From the IMG/VR virus record IMGVR_UViG_3300021959_006017, positions 1 to 64,000 of that record: 64,000 nucleotides of DNA; one strand, written 5' to 3'. Both the position numbers and the translations under genes were made by a program. This document shows, one piece after another, positions 1 to 64,000 of this stretch; within the stretch, counting starts at the first letter, position 1; every line of letters begins with the position of its first letter. The notes under the pieces were generated by a model, which saw nothing but the letters and a program-made list of their open reading frames with translations, had not been told where the DNA came from and made no database searches.

Positions 1-1
1 T

Positions 2-1579
2 GATTTACCAGACGAATGTTTTAGTAAAGGTATATTCCTAGCAGTTGATGCTGACTACGGATATGTAGCTTGGAGTGCAGACGGCCACTACTGGAGAACT
101 ATTGACGGAACTAACATTACTCCAGCAGTTTCAAATCCAAGACTTGCTCCTGCATATGAAATGACAGATAATGCTTATGGTAATAATAGACTAGTGTTTA
201 TAGGAAGAGAAGCAGATGATAGTGCAGGCGGATATATTCCAACTCCATACACATTTGACGGAGAAGAATGGGGTACAGGATTTATTGAGTTTGGCGATTT
301 ACATAGAATAAGCTATGGCGCAGGTGTGTTTATTGCTACAGGTACAAGTACATTTGTTGGTAAATCTCAAAGCGGCGCAACATGGCGTACTTACGGTGAC
401 GACAGTTCAAACTATTCTACAACAGAACTAGGTTTCTGGGAAGGAAGCGCATACAGAGCAGGACAGTGGGTAGTTGTACAAAACGATTCAGATACTTGGA
501 ATAAGATTGAAACAGGTGCAAGACCTATAGGTAGAGCAAAAGTTGAAGCAAGTAGACTTACAGGTATAAATCTTTATGATTCTGGAAGCAACTACACAAG
601 TGCTCCTACAGTAAACATTTACGACAATGTTGCTACAATATCTACAATACCTCAAATAAATCTTAGAGATGGCGTTTTACCTCAACCAAAACTATTGTAT
701 AGAGGTCAAGGTTATGTACAGTTTGGTGCAACTATATCAGGAAACGGGTTTGCTGAAATTTATCAAATAGGTAAAAACTTTAAAGTAGAAGGGTTAACTA
801 CAATACCCGGACCGGGTGCTAACTTAGAAATAAACGGTATCGACGAAGTGAGATTTAGTATTTCAAAAGTAGTTTCTTTTAGTGGTACAGCACCAAACTT
901 TACTGCAACTTTTGAAATAACACCTACTATAGATGTTGAAGAATCACCTGATCATGGAACAGGAATGATTATTCGTGAACGCTATAGTCAGATACGTTTA
1001 ACAGGTCATGATTTCTTAGATATAGGTTCTGGTAACTTTGGAGATACACAATATCCTTTAAGATATGTAGAAGGTGTAACAGATATTAACGAGTTACAAC
1101 CATTTAATGAAACTGTAGCAAACGGCGGCGGGCGTGTATTCTATACAAGTTCTGACCAAGATGGTAACTTTAGAGTAGGTGAACTATTTGAAGTTGAACA
1201 GGCAACAGGTATTGTTACTATTAACGCATCACAGTTTGATTTATCAGGACTTACAGAACTTTCACTAGGCGGCATTCAAGTTGGTGGTAGTGCAGTTGTT
1301 ATTAGAGAGTTTTCGAAAGAGCCTAGCTTTATTGCAAACTCAAATAACATTGTTCCTACCCAACGTGCTATTAAAACCTATATTGAAAGTAGAATAAGTG
1401 GCGGTGGATCTAATGTACAAACTAACGCACTAGTAGCAGGACAAGTCAGGCTGCAACAAAATAATATAGATACAACAAGTGGTAACCCAATAATAGTACC
1501 ACCTGTAATGAACGTCAATGGCGGCGTAGATGGACATTATTTCGCCAGTATGTTCTACACTATGGGACAACATGAGTAA
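2..1579 (+). CDS. Virion structural / tail-fibre-associated protein, 5'-truncated by window edge
   Basis: Frame is open from base 2 (DLPDECFSKG...) into the tracked ORF 161..1579; C-terminal ~350 aa paralogous to the C-terminus of the next ORF (RYSQIRLTGHDFLDIGSGNF...GGGRVFYTSSDQDGNFRVG...NIVPTQRAIKTYI). Confidence 0.7.
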   Translation, partial: DLPDECFSKGIFLAVDADYGYVAWSADGHYWRTIDGTNITPAVSNPRLAPAYEMTDNAYGNNRLVFIGREADDSAGGYIPTPYTFDGEEWGTGFIEFGDLHRISYGAGVFIATGTSTFVGKSQSGATWRTYGDDSSNYSTTELGFWEGSAYRAGQWVVVQNDSDTWNKIETGARPIGRAKVEASRLTGINLYDSGSNYTSAPTVNIYDNVATISTIPQINLRDGVLPQPKLLYRGQGYVQFGATISGNGFAEIYQIGKNFKVEGLTTIPGPGANLEINGIDEVRFSISKVVSFSGTAPNFTATFEITPTIDVEESPDHGTGMIIRERYSQIRLTGHDFLDIGSGNFGDTQYPLRYVEGVTDINELQPFNETVANGGGRVFYTSSDQDGNFRVGELFEVEQATGIVTINASQFDLSGLTELSLGGIQVGGSAVVIREFSKEPSFIANSNNIVPTQRAIKTYIESRISGGGSNVQTNALVAGQVRLQQNNIDTTSGNPIIVPPVMNVNGGVDGHYFASMFYTMGQHE

Positions 1580-1586
1580 TGAATAC

Positions 1587-1594
1587 GATAAATA
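1587..1594 (+). promoter_or_regulatory. T4-type late promoter-like motif GATAAATA
   Basis: Resembles T4 late consensus TATAAATA; intergenic, upstream of GGAG + ATG 1622; motif recurs before most structural genes. Confidence 0.65.
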
Positions 1595-1621
1595 CTTACA
1601 ACAATGATTTCGGAGCAATAA

Positions 1622-4600
1622 ATGGCTGATTTTAAACTTGGTAGAATTAGATTTATATGGAAGGGGGACTGGAGTGCCTCAACTACATATTACAAAGATG
1701 ACATCGTAAGGAACGGTGGTAATACATATGTATGTATAACAGGACATACATCTAGTATTAGTTTTCCAGATGATCAGTCAAACTGGAATAAAATAACAGA
1801 TGGCCAAGAGTGGAAAGCAGATTGGGCAGTTAGCACATATTATAAAGAAAACGATATTGTAAAATATGGCGGTTATTTATATATTGCAAATACTGCACAC
1901 ACTTCAGCAGTAACAGCCACAGCAGGATTAGAAAACGATCAAGCTAAATGGGATTTGTATGCTGAAGGTTTTGATTATCAAGCAGATTGGCAGCCAAACT
2001 ATCGCTACAAAATTAACGACATTGTAAAGTATAACTCAACTATCTATCTATGTACAGAAGGCCATACTTCGGCAGCAGACTCACTAACAGGTCTTGAAGT
2101 AGATCAAGACAAGTGGGATGTGTTTTCTCAAGGTGTAAGTTGGCAGGGAGATTGGCAAACTAACACAAGATATCTTGTAAATGATATTATTCGTTACGGT
2201 GGTAGAACTTATCTTTGTAACACAGGTCATGTAAGTGCTTTAACAGCAGCACTAGGACTAGAAGCAAACCAAGCAAGTTGGGATATTTTCCATGACGGTA
2301 TTGAATACAAAGGAGAATGGGCCTCTGGTACAAGATATAAACTAAACGATTTAGTAAAATCAGGCGGAGGTATTTGGATTTGTACAACATACCACACAAG
2401 TCAAAACTACCTATCAGATGATGAAGCAAAATGGGCTCAGTTTACTGAAGGTTTAGAGTTTGAAGATAGCTGGAGCGGCACACGTAGATATCAAGCAGGC
2501 GATTTTGTAACATACGGTGGTTACTCATATGTTGCTATTACAAATAACGTAGGACAACGTCCATCGGATAATCCAACAGATTGGGATCTATTTACTACTG
2601 GTTTTAGACTAGTTGGAGATTGGGGCGAAGATTCAAGTAGTTATGAATATTTTGTAGGTGATGTTGTACGTCAAGGTGGATATACATATCTATGTATTCT
2701 TGATCATACAGGACAAGAGCCTCCGAACACAACATACTGGGAAAGACTTAACCAAGGTATTGAATGGAACGATGCCTGGACAGATGCAACCGAATATGAT
2801 TTGGGCGATGCAGTGCGCTACGGAAGCAGCAGTTATATTGCAGTGCAAAAACATACTTCAGACGAAGTTGGTACACAAAACAGACCAGATCAAGATGTAA
2901 CAGGAGACTACTGGAACCTGCTATCAGGAGGAGGCGAAACACTTCCGCTTACAACTGAAGGTGATATAGTTTACTACGGCGGCGCAGGTCCAACAAGATT
3001 ACCAATCGGTGATCCAGGGCAATCACTAAGAGTAAACGCAACAGGTGATGCACCCGAGTGGAGCTTCTTTGGAAAGATTAATCACGTATGGTATACATCA
3101 ACAGACAATGGGGTTGACAGTCCAGCACCAAACTACGGTACTACACTTGATCAACCTTGGAAAACTATACGCTATGCACTAGAGCAGATTGAAAAAGGTG
3201 CTCTATATCCAAACGCTGCATATATACTCGAAGCAAATAGAGCATTTATACAAGCAGAAACAGTTGAGTGGGTTGACTATCAGATTGCAAACGTTATTGC
3301 TCCATTTACTGGATCATTTACATACACAAAAGAAACATGCCGTAGAGACGTAGGTCAAATCATTGATGCACTTATTTGGGATTTAACACACGGCGGTAAT
3401 AAGCGTATGCGTGATGCTACACTTACTTACTTTGACAGCAGCGGCGACTTAATCGCAGAAATTGCTGACGAAGATGGTGAAACATCAGCAGCACTAAAGT
3501 ATACACTAGAACTTATTGATAGTGCTATACTACAAAGTATTGATCCTGCAACAAACTATCAAACTGAAAATGCTGTAGGTAGTCCGATAACACAAGTAAA
3601 AGATTTAGCTACATATCCTGAAGAGACTGGTGCACAAACTAGACTTGATACACTGATGGCTATTGTAACAGATGCACTAGATGCAGAAAGCTCGGCAGAT
3701 GTTCCTGCTCAAGTTATTCCAAACAATTCATTGTTTGTTAAAACTGGAATTTACTCAGAAACACTTCCGATGGTTGTTCCTGTACAAACAGCAGTTGTAG
3801 GCGATGAACTACGTTCAACACGTATTACGCCAGCAGGCAGCTTAGTAGATAGTGGTGATACAACTTATACACTAGCGGGTATTGCTAGACTACAATCACT
3901 TACAGAAGATATTGTTACAAATACAGCAGTTACAAAGACAGCAGGTAATGCTGAATCACAAGTTACAACCCGTCCAGCAGGCGGAGCTAATCCTGCTATT
4001 CATGCAGCTGATTTGTGGCAACAAATTTATGATTATATTAACTGGGGTGTAAACGGTGCATCAGGTGACTCAACAGAACCTGTATTTAATGGAACAAATA
4101 CTCCTCAAACTTCAACAGACTTCACATATGCTGTTGAAGTACTAGAAGCAAACAGAACATTCTTAGTAGAGGAAGTTATTGCATACATTGCTGCTACTTA
4201 TCCTGCATATACATACGACGAAGACAGGTGTCGTAGAGATACAAACAGATATATTGACGCTATCAAATATGATCTTATATATCAGCCAGATTCTTCAGCA
4301 ACACCAGTAGAAACTAAAGGTAACTATAAGTCACTTAGTGCAGCAAGACTATATGTAAATGCTGTAAACGGATCAACTACAGAAGATATGTTCTATATGC
4401 GTAATGCTACTGGGCTAAGAAATTGTACACTAGCTGATTTAACAGGTACATTAAGTGCTGCTAATCAGTACGGAACAAGTCGTCCTACAGCTGGAGCATA
4501 TGTATCATTAGATCCAGGTTGGGGACCAGATGATTCTAGAGTTTGGGTAACAAACAAATCCCCATATGTACAAAATGTTTCAACATTCGGTACAGGTTGT

Positions 4601-6463
4601 ATAGGTCTAAAAGTAGACGGTGATCTACACAACGGTGGTAACGACTCTATTGTTGCTAACGACTTTACACAAATCTTAAGTGACGGTATTGGTTATTGGG
4701 TTACAAACTTAGGACGTTCAGAACTTGTATCTGTGTTTACATATTATAACCATATTGGTTACCTAGCAGAGAACGGTGGTAAGATCCGTGCAACAAACGG
4801 TAACAACTCATACGGTGACTTTGGTTCAGTATCAGAAGGTATTGATGACACAGAAGTTCCTGTAACTGCTGATGTAGACAACAGGACACTTGATGCTATT
4901 GTTGATAGTGTTATGACAGATGGTGATGATGTACTTGTTCTCAACTACTTAAATGCAGGACAGAACTATACAGCAGGCGGCACAACTATTAGCATTAGCG
5001 GTGAAGGTTATGGCTTAGGTACTGTAACACCTACTACTGTAAATGGTGGCGTCTTTCAAGTTAGAATGTTAGATACTGATGTAGACGGAGACAGCACAGC
5101 AGACACTGGCGGAGCCGATTATAAAGGTTCAACAAATAGTGCGCAGGAAGGTGATGCAACTAGTATTACTATTTCAAACACTGATACTGCTTTAAGTGCG
5201 CAATACATTGGTATGGCAATATATATTACAGCAGGAACAGGTGCAGGACAGTATGGATACATTAACAGCTATAACCAAGGTACAAAGGTTGCTCAAGTAT
5301 ACAAAATGAGTGATGGTACAGCTGGTTGGGATCATGTGATCGGAAATGCTATTGTAAGTGCGCTTGATGCTACAACTGAATATTCAATCGAACCGAGATT
5401 AACACTTAGTGCTCCACCAAGTGGATTATACGCAGATACTGCAAAAGGTCGTGCTATTATAGCTGACGAACAAATTGCACGTATTGTTATTTGGGATCCA
5501 GGCACAGGATACACAAGTGCTCCTACACTAACTATTACAGATCCTAACAATACTATCGAAGCACCTACTCAAGTTAGAATAGGCGACGGTGTACTTGCAC
5601 AACCTACATTCTCAGACAGAGGTACAGCATTTACTACTGCTACAGCAGAAGTAAGCGGAGACGGTTATGCAGATCAGTATCAACCAGGAGATTTTGTAGA
5701 AGTATCAAATCTTACAGAAGAACCACAGCCTGGTTCAAATATTGTGTTTAACCATTTACCAGATAAAGTGTTTAAACTTGTTACAGTAAGAGATTTTTCA
5801 GGTGCAGGTCCTTATTCAGCACAGTTACAAGTGTCACCAGAACTTACTATTACAGAAGCACCTGAACACAACGAATCCTTAGAAATGAGAATACGTTACT
5901 CTCAAGTACGTCTAACAGGTCATGACTTCTTAGACATTGGTACTGGTAACTTTTCAGAAACAAACTATCCAAATCAACCTTTGTATGATTCGGATCCAGA
6001 AAAAGAAACTACAGAATCAGGAGGAGGACGAGTGTTCTTCACCTCAACGGACCAAGATGGTAACTTTAGAGTTGGCGACTTGTTCTCCGTTGAACAGAGT
6101 ACTGGTATTGCTACACTAAATGCTGATGCATTTAATATCAGTGGTCTACAAGAACTGTCACTAGGCGAACTTGGATTAGGAAGCACAGGTGCGGTGATTA
6201 GTGAGTTTAGTACAGATGGTACGTTTACTGCTAATAGTGATAATATTGTTCCAACGCAAAAAGCTATTAAAACATATATTACTTCACAAATTGGTGGCGG
6301 CGCAGCAACACTAAACGTAAATAGTGTAACTGCTGGTCAGATTACTATTAGTGGTCAAGAAATAACCACTAACCTTGAAACCAAAATTGATGTTCAAACA
6401 GTAATGAACTTTGAAAAAGGTGTTACGGGCGTACCAGTAGCAATGAATTATTTCTTATCATAA
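1622..6463 (+). CDS. Large virion structural/tail fibre protein (1613 aa) with N-terminal Trp/Tyr-rich carbohydrate-binding-like repeats
   Basis: Eight ~50-aa repeats W.GDW...T.Y..ND.V.YGG..Y.C...HTS...W (CBM5/12-like pattern); two 'Y...CRRD...IDA...DL' modules; beta-helix-like middle (SPYVQNVSTFG...DFTQILSDGIG); Thr/Gly/Asp-rich. Confidence 0.7.
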   Translation: MADFKLGRIRFIWKGDWSASTTYYKDDIVRNGGNTYVCITGHTSSISFPDDQSNWNKITDGQEWKADWAVSTYYKENDIVKYGGYLYIANTAHTSAVTATAGLENDQAKWDLYAEGFDYQADWQPNYRYKINDIVKYNSTIYLCTEGHTSAADSLTGLEVDQDKWDVFSQGVSWQGDWQTNTRYLVNDIIRYGGRTYLCNTGHVSALTAALGLEANQASWDIFHDGIEYKGEWASGTRYKLNDLVKSGGGIWICTTYHTSQNYLSDDEAKWAQFTEGLEFEDSWSGTRRYQAGDFVTYGGYSYVAITNNVGQRPSDNPTDWDLFTTGFRLVGDWGEDSSSYEYFVGDVVRQGGYTYLCILDHTGQEPPNTTYWERLNQGIEWNDAWTDATEYDLGDAVRYGSSSYIAVQKHTSDEVGTQNRPDQDVTGDYWNLLSGGGETLPLTTEGDIVYYGGAGPTRLPIGDPGQSLRVNATGDAPEWSFFGKINHVWYTSTDNGVDSPAPNYGTTLDQPWKTIRYALEQIEKGALYPNAAYILEANRAFIQAETVEWVDYQIANVIAPFTGSFTYTKETCRRDVGQIIDALIWDLTHGGNKRMRDATLTYFDSSGDLIAEIADEDGETSAALKYTLELIDSAILQSIDPATNYQTENAVGSPITQVKDLATYPEETGAQTRLDTLMAIVTDALDAESSADVPAQVIPNNSLFVKTGIYSETLPMVVPVQTAVVGDELRSTRITPAGSLVDSGDTTYTLAGIARLQSLTEDIVTNTAVTKTAGNAESQVTTRPAGGANPAIHAADLWQQIYDYINWGVNGASGDSTEPVFNGTNTPQTSTDFTYAVEVLEANRTFLVEEVIAYIAATYPAYTYDEDRCRRDTNRYIDAIKYDLIYQPDSSATPVETKGNYKSLSAARLYVNAVNGSTTEDMFYMRNATGLRNCTLADLTGTLSAANQYGTSRPTAGAYVSLDPGWGPDDSRVWVTNKSPYVQNVSTFGTGCIGLKVDGDLHNGGNDSIVANDFTQILSDGIGYWVTNLGRSELVSVFTYYNHIGYLAENGGKIRATNGNNSYGDFGSVSEGIDDTEVPVTADVDNRTLDAIVDSVMTDGDDVLVLNYLNAGQNYTAGGTTISISGEGYGLGTVTPTTVNGGVFQVRMLDTDVDGDSTADTGGADYKGSTNSAQEGDATSITISNTDTALSAQYIGMAIYITAGTGAGQYGYINSYNQGTKVAQVYKMSDGTAGWDHVIGNAIVSALDATTEYSIEPRLTLSAPPSGLYADTAKGRAIIADEQIARIVIWDPGTGYTSAPTLTITDPNNTIEAPTQVRIGDGVLAQPTFSDRGTAFTTATAEVSGDGYADQYQPGDFVEVSNLTEEPQPGSNIVFNHLPDKVFKLVTVRDFSGAGPYSAQLQVSPELTITEAPEHNESLEMRIRYSQVRLTGHDFLDIGTGNFSETNYPNQPLYDSDPEKETTESGGGRVFFTSTDQDGNFRVGDLFSVEQSTGIATLNADAFNISGLQELSLGELGLGSTGAVISEFSTDGTFTANSDNIVPTQKAIKTYITSQIGGGAATLNVNSVTAGQITISGQEITTNLETKIDVQTVMNFEKGVTGVPVAMNYFLS
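1655..2930 (+). repeat. Eight degenerate ~50-aa tandem protein repeats within the 1613-aa CDS
   Basis: Units begin WKGDW, WKADW, YQADW, WQGDW, YKGEW, FEDSW, LVGDW, WNDAW; boundaries approximate. Confidence 0.8.
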
Positions 6464-6478
6464 CGGAGACAAAACAAA

Positions 6479-6799
6479 ATGGCAACAGGAATATTAGGAA
6501 CAGCAGATATGGCAGCAGGTACAGAAACAGTTCTGTATACTGTTCCTGCAGATACATTTGCTGTAACAAGTGTTTCGTTCTGTAATAGAGGTAATGCTGC
6601 AATCACTGTACGACTTGCAGTGTGCGTAGCAGACACCGCAACAGCAGACGAATATATAGAATATGACACCACTATACAAGCTAAAGGTGTCTTGGAAAGA
6701 ACAGGTATTGTTCTAGATGCAACCAAAAGAATAGTAGCTTATTCAAGTGCTGAAAATGTTTCAGCAGTTGCATTTGGAATTGAGACCTCAACGGCATAA
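6479..6799 (+). CDS. Small virion structural protein (106 aa)
   Basis: GGAG RBS; beta-rich 'LYTVPA...V.FCNRG...VRLA...EYIEYD...LERTGIVL' pattern typical of small tail-region proteins. Confidence 0.6.
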   Translation: MATGILGTADMAAGTETVLYTVPADTFAVTSVSFCNRGNAAITVRLAVCVADTATADEYIEYDTTIQAKGVLERTGIVLDATKRIVAYSSAENVSAVAFGIETSTA

Positions 6800-6825
6800 A
6801 TACATTAACAAAGGAAACTACTACA

Positions 6826-7158
6826 ATGGGAAGATTTATTACAGAGACCGGAACAGCTTCTACAGTAATTCGTGAAGTAAGTGGAACCTATACAGCCGAA
6901 GTTAATGACCGTATTCTTGCAGATACAACAGTCAGTGCTTTTACAATCACTTTACCTGTTAACTCAAGTTTGTTAGTAAACGACACTATTCAAATAATTG
7001 ATGTTACTTCTAGTTTTGGAACTAATGCAGTAACATTATCAAGAAACGGTTCACTAATACAAGGCGCAAGTGATAATTTAGATTTAGACCTAAATGGTGC
7101 ATCTATTACACTTATGTATAGCGGATCAACATACGGTTGGATTATTATAGGAACATAA
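6826..7158 (+). CDS. Small tail-fibre-associated protein (110 aa)
   Basis: 'DTT..AFTITLP....ND.I.IID....FGTN.VT..RNG..IQG...L.L...GA...L.Y.....GW' is a domain commonly seen in phage tail-fibre proteins; CATAAATA at 6795 and AAGGA RBS upstream. Confidence 0.6.
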   Translation: MGRFITETGTASTVIREVSGTYTAEVNDRILADTTVSAFTITLPVNSSLLVNDTIQIIDVTSSFGTNAVTLSRNGSLIQGASDNLDLDLNGASITLMYSGSTYGWIIIGT

Positions 7159-7161
7159 GAT

Positions 7162-8046
7162 ATGGCATCACTACGATCACTACTAGACAAAGGAAGTGTT
7201 GACTCATTAAATGCAGGACCGCAGCCAGCCTATATGGAAGGTGACTACGAGTCAATGTACTTTCATACAAGATGTACACAGCAATATGAAACATCATATG
7301 GAAAAAACTGTATTGACTGGTGGCAACTACCTTCCGACGTAACAAGCACAGTTACTATGGAAGTCTGGGGCGGCGGCGGAGGCGGCGCTGGTAGTGGAAC
7401 GTGTGGTTGTAACTTTGGTTGGCCAGGCGGGTCTGGAGCATATGTAAAGAAAACATTTACACAAGCAGAAATTGCAACAGCAAAAGGAACTTGCTATTGT
7501 ATGTGTATTTCTCCAGCAAGTTGTTGCTCGCCAAACGAAACTTGTGGATACAAAGGCTGCAAAAGCTGGATTATAGGTTCAGGACTAAGCAACTTCTGTG
7601 CAGATGGCGGAGAGCCGGGTTGTACGTTGTTCTGTATGACAGGATGTGGCGGTAACTGGACAGGTATGTGTCCACACCCAAATGATGGAACATGTGCTTG
7701 TTATTATGATTGCACAGATCCAACAGTAACTGGTGTTCCAGGTAGACATGGATTTTTATACGCAAACTTCCATTGTGACAGTAACTGGTGTTATTATTCA
7801 CAAATATTTGCAGGACCACCGTTTGACGGTAACAACGATACTGTTTATCATTTAGTAAGATTCTGCGGTAACGTAGAAGCGTATCATGATAGATGTAAAG
7901 CAGGCGGCTTTATGGCAGCAGGCATGAGAGGCGATAGCGAAAATATTCCAATCGGAGTAGGTGGTAACAGTACTAGAGTATGCGGCGACGGTTGTTGCTG
8001 CGGCTGGGGTGGCGGTCCTGGTTTAGTAAGGATAAATTGGAAGTAA
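7162..8046 (+). CDS. Cys/Gly-rich tail-tip/adhesin-like protein, paralogue 1
   Basis: MASLRSLL N-terminus, EVWGGGGGG, PGGSGAY, C-terminal GGPGLVRINWK; 27 Cys in 294 aa (hand count). Confidence 0.6.
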   Translation: MASLRSLLDKGSVDSLNAGPQPAYMEGDYESMYFHTRCTQQYETSYGKNCIDWWQLPSDVTSTVTMEVWGGGGGGAGSGTCGCNFGWPGGSGAYVKKTFTQAEIATAKGTCYCMCISPASCCSPNETCGYKGCKSWIIGSGLSNFCADGGEPGCTLFCMTGCGGNWTGMCPHPNDGTCACYYDCTDPTVTGVPGRHGFLYANFHCDSNWCYYSQIFAGPPFDGNNDTVYHLVRFCGNVEAYHDRCKAGGFMAAGMRGDSENIPIGVGGNSTRVCGDGCCCGWGGGPGLVRINWK

Positions 8047-8047
8047 A

Positions 8048-8953
8048 ATGGCAGGATTAAGAGACTTATTTGGAAAATATGAACAAGTAACACAAAGCGA
8101 AATCGATGGCGGAACTATTGAAGTTACCGGCTATGACGGTAAAATGTTTACTGTTGACACATTCTGTCATCCATCGATGAATGGTCCTACTTGTTGTGAT
8201 GCTTACAACGCAAACTTAGTTTGTTACTGGTGTGTGCCAGCAGGCACAACTGGCATGAAGATTGAAATCTGGGGCGGTGGCGGCGCCGGCGCAGGTATGC
8301 GTGGCTGTCATGGAGGTATTCCAGGTGGATCTGGTTCTTGGGCTGTAAAAAGTATTACTAGCACAGATTTTTCAGACGGTGACTGCTACTTGTTGTGTTC
8401 AGGAAACGGCGGACGTTGGTGCTGTTGTCAATGTATTGGTTGCCGTGGATGTAAATCATATGTTACAGGTAACGGATTAACTAACTTTTGTGCAGATGGC
8501 GGATTTGGCGGATATGTTAACTGCTTCTGCTATATTAGACAGTGTTGTATTTCAGGACCAAACGGTGACGGACGTGGCGTAGACTATGGCTGGCACTATA
8601 TGGGTCGTAGCGGATGCTGTTCAGAATACTTTGGTGCAGACTGCGGCGAATATGGTGTTCCAGGTTGGTATACAAACTATTGTGGTTGCGGATCAGATTG
8701 TACACCGTGTTGGGTAAAACAATGGGTTCCAAACTCACCAGGTATAGTTTCAACCGGCGGAATGCATAACGGTGTTCGTGTACAAGGTTGGGCATGTAAT
8801 AATGAATACACACAATGTTCAGTAAACGGACCAGATCACGGACACTATAACTTCCCAAGAGCAATGGGCGGTGTAAGTATGACAACATGTGGTGATGGTA
8901 CTTGCTGTGGTAACCCAGGCGGTTCTGGACAAGTAAGAATCACATATAAATAA
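8048..8953 (+). CDS. Cys/Gly-rich tail-tip/adhesin-like protein, paralogue 2
   Basis: MAGLRDLF, EIWGGGGAG, PGGSGSW, GGSGQVRITYK; 31 Cys in 301 aa (hand count). Confidence 0.6.
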   Translation: MAGLRDLFGKYEQVTQSEIDGGTIEVTGYDGKMFTVDTFCHPSMNGPTCCDAYNANLVCYWCVPAGTTGMKIEIWGGGGAGAGMRGCHGGIPGGSGSWAVKSITSTDFSDGDCYLLCSGNGGRWCCCQCIGCRGCKSYVTGNGLTNFCADGGFGGYVNCFCYIRQCCISGPNGDGRGVDYGWHYMGRSGCCSEYFGADCGEYGVPGWYTNYCGCGSDCTPCWVKQWVPNSPGIVSTGGMHNGVRVQGWACNNEYTQCSVNGPDHGHYNFPRAMGGVSMTTCGDGTCCGNPGGSGQVRITYK

Positions 8954-8962
8954 GGACAGGAA

Positions 8963-9796
8963 ATGGCAAGTTTAAGAGATTTACTAAACATAGAAACAGC
9001 AGCAGATCTAGCAGGACAAGCCGGCGCTGTACCTGGAAAACAATGGGTAGCACAGGCTACATGTCAGCAGTGTCAGTTTGACTCTTACGGTGACTGGTGT
9101 TGTAACGTGTTTATTGTTCCATCAGGTACATCAGAGATTATTTTCGATGTATGGGGCGGCGGTGGCGGCGGTGGCCGTTCAGCATGCTGTGGCGCAGGTG
9201 GACCAGGTGGATCCGGTGCTTGGGCACGTAGATGTATTAATAGTGAAGAGTTTGGCATAGGCGATTGTTATAGAGTTACAGTCGGTCGTGCTACTTACTG
9301 CTCACAAGATCAGACAGGATGCGCAGGTAACTATAGCTGTGTATGTAGTATTGAAAACGACTTTGTAAGAGTTTGTTCAGAAGGCGGCGGACGTGGATGC
9401 TGGTATTGTTTTGCAGATTGCTGTACAACTAATGCATACTGCACATGTGAGCAAAAATGTGCTTACGGTGGAGACATTAACGTAAAAGGACACCCAGGTT
9501 GTTTCTGGCACAGATGTTTAGAAGATCACTGCTATGACAAGATAGGTTTTGCTTATCCAGGCGGACTTAACAACAAATGTGGCGGCGTTGTTTGGACACA
9601 AGTATGCTGTAAATATGCACACGGCTCAGCACTACAAAACTATGCAATAGGTATACTTGGTAGTACTGCAGGAAGCCAATATTGCTGTAACGGTTATATG
9701 CCAGGAGTAGGCGGCGGAACAATGCCAACAGAAGACGGTGTATGTCGCTGTGGACTACAAGGTACACCAGGATTAGTAAGAGTAACATATAGATAA
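8963..9796 (+). CDS. Cys/Gly-rich tail-tip/adhesin-like protein, paralogue 3
   Basis: MASLRDLL, DVWGGGGGGG, PGGSGAW, GTPGLVRVTYR; 30 Cys in 277 aa (hand count). Confidence 0.6.
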   Translation: MASLRDLLNIETAADLAGQAGAVPGKQWVAQATCQQCQFDSYGDWCCNVFIVPSGTSEIIFDVWGGGGGGGRSACCGAGGPGGSGAWARRCINSEEFGIGDCYRVTVGRATYCSQDQTGCAGNYSCVCSIENDFVRVCSEGGGRGCWYCFADCCTTNAYCTCEQKCAYGGDINVKGHPGCFWHRCLEDHCYDKIGFAYPGGLNNKCGGVVWTQVCCKYAHGSALQNYAIGILGSTAGSQYCCNGYMPGVGGGTMPTEDGVCRCGLQGTPGLVRVTYR

Positions 9797-9808
9797 GGTA
9801 AAAATAAA

Positions 9809-10684
9809 ATGGAAATTATAACAGAAGATTTTACATACAATGTTCCAGATAGTTACCTAAGTACTGCAACAACAGAAGGTAAAACTAACACTCTTACCTA
9901 TACAGGACCTAATGAAATATGGGTATTTGTTGATAAAGTTTCAGGAAAACTGGACTGGAGTATGCATGCACTTATTAACTTTGACGAAGGAATGCAAGAA
10001 ATAGCAATAACTCATGCAGGACAATATCATAAACCAATACTTGTTCATTTCGATCAAAATCCTTTGATTTGTTGGGCAATGTATGGCGATCTTGATTGGG
10101 ATTCTTTAGGAGAAAAAACGTTCACACTTGACGGAGAAACTGAGCCTTATTATAGACACCCTGATCCTTTACCACCACAACTGATTTATGATTATCCTTC
10201 TTTTGTATATTTGTTTGATAGCAGCACTTGGAAACAACCTTATCCTATGCAAACACCTAAACAAACACAGGACGATGTTGAAGGATATATAGCTGCATAC
10301 ATAGCAGATATTGAAAAACATATTGCTGACTCTAACAGTGGTTTAACAGCTGATCAAAAAACAACAATGACAGCAGCTAAAACTACAGCAGAAGGTATTG
10401 TAGCAAAATATGGTCCAGACGGAGCAAATGTTCCTTATTGGATGTGGCCACCTTGTCCTCCTACACCAGATTGGGATCCTAATATGGAAGAAGACACTGA
10501 TGTACCAGAAGCAGAACGTTGGGATTCAGCAGCTGATGGCTCAGAAGGTGCGGGTGCTGAAACTAACTATCAGCCAGAAAATAACGAACCTACTCCAGCA
10601 TCAGAAAGCGAAGCATTTCCTAACACAGATAGCCAGCAAACTGAAGCAGGTGAACTACCAGACGAAGACGCTCCAACAGAATAA
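9809..10684 (+). CDS. Hypothetical protein, possible tail-fibre assembly chaperone, with acidic disordered tail
   Basis: Last gene of the fibre transcription unit; helical segment followed by W.WPP.P motif as in Tfa-like chaperones; D/E/P-rich C-terminus. Confidence 0.4.
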   Translation: MEIITEDFTYNVPDSYLSTATTEGKTNTLTYTGPNEIWVFVDKVSGKLDWSMHALINFDEGMQEIAITHAGQYHKPILVHFDQNPLICWAMYGDLDWDSLGEKTFTLDGETEPYYRHPDPLPPQLIYDYPSFVYLFDSSTWKQPYPMQTPKQTQDDVEGYIAAYIADIEKHIADSNSGLTADQKTTMTAAKTTAEGIVAKYGPDGANVPYWMWPPCPPTPDWDPNMEEDTDVPEAERWDSAADGSEGAGAETNYQPENNEPTPASESEAFPNTDSQQTEAGELPDEDAPTE

Positions 10685-10691
10685 AATAGAT

Positions 10692-10723
10692 AAAAAAGGC
10701 TTCATTTCTAGAAGCCTTTTTTT
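10692..10723. terminator. Bidirectional rho-independent terminator
   Basis: AAAAAAGGCTTC-atttcta-GAAGCCTTTTTTT. Confidence 0.8.
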
Positions 10724-10744
10724 ATGGCTGGATTAAAGTGCGTA

Positions 10745-10752
10745 TATAAATA
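10745..10752 (+). promoter_or_regulatory. Late promoter TATAAATA, 5 nt before ATG 10758
   Basis: Exact T4 late consensus directly after the terminator. Confidence 0.7.
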
Positions 10753-10757
10753 TTTGC

Positions 10758-11345
10758 ATGGAAGATCCAAGAGATGAATATCGTATATTACCAAATCTTT
10801 TACCTAAATCCTATGCAGATCTTTTAGAAGCTGAACTTTCTAAAATACATTGGTATTGGTATCCAAGTGCTTCAGGAGATGTTGCTGTAGATCCCGATGA
10901 CAAAAATATTTTTGATTCTCCCCAAATGCAACATGTTTTTATTGAAGAAAATGAACCAATATCTCCGTATGCTTCTCTAATACAACCAGTAGTTTGGTTT
11001 TTAGAAAAAGAAATGCAAATGAGTATTAAAAATATTGTACGTGTAAAAGCAAATCTTTTAATGCCAGGTAGATCAAACTTAGATAACTATAATATTCCTC
11101 ATGTTGATTCTCCAAGCGACGATTATATTAGCATGGTTTATTATGTAAACAATGCAGACGGTGATACTAAAATATTTCACAAAACACTTGACGAAGGACA
11201 CAAAGACTTATATACTATAGCAGGCATTAGTCCTAAGAAAGGAAGAGCTGTAATGTTTAAATCAAATAGATTTCATGCAAGCACACCCCCGTTTAAAGCT
11301 GATAAAAGAATAGTATTAAACTTTGTATTACAACCAGGAACATAA
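10758..11345 (+). CDS. 2OG-Fe(II) oxygenase
   Basis: PHVD (HxD), SMVYYVNNADGDT, FHAS..P...KRIVLNF (distal His and Arg). Confidence 0.8.
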   Translation: MEDPRDEYRILPNLLPKSYADLLEAELSKIHWYWYPSASGDVAVDPDDKNIFDSPQMQHVFIEENEPISPYASLIQPVVWFLEKEMQMSIKNIVRVKANLLMPGRSNLDNYNIPHVDSPSDDYISMVYYVNNADGDTKIFHKTLDEGHKDLYTIAGISPKKGRAVMFKSNRFHASTPPFKADKRIVLNFVLQPGT

Positions 11346-11347
11346 AA

Positions 11348-12391
11348 ATGACAGATAGAGCAAAAGCCTTTTTTATTAATGGAGGTGCAGGCAGGGTGCT
11401 TGCTAGTATTCCAGCATTAGAAAAGTATTATGAAGAAACTAGCCAAGACTTTATTATTGTAGCAGAAGGCGGAATGGACCTCTATAAAGGTCATCCAATA
11501 CTACATGAACGTGCATATGATGTTTGGCATAAAGGAATATTCCAAGACAAAATTAAAAATATGGATGTAGTAACTCCAGAACCATACAGAGTGTGGGAGT
11601 ACTACAATCAAAAATGTAACCTACAACAAGGTTTTGATATAGAAATAAACGGTAAAGGTATAAGAGATCTTCCAAGACCTTTTATACATTTAACACAAGA
11701 AGAAAAAGTAAATGGTAAAGCATGCATTAAAGAGGTATTAGATAATGTAGGTTTTAATAAAACTATCGTATTCCAACCATTTGGAAGAGGCATAGGAGAA
11801 CACGCAGGGTTTTTAACAGATCCAAGTGGAAGAAGTTTTGAATATGCAAATATAATAAGCATTGTGAAGAAGTTACAAGAAAAAGAGTTTGCAGTTATTT
11901 TAATGAGTGAACTAAACTTAGACTTCCAAAAAGAAGGAACGCCGAAACCTGTTGCACAGCCAAGTGGAATAGGTTTAAAGCAGTGGGCAGCTATTATTGC
12001 CGAAGCAGACTATTTCTTAGGCTGCGATAGTGTGGGACAACATATTGCACACAGTTTAAATAAACCTGCTACAGTAGTAACTGGTAGCACTTTTGCTGAA
12101 AATGTTAGTTTTTTAGATGATGAAAAGTTTGATATTCAAGACATGGGAGAAAGTAAAAGAAAATATGATCCTATTAGAATAGTACCAGACGAAGTTGTTG
12201 CAAAAAACAACGATGGTATAATGGCTATGAATGGTCCCATTGAAGACGAGATTATTAAAAACTTAATAAAAAACTTTGAAAAATATGTAAAAAAAGAAAC
12301 TACAGTAAAAAAGAAAGTTTCTGAACTTACTAACAAAACAAACAATACAGCACCTAAGCTGGTGCCTGGTTTATCACCTATTAAGGAATAA
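11348..12391 (+). CDS. GT-B glycosyltransferase, GT9 (heptosyltransferase)-like
   Basis: N-terminal GGAGRVLASIPAL and C-terminal WAAIIAEADYFLGCDSVGQHIAHSLNKPATVVTGST, matching the GT9 'L..AA.I..A..F.G.DSG..H.A.A...P...L.G.T' pattern. Confidence 0.65.
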   Translation: MTDRAKAFFINGGAGRVLASIPALEKYYEETSQDFIIVAEGGMDLYKGHPILHERAYDVWHKGIFQDKIKNMDVVTPEPYRVWEYYNQKCNLQQGFDIEINGKGIRDLPRPFIHLTQEEKVNGKACIKEVLDNVGFNKTIVFQPFGRGIGEHAGFLTDPSGRSFEYANIISIVKKLQEKEFAVILMSELNLDFQKEGTPKPVAQPSGIGLKQWAAIIAEADYFLGCDSVGQHIAHSLNKPATVVTGSTFAENVSFLDDEKFDIQDMGESKRKYDPIRIVPDEVVAKNNDGIMAMNGPIEDEIIKNLIKNFEKYVKKETTVKKKVSELTNKTNNTAPKLVPGLSPIKE

Positions 12392-12393
12392 AA

Positions 12394-14187
12394 ATGAGCG
12401 AAGAAAATAAAGACATTTGGATTGCAGGTATTACAAGAGGACATAATGGAGGTGTCTGTTTATTAAAAAACGGCGAAGTTATATTTGCTACTGAAGAAGA
12501 ACGTTATTCTCGGTACAAGTATGATGGCGGACCACTAGCTAGTATGCTTAAAATTAAAGAATATACAGATAAACTTGATTATATAGTTGTTGCTCACACG
12601 CAAAGTTTAAAAGATACAGCAGGTATTATTGATTTCTCAGGCGATGACATGTATACTGGTTGGGCAAGAAAGTTAGGCCTTATAGAAAGAAAGAATGTAG
12701 ATTTAAGAAATCACCCACAAGTAATGGATCTAAGCCACATGCATCATAGACTACATGCTGCTTGTGCTTTTTATAGATCTGGATTTGACGAAGCAGTAGC
12801 CGTTATTGTTGATGGCGCCGGTACTTTTATTCCAATGCAAATAAATGAGAATGAACATGCATACGGATTTGAAGTTGAAAGTTTATTCGACTGTTCTTAT
12901 CCTGCAAACTTTGCTACTTTATTTAAAAGTATAGGACTTAAAAATGGCGGAGTTCGTACTCAAATAGATAATGTAGAAACTTTTGGAGAAGAATACGAAA
13001 GCGTTATACATGATAGAGCAGGTATTGTTAAAGTGTATGAAGCTGTTACTGAGTTTTGTGGATTTCCTGCTATTGAAGCAGGTAAAACTATGGGACTATT
13101 TCCGTACGGTGAACCTAACGAAAATATTCCACCGTTGTTTGAAAAAGGCGGTCGTGTTAGATTAAGTAATAGAAATGTTATTATACCAACGTATCCTAAC
13201 TCTGCACTAGTAAACTTTCAACAATATGATGAACTAAAAGACGGTTTAGCAAGTGACTTAACTAAGTTACAAAATCGCAGAGATCTAGCATATGCTGTCC
13301 AGACACAATCACAAGATCAGGTTGTAGAATATATTCGTCAGGCTGTTGCAATGAGTGGTAAAAAGAATGTTGTTATTTCAGGCGGCTATGGATTAAACTG
13401 TGTTGCTAACTATCATTACTTAGAAGCACTCAAAGACGAAGATATTAACATATATGTAGAACCTGTTAGTAATGATGCAGGCACAGCTATAGGTGGTGCA
13501 CTAATGACATATTACCATTTGTCTGAAAGCACTGAAAATAAAGGTATTAACCATAACTTATATTTAGGTATTCCTTATACTTATGAAATAGACGAGATTG
13601 AATCATTAGCACAAGAATACGGAGCAACAGTAACAGATGCTACAAATGAAGATGTAGTTGATTTAATCACTAGTAAAAACATTGTAAGTGTATTCCAAGG
13701 AGGATCAGAATCAGGACCTAGAGCACTTGGTAACAGAAGTATACTTTATGATCCAACAGATCCAGATGGAAAAGATTTTGTTAATACTGTAAAACGCAGA
13801 GAATACTTCCGTCCGTTTGCTGGTAGTATCCTTGAAGAAGATGTACACGAATGGTTTGATTTACGTGGTATGGAAAGCTCACCTACAATGATGTATGCTG
13901 TAAACTGTCAGCCAGGCATTGAAGAAAAGATTCCTGCTATTATTCATGTAGACGGTACTTGTCGTATACAAACTGTTAATAGAGAACAAAATGCAAACTA
14001 TTATGATTTGATTAAAGCCTTTAAAGAAAAGACAGGCTGTCCGATTATCTTTAATACTAGCTTTAACTTAGGCGGTGAACCATTAGTAGAAACACTAGAA
14101 GATGCATTTTGGACACTACAGCAAAGTGATATTGAATACTGTTATCTTCCAGAATATGGTAAGTTGTTGTCAATCAAAAACGCATAA
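12394..14187 (+). CDS. O-carbamoyltransferase (NodU/CmcH/TobZ family)
   Basis: GHNGGVCL..EEERYSRYK, HHRLHA..AF..SGF, VDGAG, EAGKTMGL.PYG, GG..LNCVAN, DAGTAIG, ESGPRALGNRSIL, KRRE.FRPFA, HVDGTCRIQTV, NTSFNL.GEPLVET. Confidence 0.93.
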   Translation: MSEENKDIWIAGITRGHNGGVCLLKNGEVIFATEEERYSRYKYDGGPLASMLKIKEYTDKLDYIVVAHTQSLKDTAGIIDFSGDDMYTGWARKLGLIERKNVDLRNHPQVMDLSHMHHRLHAACAFYRSGFDEAVAVIVDGAGTFIPMQINENEHAYGFEVESLFDCSYPANFATLFKSIGLKNGGVRTQIDNVETFGEEYESVIHDRAGIVKVYEAVTEFCGFPAIEAGKTMGLFPYGEPNENIPPLFEKGGRVRLSNRNVIIPTYPNSALVNFQQYDELKDGLASDLTKLQNRRDLAYAVQTQSQDQVVEYIRQAVAMSGKKNVVISGGYGLNCVANYHYLEALKDEDINIYVEPVSNDAGTAIGGALMTYYHLSESTENKGINHNLYLGIPYTYEIDEIESLAQEYGATVTDATNEDVVDLITSKNIVSVFQGGSESGPRALGNRSILYDPTDPDGKDFVNTVKRREYFRPFAGSILEEDVHEWFDLRGMESSPTMMYAVNCQPGIEEKIPAIIHVDGTCRIQTVNREQNANYYDLIKAFKEKTGCPIIFNTSFNLGGEPLVETLEDAFWTLQQSDIEYCYLPEYGKLLSIKNA

Positions 14188-14211
14188 ATACTCTGTAAGT
14201 TCGGAGTTGAG

Positions 14212-14607
14212 ATGAATATTGATGACTATTTAACTAATGGATTAAATGACACACTTCTTGTAAAAAACAACGGAGGGTTTAGTCATAACGGTCCTTGGAA
14301 AAATTTGCAGAGTGATACTCTAGTTGATAGATATTATATTGGAGATATAAGTTCTGCAGAATATACTATTAGTATTGATTTAAACTCTGATAACAAAGAA
14401 ATCTTTAAATGTTTAGTTACGAGCAGTTTAAACGAAGCAAAAGTAGTAGTGTTTGCTCGTAACTATACAAACAATAGCCTTGCTGAAGTTTATGCTTTAG
14501 TAAACAATCAATATGTAGAACTTTACATTAACCCTAAAAACGATGCATTTAAAGCATCGAGATTTATTCACACAGCACAATACTTTCACAATCTTCATCA
14601 ACTCTAA
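14212..14607 (+). CDS. Hypothetical protein (late region)
   Basis: 131-aa ORF with GGAG RBS, preceded by CATAAATA at 14183 overlapping the upstream stop. Confidence 0.55.
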   Translation: MNIDDYLTNGLNDTLLVKNNGGFSHNGPWKNLQSDTLVDRYYIGDISSAEYTISIDLNSDNKEIFKCLVTSSLNEAKVVVFARNYTNNSLAEVYALVNNQYVELYINPKNDAFKASRFIHTAQYFHNLHQL

Positions 14608-14649
14608 GTAAGTATTTGATTCTGATAAATACAATAGTTGGAGTATGAG

Positions 14650-15543
14650 ATGAAGAAAGCCGCCAATACAGCATTTGAGTCAGATTATGGATTTAAAAGT
14701 CCTAGTTTCAGTGTAGATGCGCTTGGTAATATTATTGCAAATAGCATTAGTACCACAGAACCCATTGGCAGTGGAGCTGATGGAAGTTCGGGTATTTCAA
14801 ACTTTATTGTAACAGAAAATTTAAGCAACACAGCGTTTTTGTTTACTGGTAATGATTCTCCAAATCCAACAATACAGTTACAAAGAGGAACAACTTATAC
14901 CTTTGATTTACAACTTGAAGATCTAGAACTATTTATATATGAATCGGATGGTTCTACACCTTATCAAAATATTTTAGATGATCAAGGAAACACAGGGTTA
15001 TTAGCACAAGGTAAAAAAACTGGTCTAATACAAATAACTATTACAAGTTCCACAACAAATCCGTTAATATATAAAGACGATTCGGGTGATGTTACAGGAC
15101 AGTTTGAGGTAGTTAATCCTACTGGCGTGTTTGGTGGTCTATCAGTTACAAATACAACGCAATCAACAGGTATTGGAACAGGTTCTCTACAAGTATCCGG
15201 CGGCGCAAGCATTGCCAAAGATTTATATCTAGGCGGAAGTTTAATTTTAGATAGCACTGGCGATGTAAAGTTTGATAGTGCTTCTAATCTTACACTTGGA
15301 GCAGTTAACAAGGTTATTATAGTTATTAATGGCAATAAGCTAGGAGAGATAACTAGCGAAGGTATAGAAACACCGATAGCAAATACAACAATAGATAATA
15401 CTGTGATAGGATCTGCAACACCAACAACAGCAACATTTACCAATGCTGATGTCACAGAAGTTCCAACTACGGTAAATAATGTAACAAACAAAGCATATGT
15501 AGATCAGCAAGATATTGCATTAACAATAGCACTTGGAAGTTAA
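14650..15543 (+). CDS. Virion structural protein
   Basis: ATG 14650 follows GGAG; NPTIQLQRGTTYTFD and TGSLQVSGGASIAKDLYLGG fibre-type motifs; NKAYVD...IALTIALG C-terminus; GATAAATA at 14624. Confidence 0.6.
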   Translation: MKKAANTAFESDYGFKSPSFSVDALGNIIANSISTTEPIGSGADGSSGISNFIVTENLSNTAFLFTGNDSPNPTIQLQRGTTYTFDLQLEDLELFIYESDGSTPYQNILDDQGNTGLLAQGKKTGLIQITITSSTTNPLIYKDDSGDVTGQFEVVNPTGVFGGLSVTNTTQSTGIGTGSLQVSGGASIAKDLYLGGSLILDSTGDVKFDSASNLTLGAVNKVIIVINGNKLGEITSEGIETPIANTTIDNTVIGSATPTTATFTNADVTEVPTTVNNVTNKAYVDQQDIALTIALGS

Positions 15544-15546
15544 TAA

Positions 15547-18500
15547 ATGGCAAAAAGAAAAATAGATAATTATGTTTTTAGTCCAGGAATGTCCTACAAA
15601 GACAATCTTGTTCCTAATGCGTATTCACTTATAGACAGTAATACAAACTATATTATTGCAGAAGCAATATCATGGATACAGCAAGAAATAGATGCAGATA
15701 ATGCACCGTTTATAGGGTACACTTACAACCAATCCAAGTGCGAAAGAGATATTGGTTTTATACTAAGTAGTTACAAGAATGATCTACGCTATGGCGGCAA
15801 CGAAAAAACAAGATTATATGCCCAAAAGTATTGGGAAGGTTCTGTATCTCAGTTAGACGGTGATAGACAGCCCGAGGTAGTAACTCATACTTACATTAAA
15901 AATCTTATCAATAACTATATTCTAACAAATACGGCATTTACAAGTTTAAGCGACGAAACCCAAGTTATTGATACAACAAAAACAGCAGAAGCAAGTGCAT
16001 CTACTACAATAACTACGCTTTCAACATTTTTAGTTGATGTTATAGAAAACGGATTAGGACAGCTTCCAACACTTGATCCTAATACATTTGGTTATGTTAA
16101 GATGCAAGGAAAGTATAATCTTTCTGATATACTTCTTATTACTAACAATACAACCAATGACGTTATATTCAACTTTACTAACAACGACACTGGTGCAGTT
16201 ATTGAAGTCAAAGACGCACAGACTGTAGATAACTCACAAGACGTTGACTTTCCAAAGTACCTACAAACAACAGACGGCGTTACAACTCTAAAGCTAAATG
16301 CAAGCACTGCTTCGCAATCTGCAGATGATGATTTACAAATATTTGTTGAATACACAGAAAACGGAAAAAGTTTAACTGTAACTAGACCGTACGACTTTGG
16401 TACAGATGCTATTGAACGTATGCGTGTTGCACCTGCACTATCAATGCTTGACGCTGACTTTGAGTACGGACTACAGCCTACCAAATGGTCTGCTATCGGT
16501 ATGATGCGCGGCTATCCTAGTATTTATGAAGTCCCAGGATCTGAACTAAATGTATCATCTGTAACTACTGATGCATCAGCAGGTACAGGCGGAGTAGGTC
16601 AAAGTTTAGTAACAGTGAACACTGTTTCACCACATGGATTTACTCCAGGCAAGCCTATAACAATCAAAGCACTAGAAAATAGTGTAGCGGGAGCATCAAG
16701 AGCAGAAGGTAGTTTTGTAATTGTTGAAACACCTAGTACACGATCCTTTAGATATTATGCAAAAGCAAAAGTAGGCACAACAAGCGGCGAAGTACTTAGT
16801 ACAACATATACTCAGCTTCGCGCAGCAGGATTTTATACTGGTTCAAATATAAGTTCAAACCCTGTGTTTACTGTTGAAAGTAATGGTTTTAGCGGAACGA
16901 TGGTTGCAGAACTAACTGTTCCAACAGGTGAAACAAGAATACCATATGATGGAAACACCCCAGAACTAGGTGCTCCACTAGTACATGCTGGCGGAAATAT
17001 CCCAACAGGTTCTCAGGTTACTCAATCTATTACACAATCGTCAGGCGGCGGTACATATTTAACAGCAGGTATTGCACAAGATATTTCTAATGGTTCGAAT
17101 ACATTTACAGTTACAGATGCAACAGGTATTATCACAGATTTAGCTATTGATAGAGGTGACGGTGTTGCAGCATTTATAACAAACATTATAGGTGAAGATA
17201 TTACAATAAGTGATAACTTCACAAGAGATATTTCAGGTACTACTGTTACCTATAGCGGTGTATCAGCAGCTCCAGAAACTGGCGTTGGTTTTAATGCAAA
17301 GTTTGATGTATCATGGACCGGAGGTACATATACTGTAGCAGTTGGCGCAGGCATAAATGACGCAGGTGAAGCATACGAGGTTGGGGATAAAATACGCATA
17401 TTAGGTAGCGATGTAGGCGGGTTTAGTCCCGATAATGATATTATTATTACAGTTGACGGAATATTTAGCTTAGGTTCTATTAATGCACTTACAGCAACAG
17501 GTACAGCATTTGATGGAACTGGTAATTTACCAGGAGAACAACCTCCTGTTGAAGGTGGATTAGGTTTTGGTTCAATATTTGATGTTACATATACTGATAA
17601 TACATATGGTAGTGTTACTATAGATACATCGGGCGAATCATATACTGCAAATGATGTTATTGTTATTGATGGTAATAACTTTCTTGGAGGCTCATCAGGA
17701 ACAAATGATGCAACAGTTAAAGTAACAACAGTTGACGGATCAGGAGGTATTACTGCTGCAACAGTAACAGGTACAGCACCGAATGCAAGTGTAAACTATG
17801 GTGTTGATAACGTTGATATTACATACGTATATAGCGGAACAACTGGTTCGGGTGCAGAGTTTACTGTAACTAGAAACGGTACTGTGTATAGTGCTTCTAT
17901 TGATGTTGCAGGTTCAAACTATTTGCCTACAGAAACATTTACTATTGACGGTGCAAACTTAGGTGGTGTAACAACAACTAACGATTGTATTATTACAGTT
18001 GATAATGTCGGCGGATCTGGCGAAATATCTGCAGTTAGTGTTTCAGGTACAGCAGCTAACACAGATACAAAGTTAGCTGTTTCAGGCACAAACTTGTCAG
18101 GTACAGGGGCTATATTTACAATAGATATTGCAGCTGGAGTATATTCTGTAACTATTGATGATGGTGGTTTTGATTACGCAACAAACCAAACTTTTGTTAT
18201 AGAAGGTACATCTTTAGGAGGCACTACACCTACAAACGATGCAACTATTACAGTTAGTACAGTAGATGCTAGTGGAACTATTACAGGAGCAACTATAGCT
18301 GGTACAGCTATAACAGATACAGGTAGTGTAACTTCAGTTGGAGGTACTAACGAGTTACCTGAAGGAGACGGTGCAACATTTGATGTTGTTAGATCAGCAA
18401 GTGCATATTCTGTAACTGTTATTGACCAAGGTACACTGTATACCAACGGCAATAGAATGATTATTACAGGAGACCTCCTTGGTGGACAATCTCCATTACA

Positions 18501-21360
18501 TGATTTAGAAATCGTAGTAGCAAGTGTTGACACAGGTGGTGAAATACTTACAGTAACAGAAAACTACGAAGCAGCAGTAACAGGAGAATCAGCAAACTTC
18601 ATTGCTACTGTAACAATGTCAGAGGCTACCACAGGTGATATACTTCCATTAGAAGAAATAACATTTAGTGCATTAGCTACATTAAATGTAACTTTTCCAA
18701 ATAATCACGGACTTGTACCTGGAGATACATTTATTACAACAGTTACATCAGATGATGGTGCTAACAATCATAACCTAGCAGCTGGTTCATTCATTGCAAC
18801 GGATATTCCAACAGATGATTCTCTTACATTCCAAGCAAGAGCAGCAGGAAATATAGATGCTGCTACAATAAAATTAGACGGAGTAGTATATCCAAGACCA
18901 GATGCATTCTTTACACATAGACCATATGATGGAGGTGTACAGCTTGGTACAGGCGGTCCACAACACGGTTCGCAAGCAATACGTCAAAGTAAAAACTATA
19001 TTCGTTACCAGTCTGGTAAAGGTATTATGTATACAACTGGTGCGCTATTTGCACCAAGTTATGATTTGCGTAGTGTAACATCAGACGGAGTAGAAGTAGG
19101 ATCAACTATTACTATAGTTACAGACGATAATGACCACGGTGTACAAGCTGGCGGCGTTATTAGATTGATTGGCGTTGAAACTGAAGGTTACAATAGCGGT
19201 ACAGAAAGCTATCACGAACCGAAGTTTGATTATACAGTTACTAGAGTAGTTGACGAAAGAACTTTTGAAGTTGAAGCACAGCGTAGACTAGGAGCAACAA
19301 GTGCAGTACTAGGATTTGCAGCACAAATGAGTGTCGTTAGTTGGCATGGTGCTACAGTACGTTCTGGTATTTTTGACGATCAAAACGGAATTTTTTGGGA
19401 ATACGACGGAACACAACTAAGCGTAGTACAGCGTACTGGTACAAAACAAGTAGCAGGTACTATTGCTATGACTGTAGACGATAGCCAAGTAAGAGGTACA
19501 AATACAAGATTTAGAGATCAGCTAAAAGCCGGCGATAGGATCATCATCAAAGGTATGACACATGTTATTTCTAACATTGTTGATCAAGATACAATGTATG
19601 TAACTCCGGATTTTAGAGGCGTAGTTGATATTAGTGGTGCAAAAGCGATGCTAATCACTGACAAAAAAGTAAAACAAAGTGAGTTTAACTTAGATAGCCT
19701 AGATGGTACAGGACCGAGCAACTACAACTTTGATCATGCTAAAATGCAAATGATCGGTATTCAATACTCATGGTATGGTGCTGGTTTCATTGACTTTATG
19801 GTACGTGGTTCAGATGGTAATTTTGTGTTTGCACATAGAATGCGTAACTCAAACGTAAACACTGAAGCATTTATGCGTTCAGGTAACTTACCTGTACGTT
19901 ATGAAGTTTCTAATGAAGGTCCTCCAGGTAAACTTGTGGCAGATATAGATGCAACCCAAACAAGTCTTGTTTTAGAAGATTCAAGTTTCTTCCCAACTAC
20001 AGGTACTTTATACATCGACAACGAAGTTATTAGATTTACAGGAAATAATAAGACAACAAACACACTTACTGGGCTTACAAGAGGAAGTACTCTTACAAAC
20101 TTCCAAGCAGGCGCAACAAGAGCTTATGCAGCAGGAAATGCAGCATCACATAGTAATAAAACTGGTGTTATACTAATATCACAAACTATTACTCCACTTA
20201 TATCACACTGGGGTAGTGCGTTTATTACAGACGGCGGATTTGACGAAGACCGCGGTTACATTTTCTCTTACACTGAATCTAGTGTTCCTGTTACTACAAC
20301 TAAACAGACAGCATTTTTGATTCGACTAGCACCTAGTGTTTCTAACGCTATTATTGGAGATTTAGGAGAACGAGAACTCCTAAACCGTGCCCAGTTACTA
20401 TTACAAGGTATTGAGTGTACTTCGGATACAGGAACCGGCGGTATTGTTATTGAAGGTGTGTTAAATCCAAAGAACTATCCAACAAACCCAGCAAATATTG
20501 GTTGGCAGACACTAAGTACAGAAGCCCAAGGTGGACAACCTAGCTTTGCTCAAGTTGCAGCAGGTGGTTCTGTAACTTGGTCAACAGGCGCAGCAGCAAC
20601 AACTGCATCGGCAACAGCTATTGCAACTCTATCAGTGACAATGCCAACAAACGAAAACAACGGCAAAAACGATGAAATTGATTTTGATGCTATTGACTAT
20701 GAAACTTCAGGGCCAGTTGTACGGGGTGCTATTGTTAGTTCAACTAACTCAAGTGGAGATACTGTTTATGATGCAGCCGACGGTGTTACTGTACAAAGTA
20801 TTCAGTATAGACAAAATGACAACGACTACAGAATAACAGTGTCGGCTGACCCTGATGATAGATATGATGATGACTTTACATTTACATTTGGTGGTAACTT
20901 ATCTAACAGAAACTTTGTTTATTTAACAAAAACTACTTTTGACAGTACTAACGCTACTATTGGTACAGGAGTTACACAAACAGGCGGAAGTGTTAACTTC
21001 CCAGCTGGAACATTGATATCTCAGATTATACCTTTAAACCACGGCGGCACAGAGTTCTACGAAGTTAGATTTAACAACAGTTTCTCAGGTACATTTGCAG
21101 CAGGTTCAGGAACAATCGAGTTTGAGTTTGTTGAACCACCTTATGCACAGCCAGGTGAAACTGTATTTTCGTTTATTGCTAACCCAGGAGAACGCTCAGT
21201 TCTTAGTTTAAATCAACTAAAAGAACTTACAAATACTACACTAGGTGGTAGAGGTACATTTCCGAATGGTCCGGATGTGCTTGCTATCAACGTGTATAAG
21301 GTTACTGGCACATCAATTGATGCAAATATTATTCTAAGATGGGGTGAAGCTCAGGCTTAA
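15547..21360 (+). CDS. Very large virion structural protein (1937 aa)
   Basis: Thr/Gly-rich; KCERDIG...DLRYGGN module shared with the 1613-aa protein; five internal ~90-aa repeats; blocks DADFEYGLQPTKW and IRQSKNYIRYQSGKG. Confidence 0.7.
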   Translation: MAKRKIDNYVFSPGMSYKDNLVPNAYSLIDSNTNYIIAEAISWIQQEIDADNAPFIGYTYNQSKCERDIGFILSSYKNDLRYGGNEKTRLYAQKYWEGSVSQLDGDRQPEVVTHTYIKNLINNYILTNTAFTSLSDETQVIDTTKTAEASASTTITTLSTFLVDVIENGLGQLPTLDPNTFGYVKMQGKYNLSDILLITNNTTNDVIFNFTNNDTGAVIEVKDAQTVDNSQDVDFPKYLQTTDGVTTLKLNASTASQSADDDLQIFVEYTENGKSLTVTRPYDFGTDAIERMRVAPALSMLDADFEYGLQPTKWSAIGMMRGYPSIYEVPGSELNVSSVTTDASAGTGGVGQSLVTVNTVSPHGFTPGKPITIKALENSVAGASRAEGSFVIVETPSTRSFRYYAKAKVGTTSGEVLSTTYTQLRAAGFYTGSNISSNPVFTVESNGFSGTMVAELTVPTGETRIPYDGNTPELGAPLVHAGGNIPTGSQVTQSITQSSGGGTYLTAGIAQDISNGSNTFTVTDATGIITDLAIDRGDGVAAFITNIIGEDITISDNFTRDISGTTVTYSGVSAAPETGVGFNAKFDVSWTGGTYTVAVGAGINDAGEAYEVGDKIRILGSDVGGFSPDNDIIITVDGIFSLGSINALTATGTAFDGTGNLPGEQPPVEGGLGFGSIFDVTYTDNTYGSVTIDTSGESYTANDVIVIDGNNFLGGSSGTNDATVKVTTVDGSGGITAATVTGTAPNASVNYGVDNVDITYVYSGTTGSGAEFTVTRNGTVYSASIDVAGSNYLPTETFTIDGANLGGVTTTNDCIITVDNVGGSGEISAVSVSGTAANTDTKLAVSGTNLSGTGAIFTIDIAAGVYSVTIDDGGFDYATNQTFVIEGTSLGGTTPTNDATITVSTVDASGTITGATIAGTAITDTGSVTSVGGTNELPEGDGATFDVVRSASAYSVTVIDQGTLYTNGNRMIITGDLLGGQSPLHDLEIVVASVDTGGEILTVTENYEAAVTGESANFIATVTMSEATTGDILPLEEITFSALATLNVTFPNNHGLVPGDTFITTVTSDDGANNHNLAAGSFIATDIPTDDSLTFQARAAGNIDAATIKLDGVVYPRPDAFFTHRPYDGGVQLGTGGPQHGSQAIRQSKNYIRYQSGKGIMYTTGALFAPSYDLRSVTSDGVEVGSTITIVTDDNDHGVQAGGVIRLIGVETEGYNSGTESYHEPKFDYTVTRVVDERTFEVEAQRRLGATSAVLGFAAQMSVVSWHGATVRSGIFDDQNGIFWEYDGTQLSVVQRTGTKQVAGTIAMTVDDSQVRGTNTRFRDQLKAGDRIIIKGMTHVISNIVDQDTMYVTPDFRGVVDISGAKAMLITDKKVKQSEFNLDSLDGTGPSNYNFDHAKMQMIGIQYSWYGAGFIDFMVRGSDGNFVFAHRMRNSNVNTEAFMRSGNLPVRYEVSNEGPPGKLVADIDATQTSLVLEDSSFFPTTGTLYIDNEVIRFTGNNKTTNTLTGLTRGSTLTNFQAGATRAYAAGNAASHSNKTGVILISQTITPLISHWGSAFITDGGFDEDRGYIFSYTESSVPVTTTKQTAFLIRLAPSVSNAIIGDLGERELLNRAQLLLQGIECTSDTGTGGIVIEGVLNPKNYPTNPANIGWQTLSTEAQGGQPSFAQVAAGGSVTWSTGAAATTASATAIATLSVTMPTNENNGKNDEIDFDAIDYETSGPVVRGAIVSSTNSSGDTVYDAADGVTVQSIQYRQNDNDYRITVSADPDDRYDDDFTFTFGGNLSNRNFVYLTKTTFDSTNATIGTGVTQTGGSVNFPAGTLISQIIPLNHGGTEFYEVRFNNSFSGTFAAGSGTIEFEFVEPPYAQPGETVFSFIANPGERSVLSLNQLKELTNTTLGGRGTFPNGPDVLAINVYKVTGTSIDANIILRWGEAQA
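17280..18560 (+). repeat. Five degenerate ~90-aa repeats in the 1937-aa CDS
   Basis: Consensus G.GA.F.V....Y.V.I...G..Y....I.I.G..LGG..P.ND..ITV..V...G.I....GTA; boundaries approximate. Confidence 0.75.
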
Positions 21361-21956
21361 AGTGCCTGTGCAAACTCTAATAGATTATCAAACACATAGG
21401 TTTGTTTTTTGAGCTTTTTGTAGGTAAACTTATTGAGTTCTTTTTCAGTTTCTGAACCATAACCTGTTCTTACAAGCACAGGTCTTGCTCTTGCTTTTAC
21501 AGCAGCCTTTAAATCGTTTAGTTTATCACCTACATAGAATCCTTGCTTGAACTTTATTTGAGGATTTTCTTTTTCACAGCGTTGAAACATTCCAATATTA
21601 GGCTTTGCATAGATATCATCTTTCATACTGCTTGTGCTGTAGTAGAGTGCGTCTATGCTAGGACATCCTGCTTCTCCTAGCAGTTGGAACATATAAGAAT
21701 GTACTTGTTCTACCTGTTCTACAGTTAAACTGCCCTTCATAATACCGCCTTGGTTAGTAATGATAGCAATTTTATGTCCTTTTGATCTTATAATAGCAAG
21801 AGCCTCAAGACTTCCTTCGATAGGTACAAAATCACCCGGCCTAGTAACATATGTTCCTAAGTCTTTGTTTATAGTACCGTCGCGATCTATACCAACTACA
21901 CACTTTGTATATTTGCTTAGATCATCTTGTCCTTGAGGACCCCACATATTATTCAT
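21357..21956 (-). CDS. gmhB: D-glycero-D-manno-heptose-1,7-bisphosphate phosphatase (HAD IIIA)
   Basis: DRDGTIN, ITNQGGI, KPNIGM, VGDKLNDL.AA, LVRTGYG; in operon with hldE/hldD; likely start ATG 21956 overlapping upstream stop. Confidence 0.85.
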   Translation of the reverse strand: MNNMWGPQGQDDLSKYTKCVVGIDRDGTINKDLGTYVTRPGDFVPIEGSLEALAIIRSKGHKIAIITNQGGIMKGSLTVEQVEQVHSYMFQLLGEAGCPSIDALYYSTSSMKDDIYAKPNIGMFQRCEKENPQIKFKQGFYVGDKLNDLKAAVKARARPVLVRTGYGSETEKELNKFTYKKLKKQTYVFDNLLEFAQAL

Positions 21957-22356
21957 CTTTTGGAGTTTCTTCTTCTTTGTTACTTTGACTATCGCCTGGA
22001 ATAATACGATAGTTGTCTTCAACTGAATCCGGTGTGCTTACTTCTGTAATACTAGCACCGTCAGTAAGTGCTTCTAGTTGATGCGGCAAACACGGAGGAT
22101 TATTCCATACATCACCTTCTTTTAGTTCCTGTTCCATAAGTGTAGCATTGTTTGGATTGATGTAACGTAGTTTAAACTTACCGCTGTTTACAAACCAAGT
22201 TTCATCTTTTTCTTTGTGAAAATGCATGCTAAACTTTGAACCTGCTTTTTCAAAGAAAAGAATCTTACCGCAATACTTGTCGTTAGTGGCAAAGATAAGT
22301 TCATATCCCCATCCTTTTTGTACTGCACCTTGTAGTCTAGTTGGCTTATCTGTCAT
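21949..22356 (-). CDS. Cupin-domain protein (sugar isomerase-like)
   Basis: KGWGYE...YCGKIL...FSMHFHKEKDETW.V.SG...PHQLEA...EVST: cupin metal motifs. Confidence 0.75.
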   Translation of the reverse strand: MTDKPTRLQGAVQKGWGYELIFATNDKYCGKILFFEKAGSKFSMHFHKEKDETWFVNSGKFKLRYINPNNATLMEQELKEGDVWNNPPCLPHQLEALTDGASITEVSTPDSVEDNYRIIPGDSQSNKEEETPKDE

Positions 22357-23164
22357 TTATATAATCCTTAATGTTAGTCCAATCAACGTCTATATTATTA
22401 GTTAACTTGTTTATGTTTGCACAGGTGTATTTTTGATATTGACCTTTAAGGTTTTCAGGCATAGGAATATATTCAATATCTGCATTGTATTTTTTTGCAA
22501 TAGTTCTTGCTACTGTTTCAAAACTTTCTGCTGTGCCTGTTCCTACATTGTAGATTCCTGATTGATCTACACCTAGCATTTTTTCGTGTACCCTACACAC
22601 ATCTTCTACACATACAAAGTCTCGCTTATAGTTTTCACTGTTTTCAAATACTTTGATTTTGCCTTGTTTGGCTTGCTTTGTAAACTTAGTATAAGGACTA
22701 GCCATATCGCCTTTTTGTTCTTCGCCATTTGCACCATATACATTGAAATAACGCATGCCTTGAACAATAACTTGAAAGTGTTCTAGATTTTGTGTAACAA
22801 ATCTATCAAACAAATATTTTGTCCAAGCATAAGGGCTTTGTGGCTGTAAAGGACCATTTTCTGTAAAGTGTTCAGTAGGTCCGTACACACTTGCACTTGA
22901 TGAATATTGGAAGTTAACACCTATCATATCACATGCTTGTAGCAAACGTAAACTATGTTCAAGATTCTGTTCCATAATAAAGTCTACATTAGTTTCTGTT
23001 GTGCTACTGTTTGCACCGATGTGCATAACCCAATCATATCCGCTAGGATCTGGAATAGTGTTAGGAATATAATCCCAACCTTCTACTTCGTGTCCTTGTG
23101 CCTGCAAATATAATGCAAGATTTGAACCGATAAATCCTTTATGACCCGTTACTAGTATTTTCAT
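22346..23164 (-). CDS. hldD: ADP-L-glycero-D-manno-heptose 6-epimerase
   Basis: TGHKGFIGSNL, H.GA.SSTTE, YSSSASVYG, PYAWTK (YxxxK), RYFNVYG..E..KG.MAS, LKGQYQKYT.A. Confidence 0.88.
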   Translation of the reverse strand: MKILVTGHKGFIGSNLALYLQAQGHEVEGWDYIPNTIPDPSGYDWVMHIGANSSTTETNVDFIMEQNLEHSLRLLQACDMIGVNFQYSSSASVYGPTEHFTENGPLQPQSPYAWTKYLFDRFVTQNLEHFQVIVQGMRYFNVYGANGEEQKGDMASPYTKFTKQAKQGKIKVFENSENYKRDFVCVEDVCRVHEKMLGVDQSGIYNVGTGTAESFETVARTIAKKYNADIEYIPMPENLKGQYQKYTCANINKLTNNIDVDWTNIKDYINDR

Positions 23165-23714
23165 TAATATCCTCTAATTCAAAAAAGAAAACTTGTGTTA
23201 ACCTAGAATCTTCTAGTTTTGTTCCAAATCCTGTAGTAGTACTTCTATGATATATTTCTCCGTTATAAAGAATCAATCTATTATAGATATTTCCTACTCT
23301 TGCCATTTCTTCCCACTCGTTTGGGTTTAAATGATCTTCGGTAGTGTTATCGCGCCCGTACATTATTTTTGTATTTTTATGCCTATAAAGACTTGTTCCG
23401 TATTCAATGGGTGCATCGGGTGTCAAGTATAGTACACCTGCCCACGGCTCTAAATCGTGGTGTATCCAGTTATCTTCAGGGCCTTCTGCAGACGTAACTA
23501 TCTGAAACTGTTTACTAGCCATTTTGTGTATAGGTTTTTTACCGAATATAGAAATAAACTGTTCTTCAAGAAATTGATTATAAGGTTCACTTTTCCATCT
23601 AGATCTAACACCTGGATGAGTTCCTGCTCCGGCAAACGTTTGTTTGAGAGCAAAGTTTCTAATCTTGTCAGGATCTGGTAAAAAGTTATCTATGACTATA
23701 AGATTAAGATCCAT
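23139..23714 (-). CDS. 2OG-Fe(II) oxygenase-like protein
   Basis: IVIDNF..DPD, WIHHD, WAGVLYLTP, GTSLY, YNRLILY.G..YHRS, RLTQVFF. Confidence 0.75.
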   Translation of the reverse strand: MDLNLIVIDNFLPDPDKIRNFALKQTFAGAGTHPGVRSRWKSEPYNQFLEEQFISIFGKKPIHKMASKQFQIVTSAEGPEDNWIHHDLEPWAGVLYLTPDAPIEYGTSLYRHKNTKIMYGRDNTTEDHLNPNEWEEMARVGNIYNRLILYNGEIYHRSTTTGFGTKLEDSRLTQVFFFELEDINENTSNGS

Positions 23715-24960
23715 TTATTTCTCCAATCAACTTTGTTGTAGAATAGCCGTCTACAGTAGGAACAATATGCACAGGCGCAATATCATGTCCTACAACTTGT
23801 TCTACCGTATAATCGCCACCTTTTACTATTAGGTCGGGTTGTATAGTTTTGATTAACTCATAAGGAGTATCGTCTGTAAATGTAACTACTTCGTCTACCC
23901 AAGGTAACATTTCAAGTTGTGCAACTCTTGTTTGCACATCATTTATAGGGCGATCGCTACCTTTTAATCTTTGTACACTAGCATCTGTATTAACACCAAC
24001 AACTAGTTTATTTCCTAAACTGCGAGCTTCTTTTAATAACTGTAAGTGTCCTTTGTGTAGTATATCAAAAACACCGTTTGTAAAAACCACACCTTTAGTA
24101 AGGTCTTCATGTGTTACAACATGTACACCTCTATATTCAACACTTCGTGCAGCAGCAAAACATGCTTTTGCAGCAGCGTCAAAAACATCTATATCTTGAT
24201 GAATATAATATGCAAGAACTGCAAGTACAGTATCACCTGCACCTGTTACATCTGCTACTTCTTTTACAGGTTCTTGATAGTGTTTGATTCTGCCATCTTC
24301 ATTCATTACAGTAAGCCCATTCTTGCCGTCTGTAACTACTAACCAAGTCCAGTTATACTTTTTCATTTTTAGCAGTGCAGTTTCTTTACGGAAATCGCCA
24401 AACCACTGTTTGTATTCTTTCATATTAGGTTTAACAAGAAACGCACCTTTATAGTATTCAGGATCTTGTTTAGGATCCACAAGTACTTTGCAGCCTCTTT
24501 TAACTAGTGTAGGCACAGTGTCTTTTTTTATAGTACCTTTGTTATAGTCACTTATACAAACAAGATCGTTTGTTACTTGATCATTAATAAGTCTATTAAA
24601 TGCTTCCGTGCCTGTATAATGTTCTTCACGATCCCAACGTACAATGTGTTGCCCGCCTTGTCCTACTAGTCTATTTTTAGTAGTTGTAACCTTGCTATCA
24701 AGTGTTGCTCTAAAATCTATTTTGTTATAAGGTTTAAAACAATCAATAACTCTATAACCTTCTCTGTCTGGCGCTATAGTTCCGTAGATAGCTATATTTC
24801 CATTAAGACTTGCAATATTAAGTGCAAGGTTAGCAGCACCGCCGGGACAAAACTTTTGTTCACTTTCTTTAAGCACAGGAACAGGTGCTTCAGGACTGAT
24901 TCTTTTGGCTTTGCCAATAATCCATCTGTCCAACATAATATCGCCATAAACTCTAATCAT
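23704..24960 (-). CDS. hldE: Bifunctional heptose-7-phosphate kinase / heptose-1-phosphate adenylyltransferase
   Basis: GDIMLD.W..G...RISPEAPVPV, GGAAN.A.N, SDYNKG, VDPK, DVTGAGDT (PfkB kinase) fused to FTNGVFDILHKGH, KG..RPIN, KGGDY, STT (nucleotidyltransferase). Confidence 0.93.
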   Translation of the reverse strand: MIRVYGDIMLDRWIIGKAKRISPEAPVPVLKESEQKFCPGGAANLALNIASLNGNIAIYGTIAPDREGYRVIDCFKPYNKIDFRATLDSKVTTTKNRLVGQGGQHIVRWDREEHYTGTEAFNRLINDQVTNDLVCISDYNKGTIKKDTVPTLVKRGCKVLVDPKQDPEYYKGAFLVKPNMKEYKQWFGDFRKETALLKMKKYNWTWLVVTDGKNGLTVMNEDGRIKHYQEPVKEVADVTGAGDTVLAVLAYYIHQDIDVFDAAAKACFAAARSVEYRGVHVVTHEDLTKGVVFTNGVFDILHKGHLQLLKEARSLGNKLVVGVNTDASVQRLKGSDRPINDVQTRVAQLEMLPWVDEVVTFTDDTPYELIKTIQPDLIVKGGDYTVEQVVGHDIAPVHIVPTVDGYSTTKLIGEINGS

Positions 24961-24965
24961 GCTTT

Positions 24966-24994
24966 ATTATACTATACCTTTATATTTTAGTCAA
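24966..24994 (-). promoter_or_regulatory. Sigma70-type promoter TTGACT-N17-TATAAT for the heptose operon
   Basis: Minus strand: -35 at 24994-24989, -10 at 24971-24966, 5 nt before the hldE ATG. Confidence 0.7.
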
Positions 24995-25421
24995 GAAGAT
25001 TAATAGTTTGGAATACAGTTTCTAGTTTAGTTAGATTGACTTTGCTTTGTAAAGTATTACGCAAACCGTGATGCAGTGGCTTAGGCCATTTTGTAAAACT
25101 ACACCATGCATATCCGTCATGTTCGTCGTTTAGTTTTGGTATAAACTCTTCGTCGACAATACATAGATAGGTATGAAAGTAAAACTTAGTATCTGCACTA
25201 ATAAAACTTTCAAGAGGAAGTGTTTTTTTGATTTCAGGAAGAAAGCCTATTTCTTCTTTTATTTCTCGTTGTAAGCCTTCCCAAGGTGTTTCACCTGCTT
25301 CGTTACCGCCGCCTACAAGGCCCCACATTTCACTTTTCTTTCCACCTACTCTGTGTAGAAATAAAAAACGATTAGTGTTACGTGTATAGAAGAGAGCACC
25401 GCTGCATATAATCTTGTCCAT
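24987..25421 (-). CDS. NUDIX hydrolase
   Basis: GGGNEAGETPWEGLQREIKEEIG Nudix box; LNDEHDGYAW. Confidence 0.88.
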   Translation of the reverse strand: MDKIICSGALFYTRNTNRFLFLHRVGGKKSEMWGLVGGGNEAGETPWEGLQREIKEEIGFLPEIKKTLPLESFISADTKFYFHTYLCIVDEEFIPKLNDEHDGYAWCSFTKWPKPLHHGLRNTLQSKVNLTKLETVFQTINLLD

Positions 25422-25429
25422 ACTAATAG

Positions 25430-26842
25430 TTAGCCGGCTAGTTCTATTCGCCAGGTGCCAACTGGATAATCGCCATCAACAGCTTTTAGCCAATCACCAT
25501 TATCATAGCGGTATTGTATTTGTGTGTTAAGATTTGTAGTATATGTAGTTTCAGAACTTGCATTAGAATCAAAAACAATATTCCATTTTGATCCGTCCCA
25601 TTCGATTATATCATTTGCTTTTGCAACAAGACCGGTCCCATCATTGTTTGTCCATGCTTGAGCATGAACAGTTTGGCCTTCTTTACCTATATCTTCGAGT
25701 ATAAGAAGTCTTAGCCCGTCAGTTAGTCGTGTAAGAGGATTAAATGTTGTAGGATCGATAATATAATCTATACTAGTTCTACCTTCAATAATAGTGTCTT
25801 GTGGAAATGTATCTTCATCAAAGTCTATTTGTATTTGTGTATCGTCTAATGGATTTTGAGCAAACGTGCCTGTCACAGTGACGTCAGTATCTAAGTTTGT
25901 AAGATAAATTCTACTTACGCCTGCTCCATACTGACCTGGTAGTGCTTCAAATATATCTTGCCAGTTTTTAGATCCCACTCTACCGTTCGCATAAAGTTGT
26001 GCAATACCATTTTCTAAATATACTCCATAAGTATTATAGTTTACATTAGCCATTTCATTTGCTAAAATAGTATTTGCTTTTTGTCCAAACTCGTTAGTTG
26101 TTGCACCAGGTACTGGGGCATCGTCAAACTGATTAAGTTGAGGAATACTAATACCATCTTCAATAGTTCCTCTATTTTCGTCAAACATGCTAGTAATAAT
26201 ATTTGTAACAACACCCATTTTCTTAACTTTTACAGGTGGACTAATATAGATAGGAACACTAAATGTAAGTGTTGCAATATCTATTTCACTATCAACGCCT
26301 ACAGGAATACTACGATTTGACCAGTTTACATTTTCAAGGTTTACAACAGTAATAGCAGTCCAGTCAACAAAGTTATCACTTTTTTGCATTTCCAAACTTG
26401 GATTAAAAAGAACTAATATTTGCTCTAGTATTTGTAACTTCTGATCAGTGTTGCTTGCCCATATGTCTGCATTAACACGTAAAATGTAAGGTGTAGGCAT
26501 TAGTCTTTCTACAGTATAGTTTTTACCTTGATAATTTTCGTATTCGCCTGTTTCTTCATTAAATGCACGTTCTCTTATATTAGATTTTTTAACAAACGTA
26601 GCGTCTAATAATCTTGCTTTGTCTAGTTCTAAGCCTGTTATATAAACACTAATACGTGGAGCACTAGGAAGTTTGTTTTCACTGTTCTCTCTAATAATGT
26701 TTGCAACTTGTCTAGTTAAATCACCATACATTACAGGAACATCTTTAACATTGCCCTTTCCATCTTTGACAGGAAAGTTACTCAAAATGCGCATCATTTG
26801 AGTAGTATATCTTCTTATTTGTCCATCATAAAAATGAAGCAT
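25430..26842 (-). CDS. gp15: Tail completion / sheath stabiliser, T4 gp15-like, with C-terminal extension
   Basis: HFYDGQIRRY...VPVMYG...PRISVYITGLELD...P.PY.L....IW..N.DQ.LQILEQIL..FNP; next to neck genes. Confidence 0.7.
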   Translation of the reverse strand: MLHFYDGQIRRYTTQMMRILSNFPVKDGKGNVKDVPVMYGDLTRQVANIIRENSENKLPSAPRISVYITGLELDKARLLDATFVKKSNIRERAFNEETGEYENYQGKNYTVERLMPTPYILRVNADIWASNTDQKLQILEQILVLFNPSLEMQKSDNFVDWTAITVVNLENVNWSNRSIPVGVDSEIDIATLTFSVPIYISPPVKVKKMGVVTNIITSMFDENRGTIEDGISIPQLNQFDDAPVPGATTNEFGQKANTILANEMANVNYNTYGVYLENGIAQLYANGRVGSKNWQDIFEALPGQYGAGVSRIYLTNLDTDVTVTGTFAQNPLDDTQIQIDFDEDTFPQDTIIEGRTSIDYIIDPTTFNPLTRLTDGLRLLILEDIGKEGQTVHAQAWTNNDGTGLVAKANDIIEWDGSKWNIVFDSNASSETTYTTNLNTQIQYRYDNGDWLKAVDGDYPVGTWRIELAG

Positions 26843-28002
26843 TAGTTATCTGCCCTTGGTTTAAGTGCTTTCGTAAGACTTTGTCTTTCTTCTACTTGTT
26901 CGCTACCTATGTCGGAAGTTTTAGTATTATTAATAAACTGTGTCTTATAAGTTTGACGCTCTAATGTATTACTTAGTTCCATACGTATGTCGTCTTGTAC
27001 TTTTACCCAGCGGGTTCCATCATATTTAAACATTCTGTTAGGTAAAAAATCTGTTCTTAAAAAATAATCACCTTCTTGTTTGTCTCTTGGAAACTGTATT
27101 CCAAAACCAAACGGTGCGCCGTTAGGTGTGTCGCTACCTGTTCCAACAAGATAACCTGTATAACCTTCTCTATCAGGTCTGTCTGTGACTTCGTCTGCAC
27201 CTATACTAATATTACTTGCATCTAAATCAGTTTCGTCTGCTGTTTTAAGTGCAACTGAGCCATCATCATTTGTAGCAACAGTATAATAGTGATCAATATC
27301 AAAACCGCTTTTTGGTGAATCTATTTCTGCTTGTGCAACAACAGCATTGTTTATTTGCATTTCTTTTTCGTATGTAGATAGCAAATCTCTTAGTGTAGTG
27401 TCTGAACCTTCTGCTGCTGGTAAGTCGAGTATTTCTGCATATTCTTGTCCGTCGTATATTTGTTTAAGTTTTAAACGATATAAGTGCGGATACCAAGTAT
27501 GTGAAAACCCCTCTGCTGCACGATTTACGTCTTCTATAACATAAAATCTTTTTAGTGCAATATCATAGTCGTTAAGTGCATATTCGTCTTTTAAATGAGG
27601 CAACTCGATAACATCACCTGCCATAGGCTTGCGTCCTATTGTTTTTACAATACTATTAATGTGTACTGTAAGAAAAAGTGTATCATTGCTTAAAAATAAA
27701 CCAAATGCACTAAGGTCAAAGTCTATATCTTGAACGTTGTATATACCACGTGTAGTATAAACATCCGGATCATACTTTCTATCTCTATTTTCTAAAAATA
27801 ACAAATCTTGAATATTTGTTTCTTTTACAACATCATACTCTGGCTGTGTAGAACTTCTATCTTCCTCTGAAGGAGCGTTTGGTCCTATATATTTGTGAAT
27901 ATTGATATCAGTACCGCCAATAGTAAACATTTCATAGACTTGTTTGTCTATAAAATGATAATCATTGCCGCGTTCTGGTTTATATAAAGATAGTCTTGGC
28001 AT
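26842..28002 (-). CDS. gp14: Neck/head-closure protein, T4 gp14-like
   Basis: Start MPRLSLY at 28002; DL..FGLF...D.LF.T.H, P.AGDVIELPH, Y.I.DV, Y.LKL pattern; position beside gp13/gp15. Confidence 0.6.
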   Translation of the reverse strand: MPRLSLYKPERGNDYHFIDKQVYEMFTIGGTDINIHKYIGPNAPSEEDRSSTQPEYDVVKETNIQDLLFLENRDRKYDPDVYTTRGIYNVQDIDFDLSAFGLFLSNDTLFLTVHINSIVKTIGRKPMAGDVIELPHLKDEYALNDYDIALKRFYVIEDVNRAAEGFSHTWYPHLYRLKLKQIYDGQEYAEILDLPAAEGSDTTLRDLLSTYEKEMQINNAVVAQAEIDSPKSGFDIDHYYTVATNDDGSVALKTADETDLDASNISIGADEVTDRPDREGYTGYLVGTGSDTPNGAPFGFGIQFPRDKQEGDYFLRTDFLPNRMFKYDGTRWVKVQDDIRMELSNTLERQTYKTQFINNTKTSDIGSEQVEERQSLTKALKPRADN

Positions 28003-28007
28003 ATACA

Positions 28008-28027
28008 TATTTATCGTTAGATAAATA
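28008..28027. promoter_or_regulatory. Back-to-back late promoter pair TATTTATC-gtta-GATAAATA
   Basis: Perfect 8-bp inverted repeat in the 44-nt gap between divergent neck genes. Confidence 0.7.
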
Positions 28028-28046
28028 CAATACGGAGAACTTCTAT

Positions 28047-28805
28047 ATGGCAGACTTAGCAACACAAAAACAAGAGATTTTTGATTATGTAAATGCAATG
28101 CTAGGTGGCGGAATGGTTGATGTTGAACTAGATCCAATCCACTACGAAACTGCACTTACAAAAGCACTGACACGTTTTAGACAACGTTCAGACAATAGTG
28201 TTGAAGAATCATACTTGTTTATGACAACAGTCATTGATCAGAATGACTACACACTTCCTAATGAAGTTATTGAAGTTCGTAAAATATTCCGTAGAAGTGT
28301 AGGTTCTAGAACCGGTGGTGGCGATGGCGGCACAATCTTTGAACCATTTAATCTTGCATATACAAACACATATTTGCTGTCTAGTTCACAACTAGGCGGA
28401 CTAGCAACATATGATTTATTTGCACAACACCAAGAACTTGTTGGACGTATGTTTGGATCATTTATTGAGTTTAAATGGAACACTACAAGCAAAAAACTTA
28501 CACTACTACAACGTCCTAGAGCAGAAGAAGACCTATTGTTATACTGCTATAACTATCGTCCAGATAGTCAACTACTTGACGACTATCTAGCAAAACAATG
28601 GATTAAAGATTATACACTTGCAAGTTGTAAGTATATGCTAGGCGAAGCACGTTCAAAGTTTGCTACTATTGCAGGTCCGCAAGGTGGATCAACACTTAAC
28701 GGTGATGCACTTAAAGCAGAAGCACAGCAAGAAATGGAAAAACTTGATGCTGAAGTATCTACACAAATAGGCGGCGGCGTAGGCTATAGCTTTTTAATCG
28801 GTTGA
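28047..28805 (+). CDS. gp13: Neck protein, T4 gp13-like
   Basis: LGG..VDVEL...Y..AL..AL; W.KDY..A..K..LGE.R.KF..I.GP.GG..LNG..L..EA..E..KL; GGAGA RBS before ATG 28047. Confidence 0.8.
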   Translation: MADLATQKQEIFDYVNAMLGGGMVDVELDPIHYETALTKALTRFRQRSDNSVEESYLFMTTVIDQNDYTLPNEVIEVRKIFRRSVGSRTGGGDGGTIFEPFNLAYTNTYLLSSSQLGGLATYDLFAQHQELVGRMFGSFIEFKWNTTSKKLTLLQRPRAEEDLLLYCYNYRPDSQLLDDYLAKQWIKDYTLASCKYMLGEARSKFATIAGPQGGSTLNGDALKAEAQQEMEKLDAEVSTQIGGGVGYSFLIG

Positions 28806-28830
28806 CAAACTGTCTAAATCCTCGTATAAT
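28802..28830 (+). promoter_or_regulatory. Sigma70 consensus promoter TTGACA-N17-TATAAT
   Basis: Perfect consensus; the -35 box contains the gp13 TGA stop. Confidence 0.8.
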
Positions 28831-28857
28831 ATAAAAATATTGTATAAAGGATTTTAA

Positions 28858-29418
28858 ATGTTACCTAAACTTTTAGTTGTTGGCCACGGCAGACATGGCA
28901 AAGATACTGTATGTGAAATGCTAGAGGCATACGGTTATACCTTTGAATCAAGTTCTAAGTTTTGTTCTGAACTGTTTATCTATAACGATCTAAAAGAAAA
29001 ATATAACTATTCAAGTGAAGAAGAGTGCTATGCAGATAGACACAATCACCGCACTGAATGGTATAATATGATTCACGACTATTGTAAAGATGATTTAGCA
29101 CGTCTTGGCCGTAACTTGTTTGCAAAGCATGATATTTACTGCGGCTTACGAAACAAGCGTGAGTTTTTTGCAATGCAAAATGAAAAAATATTTGATTATG
29201 CTATTTGGGTAGATCGTTGTGATCACCTGCCTACTGAAGATCCTAGCTCGATGAGTATTGAACAGTGGATGTGTGATTATACTATTGATAACAATGGCGA
29301 TTTAAAAAGACTACAAAAGAATGTCGATATTCTAATGCGTACTATTTTTAGAAGTCAGGGCGTAAGTCTCCCTGCTTCCACCGCACTCCAGTTTTCTGCA
29401 GAATACGCTGACAGTTAG
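28858..29418 (+). CDS. Deoxynucleoside monophosphate kinase-like protein
   Basis: N-terminal P-loop GHGRHGKDT; G.R..RE; D..IDNNGDL. Confidence 0.65.
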   Translation: MLPKLLVVGHGRHGKDTVCEMLEAYGYTFESSSKFCSELFIYNDLKEKYNYSSEEECYADRHNHRTEWYNMIHDYCKDDLARLGRNLFAKHDIYCGLRNKREFFAMQNEKIFDYAIWVDRCDHLPTEDPSSMSIEQWMCDYTIDNNGDLKRLQKNVDILMRTIFRSQGVSLPASTALQFSAEYADS

Positions 29419-29683
29419 CACAAATAGTTTTTAGATTTGTAGGACGGCAGTTGTTCAAATCTCCGTCAATATGAAATACATTAAACTGCTCAGGATGTTT
29501 GCTAGTGTGGCCGCATTTCTCGCATTCATCCTTTTTCTCGTAACCACGCTGTTTCCATTTAGGTATACCGTGTCCTACACCATTACGTAAACATTTTTCA
29601 CATAGACGTCTATAGTAGATCTTGCCATCTTTTTTATAGTTTATAGCAGCAGGCCTTTGCCCACATTTACATAAAGGTCTCAT
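29348..29683 (-). CDS. Zn-finger / HNH-like protein
   Basis: CKC...CEKC; CEKCG...HIDGDLNN....NLKTICANC. Confidence 0.7.
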   Translation of the reverse strand: MRPLCKCGQRPAAINYKKDGKIYYRRLCEKCLRNGVGHGIPKWKQRGYEKKDECEKCGHTSKHPEQFNVFHIDGDLNNCRPTNLKTICANCQRILQKTGVRWKQGDLRPDF

Positions 29684-29793
29684 ATACATATTTACCTCAC
29701 CTTTTCGGTCCCTTTTTCTATGCTATTATCCAGTATTTTTATCCTACAAGTGGTAAATACAGTAGCAGAACACTATCCTATAGGAGAAATAAA

Positions 29794-32700
29794 ATGGCAT
29801 TAGTATCACCCGGTGTAGAGGTTAACGTAATTGACGAAAGTTTTTACACCCCAGCAGCAGCAGGCACAGTTCCTGTAATATTTGTTGCTTCTGCCAGCAA
29901 TAAGACAAGTAGTTCAGGATCGGGTATTGCTCCTGGTACAACGAAAGCTAATGCTGGACGAGCATATTTAATCACTAGTCAAAGAGAGCTAGGAGAAACA
30001 TTTGGAGATCCGGTCTTCAAGTCTGATAACAATGGTAACATGATCCATGCAGGCGAGCAAAACGAATACGGACTTCAAGCAGCATACAGTTTATTAGGTG
30101 TAACAAACTCAGTATACGTTGTAAGAGCAGACTTAGATCTAGGAGAACTAGATCCTAGTGCAACTGCTCCAGAAGGCGAGCCAGCAGACGGCGCAAACTG
30201 GTTTGATACACAAATCACAAGTTTCGGCATTCTAGAATGGAATGCAGCACCGCTATCAACAACAGGCGGACAATCATTCACAGCACAGACAAGGATTGTT
30301 GTAACTGAAACATCAGACATTGATAGCATTACAGATGCTCCAAAGACTTCAATCGGTCAAATCGGAAATTACGCTGTAGATGCAACAACAACAATGAATC
30401 GTTTGTGGTACAAAACAGCTGGTACAAACACACTAGCAGGATCATCAGGTACATGGGTTGAAGTTGGTTCGGATGCATGGAAGGCAAGTCACTACACAGT
30501 ACGTGGCGCAAATACAAATCCAACTCTGCAAAATGGCGACACTATGTTAATCAACGAAACAACAGTACTATTAAGTGGTACAACTATTTCAGATATGGCT
30601 ACAGCTATTAACACTGCTGGCATTACAGGTGTTGCAGCAGCAGTTGTAGACAGTTCATTAGAAATATATGCAACAAGTGCAGCTATTAGTGACGAAGGTG
30701 GCGGCGGGACAACAGCCGACGGCAAACTAAAAATCGAAGGCGGTGTTGGAACATTAACTGGACCGTCAGACACTGCATCTGACGCTGGTGCATTAGGTAT
30801 TGTTGAAAAAACATACCAGTCACCGCAGCTAGCCATTCAATCACATACAAGTGTACCTGCATTTAAGTCAACTGACACAGATCCTGCACCAACAGGCAGC
30901 ATTTGGATTAAAACAACCAATCCAAATGGTGGAGCAGAGTTTAGTGTTAAACAATATAATGAAGATACTCAACTATGGAACTCCATAGATGCTCCTATGT
31001 ATACAACAGCTGAAGGTGCTATTTACGATCTTGATAAAACAGGCGGTACAGCACTAAGAGCTGGTGATTTGTTTGTAAAAGCAAACGTAGAAGAAGAAGA
31101 CCCATCCATTTCAAACTTTAAGATTTATGTTCGTAATGGAACAGGCGCTACTTCTGCAAAGAGTGCTAAGATTACTACTCAACTTACAGCAAGCACATAT
31201 ACATTTGATCTTGCAGAAACAGTTGCAAACGATAATGCACTAGGTACACCAAAAACTATTTCTGTAACAACAACAGCAGCAAGTGCAGACGCTGATGTTA
31301 TTGCAGGTGAGATCAACGCAGCAGGATTTACAAATATTGTATCTTATGTTGATAGCACAAATAAAGTAGTTATTGAACACAAACTAGGCGGTGAGATTCG
31401 TGTAGATGATACAGATGGATTGATCGCACTAGCAGGTTTTGCAGCATATAATTACACTACCGAAGAAGGAACAGCAAACTTTTATGATGCTCCAACAGGC
31501 GATGATGTGTATGACTATGTAATCAGCTTATGGAAAGAACTAAGCTACACAGCTAGTGAAGATGCTCCATCAAGTCTTACTGAAGATGGTAAGATCTGGT
31601 ATAGTTCTGTTGTAGACGAAGTTGACATGATGATTCATGATGGTAGCAACTGGGTTGGATACCAAAACTTTAGTTCAGATTATGCAGACTGTGATCCAGA
31701 AGGACCGATTGTAAGTGCAACTGAACCTACTGAACAGTCAGACGGAACAGCACTAGTAGATGGCGATGTTTGGATTGATACTTCAACTATTGAAGAATAT
31801 CCAGGTGTTTACATTTATAACGCTGTACTAGAAAGTTGGGTACAAAGAGATATCACAGATCAAACAACTGATAATGGTGTATTGTTTGCAGATGCACGTT
31901 GGAGTGATGCAGGTTCTAACTCAGCAGCAGGATATTGTAGATCTACTAACAAGTGACTACTTAGATCCAGATGCTCCAGATCCAGCACTATATCCAAAAG
32001 GTATGTTGCTATGGAACATGCGTAGAAGCGGATTTAATGTTAAAGAATTCCGTCGTAACTATATTGATACATCAGGTGACAACGGGCGTTATCAAGTTAT
32101 TGGTGCAAGTGGTTCTTTAGAAGATGAATCAATGAGCGGTTACTATGCAAACCGTTGGGTTACTGCTTCAGGTAACAACGAAGATGGATCAGGTACATTT
32201 GGACGTCATGCAGTACGCAAGACTGTTGTACAGGCTCTACAAGCAGAAGTTAACAGCAATGTTGATATTAGAGATGAAGAATCACGTCAGTTTAACTTGA
32301 TTGCTTGCCCAGGTTATTCAGAACTAATCGGCGAAATGATTAGTCTAAACTATGACAGACGTCTAACAGCGTTTGTTGTTGGTGATACACCAGCAAGACT
32401 AACACCAGATGCAACTTCACTAAATGAGTGGGCAACTAACGTTGCTGGCGCAGTTGAAGATAATGATGATGGTGCAGTTAGCCGTGATGAATACTTAGGT
32501 ATGTATTATCCATGGGGCTTCACAAGCGACAACTTAGGAAACAATGTTGTTGTTCCACCAAGTCATATGGCACTACGCACTATCATACTAAACGACCAAG
32601 TTGCTTATCCGTGGTTTGCACCAGCAGGTACAAGACGTGGCGGTGTTACAAACGCAACAAGTTCAGGATATGTTACAAGTGAAGGCGAGTTCCAAACTGT

Positions 32701-33145
32701 TTCACTTAACACTGGACAACGTGACACACTATACAGCAACAATATTAACCCGATTACATTTATTAATGGAGCAGGACTAGTTGTATTTGGTCAGAAAACT
32801 CGTGCTAGAAACGCAAGTGCGCTAGACAGAATCAACGTAGCAAGACTAACAGTTTACCTACGTGGACAACTAGAACTTCTTGCAAGACCTTACTTGTTTG
32901 AACCAAATGACAAGATCACACGTGATCAAGTTAAAGCAGCAGCAGATGCTCTGCTACTAGAACTAGTTGGTCTAAGAGCGATTTATGACTACTTATCAGT
33001 ATGTGATGAATCAAACAATACTCCAGCAAGGATTGATAGAAATGAACTATACTTAGACATTGCTATTGAGCCAGTAAAAGCTATCGAGTTTATCTACATA
33101 CCGTTGCGTATTAAGAACACAGGAGAGATTGCAGCACTAGGTTAA
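29794..33145 (+). CDS. gp18: Tail sheath protein (T4 gp18-like), split by a frameshift at ~31930 into ORFs 29794..31956 and 31874..33145
   Basis: N-terminal MALVSPGVEV.VIDES, ITSQREL..TFG.P; C-terminal YYPW, VPPS, WFAPAG..RG, RD.LY.NNINPI, G.VVFGQKT, ALDRINV.RL, FEPND..TR, CDESNNTP..ID.NEL..DI.I.P.KA.EFI.I. GGTAAATA at 29752 and AGGAG upstream. Confidence 0.9.
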
Positions 33146-33158
33146 GTGCGTATTTAAT

Positions 33159-33180
33159 GGACGGGGAATAAACCCCGTCC
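33159..33180 (+). terminator. Stem-loop after sheath gene (no U-tract; terminator, processing or stability element)
   Basis: GGACGGGG-aataaa-CCCCGTCC, followed by late motif CATAAATA at 33188. Confidence 0.5.
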
Positions 33181-33216
33181 AAATATGCATAAATACTACT
33201 GTAATAGGAGATTATA

Positions 33217-33876
33217 ATGGCAATTACAACTTTAGACAATATTAGTGTACCAACAGGAGGCGCAAATACAAATAGTTCGATATTGATGCCTAAGCTACAA
33301 TATCGTTTCCGTGTATTGTTCACAGGATTTGGTGGCGGTGTTAGCACCAATGGTACAAGAGACCTAACACAAAACGTAATTGATGTTACTAGACCAAATG
33401 TGTCATTTGAACAAATGACTATTGATGCTTATAACTCAAGAACATATCTTGCAGGTAAGCACACATGGGAGCCAGTTACAATCAACCTACGTGATGATGC
33501 AAACAACAATGTACAAAAGATTGTTGGCGGACAGCTTCAAAGACAGTTTGACTTCTTCGAACAGTCAAGTGCTGTATCATCAGGTACTTATAAGTTTACT
33601 ACAAAGATTGAAATCTTAGACGGTGGTAACGGCGGCTACAACGCAAACGTACTAGATGCGTTTGAGTTAGTAGGTTGTTATTTAGAAAGTGCAAACTATA
33701 ATGCACTAAACTATGCAACTAACGAGCCAGTTACTATTGCATTAGCTATTCGTTATGACAATGCTGTCCAGTATGGCGCAGGCGGCGCAGGATCACCAGA
33801 TGGTATTGGTATAGCAACAGCAAGAAATACACAAGGCAGCACAGGCGGCGAAATAGTATCAGGCCAAGGCACTTAA
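33217..33876 (+). CDS. gp19: Tail tube protein (gp19-like)
   Basis: Directly after sheath; PKLQYRFRV, V..RP...F, Y.AGK.TWEP.TI...DD, F.L.GC......Y..L.Y, I.YD.A. Confidence 0.85.
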   Translation: MAITTLDNISVPTGGANTNSSILMPKLQYRFRVLFTGFGGGVSTNGTRDLTQNVIDVTRPNVSFEQMTIDAYNSRTYLAGKHTWEPVTINLRDDANNNVQKIVGGQLQRQFDFFEQSSAVSSGTYKFTTKIEILDGGNGGYNANVLDAFELVGCYLESANYNALNYATNEPVTIALAIRYDNAVQYGAGGAGSPDGIGIATARNTQGSTGGEIVSGQGT

Positions 33877-33902
33877 TACTCTTTTTAGTATTGCCATTAT
33901 TT

Positions 33903-33936
33903 AACGGGAGTTTCTTTTTGAGACTCCCGTTTTTTA
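33903..33936 (+). terminator. Rho-independent terminator
   Basis: AACGGGAGTTTC-ttttt-GAGACTCCCGTT followed by T-run. Confidence 0.8.
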
Positions 33937-33952
33937 TTAGATAAATATTATT

Positions 33953-35206
33953 ATGGCAGTAGTACAATCACAATATACCAGAGCAAGTAATGATATTCAT
34001 TTAAGAGACTGGCGTCACGCCAGAAATCTTTACTACGAATACGGCTTAGCATTTGCACCTAAAACAAAGTTTCTTTACCATTGTTTGTTTGAACCTTCTC
34101 CAGAAATAGGTAATAGCGCAACTGTAAATTCATTTGCATTTCAAAAACAGTTAGGTGTATTGGTTAAATCAGCCGACTTACCAAGTTTTAGAATAAGTGT
34201 AGAAAACAAAAAACAATACAATCGTATTAAACAGTTTCAAACAAGAATAGATTATCAAGATGTAAACATTACTTTTCATGATGATAACTTAGGTCTTACT
34301 AGGGCATTGTTTGAAGAGTATTACAAGTATAACTTTTTAGACGGAAGACATAATCCTCAAAAAGGTGCAATAGTTGCTGGACCTTATGCATCTAGAGATA
34401 AGTATTCCCCAACAGTTCCGAAATACGGATTAAACACAGGAAACATAGGTCCTTTCTTTAATAGTATTACAATATATCAACTATCTAGACAGCAATATTT
34501 TGCATATACATTAGTAAACCCAATAGTTACACAATGGAATCACGGTGATGTAGCATACGAAGATGGCAGCGGCTTAAACGAAAATGCTATGAGTATAGCA
34601 TACGAATCTGTAATATTTTCAAACGGAGATATTGGCGAAAATAGCGAACCAGTTGCATTTACAGATCCAGAAACAGGATACGATCAGTCACCAAGTCCGC
34701 TTTCAGAACCTGACTTGCGTGGTAGAGGAAATCAGTACGTAAGCGGTGGGCCAAAACTATTAGAACCTGCACCTCCTACTGATCCAACTATAAACCGTAA
34801 AACTACTGTATCTTCAACCACTACAACTTTTACATCAACTACTGAAACTGAAAAAACATATTCTATTCCTAAAAAAGATACAAAAAACGAAATAACTCCT
34901 GTACCAGCACCTAAGGAAAATGATTATCCTCCAAAAGATGCTAATACTATACAGAAAAAACTTGATAACAGATTTAGTTCTAGAGGGCCAAATAAGAAAA
35001 GAAGAGAAAAAGCTAGAAAAACTTTTGCAATGAAAGCAATAAATGCAGGCGAACTTCCTTATGATTCATATGTTGACTTTACTAAACAAGTACCTAGTAA
35101 ACGAGAAAGAGATGCTATTATAAACGCTAAGTTAGCCGAAACTCAATCAAATAAAAAACTATCAAATCTAGCAAGTGAAGCGATAGATGACCACGGAGTA
35201 AAATAA
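33953..35206 (+). CDS. Tail-tube-like baseplate protein (gp48/gp54-type)
   Basis: PK.KFLYH, LVKSADLPSF, QYNR, I.Y..VNITFHDD, Y.LVNP.V..W.H, M.I.YE tube-fold pattern. Confidence 0.6.
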   Translation: MAVVQSQYTRASNDIHLRDWRHARNLYYEYGLAFAPKTKFLYHCLFEPSPEIGNSATVNSFAFQKQLGVLVKSADLPSFRISVENKKQYNRIKQFQTRIDYQDVNITFHDDNLGLTRALFEEYYKYNFLDGRHNPQKGAIVAGPYASRDKYSPTVPKYGLNTGNIGPFFNSITIYQLSRQQYFAYTLVNPIVTQWNHGDVAYEDGSGLNENAMSIAYESVIFSNGDIGENSEPVAFTDPETGYDQSPSPLSEPDLRGRGNQYVSGGPKLLEPAPPTDPTINRKTTVSSTTTTFTSTTETEKTYSIPKKDTKNEITPVPAPKENDYPPKDANTIQKKLDNRFSSRGPNKKRREKARKTFAMKAINAGELPYDSYVDFTKQVPSKRERDAIINAKLAETQSNKKLSNLASEAIDDHGVK

Positions 35207-35575
35207 ATGGCAAACTCAGGATTACCAGAAGATATAAAAACAGAAGATACATTAGTTTATTTTAATAGTTTCTACAATAATACAGGATCAGTAAGTTATA
35301 CACAAAATGAAGTAGATGCAGTAGTTGGCTATTTTCTTAAAAGAGGATTTGATAAAGTAGCAGCAATTAACACAGGCGGTGTATTATTAGAACAAGCTAA
35401 ACGTGATAGTGTACCAGTATTTAAACTGTTAGATACATTAAAAGGCGTTAATGAAGTACAACTAAGTAATATTGTTGCACAAATCATAAATGCAAATAGA
35501 CGTAAAACAAGTTCAATAGGTTATAGACAACAATCAGAAAATCAACTTTTCGATCAAAGGAATATAATAGTTTGA
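35207..35575 (+). CDS. Hypothetical protein
   Basis: 122-aa ORF abutting neighbours in the late operon. Confidence 0.6.
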   Translation: MANSGLPEDIKTEDTLVYFNSFYNNTGSVSYTQNEVDAVVGYFLKRGFDKVAAINTGGVLLEQAKRDSVPVFKLLDTLKGVNEVQLSNIVAQIINANRRKTSSIGYRQQSENQLFDQRNIIV

Positions 35576-35576
35576 T

Positions 35577-36014
35577 ATGGGTCGATTCGCAGCAGGTAAA
35601 TTTCAACTCAAAAATCCTGATAAGTATGTAGGAACAAAGACGCCAACATATAGAAGTGGCTGGGAGTTCCACTTTATGAAGTTTTGCGACGAACATCCGG
35701 CTATTGCACAGTGGGCCAGTGAAGCAGTGCGTATACCTTATAGACATCCTTTTACAGGTAAGCATACGGTTTATGTTCCAGACTTCTTTATTGTATATAA
35801 CGATCGTGTAGGTAAGCAGCGTGTAGAACTAATAGAAGTAAAACCTAAAAATCAAACTCTAAAAGAAAAAACAGGACGTTCAAAAGCAAATCAAGCACAT
35901 TGGGTTGTAAATCAAGCAAAGTGGGAAAGTGCCAGAGCCTGGTGTAAACAAAAAGGTATTATATTCCGTATTGTAACAGAAGATGATATATTTCATAACG
36001 GACGAAAACGATAA
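35577..36014 (+). CDS. gp4: Head completion nuclease, T4 gp4-like (TnsA-type fold)
   Basis: G.F...NP.KY.G...YRSGWE..FM..CD....I.QWASE...IPY...H.Y.PDF, LIEVKP..QT, NQAKW..A..WC...G..F...TE. Confidence 0.85.
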   Translation: MGRFAAGKFQLKNPDKYVGTKTPTYRSGWEFHFMKFCDEHPAIAQWASEAVRIPYRHPFTGKHTVYVPDFFIVYNDRVGKQRVELIEVKPKNQTLKEKTGRSKANQAHWVVNQAKWESARAWCKQKGIIFRIVTEDDIFHNGRKR

Positions 36015-36042
36015 ATAATACTAGCAGTTAATGGAAGCTATA

Positions 36043-36543
36043 ATGACTAAAAAACTAGAAGATTTGTTAAACTTGCCTGATTCTAAAGAAATAATAGAAC
36101 AAGCAGAAGAACAAGAAAAAGAACAAAAACAATATGAAGTTGAACAAGCTGAAACTTTTAGAGATATAGCAGAGTTTGATAAGATAGCAGCAGCACTTCC
36201 TGCTGTAAAAGGCCTTGGCGAAATGGCTGATAAAGAACTTAACGAAGTTGCTGATAAAGCAATGAGTGCATATGAAGACCTAATGGACTTAGGTATGAAT
36301 GTTGAAAGTCGTTATTCAGGGCGTGTGTTTGAAGTAGCAGGCGGCATGCTCAAAACTAGTCTAGATGCTAAAGTTGCAAAACTAGATAAAAAACTTAAAA
36401 TGGTTGAACTGCAACTTAAAAAAGAAAAGCAAGATGCTGACACAAAAGGCTCAGATGGTGATATTATTAATGGCGAAGGCTATGTAGTTACAGATAGGAA
36501 CAGTCTGTTAGAGCGTCTAAAAGGGCTAGATAAAGATAAATAA
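36043..36543 (+). CDS. Probable terminase small subunit (gp16-like)
   Basis: Helical protein with R.FEVA..MLK..LDAK...K..ELQ and VTDRNSLL; upstream of large terminase. Confidence 0.5.
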   Translation: MTKKLEDLLNLPDSKEIIEQAEEQEKEQKQYEVEQAETFRDIAEFDKIAAALPAVKGLGEMADKELNEVADKAMSAYEDLMDLGMNVESRYSGRVFEVAGGMLKTSLDAKVAKLDKKLKMVELQLKKEKQDADTKGSDGDIINGEGYVVTDRNSLLERLKGLDKDK

Positions 36544-36565
36544 TATATATGACAGGGAATAACCA

Positions 36566-37129
36566 ATGAAATCATTTGCGCAAATACTAACAGAATCTAA
36601 AAAAACTTACGAGTTTAAGATTGGTGTTGCAGGCGAACTACCAGAAGGTTTTCAAGACCATATGGAAACTGCACTGCAAAAGTTTAAACTGCTTAATAGT
36701 TCAGCAGGCAAGAAAACACCTATACAAGAACGTCCATTAGACTTTCCACAGTTACAAAATATGGAAGTTACATACTTTGAAGTAGAAACAGAGTATCCAA
36801 CTACTGTACAGATACTTCAAGAGTATTTAGGTCAATGCTGCGGTATTCCACAGAGTCATATTATTGTTCGTAATCCAAACGAACCACAAGAATTATACCA
36901 AGAAGCACAAGAAGACGAAGTATATGAGCCAATGTTAACTAAAGAAGATATGGGCGGCGAAAGCGGTCAAGAACATGTTGGCGGCGAGCGTATTATGGGA
37001 CTTCTAGCAGAACTTGAAAAAGCACGTAAGGAAGCAGCAGTTCCAGATGGAGCAGATGCTGCACCAGACGGCGAAACAGCAAAACAAATGGACGATTCAG
37101 AAAACACCAAAGCGGTGATAGGGAGTTAA
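36566..37129 (+). CDS. Hypothetical virion protein
   Basis: N-terminus MKSFAQILTE resembles the T4 internal-protein capsid-targeting sequence; GATAAATA at 36535. Confidence 0.5.
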   Translation: MKSFAQILTESKKTYEFKIGVAGELPEGFQDHMETALQKFKLLNSSAGKKTPIQERPLDFPQLQNMEVTYFEVETEYPTTVQILQEYLGQCCGIPQSHIIVRNPNEPQELYQEAQEDEVYEPMLTKEDMGGESGQEHVGGERIMGLLAELEKARKEAAVPDGADAAPDGETAKQMDDSENTKAVIGS

Positions 37130-37131
37130 AT

Positions 37132-38139
37132 ATGTCAAATATGAAAAAACTAATAGAGTCATTGGATGCATTAAATGAATGCCCTCCAGGAATGGACGAA
37201 GGCGGCATGCCAATGGGATCACTTCCTGCGCCAATAGACAAAGGTAATCCAGTAACAATGAACGTGAGCTTAAATGCAAGCGGCAAAGAGCATGTTGAAG
37301 ATCTAATCAACATGATGAAAAATGCAGGTATGAGCGATGCTAAAGAATTTGGGCAAGACGATATGCCAGCACTTCCAATGCGTATGGACATGGAAAGACT
37401 ACGTGATATTGTAGGCGAACCAGGCGATGAAGATACAGACGAAGCCTATTCACCAGGTGACGAAAATGCAGAAGGTGTTGTAAGTAACTGTTGTGGTGCG
37501 CCTGTTCAAGATGAGCGTGAAGGAACTGGTAGATGCAGTGCTTGCGGAGAAGGTTGCGAGGCTGTTGCAGAAGAATCAATCGAAGAAGGTGGAATGAAAG
37601 ATCAGCTTATCAAGGCAATGGAAAAGATTGCAGCTGATGACAGCGGAGATACACTTTATAAAGCAATGACCAAAGGTGCAATGGGCCCAGATGTACAAAA
37701 CTATCTACAAGATATGTACGATGACGTAGCACGTGATAATGGACTACACCCAGATGATGATCACGATCAAATAGAAGAAAAAATGCATGAACTGATCGCA
37801 GCAGATTATGGAATGCAAGAATGGGCCAACTCACCAGAAGGTTCAGAAGACGATGTAGACTATCGTGATCAAGACTACATGACAAACATGATGGGCGACG
37901 ATCTACACAAGAAAAAGAAAGCATATGCAGCCGCACAAGACGGCGATAATGCAATGGCTGTTGAAGCTATCAAAGCACAGCTAATGAAAGCACTTAGTGA
38001 AAAGAAAAAGCCAGACGCAAATAAAAACGGTATTCCTGATTATGCAGAAGATGGCAAAGGACCGAACGATCTTGCTAAAGGTAAAAAGGGCGGTAAGCCT
38101 AAAAAAGGTAAAGTACCTCCGCAATTTAAGAAAAAATAA
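37132..38139 (+). CDS. Acidic hypothetical protein, possible head core/internal protein
   Basis: D/E/M-rich; internal CC..C..C..C module; basic K-rich tail. Confidence 0.5.
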   Translation: MSNMKKLIESLDALNECPPGMDEGGMPMGSLPAPIDKGNPVTMNVSLNASGKEHVEDLINMMKNAGMSDAKEFGQDDMPALPMRMDMERLRDIVGEPGDEDTDEAYSPGDENAEGVVSNCCGAPVQDEREGTGRCSACGEGCEAVAEESIEEGGMKDQLIKAMEKIAADDSGDTLYKAMTKGAMGPDVQNYLQDMYDDVARDNGLHPDDDHDQIEEKMHELIAADYGMQEWANSPEGSEDDVDYRDQDYMTNMMGDDLHKKKKAYAAAQDGDNAMAVEAIKAQLMKALSEKKKPDANKNGIPDYAEDGKGPNDLAKGKKGGKPKKGKVPPQFKKK

Positions 38140-38159
38140 ACTACGATGGGAGCGGAATC

Positions 38160-38187
38160 AAATAGGCACTTCGGTGCCTATTTTTTT
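38160..38187 (+). terminator. Rho-independent terminator with C(UUCG)G tetraloop
   Basis: AAATAGGCAC-TTCG-GTGCCTATTT then T-run; UUCG loops are typical of T4-like phages. Confidence 0.88.
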
Positions 38188-38200
38188 GAGTAAATACTGT

Positions 38201-39781
38201 ATGAGTAAGAGTTTAGATGGCGTATTAACTAAAAAAGCCAACACTAAAGAAACATATACAGAAGAACAAATACAGGATCTAATGCAGTGTATGGATCCTG
38301 AAAAAGGCTATCTGTATTTTGCAAGTAAGTTTGCATATATCCAACATCCTGTAAAAGGAAAACTACTATTCGAACCTTACGAATATCAACTAGGGTTAAT
38401 GGATACATATCATAACTATCGCTTTAACATTAATATGATGCCTAGACAAACAGGTAAAACTACTTGTGCCGCAATTTATCTTGCTTGGTATGCAATGTTT
38501 AATCCAGATCAAACTATACTTATTGCCGCACACAAATACACAGGTGCGCAGGAGATTATGGCACGTATTCGTTATGTGTATGAAACGTGTCCAGATCATA
38601 TTAGAGCAGGTGTTACTTCATATAACAAAGGTAGCATAGAGTTTGAGAATGGATCACGTATTGTAAGTCAGACAACAACAGGCAACACAGGACGTGGTAT
38701 GTCAATCTCGCTACTATACTGTGACGAGTTTGCGTTCGTACAGCCTAACATTGCTGAAGAGTTTTGGACGTCAATATCACCTACACTAGCAACAGGTGGT
38801 CGTGCTATTATTACTAGTACACCAAACTCAGACGAAGATACATTTGCTACTATTTGGAAACAAGCAGAACAACGGTTTGACGATCACGGCAACGAAAGTG
38901 ATCTTGGCATCAATGGCTTCCGTTCATTTATAGCACACTGGAGTGAACATCCCGATCGTGACGAGAAATGGAAGGCAGATGAGATCGGACGTATCGGTGA
39001 AGAAAAGTTTAGACGTGAATATGGTTGCGAGTTCTTAGTATTTGACGAAACTCTCATTAATAGTATAAAACTAAGTGCTATGGAAGGCGGCAGTCCTATA
39101 CTTAACATGGGGCAAACACGTTGGTATAAGAAGCCGACAAGTCAATACACATATGCAGTAGCACTTGATCCTAGTATGGGTACAGGAGGCGACTATGCGG
39201 CAATTCAAGTTATAGAACTTCCAACATACGAGCAAGTAGGAGAATGGCAGCATAACCAAACAGCTATTCCCGGACAAATAAGAGTACTTGCAGACATCTG
39301 TACATACATTGCAAATGAAACTAAAAATCCAAATGGAGTTTATTGGAGTGTAGAAAATAACGGCATCGGCGAAGCAGCACTAATCGTTATAAACGATTTC
39401 GGGGAAGAGAATATACCGGGACTTTTTGTCTCTGAACCTATTCGCAAAGGACATGTGCGCAAGTTCCGCAAAGGGTTTAATACTACACACAGCACAAAGA
39501 TTACAGCATGTAGTCGTTTAAAAACTATGATTGAAAACGATAAAATGACTGTACACAGCAAACCATTAATATCTGAACTCAAAGGTTTTATAGCATCAGC
39601 AAGTAGCTATCAAGCAAAACCGGGAATGACAGACGATTTAGTAAGTGCAACACTACTTGCTATAAGAATGATGGACGTATTAAAAGATTGGGATCCGCGG
39701 GTATATAACTCATTCAATCAAGCAGAAGATCTTGAGGATTATGAGATGCCCATGCCAATCTTTATTAGCAGCAACTATTGA
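38201..39781 (+). CDS. gp17: Terminase large subunit
   Basis: YEYQ (Q motif), PRQTGKTT Walker A, LLYCDEFAF Walker B, ITSTPN, FRREYGCEF, LDPSMG.GGDY, VENN, DDLVSA; start ATG 38201 behind AGTAAATA. Confidence 0.95.
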   Translation: MSKSLDGVLTKKANTKETYTEEQIQDLMQCMDPEKGYLYFASKFAYIQHPVKGKLLFEPYEYQLGLMDTYHNYRFNINMMPRQTGKTTCAAIYLAWYAMFNPDQTILIAAHKYTGAQEIMARIRYVYETCPDHIRAGVTSYNKGSIEFENGSRIVSQTTTGNTGRGMSISLLYCDEFAFVQPNIAEEFWTSISPTLATGGRAIITSTPNSDEDTFATIWKQAEQRFDDHGNESDLGINGFRSFIAHWSEHPDRDEKWKADEIGRIGEEKFRREYGCEFLVFDETLINSIKLSAMEGGSPILNMGQTRWYKKPTSQYTYAVALDPSMGTGGDYAAIQVIELPTYEQVGEWQHNQTAIPGQIRVLADICTYIANETKNPNGVYWSVENNGIGEAALIVINDFGEENIPGLFVSEPIRKGHVRKFRKGFNTTHSTKITACSRLKTMIENDKMTVHSKPLISELKGFIASASSYQAKPGMTDDLVSATLLAIRMMDVLKDWDPRVYNSFNQAEDLEDYEMPMPIFISSNY

Positions 39782-39791
39782 TAAATACAGT

Positions 39792-41600
39792 ATGAGAGAA
39801 TTTAGTAAAATAGGCGAAGAGTTATTCAACAAGTTACGCGGAAGATTTCCAAGCGTAACTATTGGTGATGCTGAAGGTAACGTTACTAACGAACCTATTG
39901 CAGCAAGATACTTTGACTTTGATTACAAAGGCTTAGGTAAAGTAAGTGTTAACTTAGATGAAGATGAAGGATTAACTGTTATCTTTTCTAAAGACTTTGC
40001 AGAAGGTACTTCAGATGTAATCAAAAAAGGATGGCACGACTTTTTGAAAGAACTTCGTGTGTTTGGTAAAAAGCGTATGTTGGACTTTAGTGTACGTGAT
40101 ATTACTAAATCAAACTTAGATAAAAGAGATTATAAATTTTTAGCAACAAATCGCTCTGGGGACGATAAAATGACAGAATCAAAACTATATGGAACAAGCC
40201 GCGTTAGTTATCAAAACGTAGGCGAAGCACGTATTATGATTAAGCACACAGAGAGTGTAAATCAAGAAAGTGCAACAGGACGCATACAAAAGATTGGTAA
40301 GATCTACATTGAATCACCAGAAGGTGAACGTTTTAAATATCCATACAAGCATCTAAGTGGTGCAAGAGCAATGGCTATGCATGTAAGTGAAGGCGGCAAC
40401 GCATATGATGACTTTGGTAAGCACATTGTAGGACTTTCAGAAGAACTAGCAAAGCTACGCAAGTTTAAAACCTATATGGGCCGTTCAGCTGTAATGGCAG
40501 AAAGTCTAGCAGGATATGTAGACATTGTCAAAGAGCGTATTACAACAGTTAAGAAAACAATAGAAGGTTTGCAAAAGCCAGCATACTACAAAGAAGCATT
40601 TGAAAGTTTTAATCCCCCAGTACTAGAAGATGTTCCGAATGATGTTGCTGAAAACTGGATTGATGAGCTAACTATCAAACAGTTTAACGAAGAACTACAA
40701 GATATATTCCCTTACATTTACAACCTAGTAAAAGAAGGCACAAAAGCAAAAGAACTAGGACCAGAAGATTTAGAAGAAGTTGCAGGCCCAGAAAACTGCT
40801 GGCCCGGACATAGAAAAGTCGGCACCAAGCCGGGCACAGGTAAAAACAAAGGCAAGCGTGTAAACGACTGCGAAAAAATACCAGAAGAGATTGAACTAGA
40901 GCAAGGCTTTGAAGAAATGATGGGCCAATTTAGCGAAAGCGAACCAACTATTAGTCAAATGAGTGACGACGATTTAGCAGATTATTTAGGCGTTGATGTA
41001 GCAGAAGTAAAGGCTGATAGAGAGGCAGCAGAGGAAGCAGCAAACGAAAAATCAATGGATCAGTTTGCAGAAGGTATTGATCCCAAAAGTGCATTAGACG
41101 CTATTATGAAGAAAGATCCAGGTGACGAAGGTATCGGTTATGTGTTTGACAAATTTGCAAGCAGAATGTCTGATGAAGATGCAGATGAACTTGCAAAAGA
41201 ATTAGCAGAATTTTATCCAGAATGGTACGAACAACACTATCAAGACGAAGGCAATGCATATGCACACGCTGTAAAGCAAGCCAAAATGAACGGCAAGAAA
41301 AAAGGCGACAAAGTTGACGGTCCAGACGGCGACGAGATTACACTTGAAAAGGACAAAAAGGCACCATTAGGCGAGTTCATATTATCGTATTACGACAGAG
41401 AAACAGGCGAGTTCCCTAAAGGCGAAACCGCTGTACTTACCATGGTAGAGAAAGATTACGGCGAGCAGTTCATAGAACCTGCTAAGGCGTTTATCGAAAA
41501 GATTACCCAAACTTTTGAAGAGTATCAGATGCGTACACAACCACAGCAGTTGGATACACAAGAGTTTGACAGAATGAGAGAGTTAGCAGGTTTACGTTAA
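39792..41600 (+). CDS. Conserved hypothetical (probable head-associated) protein
   Basis: Start MREFSK at 39792 behind GATAAATA; block EGERFKYPYKHLSGARAMAMHV..GG..YD.FG; acidic modular C-half; ends RMRELAGLR. Confidence 0.55.
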   Translation: MREFSKIGEELFNKLRGRFPSVTIGDAEGNVTNEPIAARYFDFDYKGLGKVSVNLDEDEGLTVIFSKDFAEGTSDVIKKGWHDFLKELRVFGKKRMLDFSVRDITKSNLDKRDYKFLATNRSGDDKMTESKLYGTSRVSYQNVGEARIMIKHTESVNQESATGRIQKIGKIYIESPEGERFKYPYKHLSGARAMAMHVSEGGNAYDDFGKHIVGLSEELAKLRKFKTYMGRSAVMAESLAGYVDIVKERITTVKKTIEGLQKPAYYKEAFESFNPPVLEDVPNDVAENWIDELTIKQFNEELQDIFPYIYNLVKEGTKAKELGPEDLEEVAGPENCWPGHRKVGTKPGTGKNKGKRVNDCEKIPEEIELEQGFEEMMGQFSESEPTISQMSDDDLADYLGVDVAEVKADREAAEEAANEKSMDQFAEGIDPKSALDAIMKKDPGDEGIGYVFDKFASRMSDEDADELAKELAEFYPEWYEQHYQDEGNAYAHAVKQAKMNGKKKGDKVDGPDGDEITLEKDKKAPLGEFILSYYDRETGEFPKGETAVLTMVEKDYGEQFIEPAKAFIEKITQTFEEYQMRTQPQQLDTQEFDRMRELAGLR

Positions 41601-41645
41601 TCTGCTAACACTCATAAGTTTTATTTCTTTTTCTTTAAAAAAGAC

Positions 41646-41673
41646 TTGACAAATGTTATAGCGATGTTATACT
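41646..41673 (+). promoter_or_regulatory. Sigma70-type promoter TTGACA-N16-TATACT with extended -10 TG
   Basis: Upstream AT-rich tract; drives the ssb-uvsX-uvsY unit. Confidence 0.7.
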
Positions 41674-41754
41674 AATAACTGTGCTATAACACTTAAAGGC
41701 ACTAGTAGCAATGTAGCTACTGCACATAGGCATAACATTTAGGAGGCATATACT

Positions 41755-42756
41755 ATGGCATCATTAGCAGAAATCCGAGCAAAGCTCAAAGAACAAGAGA
41801 ACCGTCAATCAGGTGGTTCAAGCGGCCCAAGCGGTCCAAACCCAATTTACCCATTTTGGAATATGAAAGAAGGCGAGAGTGCAACTCTACGTTTCCTTCC
41901 TGATGGTAACGCAGACAACACTTTCTTTTGGAAAGAGCGTTTGGTTATTAAACTTCCATTTGCTGGTGTAAAAGGTGAAACAGATTCACGTCCAGTACAA
42001 GTACAGATTCCATGTATGGAAATGTATGGCGAGTCATGTAACATTCTTAATGAAGTACGTGGCTGGTTCAAAGACCCTGCATTAGAAGATATGGGTCGTA
42101 AGTATTGGAAAAAGCGTTCTTACATTTTCCAAGGCTTTGTAACAGATAATCCACTAGCAGACGATGAAGCACCTGAGAATCCAATCAGACGCTTTATTAT
42201 TGGTCCACAAATCTTCCAGATCATTAAGCAGGCGCTTATGGATCCAGACATGGAAGAATTGCCAACAGATTACACAGCAGGTGTAGACTTCCGTCTTAAC
42301 AAAACTTCAAAAGGCGGATATGCAGACTACTCAACATCAAATTGGGCACGTAGAGATCGTCCGCTTGGTGATGCAGAGATGGCAGCAGTCAACACACATG
42401 GGTTGTTTGATCTAAATGACTTCTTACCTAAAAAGCCAGACGAAACTGCACAAAAAGTAATGCAGGAAATGTTTGAAGCATCAGTAGACGGAGAAGCATA
42501 TGATGCAGATCGTTGGAGTAATTACTTCCGCCCTGCAGGTATGCAAGCACGTACAGGTGATCCAAACACAGCACCTAGCCCGCAAGCAACGGCTGTAAGT
42601 CAGAGCGCACCTGCTCCGACAGCGGCTCCTGCTCCGGTAGCAGAAACTGCTCCAGCACCAGAAGCAACTCCAGCACCAGCAGCTGAAGCGGCTCCTGCAG
42701 AAGGTGGCAACGCCCAAGACATTCTAGCAATGATTAGAAGCCGTCAAGGACAATAA
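41755..42756 (+). CDS. gp32: Single-stranded DNA-binding protein, T4 gp32-like
   Basis: FW......A.LRFLP, C.E..G..C.I, YW.K.SY, G..IF..I, G.DF.L.K..KGGYADY..S.W; AGGAGG RBS; next to uvsX. Confidence 0.85.
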   Translation: MASLAEIRAKLKEQENRQSGGSSGPSGPNPIYPFWNMKEGESATLRFLPDGNADNTFFWKERLVIKLPFAGVKGETDSRPVQVQIPCMEMYGESCNILNEVRGWFKDPALEDMGRKYWKKRSYIFQGFVTDNPLADDEAPENPIRRFIIGPQIFQIIKQALMDPDMEELPTDYTAGVDFRLNKTSKGGYADYSTSNWARRDRPLGDAEMAAVNTHGLFDLNDFLPKKPDETAQKVMQEMFEASVDGEAYDADRWSNYFRPAGMQARTGDPNTAPSPQATAVSQSAPAPTAAPAPVAETAPAPEATPAPAAEAAPAEGGNAQDILAMIRSRQGQ

Positions 42757-42765
42757 GAGCAAGCT

Positions 42766-42800
42766 AAAAGGGTTGCTTTCGCAAGATGCAACCCTTTATA
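42766..42800 (+). terminator. Stem-loop terminator after ssb
   Basis: AAAGGGTTGC-tttcgcaagat-GCAACCCTTT. Confidence 0.65.
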
Positions 42801-42831
42801 CTTGCCCAGCTTTTTAGATTAGGAGAATAAT

Positions 42832-43923
42832 ATGGCGAATAAAGCATTTGACCCTACGAAGTTTCGAACTTCATTAACTAAATCCATTACAGGCATGAGT
42901 GCAGGGTTTAACGATCCAACTGATTGGATTAGCACTGGTAACTACGCACTCAACTATCTTATCTCAGGAGACTTTAACAAAGGTGTTCCGCTTGGTAAGG
43001 TTACTGTGTTTGCAGGTGAATCAGGCGCAGGTAAATCATATATCTGTTCAGGTAACATTGTAAAGGCAGCACAGGATCAGGGTATCTTTGTAGTACTAAT
43101 TGACTCAGAGAACGCACTTGACGAATCGTGGCTACAGGCACTTGATGTAGACACATCAGAAGATAAACTACTAAAACTTAATATGTCAATGATTGATGAT
43201 GTAGCAAAGACCATTAGTACGTTTATGTCAGACTACAAAGCAATGAACGAAGAAGATCGTCCAAAAGTATTGTTTGTAGTTGACTCACTTGGTATGTTGC
43301 TAACACCTACTGACGTTGATCAGTTTAACAAGGGTGATATGAAAGGTGATATGGGTCGTAAGCCTAAGGCATTGACTTCACTTGTTCGTAACACAGTTAA
43401 TATGATTGGCTCACACAACATTGGACTAGTGTGTACTAATCACACTTACGCATCTCAAGATATGTTTGACCCAGATGACAAGATCTCAGGTGGTCAAGGC
43501 TTTATCTATGCATCATCTATTGTAGTTGCAATGAAGAAGTTGAAACTAAAAGAAGATGAAGATGGCAACAAGATCAGTGAAGTTCGTGGTATTCGTGCAG
43601 GCTGTAAGGTAATGAAGACACGCTATGCAAAACCTTTCGAAGGTGTGCAGGTTAAGATTCCTTATGAAACAGGCATGAATCCATATAGCGGTTTGCTTGA
43701 GCTATTTGAAAAGAAAGGCGTCATTGAAAAGCAAGGTAACAGATTGAAGTATGTTACTACTGACGGCGAAGAAATTCTCGAATACCGTAAAAAATGGGTA
43801 GGCGAGAACCTCGATAAGGTTATGTCAGATTACCTCAGAAAAGAAGCTTCTGTGGTAAATATCGACAACACTGACGAAGAAGCAGTGGTAGATCTTAACG
43901 AGGAAGAATTTGCTAATGAATGA
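42832..43923 (+). CDS. uvsX: RecA-like recombinase UvsX
   Basis: ISTGNYALN..ISG...GVP.G, AGESGAGKS Walker A, IDSENALD, VVDSLG, TNHTY, SGG.G..YASS. Confidence 0.92.
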   Translation: MANKAFDPTKFRTSLTKSITGMSAGFNDPTDWISTGNYALNYLISGDFNKGVPLGKVTVFAGESGAGKSYICSGNIVKAAQDQGIFVVLIDSENALDESWLQALDVDTSEDKLLKLNMSMIDDVAKTISTFMSDYKAMNEEDRPKVLFVVDSLGMLLTPTDVDQFNKGDMKGDMGRKPKALTSLVRNTVNMIGSHNIGLVCTNHTYASQDMFDPDDKISGGQGFIYASSIVVAMKKLKLKEDEDGNKISEVRGIRAGCKVMKTRYAKPFEGVQVKIPYETGMNPYSGLLELFEKKGVIEKQGNRLKYVTTDGEEILEYRKKWVGENLDKVMSDYLRKEASVVNIDNTDEEAVVDLNEEEFANE

Positions 43924-44143
43924 AGAAAATATCGCTGATATCTGGACACTATTTAAAGAATATGTTGACAAAAAACAAGTAGAAATAGTTGCAGAAAAGT
44001 TTATCGATCTTATGGCAGACTATGGTGTAAGTGACGAAACATTAAAAGAGTGCTTAGGAGTAGACAGTGCTCTTGATGAAGCAATACACTACTATTTAGA
44101 TGATGGTGAAGATGTTGACGAAGATGATGAATGGGATGAGTAA
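43916..44143 (+). CDS. Small acidic hypothetical protein
   Basis: Overlaps uvsX stop and uvsY start (translational coupling). Confidence 0.6.
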   Translation: MNEENIADIWTLFKEYVDKKQVEIVAEKFIDLMADYGVSDETLKECLGVDSALDEAIHYYLDDGEDVDEDDEWDE

Positions 44144-44598
44144 TGGGTTGGTATAGCGAGATATCTCGTGATGTTGGTAAAATACCAGATGCAATACAAT
44201 ATTTTGAAACTGAACTAGTACAAGCAAAAGCAGAGTGTAAACTTGTAGGTAATGTTGAAAAAAGTGCAGCCGCAATGCCAGGTATTGTTGAGCATCGATT
44301 TAATCAGCTTCAAGAGATTGAAGCAATCCTTAACTATCTAAATATCGAGCTACGTAGATTACGTAGTTCGTTTTTTAAGAAGTATCTCGAAAACTATCAA
44401 CGAGCTCTGTCTAGCCGTGACGTAGAAAAATACGTTGACGGTGAGGCAGACGTTGTTGATTACGAAAAGATTATCAACGAGTTTGCACTTATGCGTAACA
44501 AATGGTTAGGAGTCTTAAAGGCACTGGACCAGAAGCAATGGCAGATAACTAATGTTGTAAAGCTCAGAGTAGCTGGAATGGAAGATGCAACATTATGA
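44143..44598 (+). CDS. uvsY: Recombination mediator UvsY
   Basis: Helical ~150 aa with Y.E.Y.R.L..RDVEKYVDGE.D, L..LD.K.WQI.N...LR..G. Confidence 0.75.
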   Translation: MGWYSEISRDVGKIPDAIQYFETELVQAKAECKLVGNVEKSAAAMPGIVEHRFNQLQEIEAILNYLNIELRRLRSSFFKKYLENYQRALSSRDVEKYVDGEADVVDYEKIINEFALMRNKWLGVLKALDQKQWQITNVVKLRVAGMEDATL

Positions 44599-45227
44599 AC
44601 TTTTTAATAGCATGTGATCAAACCTATTATGATGACTGGGGTCATGAGCTTCTTAGAAGCATACAGTGGCACAACCCTTGGTTAAAGTTACACTGCCATA
44701 TTGTTAATCCTCAAAACAGAAAAAAAGGATTAACATATGTTGATTATACTACCGAAACAAAAGAATTTACTAGTGAGTCTAATAGGCTAGGATATTTACA
44801 AGCAGTTAGATTTTTAGCAGTTGCAGAAAAGTTTAATGATGAAGATTTTGTAATGACTACAGATGCTGATACTATCTGTACTAGACCTATTATAAAACAG
44901 CACTACCAAGAAGTATGTTCTCAAGTTAATATACTTACACATCAAAAACACGGCGGTTGGTTGTGTGGATTGGTTACATATGGTCGCGGATCTTTTAAAA
45001 AAGATTACGCAGATGCTCTCAAAAGTAAACCATTTGACAAATGGGAAGTAGGCCATGATCAACTAATATTACCAACGTTACAGGATAAGCATCGATTTAG
45101 AATATTAGATAAAAAGTGGATGAGTATTGGTAAACATCGTAACTCTAGTGCATTTTTTACACTAAAAGGTAACGATAGGAATAACAGAAACTTTAGAGCT
45201 GCATACGAATCATTTTTAATACAATGA
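44595..45227 (+). CDS. GT-A-like glycosyltransferase
   Basis: ACDQTYY, Y.QAVRF, TDADT (DxD), W..GHDQ.IL. Confidence 0.55.
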   Translation: MNFLIACDQTYYDDWGHELLRSIQWHNPWLKLHCHIVNPQNRKKGLTYVDYTTETKEFTSESNRLGYLQAVRFLAVAEKFNDEDFVMTTDADTICTRPIIKQHYQEVCSQVNILTHQKHGGWLCGLVTYGRGSFKKDYADALKSKPFDKWEVGHDQLILPTLQDKHRFRILDKKWMSIGKHRNSSAFFTLKGNDRNNRNFRAAYESFLIQ

Positions 45228-46165
45228 ATGTAATAGGTATAGAAAAAGTTTTTAGAACACATCCTTTACCCGGTTTAGACAACTTCAAAGTTGTTTCTTG
45301 GGATGATAAAGAGTCTATTAAAAACGCTGACATTTATATACAAGCAAACATAATGGAGTGCAAACATAGGAAACTACGTCCTATGTATCAATATATTAAA
45401 GATAGCGGAAAACCTTGGATAGTTGCTGAAAGTGCTGTATTCCGTAAAAATATGAAGCAACCTCCTAATCCTATGGCATATCATAGATATAGTTGGTATA
45501 GTTATTATAGAGATGAAGGCTTATACAATAACAAAAATAGGCCTAGTGACAGATGGGATCAAATACAAAGAGATCAAAATATTGAAATAAAAGATTGGCG
45601 GCTAAACTTAGACGGATTTGTAACAGTTATTATGCAACGTCCGGGCGATAGTAGTCTTAAAAATCTTTTGGCAAAACATGGTACTTACGAAAACTTTATT
45701 TCTAATACTATTAAAGAAATAAGAAAAAATACAAAAAGACCTATTAGAATACGTATGCACCCGTTGCGTCAAGATAGACAAAAAGCAATACTTGACAAAC
45801 TAAATCTCAAAGATGTTTATATAAGCGAAAACATACAAGGAGCAAAACTTCTTGAAGGCGGCGACGGACTACAACGAGATTTTGATAATGCATGGGCAGT
45901 AGTCGGATTTAACTCTAATGCATTAACTGAAAGTATTTGTGAAGGAATACCTACGTTTAGTTTGTGTCCTAGTTCAATGGCTTGGGAATGTTCAAATACA
46001 GACTTATCTCAAATAGAAAACCCTAAGTTTTTTGATAGACAACAATGGTTAAACAACCTAGGGTACTGCCAATGGAGAGAAGATGAGATTGCTCAAGGAG
46101 CACCTTATTATCATTTAATGGAAATATATAACGAAGCTAAAAGTTATAGGAAAAATGTTTTATAA
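45224..46165 (+). CDS. Capsule-synthesis (KpsC/KpsS-like) glycosyltransferase 1
   Basis: MQRPGDSSL (QxxxD), RPIRIRMHP, AVVGFNSNALTESICEGIPTF. Confidence 0.6.
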   Translation: MNVIGIEKVFRTHPLPGLDNFKVVSWDDKESIKNADIYIQANIMECKHRKLRPMYQYIKDSGKPWIVAESAVFRKNMKQPPNPMAYHRYSWYSYYRDEGLYNNKNRPSDRWDQIQRDQNIEIKDWRLNLDGFVTVIMQRPGDSSLKNLLAKHGTYENFISNTIKEIRKNTKRPIRIRMHPLRQDRQKAILDKLNLKDVYISENIQGAKLLEGGDGLQRDFDNAWAVVGFNSNALTESICEGIPTFSLCPSSMAWECSNTDLSQIENPKFFDRQQWLNNLGYCQWREDEIAQGAPYYHLMEIYNEAKSYRKNVL

Positions 46166-46721
46166 CATTTGAAAATCTTTCAGCTACTATATTTTTTGTT
46201 TCTTCATTATACATTTTTTTATAATCTTTTTCTCTAGATGTATCAGATTTAACAAATGTACGCAGTAGTTCATTATTGTAAGGTATAGGCATTTCTAAAA
46301 AAGACTCGTGTAAGTTTGTATAATCTATAAGATTATCTACTTTAATATTTCTTGCATGTGCATACATACCCCAGTCGTTTTGATCTTTTGCTCCTCTTAC
46401 AAATGCTTCAAAGCCCTTGGCAACTTTTTTAGGTTTACGTTTTTTATAATAAAAATAAGCACTAATAAGTTTATCCCAAGGATTTCTTTCTACTGCAAAC
46501 TTATAATAGGTTTCCCATTCTTTAGGATATGTATTGGCAATCCATTGCCAGCTTCTATGTCCATTTATTTCGTTTGTATTAATCCGAGGCGTACCGTCAG
46601 CTTTACTTCCTGTACAAATATCAGTTGGTCCGAGATAGTTTACAAGATATTTTTCAATACTGGATCCGGCTGTCTTTCTTGTCTTAACAAATATAAATTT
46701 ATGCTGGTGAGATATGATCAT
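46137..46721 (-). CDS. Sulfotransferase (carbohydrate sulfotransferase family 2-like)
   Basis: FIFVKTRKTAGSSI (5'-PSB) and KFAVERNPWDKLISAY (3'-PB) PAPS-binding motifs; start MIISHQHK at 46721. Confidence 0.8.
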   Translation of the reverse strand: MIISHQHKFIFVKTRKTAGSSIEKYLVNYLGPTDICTGSKADGTPRINTNEINGHRSWQWIANTYPKEWETYYKFAVERNPWDKLISAYFYYKKRKPKKVAKGFEAFVRGAKDQNDWGMYAHARNIKVDNLIDYTNLHESFLEMPIPYNNELLRTFVKSDTSREKDYKKMYNEETKNIVAERFSNVIKHFSYNF

Positions 46722-46747
46722 ATAAATATTTAACTGGAGCGAAGCAA

Positions 46748-47311
46748 ATGGTTCAAAACAAATGGTTGATGAGTTGGGAAACACCCCAACACCTTAAAAA
46801 GAAAAAAGAACTTTTTAATATTGTAGATAGTTATTTAGATTTCAAACCCAAAAGAATATTAGACATAGGGTGCGGACTTGCTAGAGAAAGTGAATACTTT
46901 CAGAAAAAGTATGGCTGTGAACTTTATTTACTAGACGGAGATTTTGGAGATACATCTAGTGTAAGAAGAGAAATAAAGTTTGGAACTGTTGATAACTTTG
47001 CCTTTTATAATAAGATAGATGATTTAAAAAAATCCTGTGATGAAAGAGGAATGAACTATGTATTTGTAAATGCAAACAATATAGATATTCCGTCAGATAT
47101 AAAGTTTGATCTTATTATAAGTAATCTTAGTTGCGGATTTCATTATCCAGCTAATACTTATAAATCACTAGTACAAAAGCATTCTTCTGAAGATACAAAA
47201 GTTATTTTTGATTTACGAAACGGTCAGGATCATCCTGACGTAGAGATATTAGAAATGGTACCTCGTGGAAGATGTAAAAAACATATAAAAGCATCTATTA
47301 GGTTTGTATAA
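46748..47311 (+). CDS. Class I SAM-dependent methyltransferase
   Basis: ILDIGCG motif I, LLDG, KFDLIIS..SCGFHYP; TATAAATA at 46721. Confidence 0.8.
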   Translation: MVQNKWLMSWETPQHLKKKKELFNIVDSYLDFKPKRILDIGCGLARESEYFQKKYGCELYLLDGDFGDTSSVRREIKFGTVDNFAFYNKIDDLKKSCDERGMNYVFVNANNIDIPSDIKFDLIISNLSCGFHYPANTYKSLVQKHSSEDTKVIFDLRNGQDHPDVEILEMVPRGRCKKHIKASIRFV

Positions 47312-47399
47312 TGGATTTAGAAACAACGTACAAAAAAACTGTGCTATTACCGTAACCATAAAAATATAATGCTAGTTAAGTACATACATAAATATCAGT

Positions 47400-48173
47400 A
47401 TGAAAGTAGTATTAGTCACAGGTGGATTTGATCCACTGCACTCAGGACATATTGAGTATTTCAAAGAAGCAAAGAAGTTAGGCGACAAACTAGTTGTTGG
47501 CGTGAATTCAGACGATTGGTTAACACGAAAAAAAGGCAGACCATTTATGACCTTTGAAGAACGTTGTGCTATTATAAAAGAACTAGAAGTAGTTGATCAG
47601 GTTATTGGATTTAACGATCTAGACAACACAGCAAACAAAGCAATCGGCCAAGTAGCAACTATGATTACAGGCGATGACATTATGATCTTTGCCAACGGCG
47701 GAGATCGAACTGATACAACAACTCCGGAATATGAAGTATACGGTAGCTATCGTTGGTGCGAGTTTGCATTTGGCGTAGGCGGCGAAAACAAAATGAACTC
47801 TAGTAGTTGGATACTAGATGAATGGAAAACACAAAAGACAGAACGTGACTGGGGATATTGGCGTGTACTAGATCATAAGCCTGAAAAAGGATATAAGGTA
47901 AAAGAACTTGTAATATATCCTGGAAAAAGTTTAAGCGATCAGAAACACTACAAAAGATCTGAACAATGGATTGTACTTGAAGGGGTAGTTAAGATGGACA
48001 CAGAATGGGACGGCAGATCCGACAGTATTCATTTACAACCTCATACATTACCATATGAAATAGGTAAAGAAGTTTGGCATAAAGCAAGCAACCCCAACGG
48101 TGAAAACGCACACATACTTGAAATACAATGGGGTGGTGTGTGTGTTGAAGAAGATATAGAAAGAAGGGATTAA
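47400..48173 (+). CDS. Cytidylyltransferase-like domain fused to mannose-6-phosphate-isomerase-type cupin
   Basis: TGGFDPLHSGH, GVNSD.WL.RKKG, FANGGDR, K.NSSSWIL; then R.WG.WRVL, KVKEL...PG.SLS.Q.H.KRSE.W, WH...N, EIQ.G...EEDI.R. Confidence 0.82.
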   Translation: MKVVLVTGGFDPLHSGHIEYFKEAKKLGDKLVVGVNSDDWLTRKKGRPFMTFEERCAIIKELEVVDQVIGFNDLDNTANKAIGQVATMITGDDIMIFANGGDRTDTTTPEYEVYGSYRWCEFAFGVGGENKMNSSSWILDEWKTQKTERDWGYWRVLDHKPEKGYKVKELVIYPGKSLSDQKHYKRSEQWIVLEGVVKMDTEWDGRSDSIHLQPHTLPYEIGKEVWHKASNPNGENAHILEIQWGGVCVEEDIERRD

Positions 48174-48847
48174 TGAAAGTATTTGTAGGATATGACACAA
48201 GAGAAGATATTGCTTATCAAGTATGTAAGCATAGTATTCTCAACAAACAACCTGACGCAGATGTGCGTCCGCTAAAACAAAAGGAACTGCGTGATGCAGG
48301 ATGGTACAAAAGACCAATAGACAAACTTGCATCAACAGAATTTACATTTACACGATTCCTTATCCCAGAACTTACTAACTTCGAAGGCTGGGCATTGTTT
48401 ATGGATTGTGATATGATCCTTACAACAGATATTAAAGAACTTTTTGATCAAGCAGACGACAAGTATGCTGTTATGTGTGTACACCATGATTACAAAGTTA
48501 GTGAAGGTACAAAGATGGATGGACAAAAGCAAACTATCTATCCACGTAAGAACTGGTCAAGTGTAATGTTGTTTAACTGTGCGCATCCTAGTAATGCTGC
48601 ACTTACAATGGACTTAGTTAATGAACCTGAAATCAATGGCGCATACTTACATCGTTTTAGTTGGTTAAAGGATGAAGAGATAGGTGAACTAGATCATACA
48701 TGGAACTATCTAGTAGGAGTATACAATGATATAGAAACTCCTAAACTTATTCATTATACAGAAGGCGGTCCTTGGTTTGAAAACTATAGGTACTGCGAGT
48801 TCCATGAACTTTGGAAAAAAGAACTACAGGAAATGATGAATGCCTAA
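48173..48847 (+). CDS. GT-A glycosyltransferase (GT8-like)
   Basis: VFVGYD.REDIAY.VC..SI, STEFTFTRF..P, FMDCDM, YPRKNWSS.MLFN, WNYLVG, HYT.GGPWF. Confidence 0.75.
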   Translation: MKVFVGYDTREDIAYQVCKHSILNKQPDADVRPLKQKELRDAGWYKRPIDKLASTEFTFTRFLIPELTNFEGWALFMDCDMILTTDIKELFDQADDKYAVMCVHHDYKVSEGTKMDGQKQTIYPRKNWSSVMLFNCAHPSNAALTMDLVNEPEINGAYLHRFSWLKDEEIGELDHTWNYLVGVYNDIETPKLIHYTEGGPWFENYRYCEFHELWKKELQEMMNA

Positions 48848-49646
48848 GTATCTCGCACTTGATAGTCTAGACACTATTGTAAAGCCTTTTGCAGAACATG
48901 TAAATGCTGAGTTTGTCGAAGGATGGAAAAATCTACACAAGTATCCATCCCACTTTCCAGTTATTTTTAGGAGTATGACACAGCGTAAAACTGTTACAGT
49001 TTGTAAAGAACAAAATAGGCCATACTTTTATATAGATACTGGATATATTGGAAATATGCAAAAACGAAAAGACTGGCATAGAATAGTACCTAGTGGAATG
49101 CAACATAACCAAGTAAACTGGGAAATGCCTTCCGATAGATTTAACAAAATTGCAGCAACAAAACCTTATCTAGCTTTTCCTGGTTGGAAGAAAAACGGAC
49201 GTAGCATATTAGTTGTAACACCGTCAGAAAAACCTTGCAAGTTTTATGGTATTAATAGAGACGAATGGCTAGCAGATACTCTTGCAAAAATAAAAGCAAA
49301 TACAGATAGACCTATTATTATTAGAGATAAAGTTAATAGAAGAGACAGAGTGGGTGCTGGAAGCATTTACAATCAAATAGATGAAGATGATATTTTTGCT
49401 GTAGTTACTTACAATAGTATTGCAGCAACAGAAGCTATAGGTTATGGTATTCCTTGTTTTACTCTTGCACCAAACGCTGCTGATCATTTTTGTGAAAAGG
49501 ATTTATCTAAAATAGAAACACCAAAATACGAAGAACCCGTTAAAGTGCATAAATGGCAGCATTGGATAGCATACTGTCAGTATCTTCCTAGAGAAATGCG
49601 AGACGGAACTGCACTAAAATATATAAAGGAGTACGGATTAAAATGA
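48840..49646 (+). CDS. Capsule-synthesis (KpsC/KpsS-like) glycosyltransferase 2
   Basis: YIDTGY, TDRPIIIRDK, AVVTYNSIAATEAIGYGIPCF; lacks the HP motif. Confidence 0.55.
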   Translation: MPKYLALDSLDTIVKPFAEHVNAEFVEGWKNLHKYPSHFPVIFRSMTQRKTVTVCKEQNRPYFYIDTGYIGNMQKRKDWHRIVPSGMQHNQVNWEMPSDRFNKIAATKPYLAFPGWKKNGRSILVVTPSEKPCKFYGINRDEWLADTLAKIKANTDRPIIIRDKVNRRDRVGAGSIYNQIDEDDIFAVVTYNSIAATEAIGYGIPCFTLAPNAADHFCEKDLSKIETPKYEEPVKVHKWQHWIAYCQYLPREMRDGTALKYIKEYGLK

Positions 49647-50578
49647 CAATAAAAGTTGCTTCTTATTTAATGGGTATACCCCCAGGTAATACAAACCCGG
49701 AAAAACCTGCTATTATTGTAAACTTTATCGAAGGTGTTTGGAAGTGCGGAGATGAAGGTACTATTGTAACTGATTATACTCCTGTAGATGCTGATGTAGC
49801 AGTAGTACAAGGATTTGTACACCCGGGTAGTAAAAACAGTCAACATTTAAATCTTAGAAAAAATGTATTCGAAAAACAGCAACGTGACGGAAAGCGTAGT
49901 GTTATTGTTGACAGTAATTTGTTTTTATTTGCTGATAAAAATAATAGTAAAAAATATTTAAGATATAGTTATGACGGTATATTTCCTAACACCGGTGAGT
50001 ATTGTAATAACAATCCTGATCCTGCACGTTGGGAAAAAATAAGAAGAGATCTTAAAATAACATTAAAGCCTTGGCGGCTTACTAAAGGAAAACACATACT
50101 AATAACTTGTCAGCGTGACGGCGGCTGGAGCATGGACGGGCAAGCTATTATGCCGTGGTTATTAAAGACAATAAAAGAAATACGCAAGCATACTGATAGG
50201 CCTGTGCGTATTAGATTCCATCCTGGTGATAAAAAGATTTTAGAACACAAAAGAGCATTAGCTCGATATCGCTTACCTGGAGTCACTGTAAGTCATTACG
50301 ATAATATTTTACAAGACTTTATTGGCTGTCATGCAGTTGTAAGTTACAACAGTAGCCCTGCAATAGCAGCAGCAATAGACGGAACACCAGTATTTGTTTT
50401 AGATCCAAATAGAAGTCAAGCAGGTGAAGTATCACACCACGACTTAGCAGATTTAGAAAACTTAAAAGAGCTTGACAGAGAGCGTTGGATACATTCAATG
50501 GCACAAATGCACTGGACATTAGACGAACTTAAAGACGGAACAGCATGGAGACATTTAAGAAAATGGGCAAAGAAATAA
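49643..50578 (+). CDS. Capsule-synthesis (KpsC/KpsS-like) glycosyltransferase 3
   Basis: LKPWR...HILITCQRDGG, TDRPVRIRFHP, AVVSYNSSPAIAAAIDGTPVF. Confidence 0.6.
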   Translation: MTIKVASYLMGIPPGNTNPEKPAIIVNFIEGVWKCGDEGTIVTDYTPVDADVAVVQGFVHPGSKNSQHLNLRKNVFEKQQRDGKRSVIVDSNLFLFADKNNSKKYLRYSYDGIFPNTGEYCNNNPDPARWEKIRRDLKITLKPWRLTKGKHILITCQRDGGWSMDGQAIMPWLLKTIKEIRKHTDRPVRIRFHPGDKKILEHKRALARYRLPGVTVSHYDNILQDFIGCHAVVSYNSSPAIAAAIDGTPVFVLDPNRSQAGEVSHHDLADLENLKELDRERWIHSMAQMHWTLDELKDGTAWRHLRKWAKK

Positions 50579-51417
50579 CAGTAGTAACTACGTTTCATCC
50601 TGAAGGCATGAAAGTATATGGACAAAGATTTATAGATAGTTTTGCTGAACGTGTAGACAAACGTATCAAACTATTAGTTTATGCTGAAGATTGCAAACCT
50701 ACTGTAGATCCATTAAATGAAAATATAACAATACTTGATGCTAAACAAGCACTGCCTAAACTAAATGCATTTAAGGAACGTTGGGGTAATGTTCCAAAAG
50801 CAAACGGTAAATGTCCTTGGCCCGAAAGACGTCCAAGAGATCATCACAAAGAGTTTAAATGGGACGCAGTAAGATTTGCTAACAAAGTATATGCAGTATT
50901 TGATGCGTGTGAACGTAGCACAGACTGGTGTGCATGGATGGATGCAGATACATTTATACACAGTGATTGGACGTATGAGCAGTTTTCTAACCTCTTGCCA
51001 AACGACTCATACCTCACAATGGTAGGTAGAGGTAAAGGATCACAAACTTGGCCAGAGTGTGGATTTTATGGTATGAATCTTAAAAACAAATCATGCCAAG
51101 AGTTTTTAGCAGAGTTTGAACGTGTGTATGAGGATGCAGAAAATGGCATCTTTACTTTAGAAGAATGGCACGACAGTTATGTCATGGGTGATATTATACA
51201 GAAGTTTAAACTGAATAAAAAAGATAATGTATACGATTATAGTTCAAGTATATATGTTAAAACTGCTAAGACAGGCGGTGGAGGACATCCACTTATTAAT
51301 AGTGAACTAGGACGTTGGATGGATCATATGAAGGGCGATCGTAAGTTCCAAGGTAAATCAAAAGCAAAAGATTTAATGGGTATAAGGCAGGAATCATATT
51401 GGCAAAATGCAGTTTAA
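50563..51417 (+). CDS. GT-A-like glycosyltransferase
   Basis: VVTTF...G...YG.RF..SF, WDAVRFANKVYA, WMDAD (DxD), ECGF, EWHDS, DH.KG.RK. Confidence 0.65.
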   Translation: MGKEITVVTTFHPEGMKVYGQRFIDSFAERVDKRIKLLVYAEDCKPTVDPLNENITILDAKQALPKLNAFKERWGNVPKANGKCPWPERRPRDHHKEFKWDAVRFANKVYAVFDACERSTDWCAWMDADTFIHSDWTYEQFSNLLPNDSYLTMVGRGKGSQTWPECGFYGMNLKNKSCQEFLAEFERVYEDAENGIFTLEEWHDSYVMGDIIQKFKLNKKDNVYDYSSSIYVKTAKTGGGGHPLINSELGRWMDHMKGDRKFQGKSKAKDLMGIRQESYWQNAV

Positions 51418-52258
51418 CTTACATACAAAGTTTGGTGCCCTCAATAGTGGCCCTGTTTTTGATGCCTTTCGTACTGGCGCTAATGCTCTCGGGCATAGTG
51501 TTGTTGTTGACGGTAATGACGGCATTGATGTTATTTGGAGCGTACTTTGGAACGGTCGCATGTCTGGAAACCGTGCTATTTGGGAAAGAAACATTTCACA
51601 ATCCAAACCGACCATCGTCCTCGAAGTCGGAGGAATATCTCGAGGATCCACTTGGAAGGTAGGATTAAATGGAATTAATAGAGATGCTTTTTTCGGTGAT
51701 GGCGGGAACGATAGTAGGCGTAGCGATCTACTTAATCTTAGATTGAAACCGTGGCGCACTGAAGGCAAATACATTCTTATATGTGGACAGCATGATAAGA
51801 GTTTACAATGGCAAGACATGCCTAGAATGAGTCAATGGGTAATGGATACTATTGATGAAATAAAAAAGCATACCGATCGTACAATAATATTTCGACCACA
51901 TCCTAGATGCACCCTACCTCATATCGAACACGAATATACTAATGTTAAAAGACAAAACCCTCGCTATATTAATGGCACTTATGACGATTTTGACATGGGC
52001 TTTGATAACATATGGGCTACTGTAAGTTATAGCTCAAACCCAGGTATACACAGTATACTCGAAGGCGTACCTGCTTTTGTAAGTCCGCACAGTCTTGCAT
52101 ACGATGCAGCAAATGATATAGACTTCCTTCACGATATAGAAAACCCAATAAGACCTGATAGACAGCAATGGCTAAACGACTATGCATGGACAGAGTTTAC
52201 TGTAGAAGAAATAGCCTCAGGATTACCACTTAAACACTTGACATCTAAGCTAGTTTAA
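51407..52258 (+). CDS. Capsule-synthesis (KpsC/KpsS-like) glycosyltransferase 4
   Basis: LKPWR...YILICGQHDKS, TDRTIIFRPHP, ATVSYSSNPGIHSILEGVPAF. Confidence 0.6.
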   Translation: MQFNLHTKFGALNSGPVFDAFRTGANALGHSVVVDGNDGIDVIWSVLWNGRMSGNRAIWERNISQSKPTIVLEVGGISRGSTWKVGLNGINRDAFFGDGGNDSRRSDLLNLRLKPWRTEGKYILICGQHDKSLQWQDMPRMSQWVMDTIDEIKKHTDRTIIFRPHPRCTLPHIEHEYTNVKRQNPRYINGTYDDFDMGFDNIWATVSYSSNPGIHSILEGVPAFVSPHSLAYDAANDIDFLHDIENPIRPDRQQWLNDYAWTEFTVEEIASGLPLKHLTSKLV

Positions 52259-52266
52259 GTTATAAT
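52238..52266 (+). promoter_or_regulatory. Sigma70 consensus promoter TTGACA-N17-TATAAT
   Basis: Perfect consensus, 6 nt before ATG 52273. Confidence 0.8.
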
Positions 52267-52272
52267 GTTTAC

Positions 52273-53460
52273 ATGATACAGACAATAGAAGACGCACTCG
52301 AAACCCTTGCCGGTCTTAAAGGCAACTACAATCTAAAGATAGAAAAGGAAGAGTTTACTATAGTGAATAGTATAGCTCGTCAAGTCTTTAGAGGTACAGC
52401 TTTAACTGATAGGCAGTATGCACTAATGAAGGACAAACTGCAAAAATATATTCCGCAGTTTGAACAAGCAGGTTTGGAAAACACACTAGTTGCTCTAGAG
52501 GAACTTAGACAGCCGCTAAGATCTATTGACAGAACTAGATATATTAAGATAGTTGATTATCCAGACGACATGCCGTATGATGCAGATGAATCTGAAAAGT
52601 ATATTGCTGTTAGGTTTCCATTTAAAAAGTCTGACATTATGCTTATAAATGATATCCCTAAACGAGATGGTTATCATCATAATAAAGGAAGTCATACACA
52701 TTATTTTGCATTAACTGAAAACTATTTGTTGGCTATTGGTGATAAGTTTTTTAATAAAGATTTTGAAATAAACAAAGTTCTTAAAGAAAGATATCAACAA
52801 ATAAAACAAATACAAAATAATGCAGAACAATATCTTCCATTTTTAGTAGATGATAAGATACAAAATATTAGCCCTAAACTTGAAAAGATAATACAAGAAG
52901 AAACGGGCTACGATCTATTAAAAATATATGATAGAAGATTTAGGTATTGTTTAGACGATATTAATATTAATGTTACTGGAAGTTCACTAGAAGAAGATAT
53001 TGCTAGTAGAAAAACTATTGAGTATCAAAGCAAACCTAGTGTACAATCTATTGATAATATTTTATATGCCTTGTATAACTTAGACAGATTTCCTATGCTA
53101 GTTGTACTAGATCACAAAGATTGTGAAACACAACTGCACGAAGTTGTAAACTTTTTTAGAGACTTGGTATCCTCTGAAGAACAAAGTGTGCTGTTTAGAG
53201 ATGAAGATACCGATAGCGGGTTTAACCAGTTGATAAAACACAGAAAACTTAATAATTGGGTTGACAAAACTACAAAAATAGTGTATATTAGTGATAATAA
53301 ACTTCCTAAAGTTTTATTAGAAACAGATTGGAGCCCAAACTGTGCATTTGCATACAACAGTAATAACAACAAAAGTGTACAGTTATATATTAAAAATAGT
53401 TGCGATTTAGTTGTGTTTAGAGAAGAGACAATAAGTCCGTTTGTGAGAATGTACAGATAA
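52273..53460 (+). CDS. Hypothetical protein upstream of uvsW
   Basis: 395-aa ORF; SIARQV..G.ALTDRQ N-terminal motif; no function recognised. Confidence 0.6.
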   Translation: MIQTIEDALETLAGLKGNYNLKIEKEEFTIVNSIARQVFRGTALTDRQYALMKDKLQKYIPQFEQAGLENTLVALEELRQPLRSIDRTRYIKIVDYPDDMPYDADESEKYIAVRFPFKKSDIMLINDIPKRDGYHHNKGSHTHYFALTENYLLAIGDKFFNKDFEINKVLKERYQQIKQIQNNAEQYLPFLVDDKIQNISPKLEKIIQEETGYDLLKIYDRRFRYCLDDININVTGSSLEEDIASRKTIEYQSKPSVQSIDNILYALYNLDRFPMLVVLDHKDCETQLHEVVNFFRDLVSSEEQSVLFRDEDTDSGFNQLIKHRKLNNWVDKTTKIVYISDNKLPKVLLETDWSPNCAFAYNSNNNKSVQLYIKNSCDLVVFREETISPFVRMYR

Positions 53461-53461
53461 T

Positions 53462-54925
53462 ATGAGTTCGTGTAAACTAATAATTGAAGACGAAGTAAAC
53501 ATTAAGCTAGAAGGACTAGAGATTGATGTGCGGCGTAAAGTTGCTAACGCATTAAAGTTTGAAGTGCCTTATGCTCGATACATGCCTCAGTATAAGCTAG
53601 GACGATGGGACGGTAAGGTTGCTTTTTTTGGTATTGGTGGCACAGGCTACGTTAATCATCTTGATACTATTGTTGCTGTTCTACAAAAAAATAACGTCCA
53701 AATAGTAGACATTGACGATCGTAGACATCCTGTAACATTAGACTTTCAACCTATTACAGAACGTTATTGGGCAGATCAAGGTGTTGTATGGCCTAAAGGA
53801 CATCCTGCAGAAGGTGAAGAAATCATTCTGCGTGACTACCAAGTAACAGCAATCAACAACTTTCTACAAAACCCACAGAGCTTGCAAGAGATTGCAACAG
53901 GAGCAGGTAAAACTATTACAACTGCTACTCTGTCACATATTAGTGAGCCGTATGGACGCAGTCTTGTTATTGTACCTAACAAATCACTTGTTACACAAAC
54001 AGAAGAAGACTATATCAATTGTGGGTTAGACGTAGGGGTGTACTTCGGCGACAGAAAAGAGTTAGGTAAGACTCACACTATCTGTACATGGCAGAGCTTG
54101 AACATTCTAGACAAGAAGTTCAAAGACGGCAGTGCAGTACTAAGCCTCGCAGAGTTCTTAGACGGTGTAAGCACTATTATTGTCGACGAAGTACACCAAG
54201 CCAAAGCAGAAGTACTAAAGAATCTGCTTACACGCAACCTACGCAATGCACCTATCCGTTGGGGACTTACTGGTACAGTACCTAAAGAGAAGTTTGAGTT
54301 CGAAAGTATTCATGCTTCGTTAGGTCCAGTAATAGGACAGATTAGTGCAAAAGAACTTCAAGATAAAGGTGTGCTATCTCAATGTCATGTTAACATTGTA
54401 CAACTTATAGACACACAAGCACATAGTGATTATCAATCAGAATTAAAATATCTAGTAACAAATAAAGATAGAATCGAATACATAGGCAAACTACTAAACA
54501 ATATAAAAAACTCAGGCAATACACTTATACTTGTAGATAGGATTTCTGCAGGAGAAATGTTACAAGAACTTATACCAGGTTCGACATTCGTAAAAGGAGA
54601 CGTTAAATTAAAAGATAGAAAGGAAGCGTATGATGAAATCAATGAAGGAACTAATCATGTGGTTGTTGCAACCTACGGTGTGGCCGCGGTGGGCATTAAC
54701 ATTCCTCGTATTTTTAATTTGGTTCTTATTGAACCCGGCAAAAGTTTTGTTAGGGTTATTCAAAGTATAGGTAGAGGCGTAAGAAAGGCAAAGGACAAAG
54801 ACTTCGTACAAATATGGGATCTTACAAGCACTTGTAAGTTTGCGAAGCGGCACCTTACTCAGCGTAAAAAGTTTTATAAGGAAGCCCAATACCCCTTCAC
54901 AATAGAAAAGGTAGATTGGCAATGA
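53462..54925 (+). CDS. uvsW: SF2 DNA helicase UvsW
   Basis: G.WDGK, LRDYQ, ATGAGKT, VDEVH, GLTGT, GINIP, QSIGRG.R. Confidence 0.9.
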   Translation: MSSCKLIIEDEVNIKLEGLEIDVRRKVANALKFEVPYARYMPQYKLGRWDGKVAFFGIGGTGYVNHLDTIVAVLQKNNVQIVDIDDRRHPVTLDFQPITERYWADQGVVWPKGHPAEGEEIILRDYQVTAINNFLQNPQSLQEIATGAGKTITTATLSHISEPYGRSLVIVPNKSLVTQTEEDYINCGLDVGVYFGDRKELGKTHTICTWQSLNILDKKFKDGSAVLSLAEFLDGVSTIIVDEVHQAKAEVLKNLLTRNLRNAPIRWGLTGTVPKEKFEFESIHASLGPVIGQISAKELQDKGVLSQCHVNIVQLIDTQAHSDYQSELKYLVTNKDRIEYIGKLLNNIKNSGNTLILVDRISAGEMLQELIPGSTFVKGDVKLKDRKEAYDEINEGTNHVVVATYGVAAVGINIPRIFNLVLIEPGKSFVRVIQSIGRGVRKAKDKDFVQIWDLTSTCKFAKRHLTQRKKFYKEAQYPFTIEKVDWQ

Positions 54926-55428
54926 GAATATTAACATTAGATAACGAGTGCTTTAAACTCGACGAGTTACCGGATCAGATCGAAGACGACATACGATTCA
55001 GTGTGTTAGATAACTCAGATCCACAAAATCCTGACTTCTTTTTTGTGCCTTTGATTTTTTTAGAATCGTTTAGTGCGCCTGCTATGGTAATAGAAATAGC
55101 AGGTAAAGAATTTACAATGCCTGTTGATTGGAGCATTGCAGTTGGCGATTCCGAAAGTGGCAACGACTTAGAAGTATTACCATTAACTAGTCTAAATGAC
55201 AGGGGCTTCGAAGCATTTCTTTTTAATCCCCTTACTAGTTATAAAACAGATTTTGCAGAGATAAACATAGTTAACTTTTATCAAGACATAAAATGGTATT
55301 TTCCGAAAATGAAAAACGGACAGTTACTTAGTGTACCGATTACAGAAGGTAAGAATCCTTTGTGTGCATACTTTGTTAAAGATATTAGCAGGCAATGCGA
55401 AATCATAGAATACGAGAAACTGTTATAA
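54922..55428 (+). CDS. Conserved hypothetical protein
   Basis: ATGA overlap with uvsW stop; no motif recognised. Confidence 0.6.
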   Translation: MRILTLDNECFKLDELPDQIEDDIRFSVLDNSDPQNPDFFFVPLIFLESFSAPAMVIEIAGKEFTMPVDWSIAVGDSESGNDLEVLPLTSLNDRGFEAFLFNPLTSYKTDFAEINIVNFYQDIKWYFPKMKNGQLLSVPITEGKNPLCAYFVKDISRQCEIIEYEKLL

Positions 55429-55438
55429 GGAAAGGCGG

Positions 55439-55807
55439 ATGACAATGAAAGCAGGAAAGATATGGGGACAAACTGAACTAATACACGCTAATGGTGTATT
55501 AGAGTTTCACCGTATAGAGTTTAAAAAAGGATATAAATGTAGCGAGCATGAGCATCGTTATAAATGGAATGGATTCTTTGTTGAATCGGGCAAGATGATT
55601 GTTCGCGTTTGGCAAGATGCAGATCAAGAAGGGTTAGTTGATGAAACTATTCTTGAAGCTGGAGACTTCACACAGGTGAAGCCAGGAAAAATTCACCAGT
55701 TTGAAGGTTTAGAAGATGGTGTCGCTTTTGAACTTTACTGGGCTGAATTTAATCACGATGACATTGTTCGTCGTACAATAGGCACAGAAGTAAAAGGAAA
55801 AAAATAA
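55439..55807 (+). CDS. Cupin-domain protein
   Basis: GKIWG.T, CSEH.H..KWNGF.VESG, V.PG..HQF. Confidence 0.75.
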   Translation: MTMKAGKIWGQTELIHANGVLEFHRIEFKKGYKCSEHEHRYKWNGFFVESGKMIVRVWQDADQEGLVDETILEAGDFTQVKPGKIHQFEGLEDGVAFELYWAEFNHDDIVRRTIGTEVKGKK

Positions 55808-56506
55808 ATGTTTACAAAACTACTAGAAGGTGTTGACAAAACACTTGTTAGAAATCTAGTTATTTTACACACGTTAGTTATTGCGGTGTCAAATTATCTA
55901 GTTACCATTCGATTTGATTTGTTCCCAGGAGCAGATCTACCGTTGTTTGGATCATTTCCATTAGCGGCGGCAGCGTTTACGTTTCCGATCGTAGTAGTGG
56001 CAACTGACCTTACTGTAAGGATGGTTGGTAAAGAAGCAGGTAGAGCCGTTGTAGCAATGGCTATTATTCCAGCTATTGTAGCATCAGTTCTTGTGCTGTT
56101 AGCACTAGGTGATGAACATGCTTACAGAGTAGGGTTTGCATCAGGTACAGCATATGCTATCGGTACAATGCTTGACGTATATGTATTCCAACATATTAGA
56201 GAGAAGTGGAGCGAAGCATGGTGGGCAGCCCCGGCGATTTCAACTATCGTGGCTAACATCATTGACACATATTCATTCTTTTATGTAGCATTTGCAGGTT
56301 CAACAGACGCAGAAGGCAACTTAACTTGGATTGGTGAAAACTGGCACATTGTTGCACAGAACAATACACTGACTAAGGTTGTAGTTGGCTTGATTGTATT
56401 CCTGCCAGCATATGGTGTACTCCTTGCATACTTGAAAAATCGAGTAGCGCCAACACCAGTAGAAGAAGCGCCTAAGAAGCGTGGACGTAAAAAGGCCACA
56501 AAATAA
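55808..56506 (+). CDS. yhhQ: Queuosine precursor (preQ0/preQ1) transporter, VUT family
   Basis: Multi-TM; IAVSNYLV, AFTFP....ATDLTVR..G...R, R...AS..AY..G..LDV.VF, WW.AP..ST...N..DT..FF..AF. Confidence 0.85.
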   Translation: MFTKLLEGVDKTLVRNLVILHTLVIAVSNYLVTIRFDLFPGADLPLFGSFPLAAAAFTFPIVVVATDLTVRMVGKEAGRAVVAMAIIPAIVASVLVLLALGDEHAYRVGFASGTAYAIGTMLDVYVFQHIREKWSEAWWAAPAISTIVANIIDTYSFFYVAFAGSTDAEGNLTWIGENWHIVAQNNTLTKVVVGLIVFLPAYGVLLAYLKNRVAPTPVEEAPKKRGRKKATK

Positions 56507-56763
56507 TGGGTGAGCTTCTACCAGGAGAAGCATTGATATACGAGCGTAGCAATGGAGTTGTCTACGCTCGTTATCGCGACAAGCCAGAAATAGAACGATG
56601 GGTAATAGGAGGAGATCCAGGTGCAGTGGCTAGAGCACAAGGTCGATTATGCGACTATAGTGAATGGCAAAAACTGTGTGATATGTGTGTAGAACATCCT
56701 ACGCTAATGAAACTTATGGACCAACTTGTAACAACATATTATATTATGAAGGACGACAAATGA
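56506..56763 (+). CDS. Hypothetical protein
   Basis: 85 aa, coupled to both neighbours. Confidence 0.55.
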   Translation: MGELLPGEALIYERSNGVVYARYRDKPEIERWVIGGDPGAVARAQGRLCDYSEWQKLCDMCVEHPTLMKLMDQLVTTYYIMKDDK

Positions 56764-57086
56764 AATATGAACAATGGGATATAGGAGGAGAAGTTGTAAA
56801 AGCAGACGATCGCTATGTTGTAAAAGACAATACACTTCTTAACAACTTAATAGTAAGTAGTACAAACTTAAAACCCGGGAAATCAACAACAGGCCACAAG
56901 CATGAAGGTCAAGAAGAAGTATACATTTTTGTAAAAGGCCATGGAGTAATGCAGATAGACGATGAACGATTTGATGTAAATGAAGGCGATACAGTCTTAA
57001 TACAAGACGGAGTCTTTCATCGTGTGTATGCAGGTACAACAGGTTGTTATTTTATTTGTGTATTTGACGGAAGGAGAACCCATTGA
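56760..57086 (+). CDS. Cupin-domain protein
   Basis: L.PG.ST.GH.H.GQEEVY.F..G.G.M.ID...V..GD.V.I..G.FH.V. Confidence 0.8.
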   Translation: MKYEQWDIGGEVVKADDRYVVKDNTLLNNLIVSSTNLKPGKSTTGHKHEGQEEVYIFVKGHGVMQIDDERFDVNEGDTVLIQDGVFHRVYAGTTGCYFICVFDGRRTH

Positions 57087-57856
57087 GAATTATTGCAGGA
57101 CCGTGCCAACATGAAAGTTTAGAAAAAAGTTTAGAAATCGCAAAAGAATGTAAACGAGTTTGTCACAAACTCGGCATTGAATATTATTTTAAAGCAAGCT
57201 ATGATAAAGCCAATCGCACAAACATAAAGGGCGAAAGAGGTAAAGGTATTGGTTGCTTAGAAGATTTTAAAACTTTAAAAGAAGAAATACCTGGTCTTAA
57301 AACATTAACAGATGTACATGACAGTATGCAAGTTAATGTTATTCAATATCATTATAACGACTGTGTTGATGTACTACAGATACCTGCCTTTCTTTGTCGT
57401 CAAACAGATTTGATTAAAACAGCAGTTGATACAGGCAAGATAGTTAATATTAAAAAAGGACAGTTCTTAGCACCTTGGGACGTAGCAGGTATCCTTTCAA
57501 AAACAGAAGGTGCTAAAGAAGTATGGATTACTGAAAGGGGAACTAGCTTTGGATATAATACTTTGGTCGTTGATTTCACTGGCATGCAGTATATGCTTGA
57601 TACCTATAATGTTCCTATTGTTTTTGATGTTACCCACTCGGTTCAACGCCCGGGAGGAAATGGCAGTAGTAGCGGCGGCAATAGGGGGTATGTCCCTGGC
57701 CTATCTCGCGCTGCATCTGCAATGGGTATAACAGACTTCTTCTTAGAAGTACACGCTGACCCGGATAATGCACCCAGTGACGGTGCTAATATGTTACGCT
57801 TAGAAGATTTTGAAAGGACAGTAGATGACATCCACCGCTATTCTTATACCGGCTAG
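57083..57856 (+). CDS. kdsA: KDO-8-phosphate synthase
   Basis: IAGPC..ES, FKASYDKANRT, TDVH, LQIPAFLCRQTDL, NIKKGQFLAP, TERGTSFGY..LVVD, FDVTHSVQ.PGG.G..SGG.R, F.EVH..P..APSDG; TTG start after AAGGAG. Confidence 0.95.
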   Translation: MRIIAGPCQHESLEKSLEIAKECKRVCHKLGIEYYFKASYDKANRTNIKGERGKGIGCLEDFKTLKEEIPGLKTLTDVHDSMQVNVIQYHYNDCVDVLQIPAFLCRQTDLIKTAVDTGKIVNIKKGQFLAPWDVAGILSKTEGAKEVWITERGTSFGYNTLVVDFTGMQYMLDTYNVPIVFDVTHSVQRPGGNGSSSGGNRGYVPGLSRAASAMGITDFFLEVHADPDNAPSDGANMLRLEDFERTVDDIHRYSYTG

Positions 57857-58517
57857 ATATGCAAGCACACGCCTGCATGGAAAGCCTATGCTTGAGTTAG
57901 ATGGCATACCTATGATAAAGCGTGTGTATGACGCTTGTATAGCGTCTAACCTGCCAACATTTGTGCTTACTGACCACCAAGACATATACAACTATATGGG
58001 TGCCGGCAAGTGCATTATGGACACAGCAGATTATGAAAACGGCACAGAAAGATGTGCAGGTGCAGTAGCAAGCCGTGTGTTTGATGACTTTGATCAGTTT
58101 ATAAATGTACAAGGTGATATGCCAGATGTAACAGTTAACATGATTCATAAGTGCATAGTTAGTCTTAATCAATACGAAGTAAGTACAGTGTACACCGAAA
58201 TGCCTGAAGAAGAACAAAACAAGCCAAGTAGTGTAAAGATGGTTAGAGCAGGAGATCAGGCTCTGTGGTTTGGTAGAGGTATGACAGGCTACGGTGATTG
58301 GCACTTAGGTGTTTACGGTTATCGCAAGACTGCACTACAAGCATATCCGCATCTACGTATAGAACAAGAAGAACGTGTAGAAAAACTTGAACAGTTGCGT
58401 TGGCTAAAAAGTGGTTGGCAAATAGGTTGTTTGAGTGTATACTTTAATGGTGTAGAGATTAATACTGAACACGATGTTAACTTATGGAAGTACAAGCATG
58501 CCAAACAAGCACATTGA
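57825..58517 (+). CDS. kdsB: CMP-KDO synthetase
   Basis: IPARYASTRL.GKP, GTERC, INVQGD.P, H.GVYGYR, E..EKLEQLR.L. Confidence 0.92.
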   Translation: MTSTAILIPARYASTRLHGKPMLELDGIPMIKRVYDACIASNLPTFVLTDHQDIYNYMGAGKCIMDTADYENGTERCAGAVASRVFDDFDQFINVQGDMPDVTVNMIHKCIVSLNQYEVSTVYTEMPEEEQNKPSSVKMVRAGDQALWFGRGMTGYGDWHLGVYGYRKTALQAYPHLRIEQEERVEKLEQLRWLKSGWQIGCLSVYFNGVEINTEHDVNLWKYKHAKQAH

Positions 58518-58962
58518 TTTATTCAAAGAAATGATTCCAGCACTAGATGGCGGAATGCGTGATTTGTGGGATGCCGCAGGCGAAGAAGGTCAAAAAGAGA
58601 TTAAGGGCGATTTGTGGAATCTAAATCGATACATGAGTAGTGTTACAGGATCGCGTGACAAACAAGAACTTGCTGTGTTTAAAACAAATGAATACTACAA
58701 CAAAAACTGGGCTGTGTTAGGAAACAAAGAGCCTAAGTTACAATGGCTACTACTTTGTCAGTGCGGCAACACAGGACGTAAAGAGTTTCATCCGTGGATA
58801 GGGTTTAAAAAGAAAACTAATAACAATGCCGGACTAAAACTTTTACAACAAATTTATCCTAATATGAAACAAGACGAGGTTGAGCTACTTGCTAGATTAT
58901 CTACAAAAAAAGAACTCAAAGAACTGGCTGAAGAGCATGGCATCGAAAACGTCAAACTCTGA
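58498..58962 (+). CDS. Clamp-loader small subunit-like (T4 gp62-like)
   Basis: LNRYMS, NE..N, KLQW.LL, FHPWI..KKK, L...YP....E.ELL..L....ELK. Confidence 0.55.
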   Translation: MPNKHIDLFKEMIPALDGGMRDLWDAAGEEGQKEIKGDLWNLNRYMSSVTGSRDKQELAVFKTNEYYNKNWAVLGNKEPKLQWLLLCQCGNTGRKEFHPWIGFKKKTNNNAGLKLLQQIYPNMKQDEVELLARLSTKKELKELAEEHGIENVKL

Positions 58963-59638
58963 TAAGCCATATGTATGTGAATACTGCGGTAGTGGTTATG
59001 TAAGAGAAAAAACTCTTGCTGCTCATATGTGTGAACCAAAGCGTAGAGCATTACAAAAAGATGAGAAACGTGTAAGGCACGGGTTTTATGCATTTCAGAG
59101 GTTCTACAAACTGAGTGCAGGCACAAAGAAGGAAAAAACATATGAAGACTTTTGTAAATCACAGTACTATAATGCTTTCGTCAAGTTTGGTTCGTTTATC
59201 AATAATGTGCGTCCTTTATATCCTGAGCGTTATATTGATCATGTCGTTACTAGTGGAGTAAAGCTCGATCACTGGTGCAAAGAAGAAATGTACGAAAAAT
59301 ATGCACTTGAACTTATTCTTAAAGAAGACGTAACAACTGCTTTAGAAAGAAGTGTAAAAAACATGATGGAATGGGCAGATGAAAATAATAGTGTATGGAA
59401 TCATTATTTCTTCTATGTAAGTTTGAACAGAGCTGTATGGCATATTAAAGACGGAAAAGTAAGTCCTTGGCTCATACTTAACTGCAAGAGCGGAAAAGAG
59501 ATGCTAAGTAAATTTAACGATGAACAACTAGAACTTGTGTATCATGTGATTAATCCAGAGCATTGGGCAATGCGATTTAATCGTAATCCAAGTGATGTTG
59601 CACTTGTTCGTGATATTGTAAAGGAAAGCAATCTATGA
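58937..59638 (+). CDS. Hypothetical protein with N-terminal zinc finger
   Basis: YVCEYCG..Y.RE.TL.AH.C. Confidence 0.6.
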   Translation: MASKTSNSDKPYVCEYCGSGYVREKTLAAHMCEPKRRALQKDEKRVRHGFYAFQRFYKLSAGTKKEKTYEDFCKSQYYNAFVKFGSFINNVRPLYPERYIDHVVTSGVKLDHWCKEEMYEKYALELILKEDVTTALERSVKNMMEWADENNSVWNHYFFYVSLNRAVWHIKDGKVSPWLILNCKSGKEMLSKFNDEQLELVYHVINPEHWAMRFNRNPSDVALVRDIVKESNL

Positions 59639-60087
59639 AAATATTGATTATGGGCCTGCCAGGCGCAGGTAAAACTTGGCTGGCTGAAAGACTACAAAAA
59701 CATTTGCCTGATTGTGCATGGTTTAATGCAGACGAAGTTCGCAAGATGGCAAATGACTGGGAGTTTAGTGAAGACGCAAGAATAAGACAGTCTCGTCGTA
59801 TGCGTAACTTAGCAGATTACGAAAAGGGGTGCGGGCGTAATGTTATTTGCGACTTTGTTTGTCCAACTGAACTTACACGCCATATCTTTGAAGCAGATAT
59901 TACTGTTTGGGTTGACACTATTAAAGAAGGAAGATTTGAAGATACTAATAAAATGTTTGAAGAACCTAAAACTGTTGATTTTAGAATAGATAAACATCTA
60001 AGCGAAGACGACGGCGAAGTAGAAAATCTAGCAAGTGCTATTCAAGCATTAAGAATATATGACGACGGAACTATTACAGGTTGTTAA
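59635..60087 (+). CDS. cysC: Adenylyl-sulfate (APS) kinase-like protein
   Basis: MGLPGAGKT P-loop, NADEVR, FS...R.RQ..R, VICDFVCP, FEEP...D. Confidence 0.7.
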   Translation: MKILIMGLPGAGKTWLAERLQKHLPDCAWFNADEVRKMANDWEFSEDARIRQSRRMRNLADYEKGCGRNVICDFVCPTELTRHIFEADITVWVDTIKEGRFEDTNKMFEEPKTVDFRIDKHLSEDDGEVENLASAIQALRIYDDGTITGC

Positions 60088-60302
60088 TGGAAGAAAAAGT
60101 ATCAGCAAAGCGCCATTTAGCAAAAGCAGTTACATGGCGTATTATAGCAAGTATTACCACAGCACTTATTGCTTGGACGTTCGGATTGCCTCCAAAGGCT
60201 GTCGGAGCAGTATTCATAGCAGACTTAATCATTAAGTTTGTTTTGTATTATGCTCACGAACGTATGTGGTACAAACATATTAAATATGGAGTTAAAGAAT
60301 GA
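60087..60302 (+). CDS. DUF2061-like small membrane protein
   Basis: R.LAKAVTWR..AS..T, K..LYY.HER.W....G. Confidence 0.75.
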   Translation: MEEKVSAKRHLAKAVTWRIIASITTALIAWTFGLPPKAVGAVFIADLIIKFVLYYAHERMWYKHIKYGVKE

Positions 60303-60712
60303 GTTTTGATTGGAAAAAGCCTACAACACAAATGTTAGGCAGATGGCAGCCGTGGCATGATGGTCATACTGCACTATTTAAAAAAGCATATGCAGAAACC
60401 GGCCAAGTTGCTATTATGATAAGAAATGTCGGAGGTATTATTGGAGAAGATGCTGGCGGCGGCCGTACAGTAAAACAAGACGACAATCCTTTTGATCTAA
60501 GCACAGTTACTAAAAATATTATTGCAGGATTAAAAGAACACGGCTTTAAACACGACGAAGATTATGTAATCATTGTTGTACCGAATATTGTAGATATTAG
60601 TTATGGACGAGGTGTTGGATATACCTTCACAGAACACGACTTAGGCAAAGACATACATGATATCAGTGCAACTAAGATTAGAGCAAAACTAAGGGAAGAA
60701 GGTAACCTATAA
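60299..60712 (+). CDS. HxGH nucleotidyltransferase (cytidylyltransferase-like)
   Basis: GRWQPWHDGH, NPF, I.YGR.VGY, ISATKIR. Confidence 0.75.
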   Translation: MSFDWKKPTTQMLGRWQPWHDGHTALFKKAYAETGQVAIMIRNVGGIIGEDAGGGRTVKQDDNPFDLSTVTKNIIAGLKEHGFKHDEDYVIIVVPNIVDISYGRGVGYTFTEHDLGKDIHDISATKIRAKLREEGNL

Positions 60713-60713
60713 A

Positions 60714-61211
60714 ATGGAACTAATATATCATCCAAATGATTTTCTTAACAAGGAAGTTAAAACTGTTGATTTAGAAAACCCAGGATTTGATCCTAAGGAA
60801 CTTAAAAAAGAAATGGTAGACTTTATGCTAGAAAAAAATGGCATAGGACTAAGTGCTAACCAAATCGGACTAGATGCAAAAGTTTTTGTAATGGGTGATA
60901 AAGTAGAAAACTCTACTATTTGTATTAATCCAACAGTCTTACAGTATACAAGCGATACACAAAATGATTATGAAGGCTGTTTAAGTTTTCCGAATATATA
61001 CATGCGTATTACAAGACCTAAAGAAATACTTGCAGAGTTTTATGACGAAAACTTAGAAAAACAAACTGTAAAGATTACAGACTATAGTGCTAAGTGTTAT
61101 TTGCACGAACTTGATCACCTGTTAGGTATTACATTTAAAGATCGTGCAAGTAAACTTAAATGGGATATGGCTGTGAAGAAAGCACGTAAACTAGAGAAGC
61201 AGTATGCCTGA
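60714..61211 (+). CDS. def: Peptide deformylase
   Basis: GIGLSANQIG, EGCLSFP, HELDHL.G. Confidence 0.93.
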   Translation: MELIYHPNDFLNKEVKTVDLENPGFDPKELKKEMVDFMLEKNGIGLSANQIGLDAKVFVMGDKVENSTICINPTVLQYTSDTQNDYEGCLSFPNIYMRITRPKEILAEFYDENLEKQTVKITDYSAKCYLHELDHLLGITFKDRASKLKWDMAVKKARKLEKQYA

Positions 61212-61773
61212 TATTGATATAGATTTTGCAGATAGAGATGTTGTATTAGAAAAGATACAACATCGTGTTGCAAAACTAGACTCAGGCAAGAAGCACAATA
61301 CAGGTGTTTATGCTACAGAGATACCTCATAATCCTGTAGACAATCTAGCCACAATCGATTATAAGACAGCAGAAGAACGTGGATATTTTAAACTAGACTT
61401 TCTCAATGTTAGCATCTATAAAGATGTTAAAGACGAAGCACACTTGCAACAACTTATGGAAAAAGAACCACAATGGGAACTTTTACAACACAACGATTTC
61501 ACAGATCTTATCTTTCATATCTCTGGTCACGGAGATATACTACAAAAAACAAAGCCTACAAACATCGAACAACTAGCAGCAGTACTAGCGATGATACGGC
61601 CTGCCAAACGCCATCTTGTCAACGAAACTTGGCCAACGATATTAGAAAGTGTGTGGGTCGCACCCACTGACGGAAGTTACTACTTTAAGAAAGCACATGC
61701 TATTGCATATGCTGTAAGTGTTGTAGTTCATATGAACTTACTATGTGAACAGCTGGCTAGCGAGGTTTCTTAA
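61204..61773 (+). CDS. Miniature DNA polymerase III alpha (DnaE)-like protein, 189 aa
   Basis: MPDIDIDF, KH.TGV, G.FKLDFL, KP..IE.LAA.LA.IRP, Y.F.KAHA.AYA: DnaE palm/finger motifs in order. Confidence 0.78.
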   Translation: MPDIDIDFADRDVVLEKIQHRVAKLDSGKKHNTGVYATEIPHNPVDNLATIDYKTAEERGYFKLDFLNVSIYKDVKDEAHLQQLMEKEPQWELLQHNDFTDLIFHISGHGDILQKTKPTNIEQLAAVLAMIRPAKRHLVNETWPTILESVWVAPTDGSYYFKKAHAIAYAVSVVVHMNLLCEQLASEVS

Positions 61774-62125
61774 CTAGTTGGATTGATTTTCTTTTTACTC
61801 TTTTTAAACTTAAATCATTTAAGTTGACACACGGACCAATAACTATTCTTACATCTTTTGAGTTCATTGTAACAATAGAATATTTAAACGGATCCATATC
61901 TCGTTTTAAAAAAATGTTTATTGGAATAAGTCGATTAGATTCCCACCACCATGCTTCTCCTAGCTCTAAGAACACTCGTTGTTCTTCAGGAGTTCTAAGA
62001 TTAGTATAAACGTACATGGACGTGACAGTCGAATCTTGGTTAATCACTATACCTACAAACTCTTGCCCTCCGTAGGTAATAACCGATAGAAACGGAAATT
62101 TTTCTTGTATTTCTTTTGTTAACAT
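61757..62125 (-). CDS. Conserved hypothetical protein
   Basis: FPFLS...YG..E.VGI..NQD, FLELGE.WWWESNR.IPINIFL. Confidence 0.6.
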   Translation of the reverse strand: MLTKEIQEKFPFLSVITYGGQEFVGIVINQDSTVTSMYVYTNLRTPEEQRVFLELGEAWWWESNRLIPINIFLKRDMDPFKYSIVTMNSKDVRIVIGPCVNLNDLSLKRVKRKSIQLVKKPR

Positions 62126-62146
62126 AGTTTCCCGATAAATAATATT

Positions 62147-62914
62147 ATGCAATTAATACCTAGATATTTAGTCACAAATAGAATCAACATTGTCGCAGAT
62201 GTGGCAGGATTCATTACGGAGTATAGACCAGTGTACAATAAACAAATACAACTTTATAAAGGCGTTGACAATGTTATAGAGTTTAAAGTTCTCAACGCAG
62301 ATCAAAAAGCAGTAGACATAAGTTCATACACACCGACTGTGTATGCATTTGGAGAAGATAAAACACTGCTTATAGAAAAACAAGGAGTAGTATCCGCAAC
62401 TAAAGGAGTGTTTACTGTAACTATTACAGAAAGCGACTTGCTTAATATTAAACAACAGTATCTAGGTTATAATGTATTGCTAAACACAGACTCCGGAAAA
62501 ACATTAACATACGCTCACAGTAACTTTGATAATGATGCTACAATGTTTATTAATGCTAGAACAATGCCTGGTCCATTAGCAACATACGAAGTTACACAGT
62601 TTGCCGAAACAGCAGTAAACAGTGATGTATGGGTTAGCGAAAGTATAACAGCACAGCCTGCTATCAATGGCAACGAAGCACTACATACAGCAGCCGTATA
62701 TACAGACGGTTATGCTGGAGATGTTACTGTACAAGCAACACTTGACAATCAAGTAACAGGTAACACTGTATGGGCAAACGTAAGCACACTAACATTTACA
62801 GGGTCAGAAACACAACCTACACCTGTTAACTTTAATGGTGTATACAGTTATTTAAGATTCAAAACAGACGCAGATCCTGCTAGTACTATAACAAAGGTTT
62901 TGGTCAGAAATTAG
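62147..62914 (+). CDS. Probable virion structural protein
   Basis: Late motif GATAAATA at 62134; LYKGVDN.IEF.V.N.DQK; beta-rich. Confidence 0.5.
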   Translation: MQLIPRYLVTNRINIVADVAGFITEYRPVYNKQIQLYKGVDNVIEFKVLNADQKAVDISSYTPTVYAFGEDKTLLIEKQGVVSATKGVFTVTITESDLLNIKQQYLGYNVLLNTDSGKTLTYAHSNFDNDATMFINARTMPGPLATYEVTQFAETAVNSDVWVSESITAQPAINGNEALHTAAVYTDGYAGDVTVQATLDNQVTGNTVWANVSTLTFTGSETQPTPVNFNGVYSYLRFKTDADPASTITKVLVRN

Positions 62915-62915
62915 G

Positions 62916-62943
62916 TTGACATATATTAAAAATAATATATAAT
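62916..62943 (+). promoter_or_regulatory. Sigma70 promoter TTGACA-N16-TATAAT
   Basis: Consensus boxes 6 nt before ATG 62950. Confidence 0.72.
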
Positions 62944-62949
62944 ATAGTA

Positions 62950-63312
62950 ATGTATAAAATAATAATAACATTAGTGGCAACATTGTTTGCCACTTTTTCT
63001 TATGCTAACGAAGAAACTAAAAAGTCATTTACAGATGATATGACATTTAGTGTTACATTAGAAAGAGGCATGGAAACAGAACTACAATATGGTTACTTCT
63101 ATGCTACTAAGCCAATAACTAACAAACTCAGCACAACATACGGTGCAACATGGGATATAGACGCTGTAGGTAAATCTTTAGTAGATTTATCAAGTCAAAC
63201 TATAAATGTTAGTTATCAAGTAAACGATAATCTAAGTGTATATGCACTTACTGATTTAAATGATAATTTTGAGAGATCGGAAACATGGGTAGGTACAACT
63301 TACATTTGGTAG
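62950..63312 (+). CDS. Secreted protein, possible small outer-membrane beta-barrel
   Basis: Signal peptide MYKIIITLVATLFATFSYA; alternating beta strands; C-terminal TWVGTTYIW with terminal aromatic residue. Confidence 0.55.
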   Translation: MYKIIITLVATLFATFSYANEETKKSFTDDMTFSVTLERGMETELQYGYFYATKPITNKLSTTYGATWDIDAVGKSLVDLSSQTINVSYQVNDNLSVYALTDLNDNFERSETWVGTTYIW

Positions 63313-63770
63313 GATGGATAGCTGGACTAACTCTGCTACTAGGACTTAGCAGAGTTATTCCTCACCCACCTAACTTTACACCAATACTAGCAGTTGGAAT
63401 ATTTGTTCCTTTGCTAACAGGTAAATGGCAACATGCACTTCCACTAACACTAGGTGCTATGTTTATAGGAGATTTGTTTTGGGGATTACATCCTTATATG
63501 GCATGGACCTATGCAAGCGTAGCTTTAGTATCATTAGTAGCATTAAATATGAGTTTGTTGGTTAACTGCATTGTTGCTCCTATTATCTTTTTTATAATAA
63601 CAAACTTTGGTGTATGGACTAGCGGTTACTATGGATTAACCCTAGAAGGATTAATAGCATGTTATATTGCTGCTATTCCTTTCTTCCATATGACACTATT
63701 AGGAACTATTGTATATACAGGTCTGTTTTACGGATTATACAAAACTTATAGCCAAAAAGTCTTGACATAA
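63285..63770 (+). CDS. DUF6580-like inner-membrane putative transporter (start may be TTG 63306)
   Basis: SR.IPHPPNFTP..A, MFIGD.F.G.H, FFIITNFGVW...Y.....GL..CY..AIPFF...L.GT..Y. Confidence 0.7.
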   Translation: MGRYNLHLVGWIAGLTLLLGLSRVIPHPPNFTPILAVGIFVPLLTGKWQHALPLTLGAMFIGDLFWGLHPYMAWTYASVALVSLVALNMSLLVNCIVAPIIFFIITNFGVWTSGYYGLTLEGLIACYIAAIPFFHMTLLGTIVYTGLFYGLYKTYSQKVLT

Positions 63771-63790
63771 TCTAACACTGGTACTATAAT
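63762..63790 (+). promoter_or_regulatory. Sigma70 consensus promoter TTGACA-N17-TATAAT
   Basis: Perfect consensus, 6 nt before ATG 63797. Confidence 0.8.
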
Positions 63791-63796
63791 AATAGT

Positions 63797-64000
63797 ATGA
63801 GTGTAGTAAACGATACAGTTCTGACATACCTTCCTGCAAAGCGTAAGCAATCGCCGAGCGGATGGATCTCCTTCAATGCGCCGTGCTGTCATCATAACGG
63901 ACACTCTGTGGATACTCGCGGTAGAGGCGGTTTGATATCTAATGCCGATGGTAGTGTTAGCTATCACTGCTTCAACTGCGGTTTCAAAGCAAGCTGGCAA
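63797..64000 (+). CDS. DNA primase N-terminal zinc-binding domain (gp61-like), 3'-truncated; absent from the ORF track
   Basis: MSVVNDTVLTYLPAKRKQSPSGWISFNAPCCHHNG...RGRGG....SYHCFNCGFKASW. Confidence 0.75.
   Translation, partial: MSVVNDTVLTYLPAKRKQSPSGWISFNAPCCHHNGHSVDTRGRGGLISNADGSVSYHCFNCGFKASWQ

What the first reader, a model, noticed from the sequence alone, without database searches (positions are those of the whole stretch)
7162..9796. Three tandem Cys- and Gly-rich paralogues (27, 31, 30 Cys): candidate heterotrimeric, disulfide- or metal-laced tail tip
Seen: three diverged ~290-aa genes sharing the N-terminus MA(S/G)LR(S/D)L(L/F), a WGGGG..PGGSG core, C(A/S)(D/E)GG, and C-terminal G..G.VR(I/V).(W/Y)(K/R), with about 10% Cys including CC and CCC runs. 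Established: Gly-rich polyglycine-II sandwich domains form T-even gp38 adhesins; such Cys density is rare in proteins folded in a reducing cytoplasm. Inference: exactly three paralogues may form a heterotrimer or switchable receptor-binding set, with Cys cross-linking after lysis, binding metals, or acting as modification sites.
Basis: partly seen in the sequence, partly recalled or inferred. Interest (0 to 1): 0.7.

Follow-up and report, generated by a model that had tools for sequence, protein, structure and literature searches.

The report
Three-gene cysteine-rich cyanophage fibre tip
Three neighbouring, very cysteine- and glycine-rich genes of a marine/estuarine T4-like cyanophage encode tail-fibre tip (receptor-binding) domains of a known fold, kept as an ordered set of three in nearly all relatives and probably building one mixed three-part tip, which is unusual for phages.

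Summary

They belong to a large, virus-only, cysteine-rich subfamily of the TNF-like plus glycine-rich ("TG") fibre-tip fold. The closest solved structures are cyanophage Pam3 fibre gp24 (Z 16.7), mycobacteriophage Bxb1 tail-tip chain Qb (Z 13.6) and ALK/LTK (Z 8-10).

The genes sit in a conserved late module. Its order is: big CBM5/12 tail fibre, a 106-aa protein, a 110-aa XD1-like (T4 gp10/gp9-type) module, the trio, a tail-fibre-chaperone-like protein and a terminator. A GT9-like enzyme and a carbamoyltransferase follow.

All 62 related loci with intact flanks have exactly three copies. The copies form three position-specific orthologous clades. One distant lineage has six copies, an en-bloc duplicated trio. 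The P-SSM2 type has only two.

A complex model supports a cyclic 1:1:1 heterotrimer (ipSAE 0.73 against a best control of 0.36).

No switching machinery was found. The cysteine chemistry is unresolved: CC pairs are enriched, CxxC is not, and Cys counts are odd as often as even.

Verdict: a new variant of a known kind, of moderate to high interest.

The parts
1622..6463 (+). Large tail fibre protein (1613 aa) with N-terminal CBM5/12-type repeats. It heads the conserved module.
   Evidence: PHROG 9851 'tail fiber protein', E 1e-223. Pfam CBM_5_12, 7 stretches. Present upstream of the trio in most related loci.
6479..6799 (+). 106-aa protein resembling the N-terminal part of short tail-fibre proteins. 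It is the best conserved small gene of the module.
   Evidence: PHROGs 11338 and 693 'tail fiber protein'. Syntenic at 42-87% identity in relatives. No PDB relative by sequence.
6826..7158 (+). 110-aa stand-alone XD1-like module (T4 gp10/gp34 and CBA120 TSP4-N type). Candidate adaptor or anchor for the trio. Its stop codon lies 3 nt before the start of copy 1.
   Evidence: A profile of 28 homologues hits CBA120 TSP4-N residues 94-176 (E 1e-16), T4 gp34 residues 97-162 and T4 gp10 residues 58-138. Domain limits are from PMC8825819. A homologue lies directly upstream of the family genes in all 62 bracketed loci, where it served as the upstream bracket, and in L081 and L084. It is absent in S-SSM7 and Sf-FS3.
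7162..8046 (+). Copy 1 (c1): 294 aa, 27 Cys. Cys-rich TNF-like plus Gly-rich (TG) fibre-tip protein.
   Evidence: Belongs to the position-1 orthologous clade. In the complex model its N-arm (residues ~27-34) docks on copy 3.
8048..8953 (+). Copy 2 (c2): 301 aa, 31 Cys. This is the copy that was modelled.
   Evidence: AF2 model with pLDDT 78.7 and pTM 0.78. Pam3 gp24 Z 16.7, Bxb1 chain Qb Z 13.6, ALK/LTK Z 8-9.6. Its start is 1 nt after the stop of copy 1.
8963..9796 (+). Copy 3 (c3): 277 aa, 30 Cys. The only copy above the Pfam Gly_rich_2 threshold.
   Evidence: PF21722, 27.3 bits against a cut-off of 24.3. Belongs to the position-3 clade. It was the partner chain in the complex model.
9809..10684 (+). 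291-aa protein with a folded N-terminal ~220 aa and an acidic, disordered tail. Probable fibre assembly chaperone.
   Evidence: PHROG 9740. AF2 pLDDT 83. AFDB clusters named 'Phage tail assembly chaperone-like domain' (E 8e-7, TM 0.52-0.54). 2 of 40 homologues hit Pfam PF16778 Phage_tail_APC (best E 2.5e-8). The L084 homologue also carries PF16778, weakly. A homologue follows the family genes in all 62 bracketed loci, where it served as the downstream bracket, and in L081 and L084.
10692..10722 (.). GC-poor palindromic hairpin followed by a T run. It looks like an intrinsic terminator and closes the fibre, trio and chaperone unit.
10745..10752 (+). TATAAATA, a T4-type late-promoter-like box 6 nt upstream of the next gene.
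   Evidence: The match count in the whole window is not above chance, so this rests on position only.
10758..11345 (+). 2OG-Fe(II) oxygenase (195 aa). A variable member of the neighbourhood.
   Evidence: Pfam PF13640. Present in only some related loci.
11348..12391 (+). GT9-like (heptosyltransferase-like) protein, 347 aa. Tightly co-inherited with the Cys-rich family.
   Evidence: Weak matches to Pfam GT9 and to TIGR02201/RfaQ. PHROG 8954. 36-84% identical in the related loci and in 23 of 24 phage records; the 24th, Aeromonas phage HJ05, is 28.9%. The cyanophage isolates that carry it are the same ones that carry the family.
12394..14187 (+). NodU/CmcH-type (Nol-like) carbamoyltransferase, 597 aa.
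   Evidence: Pfam Carbam_trans_N and Carbam_trans_C. PHROG 1601. Syntenic in nearly all related loci.

Best explanation
The three genes encode the distal, receptor-binding tip of a tail-fibre or baseplate appendage of a T4-like cyanophage (Kyanoviridae-like, estuarine).

Each protein has three parts:
- a ~30-residue N-terminal arm with a conserved M-x-x-L-R-x-L-L motif;
- a TNF-like beta-sandwich;
- a lattice of glycine-rich (polyglycine-II-like) strands, with variable loops between the conserved Gly motifs.

Proposed assembly (inferred):
- The three ancient paralogues are made in near-equal amounts from tightly spaced genes in one late transcription unit.
- They are folded with help from the chaperone-like protein encoded just downstream.
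- They assemble 1:1:1 into a pseudo-threefold ring. The N-arm of each subunit lies on the 'PYPGGL...GG' segment of the next, in the order c1 to c3 to c2.
- The three shared N-terminal motifs probably dock the ring onto a trimeric partner. The upstream XD1-like 110-aa module or the big fibre are the candidates.
- The result would be one tip with three different loop surfaces.

Role of the cysteines (inferred): the ~90 cysteines per trio are mostly internal. They most likely staple the glycine lattice and loops by disulfides once the particle is in oxic water. Some are left unpaired or metal-bound.

Shown here: the genes, the family, the fold by model, the synteny, the copy number, the orthology, and a complex model that beats its controls.

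Inferred, not shown: presence in the virion, the heterotrimer itself, the docking partner and the cysteine chemistry.
For: Fold:
- AF2 model of copy 2 has pLDDT 78.7.
- It matches Pam3 gp24 at Z 16.7 over 189 residues covering the TNF-like and Gly-rich domains. Bxb1 tail-tip chain Qb gives Z 13.6 and ALK/LTK TG domains Z 8-9.6. The next match is Z 3.4.
- Pam3 gp24 is a trimeric receptor-binding fibre with its chaperone gene downstream (PMC9608196).

Context:
- Tail-fibre PHROGs flank the trio.
- There is an XD1-like module upstream and a chaperone-like protein downstream.
- A terminator-like hairpin follows the chaperone-like gene.
- The same module is found in S-CAM1 and S-CAM3 and in ~75 viral contigs.

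Trio as a unit:
- 62 of 62 bracketed loci have exactly three copies.
- The three positions form three clades with the minimum possible number of label changes.
- The six copies in L081 pair 1 with 4, 2 with 5 and 3 with 6.
- S-SSM7 and Sf-FS3 have three position-orthologous copies.
- Intergenic gaps are 3, 1 and 9 nt.

Hetero-association:
- ipSAE 0.73 against a best control of 0.36. That mark was reached by 58 of 80 solved complexes and 2 of 110 mismatched pairs.
- The three runs share at least 53% of contacts, and partner pLDDT is at least 68.
- Both sides of the interface are conserved differently in each paralogue.

Docking motif: the N-terminal motif is shared by the paralogues within a lineage but differs between lineages.

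Cysteines:
- About 12 Cys columns are conserved family-wide, next to Gly motifs.
- CC pairs are enriched about 2-fold (z 26), while CxxC is not enriched.
- There is a precedent for functional disulfides in a cyanophage tail (PMC9942802).
Against: - No virion proteomics exists for any phage carrying the family. The cyanomyovirus virions analysed in the one paper checked (S-SM1, S-PM2, Syn9) are not among the phage records that matched the family by tblastn.
- P-SSM2 and P-SSM5 carry only two copies, split by the chaperone-like gene. Three is therefore not a rule of the wider family.
- The complex model cannot tell a heterotrimer from homotrimers of close paralogues. Only one job was allowed, so homotrimers were not modelled. 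The tool itself warns that cousins of a true partner also pass.
- Cys counts are even in only 52% of proteins and in 26 of 51 trios. Complete disulfide pairing inside the complex is therefore excluded.
- No phage-encoded disulfide-forming enzyme was found.
- Cys-Cys geometry could not be examined.
Confidence: 0.55

Rival explanations
1. Three separate homotrimeric short fibres or adhesins. Each paralogue trimerises with itself, as Pam3 gp24 does, and occupies its own site or recognises its own receptor. Three is kept because there are three docking sites or three needed specificities.
For: The nearest solved relative, Pam3 gp24, is a homotrimer. Copy number is 2 in P-SSM2 and 6 in L081, as expected for a modular set of receptor-binding proteins. 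The complex tool warns that close cousins of a true partner also pass.
Against: There was no loss, gain or reordering in 62 of 62 loci, even though the copies have diverged to 30-40% identity. All paralogues of a lineage share one N-terminal docking motif, which would make homotrimers compete for the same site. The six-copy array is a duplicated trio, not a set of single-gene gains. Both sides of the interface are conserved asymmetrically.
Confidence: 0.27
2. Monomeric caps. Each protein sits alone on the end of a trimeric fibre, as the gp38 adhesin of phage S16 caps gp37, giving three alternative or parallel tips.
For: The same kind of glycine-motif and variable-loop architecture is seen. There is a short N-terminal attachment segment instead of the long helical bundle of Pam3 gp24.
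Against: No sequence match to gp38 families. S16 gp38 is not among the structural matches. The complex model gives extensive, confident contacts between paralogues. The TNF-like domain is a classic trimer-forming fold.
Confidence: 0.08
3. Metal-laced tips. The cysteines mainly hold metal-thiolate clusters (Zn, Fe, Cu or Cd, metallothionein-like), either for folding in the reducing cytoplasm or for metal-related host recognition. Disulfides would be secondary. This concerns only the cysteine chemistry, so it can hold together with any of the assembly models, including the best explanation.
For: The parity of Cys counts is random. Variable Cys appear and vanish in co-occurring groups of 3-5, for example C...CxxC...C and C...CxC...C. 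CC and CxC are enriched. No disulfide-forming enzyme is encoded.
Against: CxxC is not enriched at all (z -0.1). His content is low, 1.9%. The co-occurrence clusters are confounded by shared ancestry. Trace metals are scarce in seawater, while the environment is oxidising. Pam3 shows that disulfides work in cyanophage tails.
Confidence: 0.15
4. A switchable or phase-variable receptor-binding set. Only one of the three would be used at a time, through inversion, recombination or targeted mutagenesis.
For: None found beyond the tandem arrangement. Metagenome contigs do fragment across the region, which suggests strain-level diversity.
Against: No inverted repeats in 6000-11000. No reverse transcriptase in the 236-kb record. 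All three ORFs are intact, co-oriented and tightly spaced. Order and number are fixed in relatives. The joints seen in contigs have sides under 30 nt on Gly-codon repeats, or come from related phages.
Confidence: 0.02

Closest known systems
Cyanophage Pam3 tail fibre gp24 with chaperone gp25 (PDB 7YPX, 7YFW)
   Same: It shares the TNF-like domain followed by a lattice of glycine-rich motifs with variable distal loops (Z 16.7, 189 aligned residues). It is a trimeric receptor-binding fibre, the host is a cyanobacterium, and the chaperone gene lies directly downstream. Disulfides matter in that tail.
   Different: Pam3 has one gene and forms a homotrimer held by a long N-terminal helical bundle. 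Here there are three diverged paralogues with only a ~30-residue N-arm. Here Cys is ~10% inside the TG domain; in the Pam3 papers read, the only gp24 cysteine discussed is Cys28 in the helical domain. Sequence identity is 17-18%, and no PDB hit is found by sequence.
Mycobacteriophage Bxb1 tail-tip chains Qa/Qb (PDB 9D93) and the Pfam PF21722 Gly_rich_2 'glycine-rich domain' proteins of phages
   Same: Same fold (Z 13.6 for chain Qb; Foldseek E 5e-7). Copy 3 passes the Pfam threshold. Many BFVD relatives are tail proteins. PMC13243192 lists polyproline-II/polyglycine-II-type helical bundles in Bxb1 gp33 'wing brush' and gp29 domains. I did not establish which of these chains Qa/Qb are.
   Different: Those proteins were not noted as cysteine-rich. 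None is described as an ordered trio. Copies 1 and 2 fall below the Pfam cut-off.
ALK/LTK extracellular TG (TNF-like plus glycine-rich) supradomain
   Same: The same two-part fold is recovered in about a dozen ALK/LTK PDB entries (12 at Z 8.1-9.6 in VIA-align).
   Different: ALK/LTK are animal cytokine receptors and act as monomers that dimerise on ligand. There is no functional relation; this is a fold-level likeness only.
T-even type gp38 adhesin (Salmonella phage S16)
   Same: Conserved glycine-rich motifs alternate with hypervariable segments in a receptor-binding tip.
   Different: S16 gp38 is a monomer that caps gp37. It has a beta-helix, not a TNF-like domain. There is no sequence or top structural match here.
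Three consecutive tail proteins of virophage DSLV2, which form a heterotrimer binding Synechococcus LPS (PMC12724248)
   Same: Three tandem paralogous genes are conserved by position. Co-purification there supports a 1:1:1 fibre. The proteins are related to Synechococcus phage fibres. This is the nearest precedent for the proposed architecture.
   Different: It is a different fold (like the T4 gp37 tip, with a collar domain). The proteins are about 19 kDa each. The words cysteine and glycine do not occur in that paper.
C1q globular head and lymphotoxin alpha1-beta2 (from my own knowledge, not tested here)
   Same: These are heterotrimers of paralogous TNF-like jelly-roll domains. For C1q the three chains are encoded by three clustered genes, each contributing its own binding surface.
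   Different: They are animal immune proteins with no glycine lattice and no homology claimed. The analogy concerns only how a mixed trimer widens recognition.

Membership tests
PHROG 4205 (phage protein family of unknown function) | Full-length match to the family profile | tested here: met
   All three copies match at E 2e-39 to 4e-50 and cover positions 1-285 of 287.
Pfam PF21722 Gly_rich_2 (glycine-rich domain) | Score above the curated gathering threshold (24.3 bits) | tested here: inconclusive
   Copy 3 scores 27.3 bits and passes. Copy 2 scores 18.3 bits, below the threshold. Copy 1 has no hit. Many close homologues carry the precomputed domain.
TG supradomain fibre tips (Pam3 gp24 type) | TNF-like beta-sandwich continuous with a multilayer lattice of glycine-rich motifs | tested here: met
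   Predicted model only. Z 16.7 and rmsd 3.0 A over 189 residues against 7YPX_A residues 78-275. There is a sharp drop to Z 3.4 after the TG structures.
TG supradomain fibre tips (Pam3 gp24 type) | Long N-terminal alpha-helical bundle that drives homotrimerisation and docks to the wedge | tested here: not met
   The model has only two 5-residue helices before the first strand at residue 32. The structural alignment starts at model residue 30-31.
TG supradomain fibre tips (Pam3 gp24 type) | Dedicated assembly chaperone encoded immediately downstream | tested here: met
   The 291-aa protein has a chaperone-like fold and weak or partial PF16778 membership among its homologues. It is not the same family as Pam3 gp25.
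TG supradomain fibre tips (Pam3 gp24 type) | Component of the virion that binds the host receptor | not testable with these tools
   No proteomics or binding data exist for any carrier. The literature searches found none.
T-even gp38 adhesins | Sequence or structural match to gp38 (S16 6F45 type) | tested here: not met
   No Pfam hit at E up to 1 other than Gly_rich_2. 6F45 is absent from the Foldseek and VIA-align lists.
Heterotrimeric tandem-paralogue fibres (DSLV2-like architecture) | Three consecutive paralogues conserved by position | tested here: met
   62 of 62 bracketed loci have three copies. The positions form three clades.
Heterotrimeric tandem-paralogue fibres (DSLV2-like architecture) | Physical 1:1:1 complex | tested here: inconclusive
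   Model only: ipSAE 0.73 against a best control of 0.36. That mark was reached by 58 of 80 solved complexes and 2 of 110 mismatched pairs.
Classical cysteine metal sites (zinc ribbon or knuckle, Fe-S, thioredoxin-like CxxC) | Conserved, enriched CxxC pairs | tested here: not met
   CxxC occurs 461 times against 462 expected (z -0.1). CC has z 26 and Cx4C z 14. Copy 1 has no CxxC at all.
Fully disulfide-bonded extracellular cysteine-rich domains | Even number of cysteines, with all of them paired | tested here: not met
   Counts are even in 52% of 155 proteins and in 26 of 51 trios.

The most novel reading that the evidence does not exclude
The trio is an obligate pseudo-threefold heterotrimeric receptor-binding tip, with three different recognition faces on one fibre end. 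Its ~90 cysteines form a redox- or metal-sensitive internal scaffold.

It is functionally coupled to the strictly co-inherited GT9-like heptosyltransferase, carbamoyltransferase and ADP-heptose genes. Those enzymes would either decorate the tip itself (protein heptosylation, possibly on Ser, Thr or Cys) or mask the LPS receptor that the tip recognises on infected cells.
Probability: 0.2. Interest if true: 0.85.

Novelty: new variant of a known kind. Interest (0 to 1): 0.62.

Why it matters
Receptor-binding proteins decide which cyanobacteria a marine phage can kill, and for T4-like cyanophages they are largely unknown.

This work identifies a widespread, virus-only family as the likely tips. 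A profile search found 377 sequence clusters at E <= 1e-10. Cultured carriers include S-CAM1, S-CAM3, S-SSM7, Sf-FS3, P-SSM2 and P-SSM5.

A tip built from three different subunits would be a rare design in tailed phages. It would offer a simple way to combine several specificities in one fibre.

The extreme cysteine content raises a testable question: is infectivity of these phages controlled by redox state or by metals, as reduction does for Pam3?

The strict linkage to a heptose, carbamoyl and glycosyltransferase gene set points to an unexplored link between adhesins and glycan modification.

Because cultured carriers exist, all of these questions can be tested at the bench.

Tried and rejected
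- DNA-level search of the phage collection found nothing. Protein-level searches were needed.
I rebuilt the alignment without them.
- As a substitute I tried presence/absence covariation of Cys columns. It gives clusters of 3-5 columns rather than clean pairs, and it is confounded by shared ancestry.
- Parity tests exclude full pairing but do not identify the chemistry.
- A profile search of PDB sequences with the trio found nothing, and the same was true for the 106-aa protein.
- The Bxb1 structure paper is not held.
- Cyanophage proteomics papers do not cover any carrier of the family.
- Laying metagenome contigs on the locus gave fragmented unitigs and short-sided joints on glycine-codon repeats. 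Nothing interpretable as rearrangement was seen.
- Inversion or DGR switching was rejected.
- A phage-encoded disulfide oxidase was sought and not found. Only a glutaredoxin is present. The Erv1 control search rang nowhere, so that one negative result is weak.
- Independent triplication in the S-SSM7/L084 lineage was considered but is not resolved by the trees.
- A scan of cellular genomes found no relative. It used a single motif pattern, so distant members could have been missed.


Full report
**1. The observation**

The window carries three tandem + strand ORFs at 7162-8046, 8048-8953 and 8963-9796.
- They encode 294, 301 and 277 aa with 27, 31 and 30 Cys (9.2-10.8%) and 50, 61 and 49 Gly. 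CC and CCC runs are present.
- Other long ORFs of the window average 1.3% Cys, and the next richest has 3.8%.

**2. The genome**

The window is the first 64 kb of a 236,751-bp IMG/VR virus record.
- Neighbouring genes match tail-fibre and virion-protein PHROGs typical of T4-like cyanophages.
- The closest cultured relatives of the locus are Synechococcus phages S-CAM1 and S-CAM3 of the Kyanoviridae.
- Near-identical DNA occurs in estuary and marine metagenomes from 2017 to 2025.

**3. Family and fold**

- All three copies match PHROG 4205 (unknown function) over their full length.
- Only copy 3 passes the Pfam Gly_rich_2 (PF21722) threshold.
- An AlphaFold2 model of copy 2 from a 61-sequence alignment has pLDDT 78.7 and pTM 0.78.
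- Foldseek and VIA-align place residues ~30-301 on the TNF-like plus glycine-rich domains of cyanophage Pam3 fibre gp24 (Z 16.7, 189 residues, 3.0 A).
- The next matches are Bxb1 tail-tip chain Qb (Z 13.6) and ALK/LTK TG domains (Z 8-9.6). After these, Z drops to 3.4.
- BFVD and AFDB matches are mostly phage 'glycine-rich domain', minor tail and tail-fibre proteins.
- In Pam3, this domain pair is the receptor-binding end of a homotrimeric fibre. Its chaperone, gp25, is encoded next to it.
- Along the family alignment, conserved Gly motifs alternate with poorly conserved, indel-rich segments. This is the same pattern described for Pam3 gp24 and S16 gp38.
- There is no match to gp38 itself.

**4. 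Surroundings**

The gene order is as follows.
- A 1613-aa tail fibre with CBM5/12 repeats.
- A 106-aa protein.
- A 110-aa protein.
- Copies c1, c2 and c3.
- A 291-aa protein.
- A hairpin with a T run at 10692-10722.
- A TATAAATA box at 10745-10752.
- A 2OG oxygenase.
- A GT9-like protein.
- A carbamoyltransferase.

What the small flanking proteins look like:
- A profile of the 110-aa protein hits the XD1 domain of CBA120 TSP4-N (residues 94-176, E 1e-16). It also hits the equivalent parts of T4 gp34 and gp10.
- Those XD domains belong to trimeric proteins that organise branched fibre complexes (PMC8825819).
- The 291-aa protein models well (pLDDT 83). It resembles AFDB clusters named 'phage tail assembly chaperone-like'.
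- 2 of 40 of its homologues, and its counterpart in locus L084, hit Pfam Phage_tail_APC.
- Gaps between the 110-aa gene, c1, c2 and c3 are 3, 1 and 9 nt.

**5. Copy number and orthology**

- Pattern scanning of viral contigs returned 75 loci.
- Every locus bracketed by a 110-aa homologue upstream and a 291-aa homologue downstream has exactly three family genes. That is 62 of 62 loci, 51 of them distinct.
- Loci with fewer copies are cut by contig ends.
- In a tree of 165 proteins from 55 loci, positions 1, 2 and 3 form three groups with the minimum possible two label changes. None of 200 shuffles was as low (repeated).
- The triplication is therefore old, and the gene order is fixed.

The wider family:
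- A profile search of 1.84 billion cluster representatives gave 2008 hits at E <= 1e-3 and 377 at E <= 1e-10. Almost all of the best 150 have 5-13% Cys.
- Locus L081 (TARA) has six copies. They pair 1-4, 2-5 and 3-6, which is a duplicated trio.
- L084, S-SSM7/S-SSM6a and Sf-FS3 have three copies. S-SSM7 and Sf-FS3 are orthologous position by position.
- P-SSM2 and P-SSM5 have two larger copies, separated by the chaperone-like gene.
- No relative was found in 185,579 cellular genomes.

**6. Heterotrimer test**

- One complex job was run with c1, c2 and c3, each with a 30-row orthologue alignment.
- It gave ipSAE 0.70, 0.80 and 0.73 (median 0.73) against a best control of 0.36.
- That mark was reached by 58 of 80 solved complexes and 2 of 110 mismatched pairs in the tool's calibration.
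- The runs share at least 53% of contacts, and partner pLDDT is at least 68.
- Contacts are cyclic. The c1 N-arm (27-34) lies on c3 204-211, and the c3 N-arm (23-30) lies on c2 234-242.
- The receiving segment is the homologous 'PYPGGL...GG' stretch. It is strongly conserved in c3, less so in c2 and weakly in c1. The N-arms carry paralogue-specific conserved residues.
- The extreme N-terminal motif is shared by all paralogues of a lineage: MxxLRxLL here, MAKNL in L081, MA.Y.SYKK in the S-SSM7 type. It differs between lineages. This fits a common docking partner.

Caveats: homotrimers could not be modelled, and paralogues can pass such a test. The heterotrimer is the best-supported reading but is not shown.

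**7. The cysteines**

- Family members have 21-46 Cys.
- About a dozen Cys columns are conserved across all three paralogues. Most lie beside Gly motifs, for example the CCC after the first Gly run, NFCADGG and the C-terminal CGGGCCCG.
- Counts are even in 52% of proteins and in 26 of 51 trios. Not every Cys can be in a disulfide inside the complex.
- Variable Cys come and go in groups of 3-5 columns. Shared ancestry confounds this result.
- CC is enriched about two-fold (z 26), Cx4C has z 14 and CxC z 6. CxxC is at expectation. This speaks against classical zinc or Fe-S knuckles.
- The confident interface contacts are not Cys-Cys pairs.
- The neighbouring module proteins are Cys-poor. The network therefore looks internal to the trio.
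- The record encodes a glutaredoxin but no thioredoxin, DsbA or Erv1-type enzyme.
- Pam3 shows that cyanophage tails can depend on disulfides.

My working view is disulfide staples formed in oxic water, plus some free or metal-bound thiols. This is inference.

**8. Switching**

- There are no inverted repeats in 6000-11000. The direct repeats found there are the homologous Gly-motif stretches of the paralogues plus two short two-copy matches.
- There is no reverse transcriptase in the genome.
- Contig joints in metagenomes are short-sided matches on Gly-codon repeats, or come from related phages.

A switchable set is not supported.

**9. Linked enzymes**

- The GT9-like protein and the carbamoyltransferase follow the trio in nearly every locus. 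They are far better conserved than the trio, at 36-84% identity in loci and phage records against 30-40%.
- Among cyanophage isolates, the set carrying the GT9-like gene is the same set that carries the Cys-rich family.
- In several of these phages, ADP-heptose synthesis genes lie alongside.

This suggests a functional tie: either modification of the tip or modification of its receptor. It was not tested further.

**10. Comparison and verdict**

- The proteins work like, and fold like, Pam3 gp24-type TG fibre tips.
- They differ in being three ancient paralogues with a short N-arm instead of a helical bundle, and in carrying about 10% Cys.
- The nearest precedent for the proposed architecture is the three-gene heterotrimeric fibre of virophage DSLV2, which has a different fold.
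- I found no description of this cysteine-rich trio in the literature searched.

I rate it a new variant of a known kind, with interest about 0.6.

Noticed in passing
window 11348-14187; also L004, L005, L084, L087, L088, L089: A GT9-like (heptosyltransferase-like) gene and a NodU-type carbamoyltransferase always follow the Cys-rich genes. In S-CAM1, S-CAM3, S-SSM7, Sf-FS3 and P-SSM2 they lie with ADP-heptose synthesis, heptose isomerase, epimerase and cupin ('cysteine dioxygenase') genes. Among cyanophage isolates, the set with the GT9-like gene equals the set with the Cys-rich family. This could mean glycosylation of the tip or masking of an LPS receptor.
   Followed up: partly
L081:5736-11824 (TARA contig): Six tandem Cys-rich family genes (298-362 aa), all starting MAKNL or MAKIL. 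They pair 1-4, 2-5 and 3-6, so the whole trio was duplicated en bloc. Members 2 and 5 are very divergent and lack the usual C-terminal R-I-T-Y motif.
   Followed up: partly
L088:4988-7854 (Prochlorococcus phage P-SSM2): The P-SSM2 and P-SSM5 type has only two family genes (356 and 355 aa, 36 Cys each), separated by the chaperone-like gene. This is an exception to the rule of three and would be a good contrast case for experiments.
   Followed up: partly
window 1622-6463: The 1613-aa tail fibre starts with at least seven CBM5/12-type (chitin/carbohydrate-binding-like) repeats of ~50 aa with a W..W...Y...D.V motif. Relatives keep this fibre but vary greatly in its length.
   Followed up: no
window 10692-10752: A perfect AT-flanked hairpin with a T run lies right after the chaperone-like gene and is followed by TATAAATA. 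Together they look like a terminator plus a T4-type late promoter that separates the fibre unit from the enzyme genes. A second TATAAATA at 8945-8952 is formed by the last codons of copy 2.
   Followed up: partly
window 10758-11345: This 195-aa protein matches PHROG 274, labelled 'DNA endonuclease V' (E 1e-30). Pfam, however, sees a 2OG-Fe(II) oxygenase domain. The PHROG label may be misleading for this family.
   Followed up: no
window 6400-10800 in metagenome runs X7-X10: Assembled contigs of estuary metagenomes break into 150-450-nt pieces across the trio, while flanking genes assemble over more than 1 kb. Several related variants share the conserved blocks of the 106- and 110-aa genes. This suggests high strain-level diversity at the locus.
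   Followed up: partly
window 15547-21360: A 1937-aa virion structural protein (PHROG 5838) lies downstream and has weak similarity (30%) to the 1613-aa fibre. The region therefore holds at least two giant fibre-like genes.
   Followed up: no

What the first reader, a model, noticed from the sequence alone, without database searches (positions are those of the whole stretch)
10745..14187. Late-promoter oxygenase / GT9 / carbamoyltransferase cassette inserted among tail-fibre genes
Seen: an exact TATAAATA late motif drives three closely packed enzyme genes directly after the Cys-rich cluster, and structural genes resume right after. Inference: a sequential hydroxylate, glycosylate, carbamoylate line acting on a virion protein, analogous to protein heptosylation of autotransporters by ADP-heptose-dependent Aah/TibC enzymes and sugar O-carbamoylation by NodU/TobZ. 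A DNA hypermodification role is an alternative.
Basis: partly seen in the sequence, partly recalled or inferred. Interest (0 to 1): 0.68.

Follow-up and report, generated by a model that had tools for sequence, protein, structure and literature searches.

The report
Phage tail-fibre heptose-carbamoyl modification cassette
A T4-like marine cyanophage carries, inside its tail-fibre gene block and under its own late promoter, an oxygenase, a divergent heptosyltransferase-like enzyme and a carbamoyltransferase that most likely decorate a fibre-associated virion protein with phage-made heptose, a function never tested for these genes.

Summary
A hairpin terminator (10692-10722), an exact TATAAATA (10745-10752) and three tightly packed genes (10758-14187) lie between fibre-module genes and large structural genes. 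The genes encode a prolyl-hydroxylase-like 2OG-Fe(II) oxygenase, a GT-B protein whose closest solved folds are all GT9 heptosyltransferases (Z 18-23, against 12.6 or less for other GT-B folds), and a two-domain NodU/TobZ carbamoyltransferase.

New support: HldE-, GmhB- and HldD-like ADP-heptose genes lie 7-11 kb downstream. In 80 related viral loci the GT9-like gene is followed by the carbamoyltransferase in 78. It travels with a cluster of Cys/Gly-rich proteins and the tail fibre. The reverse search recovers it in every locus with enough flank. A distant homolog sits between tail genes in an N4-like vibriophage.

Corrections: the oxygenase is a lineage-specific accessory (11 of 80 loci, variable position), not an obligatory first step. 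The transferase has an invariant Arg where WaaC and WaaF have the catalytic Asp. The acceptor is not shown.

Cultured relatives (P-SSM2, S-SSM7, S-CAM1/3) carry the same pair, published as 'LPS genes' of unknown role. Best reading: late heptosylation plus carbamoylation of a fibre-module protein (confidence about 0.45).

The parts
10692..10722 (.). Terminator-like hairpin (12-pair stem) followed by a T-run, closing the upstream transcription unit
   Evidence: conserved with a compensatory stem change in L005 and L012
10745..10752 (+). T4-type late promoter motif TATAAATA, 5 nt before the ATG, which implies a leaderless or near-leaderless mRNA
   Evidence: NATAAATA is the published cyanomyovirus late motif (PMC2984593)
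10758..11345 (+). 2OG-Fe(II) oxygenase, prolyl-hydroxylase-like (H115-x-D117, H173, R184); an accessory, lineage-specific member of the cassette
   Evidence: present in 11 of 80 related loci
11348..12391 (+). GT-B glycosyltransferase of the GT9 (heptosyltransferase) structural family. The donor-site motif D227-S-x-G-Q-H232 and R162 are kept; Arg16 replaces the catalytic Asp
12394..14187 (+). NodU/CmcH/TobZ-family O-carbamoyltransferase with Kae1-like and YrdC-like domains and an HxxxH motif at 117-121
14184..14190 (+). Next late-promoter core (ATAAATA), overlapping the end of the carbamoyltransferase gene and serving the following structural gene
7162..9796 (+). Three paralogous Cys/Gly-rich proteins (27-31 Cys each, PF21722/phrog_4205). 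They always co-occur with the GT9-like/carbamoyltransferase pair and are the candidate acceptors
9809..10684 (+). phrog_9740 protein with an acidic disordered tail. It lies directly upstream of the transferase in most relatives; there is a weak lead to tail assembly chaperones
1622..6463 (+). Long tail fibre protein (phrog_9851) that opens the module
14212..21360 (+). Structural genes that resume after the cassette: a 131-aa protein, a fibre-like protein of about 297 aa, and a 1937-aa virion structural protein
21357..22022 (-). GmhB-like heptose 1,7-bisphosphate phosphatase (HAD-IIIA)
21949..22356 (-). Cupin protein (annotated 'cysteine dioxygenase' in relatives) that travels with the heptose genes
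22346..23164 (-). HldD-like ADP-glyceromanno-heptose 6-epimerase
23139..23714 (-). DUF6445 protein, a second 2OG-oxygenase-like type; the same type sits upstream of the transferase in S-SSM7
23704..24960 (-). HldE-like bifunctional heptose 7-phosphate kinase / heptose 1-phosphate adenylyltransferase

Best explanation
The cassette is a late-expressed tailoring unit of the tail-fibre module. The phage makes its own ADP-heptose with the HldE-, GmhB- and HldD-like enzymes encoded 7-11 kb downstream. The GT9-family transferase (11348-12391) puts heptose on a protein of the fibre or adhesin module. The prime candidates are the Cys/Gly-rich PF21722 proteins that always accompany it. The NodU/TobZ-type enzyme (12394-14187) then O-carbamoylates that sugar, as WapO is thought to do on heptose II of the Pseudomonas LPS core. 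The 2OG oxygenase (10758-11345) is an optional extra tailoring step, acting on the protein or the sugar, that this lineage recruited.

Shown: the enzyme families, the promoter and terminator architecture, and the linkage.

Inferred: the donor, the order of steps and the acceptor.
For: Enzyme identity:
- The GT-B model has pLDDT 79. All eleven best structural matches are GT9 members (3tov, WaaF, WaaC, TibC, plant PnsB1) at Z 17.8-22.7; the next folds score 12.6 or less.
- Donor-site residues are kept: WaaC K192, D261 and H266 correspond to R162, D227 and H232.
- The carbamoyltransferase has both domains and matches PDB 7xb6 at E 2e-52 and TobZ at 1e-37.

Donor:
- The best NCBIfam hits of the downstream genes are HldE (7e-104), GmhB (2e-36) and HldD (1e-67).
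- In P-SSM2, S-SSM7 and S-CAM3 the heptose genes directly follow the pair.
- Cyanobacterial LPS lacks heptose and Kdo (PMC4515613). This would explain why the phage brings the pathway. Distant homologs in Vibrio and Aeromonas phages come without it.

Linkage to fibre genes:
- The carbamoyltransferase follows in 78 of 80 loci. Cys/Gly-rich proteins are present in 61 of 67, and the tail fibre in 61 of 80.
- Starting from the Cys/Gly-rich proteins, the GT9-like gene is found in 46 of 57 loci. The other 11 all end within 2.4 kb.
- Adjacency survives an inversion (L009).
- The vibriophage homolog lies between 'tail fiber protein' and 'tail family protein'.

Timing: a late promoter with positional enrichment and conservation.

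Oxygenase: the fold is closest to the protein prolyl hydroxylases PHD2, Pseudomonas P4H and PBCV-1 vCPH. Two different oxygenase subfamilies have been recruited next to the pair.

Precedent for carbamoyl-heptose: WapO (PMC8005017).
Against: - No acceptor is demonstrated, and the complex prediction gave no verdict.
- The residue aligned with the catalytic Asp of WaaC and WaaF is an invariant Arg, including in the distant phage homologs. Catalysis must differ or may be lost.
- Pfam GT9 is below its gathering score for this protein.
- GmhA was not found in the 236-kb contig, which CheckV rates 67% complete.
- The heptose genes score below the NCBIfam cut-offs.
- Co-inheritance within one phage lineage inflates the synteny counts.
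- Heptose genes also occur in cyanophages without this transferase.
- No virion proteome covers a carrier of the cassette. The published ones are S-SM1, S-PM2 and Syn9 (PMC3037559).
Confidence: 0.45

Rival explanations
1. Host-surface remodelling. The enzymes, with the phage heptose pathway, alter a host envelope glycan (LPS or another polysaccharide) during infection, for example to block superinfection. This is the published idea for the 'LPS genes' of P-SSM2.
For: - GT9 enzymes classically build the LPS inner core, and WapO carbamoylates LPS heptose (PMC8005017).
- The literature files these genes as LPS clusters and proposes cell-surface alteration (PMC2984593, PMC3037559).
- A second nucleotide-sugar gene group lies at about 213-215 kb of the contig.
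Against: - Expression comes from a late promoter inside the structural module.
- Cyanobacterial LPS lacks the Kdo/heptose core that GT9 enzymes act on (PMC4515613).
- The acceptor-activating Asp is replaced.
- Linkage to fibre-module proteins is near-absolute, and also holds in an N4-like vibriophage.
Confidence: 0.2
2. The GT9-like protein is no longer an enzyme. It would serve as a fibre assembly factor or structural subunit, as the GT9-like PnsB1 does in plant NDH. The carbamoyltransferase and heptose genes would then act on something else.
For: - Invariant Arg at the catalytic Asp position.
- The plant NDH subunit is among the best structural matches, Z 17.8-19.1.
- The vibriophage homolog lies among tail genes without any sugar genes.
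- Neighbouring proteins give weak leads to tail assembly chaperones.
Against: - The donor-site motif D-S-x-G-Q-H and R162 are invariant across 32 family members.
- Coupling to the carbamoyltransferase is tight, with a 2-nt gap here and 78 of 80 loci overall.
- ADP-heptose genes are recurrently adjacent.
Confidence: 0.12
3. A soluble product. The pathway makes a carbamoylated, possibly oxidised heptose nucleotide or small glycoconjugate (a metabolite or signal), not a modified macromolecule of the virion.
For: - Solved NodU/TobZ relatives are antibiotic-tailoring enzymes: TobZ, GdmN and the novobiocin enzyme.
- Oxygenase fold matches also include the sugar- or nucleoside-tailoring enzymes SnoN and PolD.
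Against: - There is no scaffold-biosynthesis gene nearby.
- Position and timing are those of structural genes.
- Co-occurrence with the Cys/Gly-rich proteins is left unexplained.
Confidence: 0.1
4. DNA hypermodification. The oxygenase creates a hydroxyl on a base, and the transferase and carbamoyltransferase then decorate it.
For: - Phage DNA glycosyltransferases can be GT-B enzymes.
- In some other cyanophages a more distant carbamoyltransferase lies next to thymidylate synthase.
Against: - There is no Tet_JBP match, although that search's controls were also blank.
- The only ThyA-family gene is a genuine thymidylate synthase above the equivalog cut-offs and lies 180 kb away.
- The oxygenase fold is PHD/P4H-like and the gene is absent from most cassettes.
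- Late expression comes after replication.
- The location is in the fibre module, not with replication genes.
Confidence: 0.05

Closest known systems
LPS inner-core heptosyltransferases WaaC/WaaF (CAZy GT9)
   Same: GT-B fold with the best structural matches at Z 19-21. It shares the C-terminal D-[ST]-x-G-x-H donor motif, a basic residue at the K192 position, and association with ADP-heptose biosynthesis genes.
   Different: Arg replaces the catalytic Asp13. Pfam GT9 is below threshold. The host has no Kdo/heptose core to act on. The gene lies in a phage tail-fibre module under a late promoter (PMC4515613).
Autotransporter heptosyltransferases TibC/Aah (BAHT)
   Same: A GT9-type fold (Z 18.5-18.6) that uses ADP-heptose on a protein acceptor.
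   Different: The phage protein aligns only to TibC residues 91-397, so it lacks the N-terminal extension. It has three Cys in all, so no four-Cys iron site. There is no autotransporter partner.
WapO (PA5005) of the Pseudomonas core-oligosaccharide cluster
   Same: A carbamoyltransferase-family enzyme encoded alongside heptosyltransferases and held to put a carbamoyl group on heptose II (PMC8005017). It is the only described heptosyltransferase-plus-carbamoyltransferase pairing I found.
   Different: The substrate there is LPS. No sequence comparison was made here, because no WapO sequence was on hand.
NodU / TobZ / GdmN O-carbamoyltransferases
   Same: The two-domain architecture and strong sequence matches.
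   Different: Known substrates are Nod factors and antibiotics. The phage enzyme is far below the NodU equivalog cut-off (140 against 1000 bits).
'LPS gene clusters' of large cyanomyoviruses (P-SSM2, S-SSM7, S-SM2; T4-GC 302-308)
   Same: These are the same genes. The GT9-like protein is 47-59% and the carbamoyltransferase 48-62% identical, in the same order and with the same flanks.
   Different: In those records the transferase is 'hypothetical protein'. The clusters were discussed as host-surface genes or 'stuffer DNA' (PMC3037559, PMC2984593). The oxygenase at the head of the cassette is specific to this lineage.
Viral hydroxylation and glycosylation of structural proteins (PBCV-1 vCPH prolyl hydroxylase; mycobacteriophage virion glycosylation)
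   Same: The oxygenase model matches vCPH and other protein prolyl hydroxylases. Phage-encoded glycosyltransferases that decorate virions are a described kind; one search lists papers citing it.
   Different: The sugar, enzyme families and phage group all differ, and nothing here has been shown biochemically.

Membership tests
GT9 heptosyltransferase family (Pfam PF01075 / CAZy GT9) | GT-B fold closest to solved GT9 enzymes | tested here: met
   VIA-align gives Z 22.7 (3tov), 20.9 (WaaF), 19.6 (WaaC) and 18.6 (TibC). Other GT-B folds score 12.6 or less. The Foldseek top hits are the same.
GT9 heptosyltransferase family (Pfam PF01075 / CAZy GT9) | Score above Pfam's gathering threshold | tested here: not met
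   17.8 bits against a cut-off of 22 and 18.2 bits in the genome search. The distant vibriophage homolog passes at 25.4 bits.
GT9 heptosyltransferase family (Pfam PF01075 / CAZy GT9) | Donor-site residues (WaaC K192, D261, H266) | tested here: met
   R162, D227 and H232 are invariant in 32 family members and align with the WaaC and WaaF residues.
GT9 heptosyltransferase family (Pfam PF01075 / CAZy GT9) | Catalytic base Asp in the N-terminal G-D motif (WaaC D13) | tested here: not met
   The aligned residue is Arg16. It is invariant in the cyanophage family and also Arg in the Vibrio and Aeromonas phage homologs.
GT9 heptosyltransferase family (Pfam PF01075 / CAZy GT9) | Use of ADP-heptose as donor | not testable with these tools
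   Context only: HldE-, GmhB- and HldD-like genes lie nearby and are adjacent in relatives.
BAHT protein heptosyltransferases (TibC/Aah) | N-terminal extension and four-Cys iron site | tested here: not met
   The model aligns to TibC 91-397 only. The protein has three Cys in total. That these features define the family is my recollection of the TibC structure papers.
NodU/CmcH/TobZ carbamoyltransferases | Kae1-like N domain plus YrdC-like C domain, with a metal-binding HxxxH | tested here: met
   PF02543 at E 1.5e-28 and PF16861 at E 7.6e-58. HxxxH is at 117-121. PDB matches are 7xb6, GdmN and TobZ.
2OG-Fe(II) oxygenases, prolyl-hydroxylase-like branch | HxD...H iron triad, basic 2OG-binding residue, double-stranded beta-helix fold | tested here: met
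   H115, D117, H173 and R184 are invariant in 33 sequences. PF13640 scores above its cut-off. The model has pLDDT 95, with PHD2, P4H and vCPH as top matches.
T4-type late promoter | (N/T)ATAAATA placed just upstream of late genes, more often than chance | tested here: met
   38 of 67 cores lie sense-upstream within 45 nt, against 7 antisense. The motif is conserved in relatives and matches the published cyanomyovirus motif (PMC2984593).
T4-type late promoter | Late sigma gp55 and co-factors encoded by the phage; transcription start mapped | not tested
   gp55 was not searched for in this contig. The literature says all cyanomyoviruses have g55 (PMC2984593).
ADP-L-glycero-D-manno-heptose pathway | GmhA, HldE, GmhB and HldD all present | tested here: inconclusive
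   HldE, GmhB and HldD are the best hits but fall below the curated cut-offs. GmhA was not found by PF13580 or by tblastn with three phage GmhA proteins. The contig is rated 67% complete.

The most novel reading that the evidence does not exclude
T4-like cyanophages, and some N4-like vibriophages, have a dedicated clade of GT9-type transferases, with Arg in place of the catalytic Asp, that glycosylate receptor-binding fibre proteins. In cyanophages the sugar would be phage-made heptose, then carbamoylated, on Cys/Gly-rich tip proteins. This would be a virion modification not described for any phage. Because the usual base is missing, the linkage may be unusual, for instance to a thiol or an acidic group.
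Probability: 0.3. Interest if true: 0.8.

Novelty: new variant of a known kind. Interest (0 to 1): 0.55.

Why it matters
Large marine cyanomyoviruses are among the most abundant viruses in the ocean. Their 'LPS genes' have lacked a tested function since 2005 and have even been called possible stuffer DNA. Here the heptosyltransferase-like/carbamoyltransferase pair turns out to be a fixed part of the tail-fibre module, late-expressed and inseparable from a family of Cys/Gly-rich proteins. That turns a vague annotation into a direct experiment on cultured phages (S-CAM3, S-SSM7, P-SSM2). If the fibres carry carbamoyl-heptose, it would add a new layer to host recognition in cyanophage-host coevolution. 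It would also define a new acceptor class and catalytic variant for GT9 enzymes.

Tried and rejected
- Nucleotide search of the cassette against cultured phages found nothing, so protein searches were needed.
- Sequence and profile searches of the transferase against PDB sequences gave nothing useful. Only fold comparison placed it.
- The complex prediction of the GT9-like protein (1-320) with the Cys/Gly-rich protein 8048-8953 gave no verdict (score 0.01, partner poorly folded). It counts neither way.
No reads were laid.
- GmhA was sought by Pfam SIS_2 and by tblastn with three phage GmhA proteins and was not found.
- The Tet_JBP search was blank, but its controls were blank too, so it says little.
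- tblastn with a Cys/Gly-rich protein against cultured phages reached only S-CAM1 and S-CAM3. It was too insensitive for a co-occurrence test, so IMG/VR loci were used instead.
- The protein-atlas look-up of the 9809-10684 protein gave only sub-threshold leads (0.86) to tail assembly chaperone clusters.
- The supplement look-up for P-SSM2 expression classes returned no held files, and a second paper had no relevant text.
- The PHROG label 'DNA endonuclease V' for the oxygenase was rejected as a propagated misannotation.
- The exhaustive representative-protein search was not run, as the family scans and fold search sufficed.


Full report
**What the window is.** The window is the first 64 kb of a 236,751-bp IMG/VR viral contig, rated 67% complete by CheckV. 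Gene content and protein matches place it among T4-like cyanomyoviruses. Its best cultured relatives are S-SSM7, S-CAM1/3 and P-SSM2, at 47-62% amino-acid identity for the genes studied here.

**The observation.**
- An exact TATAAATA lies at 10745-10752.
- It is followed by ORFs at 10758-11345, 11348-12391 and 12394-14187, with 2-nt gaps between them.
- Upstream lie a long tail fibre gene (1622-6463), two small genes, three Cys/Gly-rich paralogs (7162-9796; 27-31 Cys and 17-20% Gly each) and a 291-aa gene (9809-10684). The cassette is therefore one gene removed from the Cys-rich cluster, not directly after it.
- Downstream, structural genes resume, including a 1937-aa virion structural protein.

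**Is the promoter real?**
- The 8-mer alone is not enriched in the window: 5 found against 8.5 expected.
- Genome-wide, 38 of the 67 ATAAATA cores lie in sense orientation within 45 nt upstream of an ORF start. Such windows make up about 3% of the sequence, and only 7 cores lie antisense in them.
- NATAAATA is the published late motif of cyanomyoviruses (PMC2984593).
- A 12-pair hairpin with a T-run (10692-10722) ends the upstream unit.
- In two relatives whose oxygenase is only 55-61% identical, the arrangement of hairpin, TATAAATA, 5 nt and ATG is kept, with a compensatory change in the stem.
- The next late core overlaps the end of the carbamoyltransferase gene. The three genes thus form a discrete late unit.
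- With T4 geometry (motif at -13 to -6; my knowledge of T4), a 5-nt spacer puts the transcription start on the A of the ATG. This implies a leaderless mRNA.

**The three proteins.**

*Oxygenase.* It passes Pfam 2OG-FeII_Oxy_3. It has an invariant H115-x-D117, H173 and R184. It folds with pLDDT 95 into a model whose best matches are the protein prolyl hydroxylases PHD2, Pseudomonas P4H and PBCV-1 vCPH. The sugar- or nucleoside-tailoring enzymes SnoN and PolD follow close behind.

*Transferase.* It is weak in Pfam GT9 (E 0.002, below threshold) and silent against PDB sequences. Its model (pLDDT 79) nonetheless matches only GT9 structures at the top: Z 22.7 to 17.8 for 3tov, WaaF, WaaC, TibC and plant PnsB1, with a clear gap to other GT-B folds at 12.6 or less. 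Alignment with E. coli WaaC and WaaF gives this picture:

| WaaC residue | Role | Phage residue |
|---|---|---|
| K192 | donor site | R162 (kept as basic) |
| D261 | donor site | D227 (kept) |
| H266 | donor site | H232 (kept) |
| D13 | catalytic base | R16 (replaced) |

Arg16 is invariant in the family and is also present in the distant Vibrio and Aeromonas phage homologs. I therefore describe it as a GT9-fold transferase of a distinct Arg-type clade, not as a standard member.

*Carbamoyltransferase.* It is a full two-domain NodU/TobZ enzyme.

**The sugar.**
- Seven to eleven kb downstream, on the minus strand, lie genes whose best NCBIfam hits are GmhB (2e-36), HldD (1e-67) and HldE (7e-104). 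A cupin, a DUF6445 oxygenase-like protein and a NUDIX protein lie among them.
- In P-SSM2, S-SSM7 and S-CAM3 the heptose genes directly follow the transferase/carbamoyltransferase pair.
- GmhA was not found here.
- Cyanobacterial LPS is reported to lack heptose and Kdo (PMC4515613). This gives the phage a reason to carry the pathway and removes the classical GT9 acceptor from the host.
- The Vibrio and Aeromonas phage homologs come without sugar genes. As far as I know, LPS of those hosts contains heptose.

**Linkage.**
- In 80 IMG/VR loci holding a relative of the transferase, the carbamoyltransferase follows on the same strand in 78. The other two loci end within 1.3 kb.
- Cys/Gly-rich proteins are present in 61 of the 67 loci with enough upstream flank.
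- The 9809-10684 homolog is present in 73 loci and the tail fibre in 61.
- Heptose genes are present in 23 of the 51 loci with enough downstream flank.
- The reverse search starts from the Cys/Gly-rich proteins. It finds the transferase in 46 of 57 loci, and all 11 exceptions end within 2.4 kb of the match.
- Adjacency survives an inversion of the pair relative to the cluster (L009).
- In the N4-like vibriophage SBP1 the homolog lies between 'tail fiber protein' and 'tail family protein'.

These counts are not phylogenetically independent.

**The oxygenase is an accessory.**
- Its subfamily is present in only 11 of the 80 loci: twice before the transferase and nine times right after the carbamoyltransferase.
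- More distant homologs sit near ribonucleotide reductase genes.
- S-SSM7 has a different oxygenase type (DUF6445) before its transferase.
- In 35 of 78 loci, one or two copies of an unknown family of about 300 aa lie between the transferase and the carbamoyltransferase.

The conserved core is therefore transferase plus carbamoyltransferase, with variable tailoring genes around it. A fixed sequence of hydroxylation, then glycosylation, then carbamoylation is unlikely.

**Mechanism I commit to.** Late in infection, phage-made ADP-heptose is transferred by the Arg-type GT9 enzyme to a protein of the fibre module, most likely the Cys/Gly-rich proteins. The sugar is then O-carbamoylated. The oxygenase adds an optional modification. 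The precedent for carbamoyl-heptose is WapO of Pseudomonas (PMC8005017).

| Claim | Confidence |
|---|---|
| Enzyme classes | about 0.85 |
| Heptose as the sugar | about 0.7 |
| A virion protein as the target | about 0.45 |

**Rivals.**
- Host-surface remodelling, the published idea (PMC2984593, PMC3037559).
- A non-catalytic assembly role for the GT9-like protein, suggested by the Arg substitution and the PnsB1 precedent.
- A soluble product.
- DNA hypermodification. This is weak. There is no TET/JBP match. The only ThyA-family gene is a genuine thymidylate synthase far away. Timing is late, and the location is structural.

**What could not be done.**
- The complex prediction gave no verdict.

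**Novelty.** The genes themselves are known from cultured cyanophages, where the transferase is 'hypothetical'. The clusters were discussed as LPS genes or possible stuffer DNA (PMC3037559). Three things are new here:
- the structural assignment to an Arg-type GT9 clade;
- its strict coupling to a fibre-module protein family;
- the late, probably leaderless, transcription unit.

I rate this a new variant of a known kind, of moderate interest, and readily testable on existing isolates.

Noticed in passing
window 10746, 28014(-), 33941, 47388, 62135; also genome positions 85093(-), 100409, 161913, 199749: Nine late-promoter cores have exactly 5 nt between ATAAATA and an ATG. About one would be expected from 67 cores. 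With T4 geometry, transcription would start on the A of the start codon, so this phage may make a set of leaderless late mRNAs.
   Followed up: partly
window 7162-9796: Three tandem paralogs of about 280-300 aa carry 27-31 Cys and 17-20% Gly. They share a conserved N-terminus (M-A-x-L-R-x-L), a W-G-G-G-G-G run and a conserved C-terminal motif (PF21722/phrog_4205). In one related contig they alternate with Phage_tail_APC chaperone-like proteins, which suggests a family of fibre-tip adhesins.
   Followed up: partly
window 10758-11345 and RefSeq records of Syn9, S-SSM7, ACG-2014b and others: phrog_274 and many cyanophage records name this family 'DNA endonuclease V (denV)'. The protein is a 2OG-Fe(II) oxygenase by Pfam, by its iron triad and by a pLDDT-95 model. 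The label looks like a propagated misannotation.
   Followed up: yes
L009:5325-6254, L024:11006-11920, L020:11004-12805 and others: An unknown protein family of about 280-310 aa, with no Pfam match, lies in one or two copies between the GT9-like gene and the carbamoyltransferase in 35 of 78 related loci. It is absent from this genome. It may be a further tailoring enzyme of the same pathway.
   Followed up: partly
L011:7007-7741 (Vibrio virus SBP1) and L010:6995-7918 (Aeromonas phage HJ05): Distant homologs (26-29% identity) of the GT9-like protein carry the same G-R and P-E-P-Y motifs. They occur in N4-like vibriophages among tail genes, without carbamoyltransferase or heptose genes.
   Followed up: partly
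genome 212964-215251 (outside the window); window 47403-47618 and 55457-55759: Further cytidylyltransferase-, epimerase- and cupin-like genes point to a second nucleotide-sugar gene group in the same phage.
   Followed up: no
window 21357-25421, minus strand: The heptose gene block lies between the 1937-aa structural gene and the gp15 tail-sheath stabiliser gene, and it includes a NUDIX hydrolase and a DUF6445 oxygenase-like gene. No GmhA was found, so the first pathway step is unaccounted for in this contig.
   Followed up: partly

What the first reader, a model, noticed from the sequence alone, without database searches (positions are those of the whole stretch)
10745..63799. Pervasive leaderless gene starts behind both late (TAAATA) and sigma70 promoters
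Seen: TAAATA followed after only 4-5 nt by ATG, with no room for a Shine-Dalgarno, at 10758, 33953, 38201 (terminase), 39792, 47400, 62147 (+) and 28002, 29683, 46721 (-); TTGAC(A/T)-N16/17-TATAAT followed after 5-6 nt by ATG at 52273, 62950, 63797 (primase) and 24960 (-, hldE). Sheath, tube, ssb and uvsX keep strong AGGAG leaders. Established: transcription starts about 5-7 nt after these boxes. Inference: at least 13 genes start at or next to the AUG, giving two-tier translational control (leadered for abundant proteins, leaderless for low-copy ones) and pointing to a host proficient in leaderless initiation. It also corrects several ORF-track starts.
Basis: partly seen in the sequence, partly recalled or inferred. 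Interest (0 to 1): 0.62.

Follow-up and report, generated by a model that had tools for sequence, protein, structure and literature searches.

The report
Promoter-fused leaderless genes in jumbo phage
In an uncultured T4-type jumbo phage and its many environmental relatives, about one gene in ten (including terminase, primase and helicase) starts 4-6 bases after a promoter box with no room for a ribosome-binding site, a layout kept for so long in evolution that these genes are almost certainly expressed as leaderless mRNAs, although no RNA data could be obtained to prove it.

Summary
All 13 sites are as described. Genome-wide (236.7-kb IMG/VR contig), TAAATA is followed by an ORF-opening ATG 22 times at 4-5 nt, against about 1.7 per other distance (0.23 in simulations). 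TATAAT peaks one base later, at 5-6 nt. This is the offset expected if the A of ATG is +1 for a T4-type late box (-13..-6) and for a sigma70 -10 box (-12..-7). A complete 357.6-kb relative repeats the peak. PA5oct and T4 show none, so AT-richness is not the cause.

The layout is gene-specific and conserved across environmental relatives: terminase 79/80, the next gene 75/79, primase 79/80 (down to 56% identity); neighbouring leadered genes score 0. Codon periodicity starts at the ATG. The -1 base is a pyrimidine in 47/50 sites. Two natural variants replace the layout with a Shine-Dalgarno leader.

Best reading: leaderless (or 1-3 nt leader) mRNAs from host-sigma70 and phage gp55-type promoters.

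'Pervasive' is overstated: about 10% of genes, 8/72 strong sigma70 sites, roughly a third of late boxes. The two-tier expression idea fits but is untested. The host is unknown.

It is a new variant of a known kind.

The parts
10747..10760 (+). Late-type box TAAATA (10747-10752) + 5 nt + ATG 10758. Gene: 195-aa 2OG-Fe(II) oxygenase-like protein. A terminator hairpin with T-run lies at 10693-10723, just upstream.
24958..24994 (-). Sigma70-type promoter: TTGACT (24994-24989), N17, TATAAT (24971-24966), + 5 nt + ATG 24960. Gene: 418-aa HldE-like bifunctional heptose kinase/adenylyltransferase.
   Evidence: 80 bacterial homologues align from residue 2
28000..28013 (-). Late box (28013-28008) + 5 nt + ATG 28002. 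Gene: 386-aa virion structural protein. Replaces the longest-ORF GTG start at 28155.
   Evidence: Orthologues L042, L047, L074 and G002 keep the layout. L054 has the same box plus a ~20-nt AGGAG leader.
29681..29694 (-). Late box (29694-29689) + 5 nt + ATG 29683. Gene: 111 aa, unknown function. The ATG at 29689 lies inside the box.
   Evidence: conserved in G002 at 84% identity
33903..33955 (+). Terminator hairpin with T-run (33903-33935), late box (33942-33947), + 5 nt, ATG 33953. Gene: 417-aa tail-tube-like protein, homologue of PA5oct gp286.
38160..38203 (+). Terminator hairpin with T-run (38160-38187), late box (38191-38196), + 4 nt, ATG 38201. Gene: large terminase, 526 aa. Replaces the GTG start at 37997.
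   Evidence: 79/80 loci keep TAA(A/G)TA-N4-5-ATG. The terminator stems show compensatory changes.
39782..39794 (+). Late box (39782-39787), abutting the terL stop codon, + 4 nt + ATG 39792. Gene: 602-aa virion structural protein, homologue of PA5oct gp278. Replaces the TTG 39732 / ATG 39741 starts.
   Evidence: 75/79 loci keep the layout; spacing is 4 or 5 in 60/64 distinct contexts.
46719..46732 (-). Late box (46732-46727) + 5 nt + ATG 46721. Gene: 194-aa sulfotransferase-like protein. The box overlaps by 2 nt the opposite-strand late box 46723-46728, which serves the SD-leadered gene at 46748.
   Evidence: Orthologues at 39-54% identity carry the box 5-8 nt before the ATG.
47389..47402 (+). 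Late box (47389-47394) + 5 nt + ATG 47400. Gene: 257-aa cytidylyltransferase-like plus mannose-6-P isomerase C-terminal protein.
   Evidence: 25/27 loci
52238..52275 (+). Perfect sigma70 promoter TTGACA-N17-TATAAT (52238-52266) + 6 nt + ATG 52273. Gene: 395 aa, unknown function. The promoter lies in the 3' end of the upstream gene (gap 14 nt).
   Evidence: The G002 orthologue has TTGACA-N17-TATAGT + 7 nt + ATG.
62136..62149 (+). Late box (62136-62141) + 5 nt + ATG 62147. Gene: 255-aa BppU_N-like virion protein, homologue of PA5oct gp262, which itself has TATAAATA + 5 nt + ATG.
   Evidence: G002 has d=8
62916..62952 (+). Perfect sigma70 promoter TTGACA-N16-TATAAT (62916-62943) + 6 nt + ATG 62950. 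Gene: 120 aa, unknown function.
63762..63799 (+). Perfect sigma70 promoter TTGACA-N17-TATAAT (63762-63790) + 6 nt + ATG 63797. Gene: DNA primase, 333 aa, running off the window.
   Evidence: 79/80 loci keep the layout down to 56% identity; L163 instead has a GAGGA leader.
29754..29796 (+). Contrast: the same late box (29754-29759) 34 nt before the sheath ATG 29794, with an AGGAG leader.
33190..33219 (+). Contrast: late box (33190-33195) 21 nt before the tail-tube ATG 33217, with an AGGAG leader.
41731..41757 (+). Contrast: TAGGAGG leader before the gp32-like gene (ATG 41755). The UvsX gene (ATG 42832) likewise has TAGGAG.

Best explanation
A defined subset of genes in this phage is built so that the promoter's -10 element ends 4-6 nt before the ATG. 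There are about 30 such genes in the 236.7-kb contig and 13 in the window. Transcription therefore starts at, or within 1-3 nt of, the A of the start codon, and the mRNA has no Shine-Dalgarno leader.

Two promoter classes are used. Host-sigma70 promoters (TTGAC(A/T)-N16-18-TATAAT, then 5-6 nt) drive early or replication genes: primase, DnaB-like helicase, an endonuclease, a DNA-polymerase-related ORF and the HldE-like gene. T4-type late promoters ((G/A)(A/G)TAAATA, then 4-5 nt, no -35) are presumably read by the clade's gp55-family sigma. They drive terminase, several virion proteins and some sugar-modifying enzymes.

Translation would start on the 5'-terminal AUG, as on known leaderless mRNAs. 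Most other genes, including the abundant sheath, tube, gp32-like, UvsX and (in a relative) major capsid genes, keep AGGAG leaders.

Shown: the sequence geometry, its statistics, its conservation, and the ATGs as real starts.

Inferred: the transcription start position, leaderless translation, and the role of the gp55-family sigma.
For: 1. Spacing peak. 22 ORF-opening ATGs lie 4-5 nt after TAAATA, against 1.69 per other distance and 0.23 in simulations. The sigma70 class peaks at 5-6 nt.
2. The 1-nt offset between the classes is what promoter geometry predicts. The T4 cryo-EM structure places the flipped adenines of TATAAATA at -12, -9 and -8. The box is therefore -13..-6, with 5 nt to +1. A sigma70 -10 hexamer is -12..-7, with 6 nt to +1 (established knowledge).
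3. The -1 base is a pyrimidine in 47/50 late sites, against 54/129 SD-led starts (P = 2e-11). This fits the -1Y/+1R rule for transcription starts.
4. The box is a promoter, not a ribosome-binding site. The same box precedes SD-leadered late genes at 13-34 nt. 5 of 30 sites follow a terminator hairpin directly and 8 head divergent units. The sigma70 sites keep the -35 box, the 17-bp spacer length and the -10 box while the spacer sequence drifts.
5. Gene-specific conservation: terL 79/80, gene 39792 75/79, gene 47400 25/27, primase 79/80; 0 in every leadered neighbour except one isolated late-type match in a single locus. 17 of 19 evaluable G000/G002 orthologue pairs keep the strict layout at 37-85% identity; the other 2 are at d=7 and d=8. 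When N-terminal codons are gained or lost, the ATG still sits at the same distance from the box.
6. The ATGs are real starts. Profiles and homologues align from residues 1-5. Codon-position entropy is periodic from the ATG onwards. Other pipelines call the 526-aa terminase. Natural variants L163 and L054 put an SD leader before the same ATG.
7. The late machinery exists in the clade. A gp55-family sigma (phrog_12791, E about 1e-80) is found in G002, G003, G004 and PA5oct. In G002 it sits behind a perfect sigma70 promoter. ATAAATA has been predicted as the late promoter of Rak2-like phages.
Against: - No transcription start, RNA or protein N-terminus was observed.
- The gp55 gene is not in this contig. 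This is explained by the missing ~97-kb segment, but for this genome it remains an inference.
- No gp45 clamp family was detected, even in the complete relative.
- About half of the sites lie inside tight same-strand gene arrays without an upstream terminator. There, read-through polycistronic RNA must also carry these ATGs, and coupling could contribute to their translation.
- Strict ATG use (50/54) does not differ from SD-led genes (117/129; P = 0.78).
- At d=4 the A of the ATG is one base closer to the box than the T4 numbering predicts.
Confidence: 0.78

Rival explanations
1. The boxes are promoters and leaderless RNAs may form, but the layout is selected mainly for genome compaction or operon architecture, with internal promoters embedded in the 3' end of the upstream gene. 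The proteins would then be made chiefly from read-through polycistronic RNA, by termination-reinitiation or coupling. Leaderless translation would be a minor route, not a control tier.
For: 17 of 30 sites lie in same-strand arrays, 12 of them with gaps from -4 (a 4-nt overlap) to 35 nt and no detected terminator. At 39792 the terL stop codon is 10 nt before the ATG.
Against: - Compaction alone does not need a fixed 4-6 nt distance or a -1 pyrimidine.
- 13 sites follow a terminator or head a divergent unit, where no read-through RNA is expected.
- Where the terL stop moves upstream in relatives, the box stays next to the ATG.
- Perfect-consensus sigma70 promoters are enriched among the fused sites (6/15 against 2/57, P = 7e-4).
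Confidence: 0.12
2. TAAATA (and TATAAT) next to the ATG is a non-Shine-Dalgarno translation signal. It could be an A/U-rich ribosome or S1 binding site on leadered mRNAs, like the A-rich motifs of Bacteroidota.
For: It is A/U-rich and lies at an RBS-like distance. Non-SD motifs close to starts exist in some bacteria (GeneMarkS-2 group B).
Against: - The two motifs each sit at their own promoter-specific distance.
- The sigma70 class needs a conserved -35 box 17 bp upstream, which is a transcription property.
- The same late box functions 13-34 nt upstream of SD-led genes.
- Some sites follow a terminator directly.
- The spacing is too rigid: almost nothing at 3, 6 or 7 nt.
- The phage otherwise uses canonical AGGAG.
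Confidence: 0.05
3. The promoter-adjacent ATG is not the translation start. The real start lies downstream, so the mRNA has an ordinary leader that happens to be open in frame.
For: Weak 4-mer SD-like words occur before some downstream in-frame starts.
Against: - Codon periodicity starts at the ATG.
- Homologues and profiles align from residues 1-5.
- SD-led variants use the same ATG.
- Most sites have an in-frame stop a few codons upstream and no other start nearby.
Confidence: 0.03
4. Chance co-occurrence in AT-rich DNA, or an artefact of ORF calling.
For: The genome is 38-39% GC, and TAAATA occurs 219 times.
Against: - Simulations give 0.23 against 22 observed.
- The more AT-rich PA5oct, and T4, show no peak.
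- The pattern replicates in G002 and is conserved gene by gene across 80-locus sets.
Confidence: 0.01

Closest known systems
Thermus thermophilus phage phiYS40 (middle/late transcripts mostly leaderless)
   Same: A large lytic phage in which a whole temporal class of genes is expressed without 5' leaders, from promoters placed next to the start codon. It is the clearest precedent for phage-wide use of leaderless mRNAs (summarised in PMC3594737; the primary paper, Sevostyanova et al. 2007, was not held).
   Different: - Its host belongs to Deinococcus-Thermus, where leaderless genes are the norm. Here the cultured relatives infect Proteobacteria, where the trait is rare.
- phiYS40 is not T4-like and has no gp55-type late box.
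- Here only about 10% of genes are involved, from both early (sigma70) and late promoters, alongside strong SD use.
- phiYS40 infection shifts IF2 and IF3 levels. Nothing comparable is known here, and no IF3-like gene was found.
Bacterial leaderless genes with a -10 box next to the ORF (Actinobacteria, Deinococcus-Thermus; GeneMarkS-2 'group C')
   Same: A -10 element 6-8 nt before the start codon, no SD, and a sharp spacing peak. The same kind of sequence statistics is used to infer leaderless transcription.
   Different: Those are cellular genomes using the housekeeping sigma. Here a virus uses the geometry with two different sigma types, one of them phage-encoded and independent of a -35 box. 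The trait is inherited gene by gene within a phage clade.
Phage T4 late promoters (TATAAATA; gp55/gp33/gp45)
   Same: An A/T-rich -10-like box without a -35 element upstream of late and structural genes. A gp55-family sigma is encoded by the clade. The box-to-+1 distance of 5 nt matches the d=5 peak.
   Different: - T4 late transcripts are leadered, and T4 shows no excess of TAAATA-N4-5-ATG.
- The core here is (G/A)(A/G)TAAATA rather than TATAAATA; only 13 full TATAAATA occur.
- TAAGTA variants occur in relatives.
- gp33 and gp45 homologues were not identified.
Phage lambda cI mRNA from PRM
   Same: The textbook phage leaderless mRNA, translated from a 5'-terminal AUG in a proteobacterial host (own knowledge; cited in the reference lists seen).
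   Different: That is a single regulatory gene of a temperate phage. It is not a conserved class of about 30 genes that includes terminase and replication enzymes.
Pseudomonas phage PA5oct (nearest cultured relative; Arenbergviridae) and Rak2-like jumbo phages
   Same: Shared gene order (sheath, tube, terminase, UvsX, primase, helicase). The same GATAAATAC late box and TTGACA/TATAAT early promoters. gp55-family sigma and bS21 genes. Two orthologous sites look fused there too: gp262, and the primase promoter.
   Different: PA5oct shows no genome-wide spacing peak. Its terminase is not box-adjacent. Its paper reports promoters but no leaderless transcripts. The expansion of the layout is specific to the environmental clade of G000 and G002.

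Membership tests
Leaderless mRNA genes | Transcription start at, or within a few nt of, the start codon | not testable with these tools
All contigs found are metagenome assemblies. The start is inferred only from promoter geometry.
Leaderless mRNA genes | No Shine-Dalgarno sequence, and no room for one, upstream of the start codon | tested here: met
   The -10 box ends 4-6 nt before the ATG. No SD word was found at any of the 13 window sites. Genome-wide, 1 of 27 sites (204424) has a weak TAAGG that overlaps the box.
Leaderless mRNA genes | A promoter -10 element at a fixed short distance from the start codon, seen as a sharp spacing peak | tested here: met
   Peaks at 4-5 nt (late box) and 5-6 nt (sigma70), P = 1.5e-11. 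Replicated in G002; absent in PA5oct and T4.
Leaderless mRNA genes | The box-adjacent codon is the true translation start (a 5'-terminal AUG) | tested here: met
   Homologues and profiles align from residues 1-5. Codon periodicity starts at the ATG. SD-led natural variants use the same ATG. ATG is used in 50/54 sites, but this does not differ from SD-led genes.
T4-type (gp55-dependent) late promoter | TATAAATA-like -10 element with no conserved -35 element | tested here: met
   TAAATA is invariant by construction. It is preceded by G/A and A/G, and the upstream positions are not conserved. The full T4 octamer TATAAATA is rare (13 copies), so this is a variant consensus.
T4-type (gp55-dependent) late promoter | The phage encodes a gp55-family sigma factor | tested here: inconclusive
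   Not found in this 67%-complete contig. Found in the relatives G002, G003 and G004 and in PA5oct (E about 1e-80). It lies in the ~97-kb segment that G000 lacks.
T4-type (gp55-dependent) late promoter | Located upstream of late or virion genes | tested here: met
   Boxes precede the sheath, tube, terminase, tube-like and virion structural genes.
T4-type (gp55-dependent) late promoter | Co-activators gp33 and the sliding clamp gp45 | tested here: inconclusive
   PF09116 (gp45 C-terminal domain) was not detected in G000 or in the complete G002. gp33 was not searched. Divergence may hide both.
Sigma70-type promoter | TTGACA and TATAAT hexamers 16-18 bp apart | tested here: met
   12/12 matches at 52238-52266, 62916-62943 and 63762-63790; 11/12 at 24966-24994. 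Both hexamers and the spacer length are conserved in 79/80 primase loci.
Sigma70-type promoter | Recognition by the host RNA polymerase holoenzyme | not testable with these tools
   The host is unknown and there is no biochemical data.

The most novel reading that the evidence does not exclude
In an abundant, uncultured clade of T4-type jumbo phages, fusing a promoter directly to the AUG may be a conserved regulatory device that could be called 'promoter-gated translation'. The ATG has no ribosome-binding site. Only transcripts that start at the gene's own promoter would be translated efficiently, through their 5'-terminal AUG. Read-through RNA from upstream units would stay largely silent for that gene. 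This would tie the timing and dose of terminase, primase, helicase and selected virion proteins to one promoter each. It would use both the host sigma70 and a phage gp55-type sigma. It would also be the first case of T4-type late promoters producing leaderless mRNAs, probably in a host lineage where leaderless genes are rare.
Probability: 0.3. Interest if true: 0.75.

Novelty: new variant of a known kind. Interest (0 to 1): 0.55.

Why it matters
Leaderless mRNAs are well known in Actinobacteria, Deinococcus-Thermus, archaea and a few phage genes. In T4-type phages, gene expression is thought of as promoter, then leader with Shine-Dalgarno, then gene.

Here a conserved, gene-specific leaderless class is inferred for core genes (terminase, primase, helicase). 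It is driven by two different sigma types. The clade has more than 600 hits for each of two core genes (terminase, primase) in IMG/VR.

If confirmed, three things follow:
1. It gives a natural system for asking why a virus keeps two translation-initiation modes side by side: dose control, temporal gating, or independence from anti-SD pairing.
2. It shows that gp55-type late promoters can deliver 5'-terminal AUGs.
3. It has a practical consequence. Standard gene callers pick wrong starts for these genes (for example 619 against 602 aa, or 594 against 526 aa). Box-to-ATG geometry could therefore be used to correct starts and predict promoters in thousands of uncultured phage contigs.

Tried and rejected
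- The look-up of encoding contigs gave only metagenome assemblies, which are useless for 5' ends. It did show how other pipelines call the starts.
- gp55 in G000: T4 gp55 by tblastn gave only a weak, spurious hit in a phrog_4205 gene. phrog_234 and phrog_12791 found nothing in G000. This is resolved as contig truncation.
- Host inference through the HldE-like gene failed. The best bacterial homologues are 33-41% identical and scattered over many phyla.
- A link between phage bS21 and the leaderless trait was rejected. PA5oct has bS21 but not the trait.
- No IF3-like gene was found. No gp45 family hit was found.
- PF07068 (major capsid) is absent from G000 because of the truncation. It was found in G002 and PA5oct.
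- ATG exclusivity as a test of the leaderless model was dropped as non-discriminating.
- The PA5oct promoter table (its Table S3) is not held. The primary phiYS40 paper is not held.
- Calling the gene at 39792 'portal' was rejected. It matches only virion structural families and PA5oct gp278.
- A simple regex parse of the primase -10 register is ambiguous in 12 of 66 contexts. The 79/80 figure comes from reading the alignment.

Full report
WHAT THE WINDOW IS. The window is the first 64 kb of a single 236,751-bp contig (38-39% GC). It is an IMG/VR virus record that CheckV rates 67% complete. Its large terminase is 54% identical to that of Pseudomonas jumbo phage PA5oct, 51% to Agrobacterium phage Atu_ph07 and 44% to Rak2-like phages. 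Gene order matches PA5oct: sheath, tube, tube-like, terminase, virion proteins, gp32-like, UvsX, then primase and DnaB-like helicase. IMG/VR returns more than 600 hits for each of the two core genes searched, terminase (84-93% identity among the 80 best) and primase (56-89%). One relative, G002, is a complete 357,559-bp genome. A synteny map shows that G000 lacks the segment equal to G002 99.5-196 kb. That segment holds the major capsid gene and the gp55-family late sigma gene.

CHECK OF THE OBSERVATION. The proposed test, a genome-wide histogram of box-to-ATG distance, gives a sharp peak. TAAATA is followed by an ATG opening an ORF of at least 60 codons 8 times at 4 nt and 14 times at 5 nt. 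The mean at other distances up to 30 nt is 1.69, and the eight flanking distances hold only 3 hits together (Poisson P = 1.5e-11). Two hundred first-order Markov simulations gave a mean of 0.23 and a maximum of 2. TATAAT, and full TTGAC(A/T)-N16-18-TAnnAT promoters, peak one base further out, at 6 nt (6 sites) and 5 nt (2 sites). The tool's own promoter scan finds only three perfect 12/12 sigma70 matches in 44-64 kb, and they are the three leaderless sites. The complete relative G002 repeats the result (9 + 19 late sites, P = 2e-15; sigma70 peak at 6 nt). Two negative controls show that AT-richness is not the cause. PA5oct is more AT-rich (33% GC) and uses the same late box, yet has no peak (0 + 3; P = 0.87). 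T4 has 10 matches against 12 for the reversed pattern.

WHY THE BOXES ARE PROMOTERS.
- The same (G/C)ATAAATA(C) box lies 13-34 nt upstream of other late genes, in most cases with a GGAG-type Shine-Dalgarno in between. Examples are the genes at 1622, 6826, 14212 and 14650, the sheath (29794), the tube (33217), and 46748. PA5oct shows the same before its sheath, tube and gp275 genes. An ATAAATA motif has already been predicted as the late promoter of Rak2-like phages.
- Five of 30 fused sites follow a terminator hairpin and T-run directly, and eight head divergent units. In the terminase alignment the terminator stems change by compensatory substitutions, while the box and its distance to the ATG stay fixed.
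- The sigma70-type sites keep the -35 hexamer, a 16-18 bp spacer (mostly 17) and the -10 hexamer while the spacer sequence drifts freely.
- The clade encodes a gp55-family sigma (phrog_12791, E about 1e-80; also matched by the T4 gp55 family phrog_234). In G002 this gene sits behind a perfect TTGACA-N17-TATAAT promoter. This fits a cascade from host sigma70 to gp55 to late genes.

WHY THE GEOMETRY POINTS TO LEADERLESS mRNA. In the T4 gp55 open-complex structure the flipped adenines of TATAAATA are at -12, -9 and -8. The box is therefore -13..-6, and five bases separate it from +1. For a sigma70 -10 hexamer (-12..-7) six bases do (established knowledge). The observed peaks, at 5 (and 4) and at 6 (and 5), therefore place the A of the ATG at +1 for each class separately. 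The base before the ATG is a pyrimidine in 47 of 50 late sites from G000 and G002, against 54 of 129 SD-led starts (P = 2e-11). This is the usual -1Y/+1R preference of transcription starts. No transcription start was observed directly.

WHY THE ATGs ARE THE REAL STARTS. Most sites have an in-frame stop a few codons upstream and no alternative start. PHROG profiles and 80 bacterial HldE homologues align from residues 1-5. Environmental orthologues align from residue 1 or 2. Across 60-61 distinct relatives, entropy by codon position becomes periodic right after the ATG: 0.92/0.45/1.26 for primase and 0.40/0.37/1.04 for terminase. JGI and ENA pipelines call the 526-aa terminase, but they split on the next gene, 602 against 619 aa. 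Two natural variants are informative. L163 lacks the sigma70 promoter and has GAGGA before the same primase ATG. L054 keeps the late box of the 28002 orthologue but carries a ~20-nt leader with AGGAG.

CONSERVATION. In the 80 terminase loci the box-ATG layout is present at terminase in 79/80, at the next gene in 75/79 and at the gene at 47400 in 25/27. It is present at 33953 in 4/5 and at 28002 in 3/5. Every leadered neighbour, each sampled in 1-66 loci, scores 0 apart from a single isolated late-type match. Spacing is 4 or 5 nt in 65/66 distinct terminase contexts and 60/64 contexts of the next gene. A TAAGTA variant of the box occurs in 12. The primase layout holds in 79/80 loci down to 56% protein identity. 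Genome-wide, 17 of 19 evaluable G000/G002 orthologue pairs keep the strict layout and two keep a near one (7 and 8 nt), at 37-85% identity. Two sites are even shared with PA5oct: gp262 (homologue of the gene at 62147, 26% identity) and the primase promoter.

HOW COMMON IT IS. The phage uses Shine-Dalgarno leaders for most genes: 233 of 322 crude gene calls have at least a 4-mer SD, and 26-32 are leaderless-type. Eight of 72 strong sigma70 sites (at least 11/12 matches) are fused to an ATG. These include 6 of the 15 perfect ones (P = 7e-4 against the 11/12 sites). About 24 TAAATA boxes are fused, against at most 54 with SD leaders. 'Pervasive' is therefore too strong; this is a conserved minority class.

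WHICH GENES.
- Sigma70-fused: primase, DnaB-like helicase, an endonuclease, a DNA-polymerase-related ORF, the HldE-like gene and some unknowns.
- Late-fused: terminase; virion proteins (28002, 33953, 39792, 62147, and a fibre-like protein at 153684); a 2OG-Fe(II) oxygenase; a nucleotidyltransferase; a sulfotransferase-like protein; and small unknowns.
- Leadered with strong SD: sheath, tube, gp32-like, UvsX, and the major capsid gene in G002.

HOST AND TRANSLATION FACTORS. The host is unknown. The HldE-like gene is only 33-41% identical to homologues from many phyla. Leaderless-rich genomes are common in Actinobacteria and Deinococcus-Thermus and rare in Proteobacteria. The cultured relatives infect Proteobacteria, and PA5oct lacks the trait. 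The claim about a leaderless-proficient host therefore cannot be judged. The clade encodes ribosomal protein bS21, but so does PA5oct. No IF3-like gene was found.

COMPARISON WITH WHAT IS KNOWN. The nearest precedent is Thermus phage phiYS40, whose middle and late mRNAs are mostly leaderless. Next come the '-10 box adjacent to the ORF' mode of Deinococcus-Thermus and the GeneMarkS-2 group C genomes. Transcriptome maps of the jumbo phages phiKZ and AR9 found no leaderless transcripts, and the PA5oct paper does not mention any. I found no report of T4-type late promoters fused to start codons. The library is incomplete, so this is absence of evidence only.

VERDICT. The leaderless reading is the best explanation (about 0.78), pending 5'-end data. 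The main alternative accepts the promoters but doubts that leaderless translation is the principal route to protein. I rate it a new variant of a known kind, of moderate interest.

Noticed in passing
window 29794-33145: The tail-sheath homologue is split into two overlapping ORFs in different frames (29794-31956 and 31874-33145). In the complete relative G002 it is one 1155-aa ORF (63020-66484). This is either a frameshift or assembly error in this contig, or a real split gene.
   Followed up: partly
G000 121228-121476 (L299); also G001-G003 and PA5oct 170985-171143: The phage encodes a ribosomal protein bS21 homologue (PF01165, E = 5.5e-18). It has a TTG start behind a TAGGAGG leader and a sigma70-like promoter. 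Because PA5oct has it too, it does not track the leaderless-rich trait.
   Followed up: yes
G000 contig ends; G002 99.5-196 kb: The contig lacks a ~97-kb segment that is present in G002. That segment holds the major capsid gene (G002 109353-110540, TAAGGAG leader), the gp55-family sigma gene (125397-126245) and very large ORFs of up to 5136 aa.
   Followed up: yes
G000 71.6-83.7 kb, minus strand: A regular array of about 20 strong promoters (TTGACA-N16/17-TATA(C/G)T). Most of them (18 of 20) lie 27-42 nt before a small SD-led ORF. This looks like an early-gene block, and it contrasts with the fused promoters elsewhere.
   Followed up: partly
window 46723-46732: Two late boxes on opposite strands overlap by 2 nt within TATAAATATTTA. 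One is fused to the minus-strand ATG 46721. The other serves the SD-leadered plus-strand gene at 46748. Together they form a compact bidirectional late promoter.
   Followed up: partly
L163 (primase locus) and L054 (orthologue of window 28002): Natural switches between the two layouts. L163 has a GAGGA leader and no sigma70 boxes before the primase ATG. L054 keeps the late box but has a ~20-nt AGGAG leader.
   Followed up: yes
G000 genome-wide sigma70-like sites: Fused promoters are biased towards a perfect consensus: 6 of 15 perfect 12/12 sites against 2 of 57 sites with 11/12 (Fisher P = 7e-4). This may be strong transcription compensating for weak leaderless translation.
   Followed up: partly
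window 7162-9796: Three tandem paralogues of one family of unknown function (phrog_4205), at 7162-8046, 8048-8953 and 8963-9796. They follow small tail-fibre-like ORFs.
   Followed up: no
G000 74151-74401 (-) and 148599-150119 (+): Eleven tRNA genes in two clusters: Arg-tct, Leu-taa, Met-cat; and Ser-gct, Gly-tcc, Thr-tgt, Leu-tag, Trp-cca, Pro-tgg, Ser-tga, Cys-gca.
   Followed up: no
window 35577-36014: Pipeline annotation gives this 145-aa ORF a Tn7 TnsA-like N-terminal (PF08722) hit. Its PA5oct homologue gp284 (43% identity) is annotated 'head closure'.
   Followed up: no
PA5oct (NC_071039) 145884-145892: The annotated primase start (GTG) directly abuts the TATAAT box of a TTGACA-N17-TATAAT promoter. 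An in-frame GTG lies 6 nt after the box. The annotated start is therefore probably wrong, and the gene may be a leaderless GUG-start transcript.
   Followed up: partly
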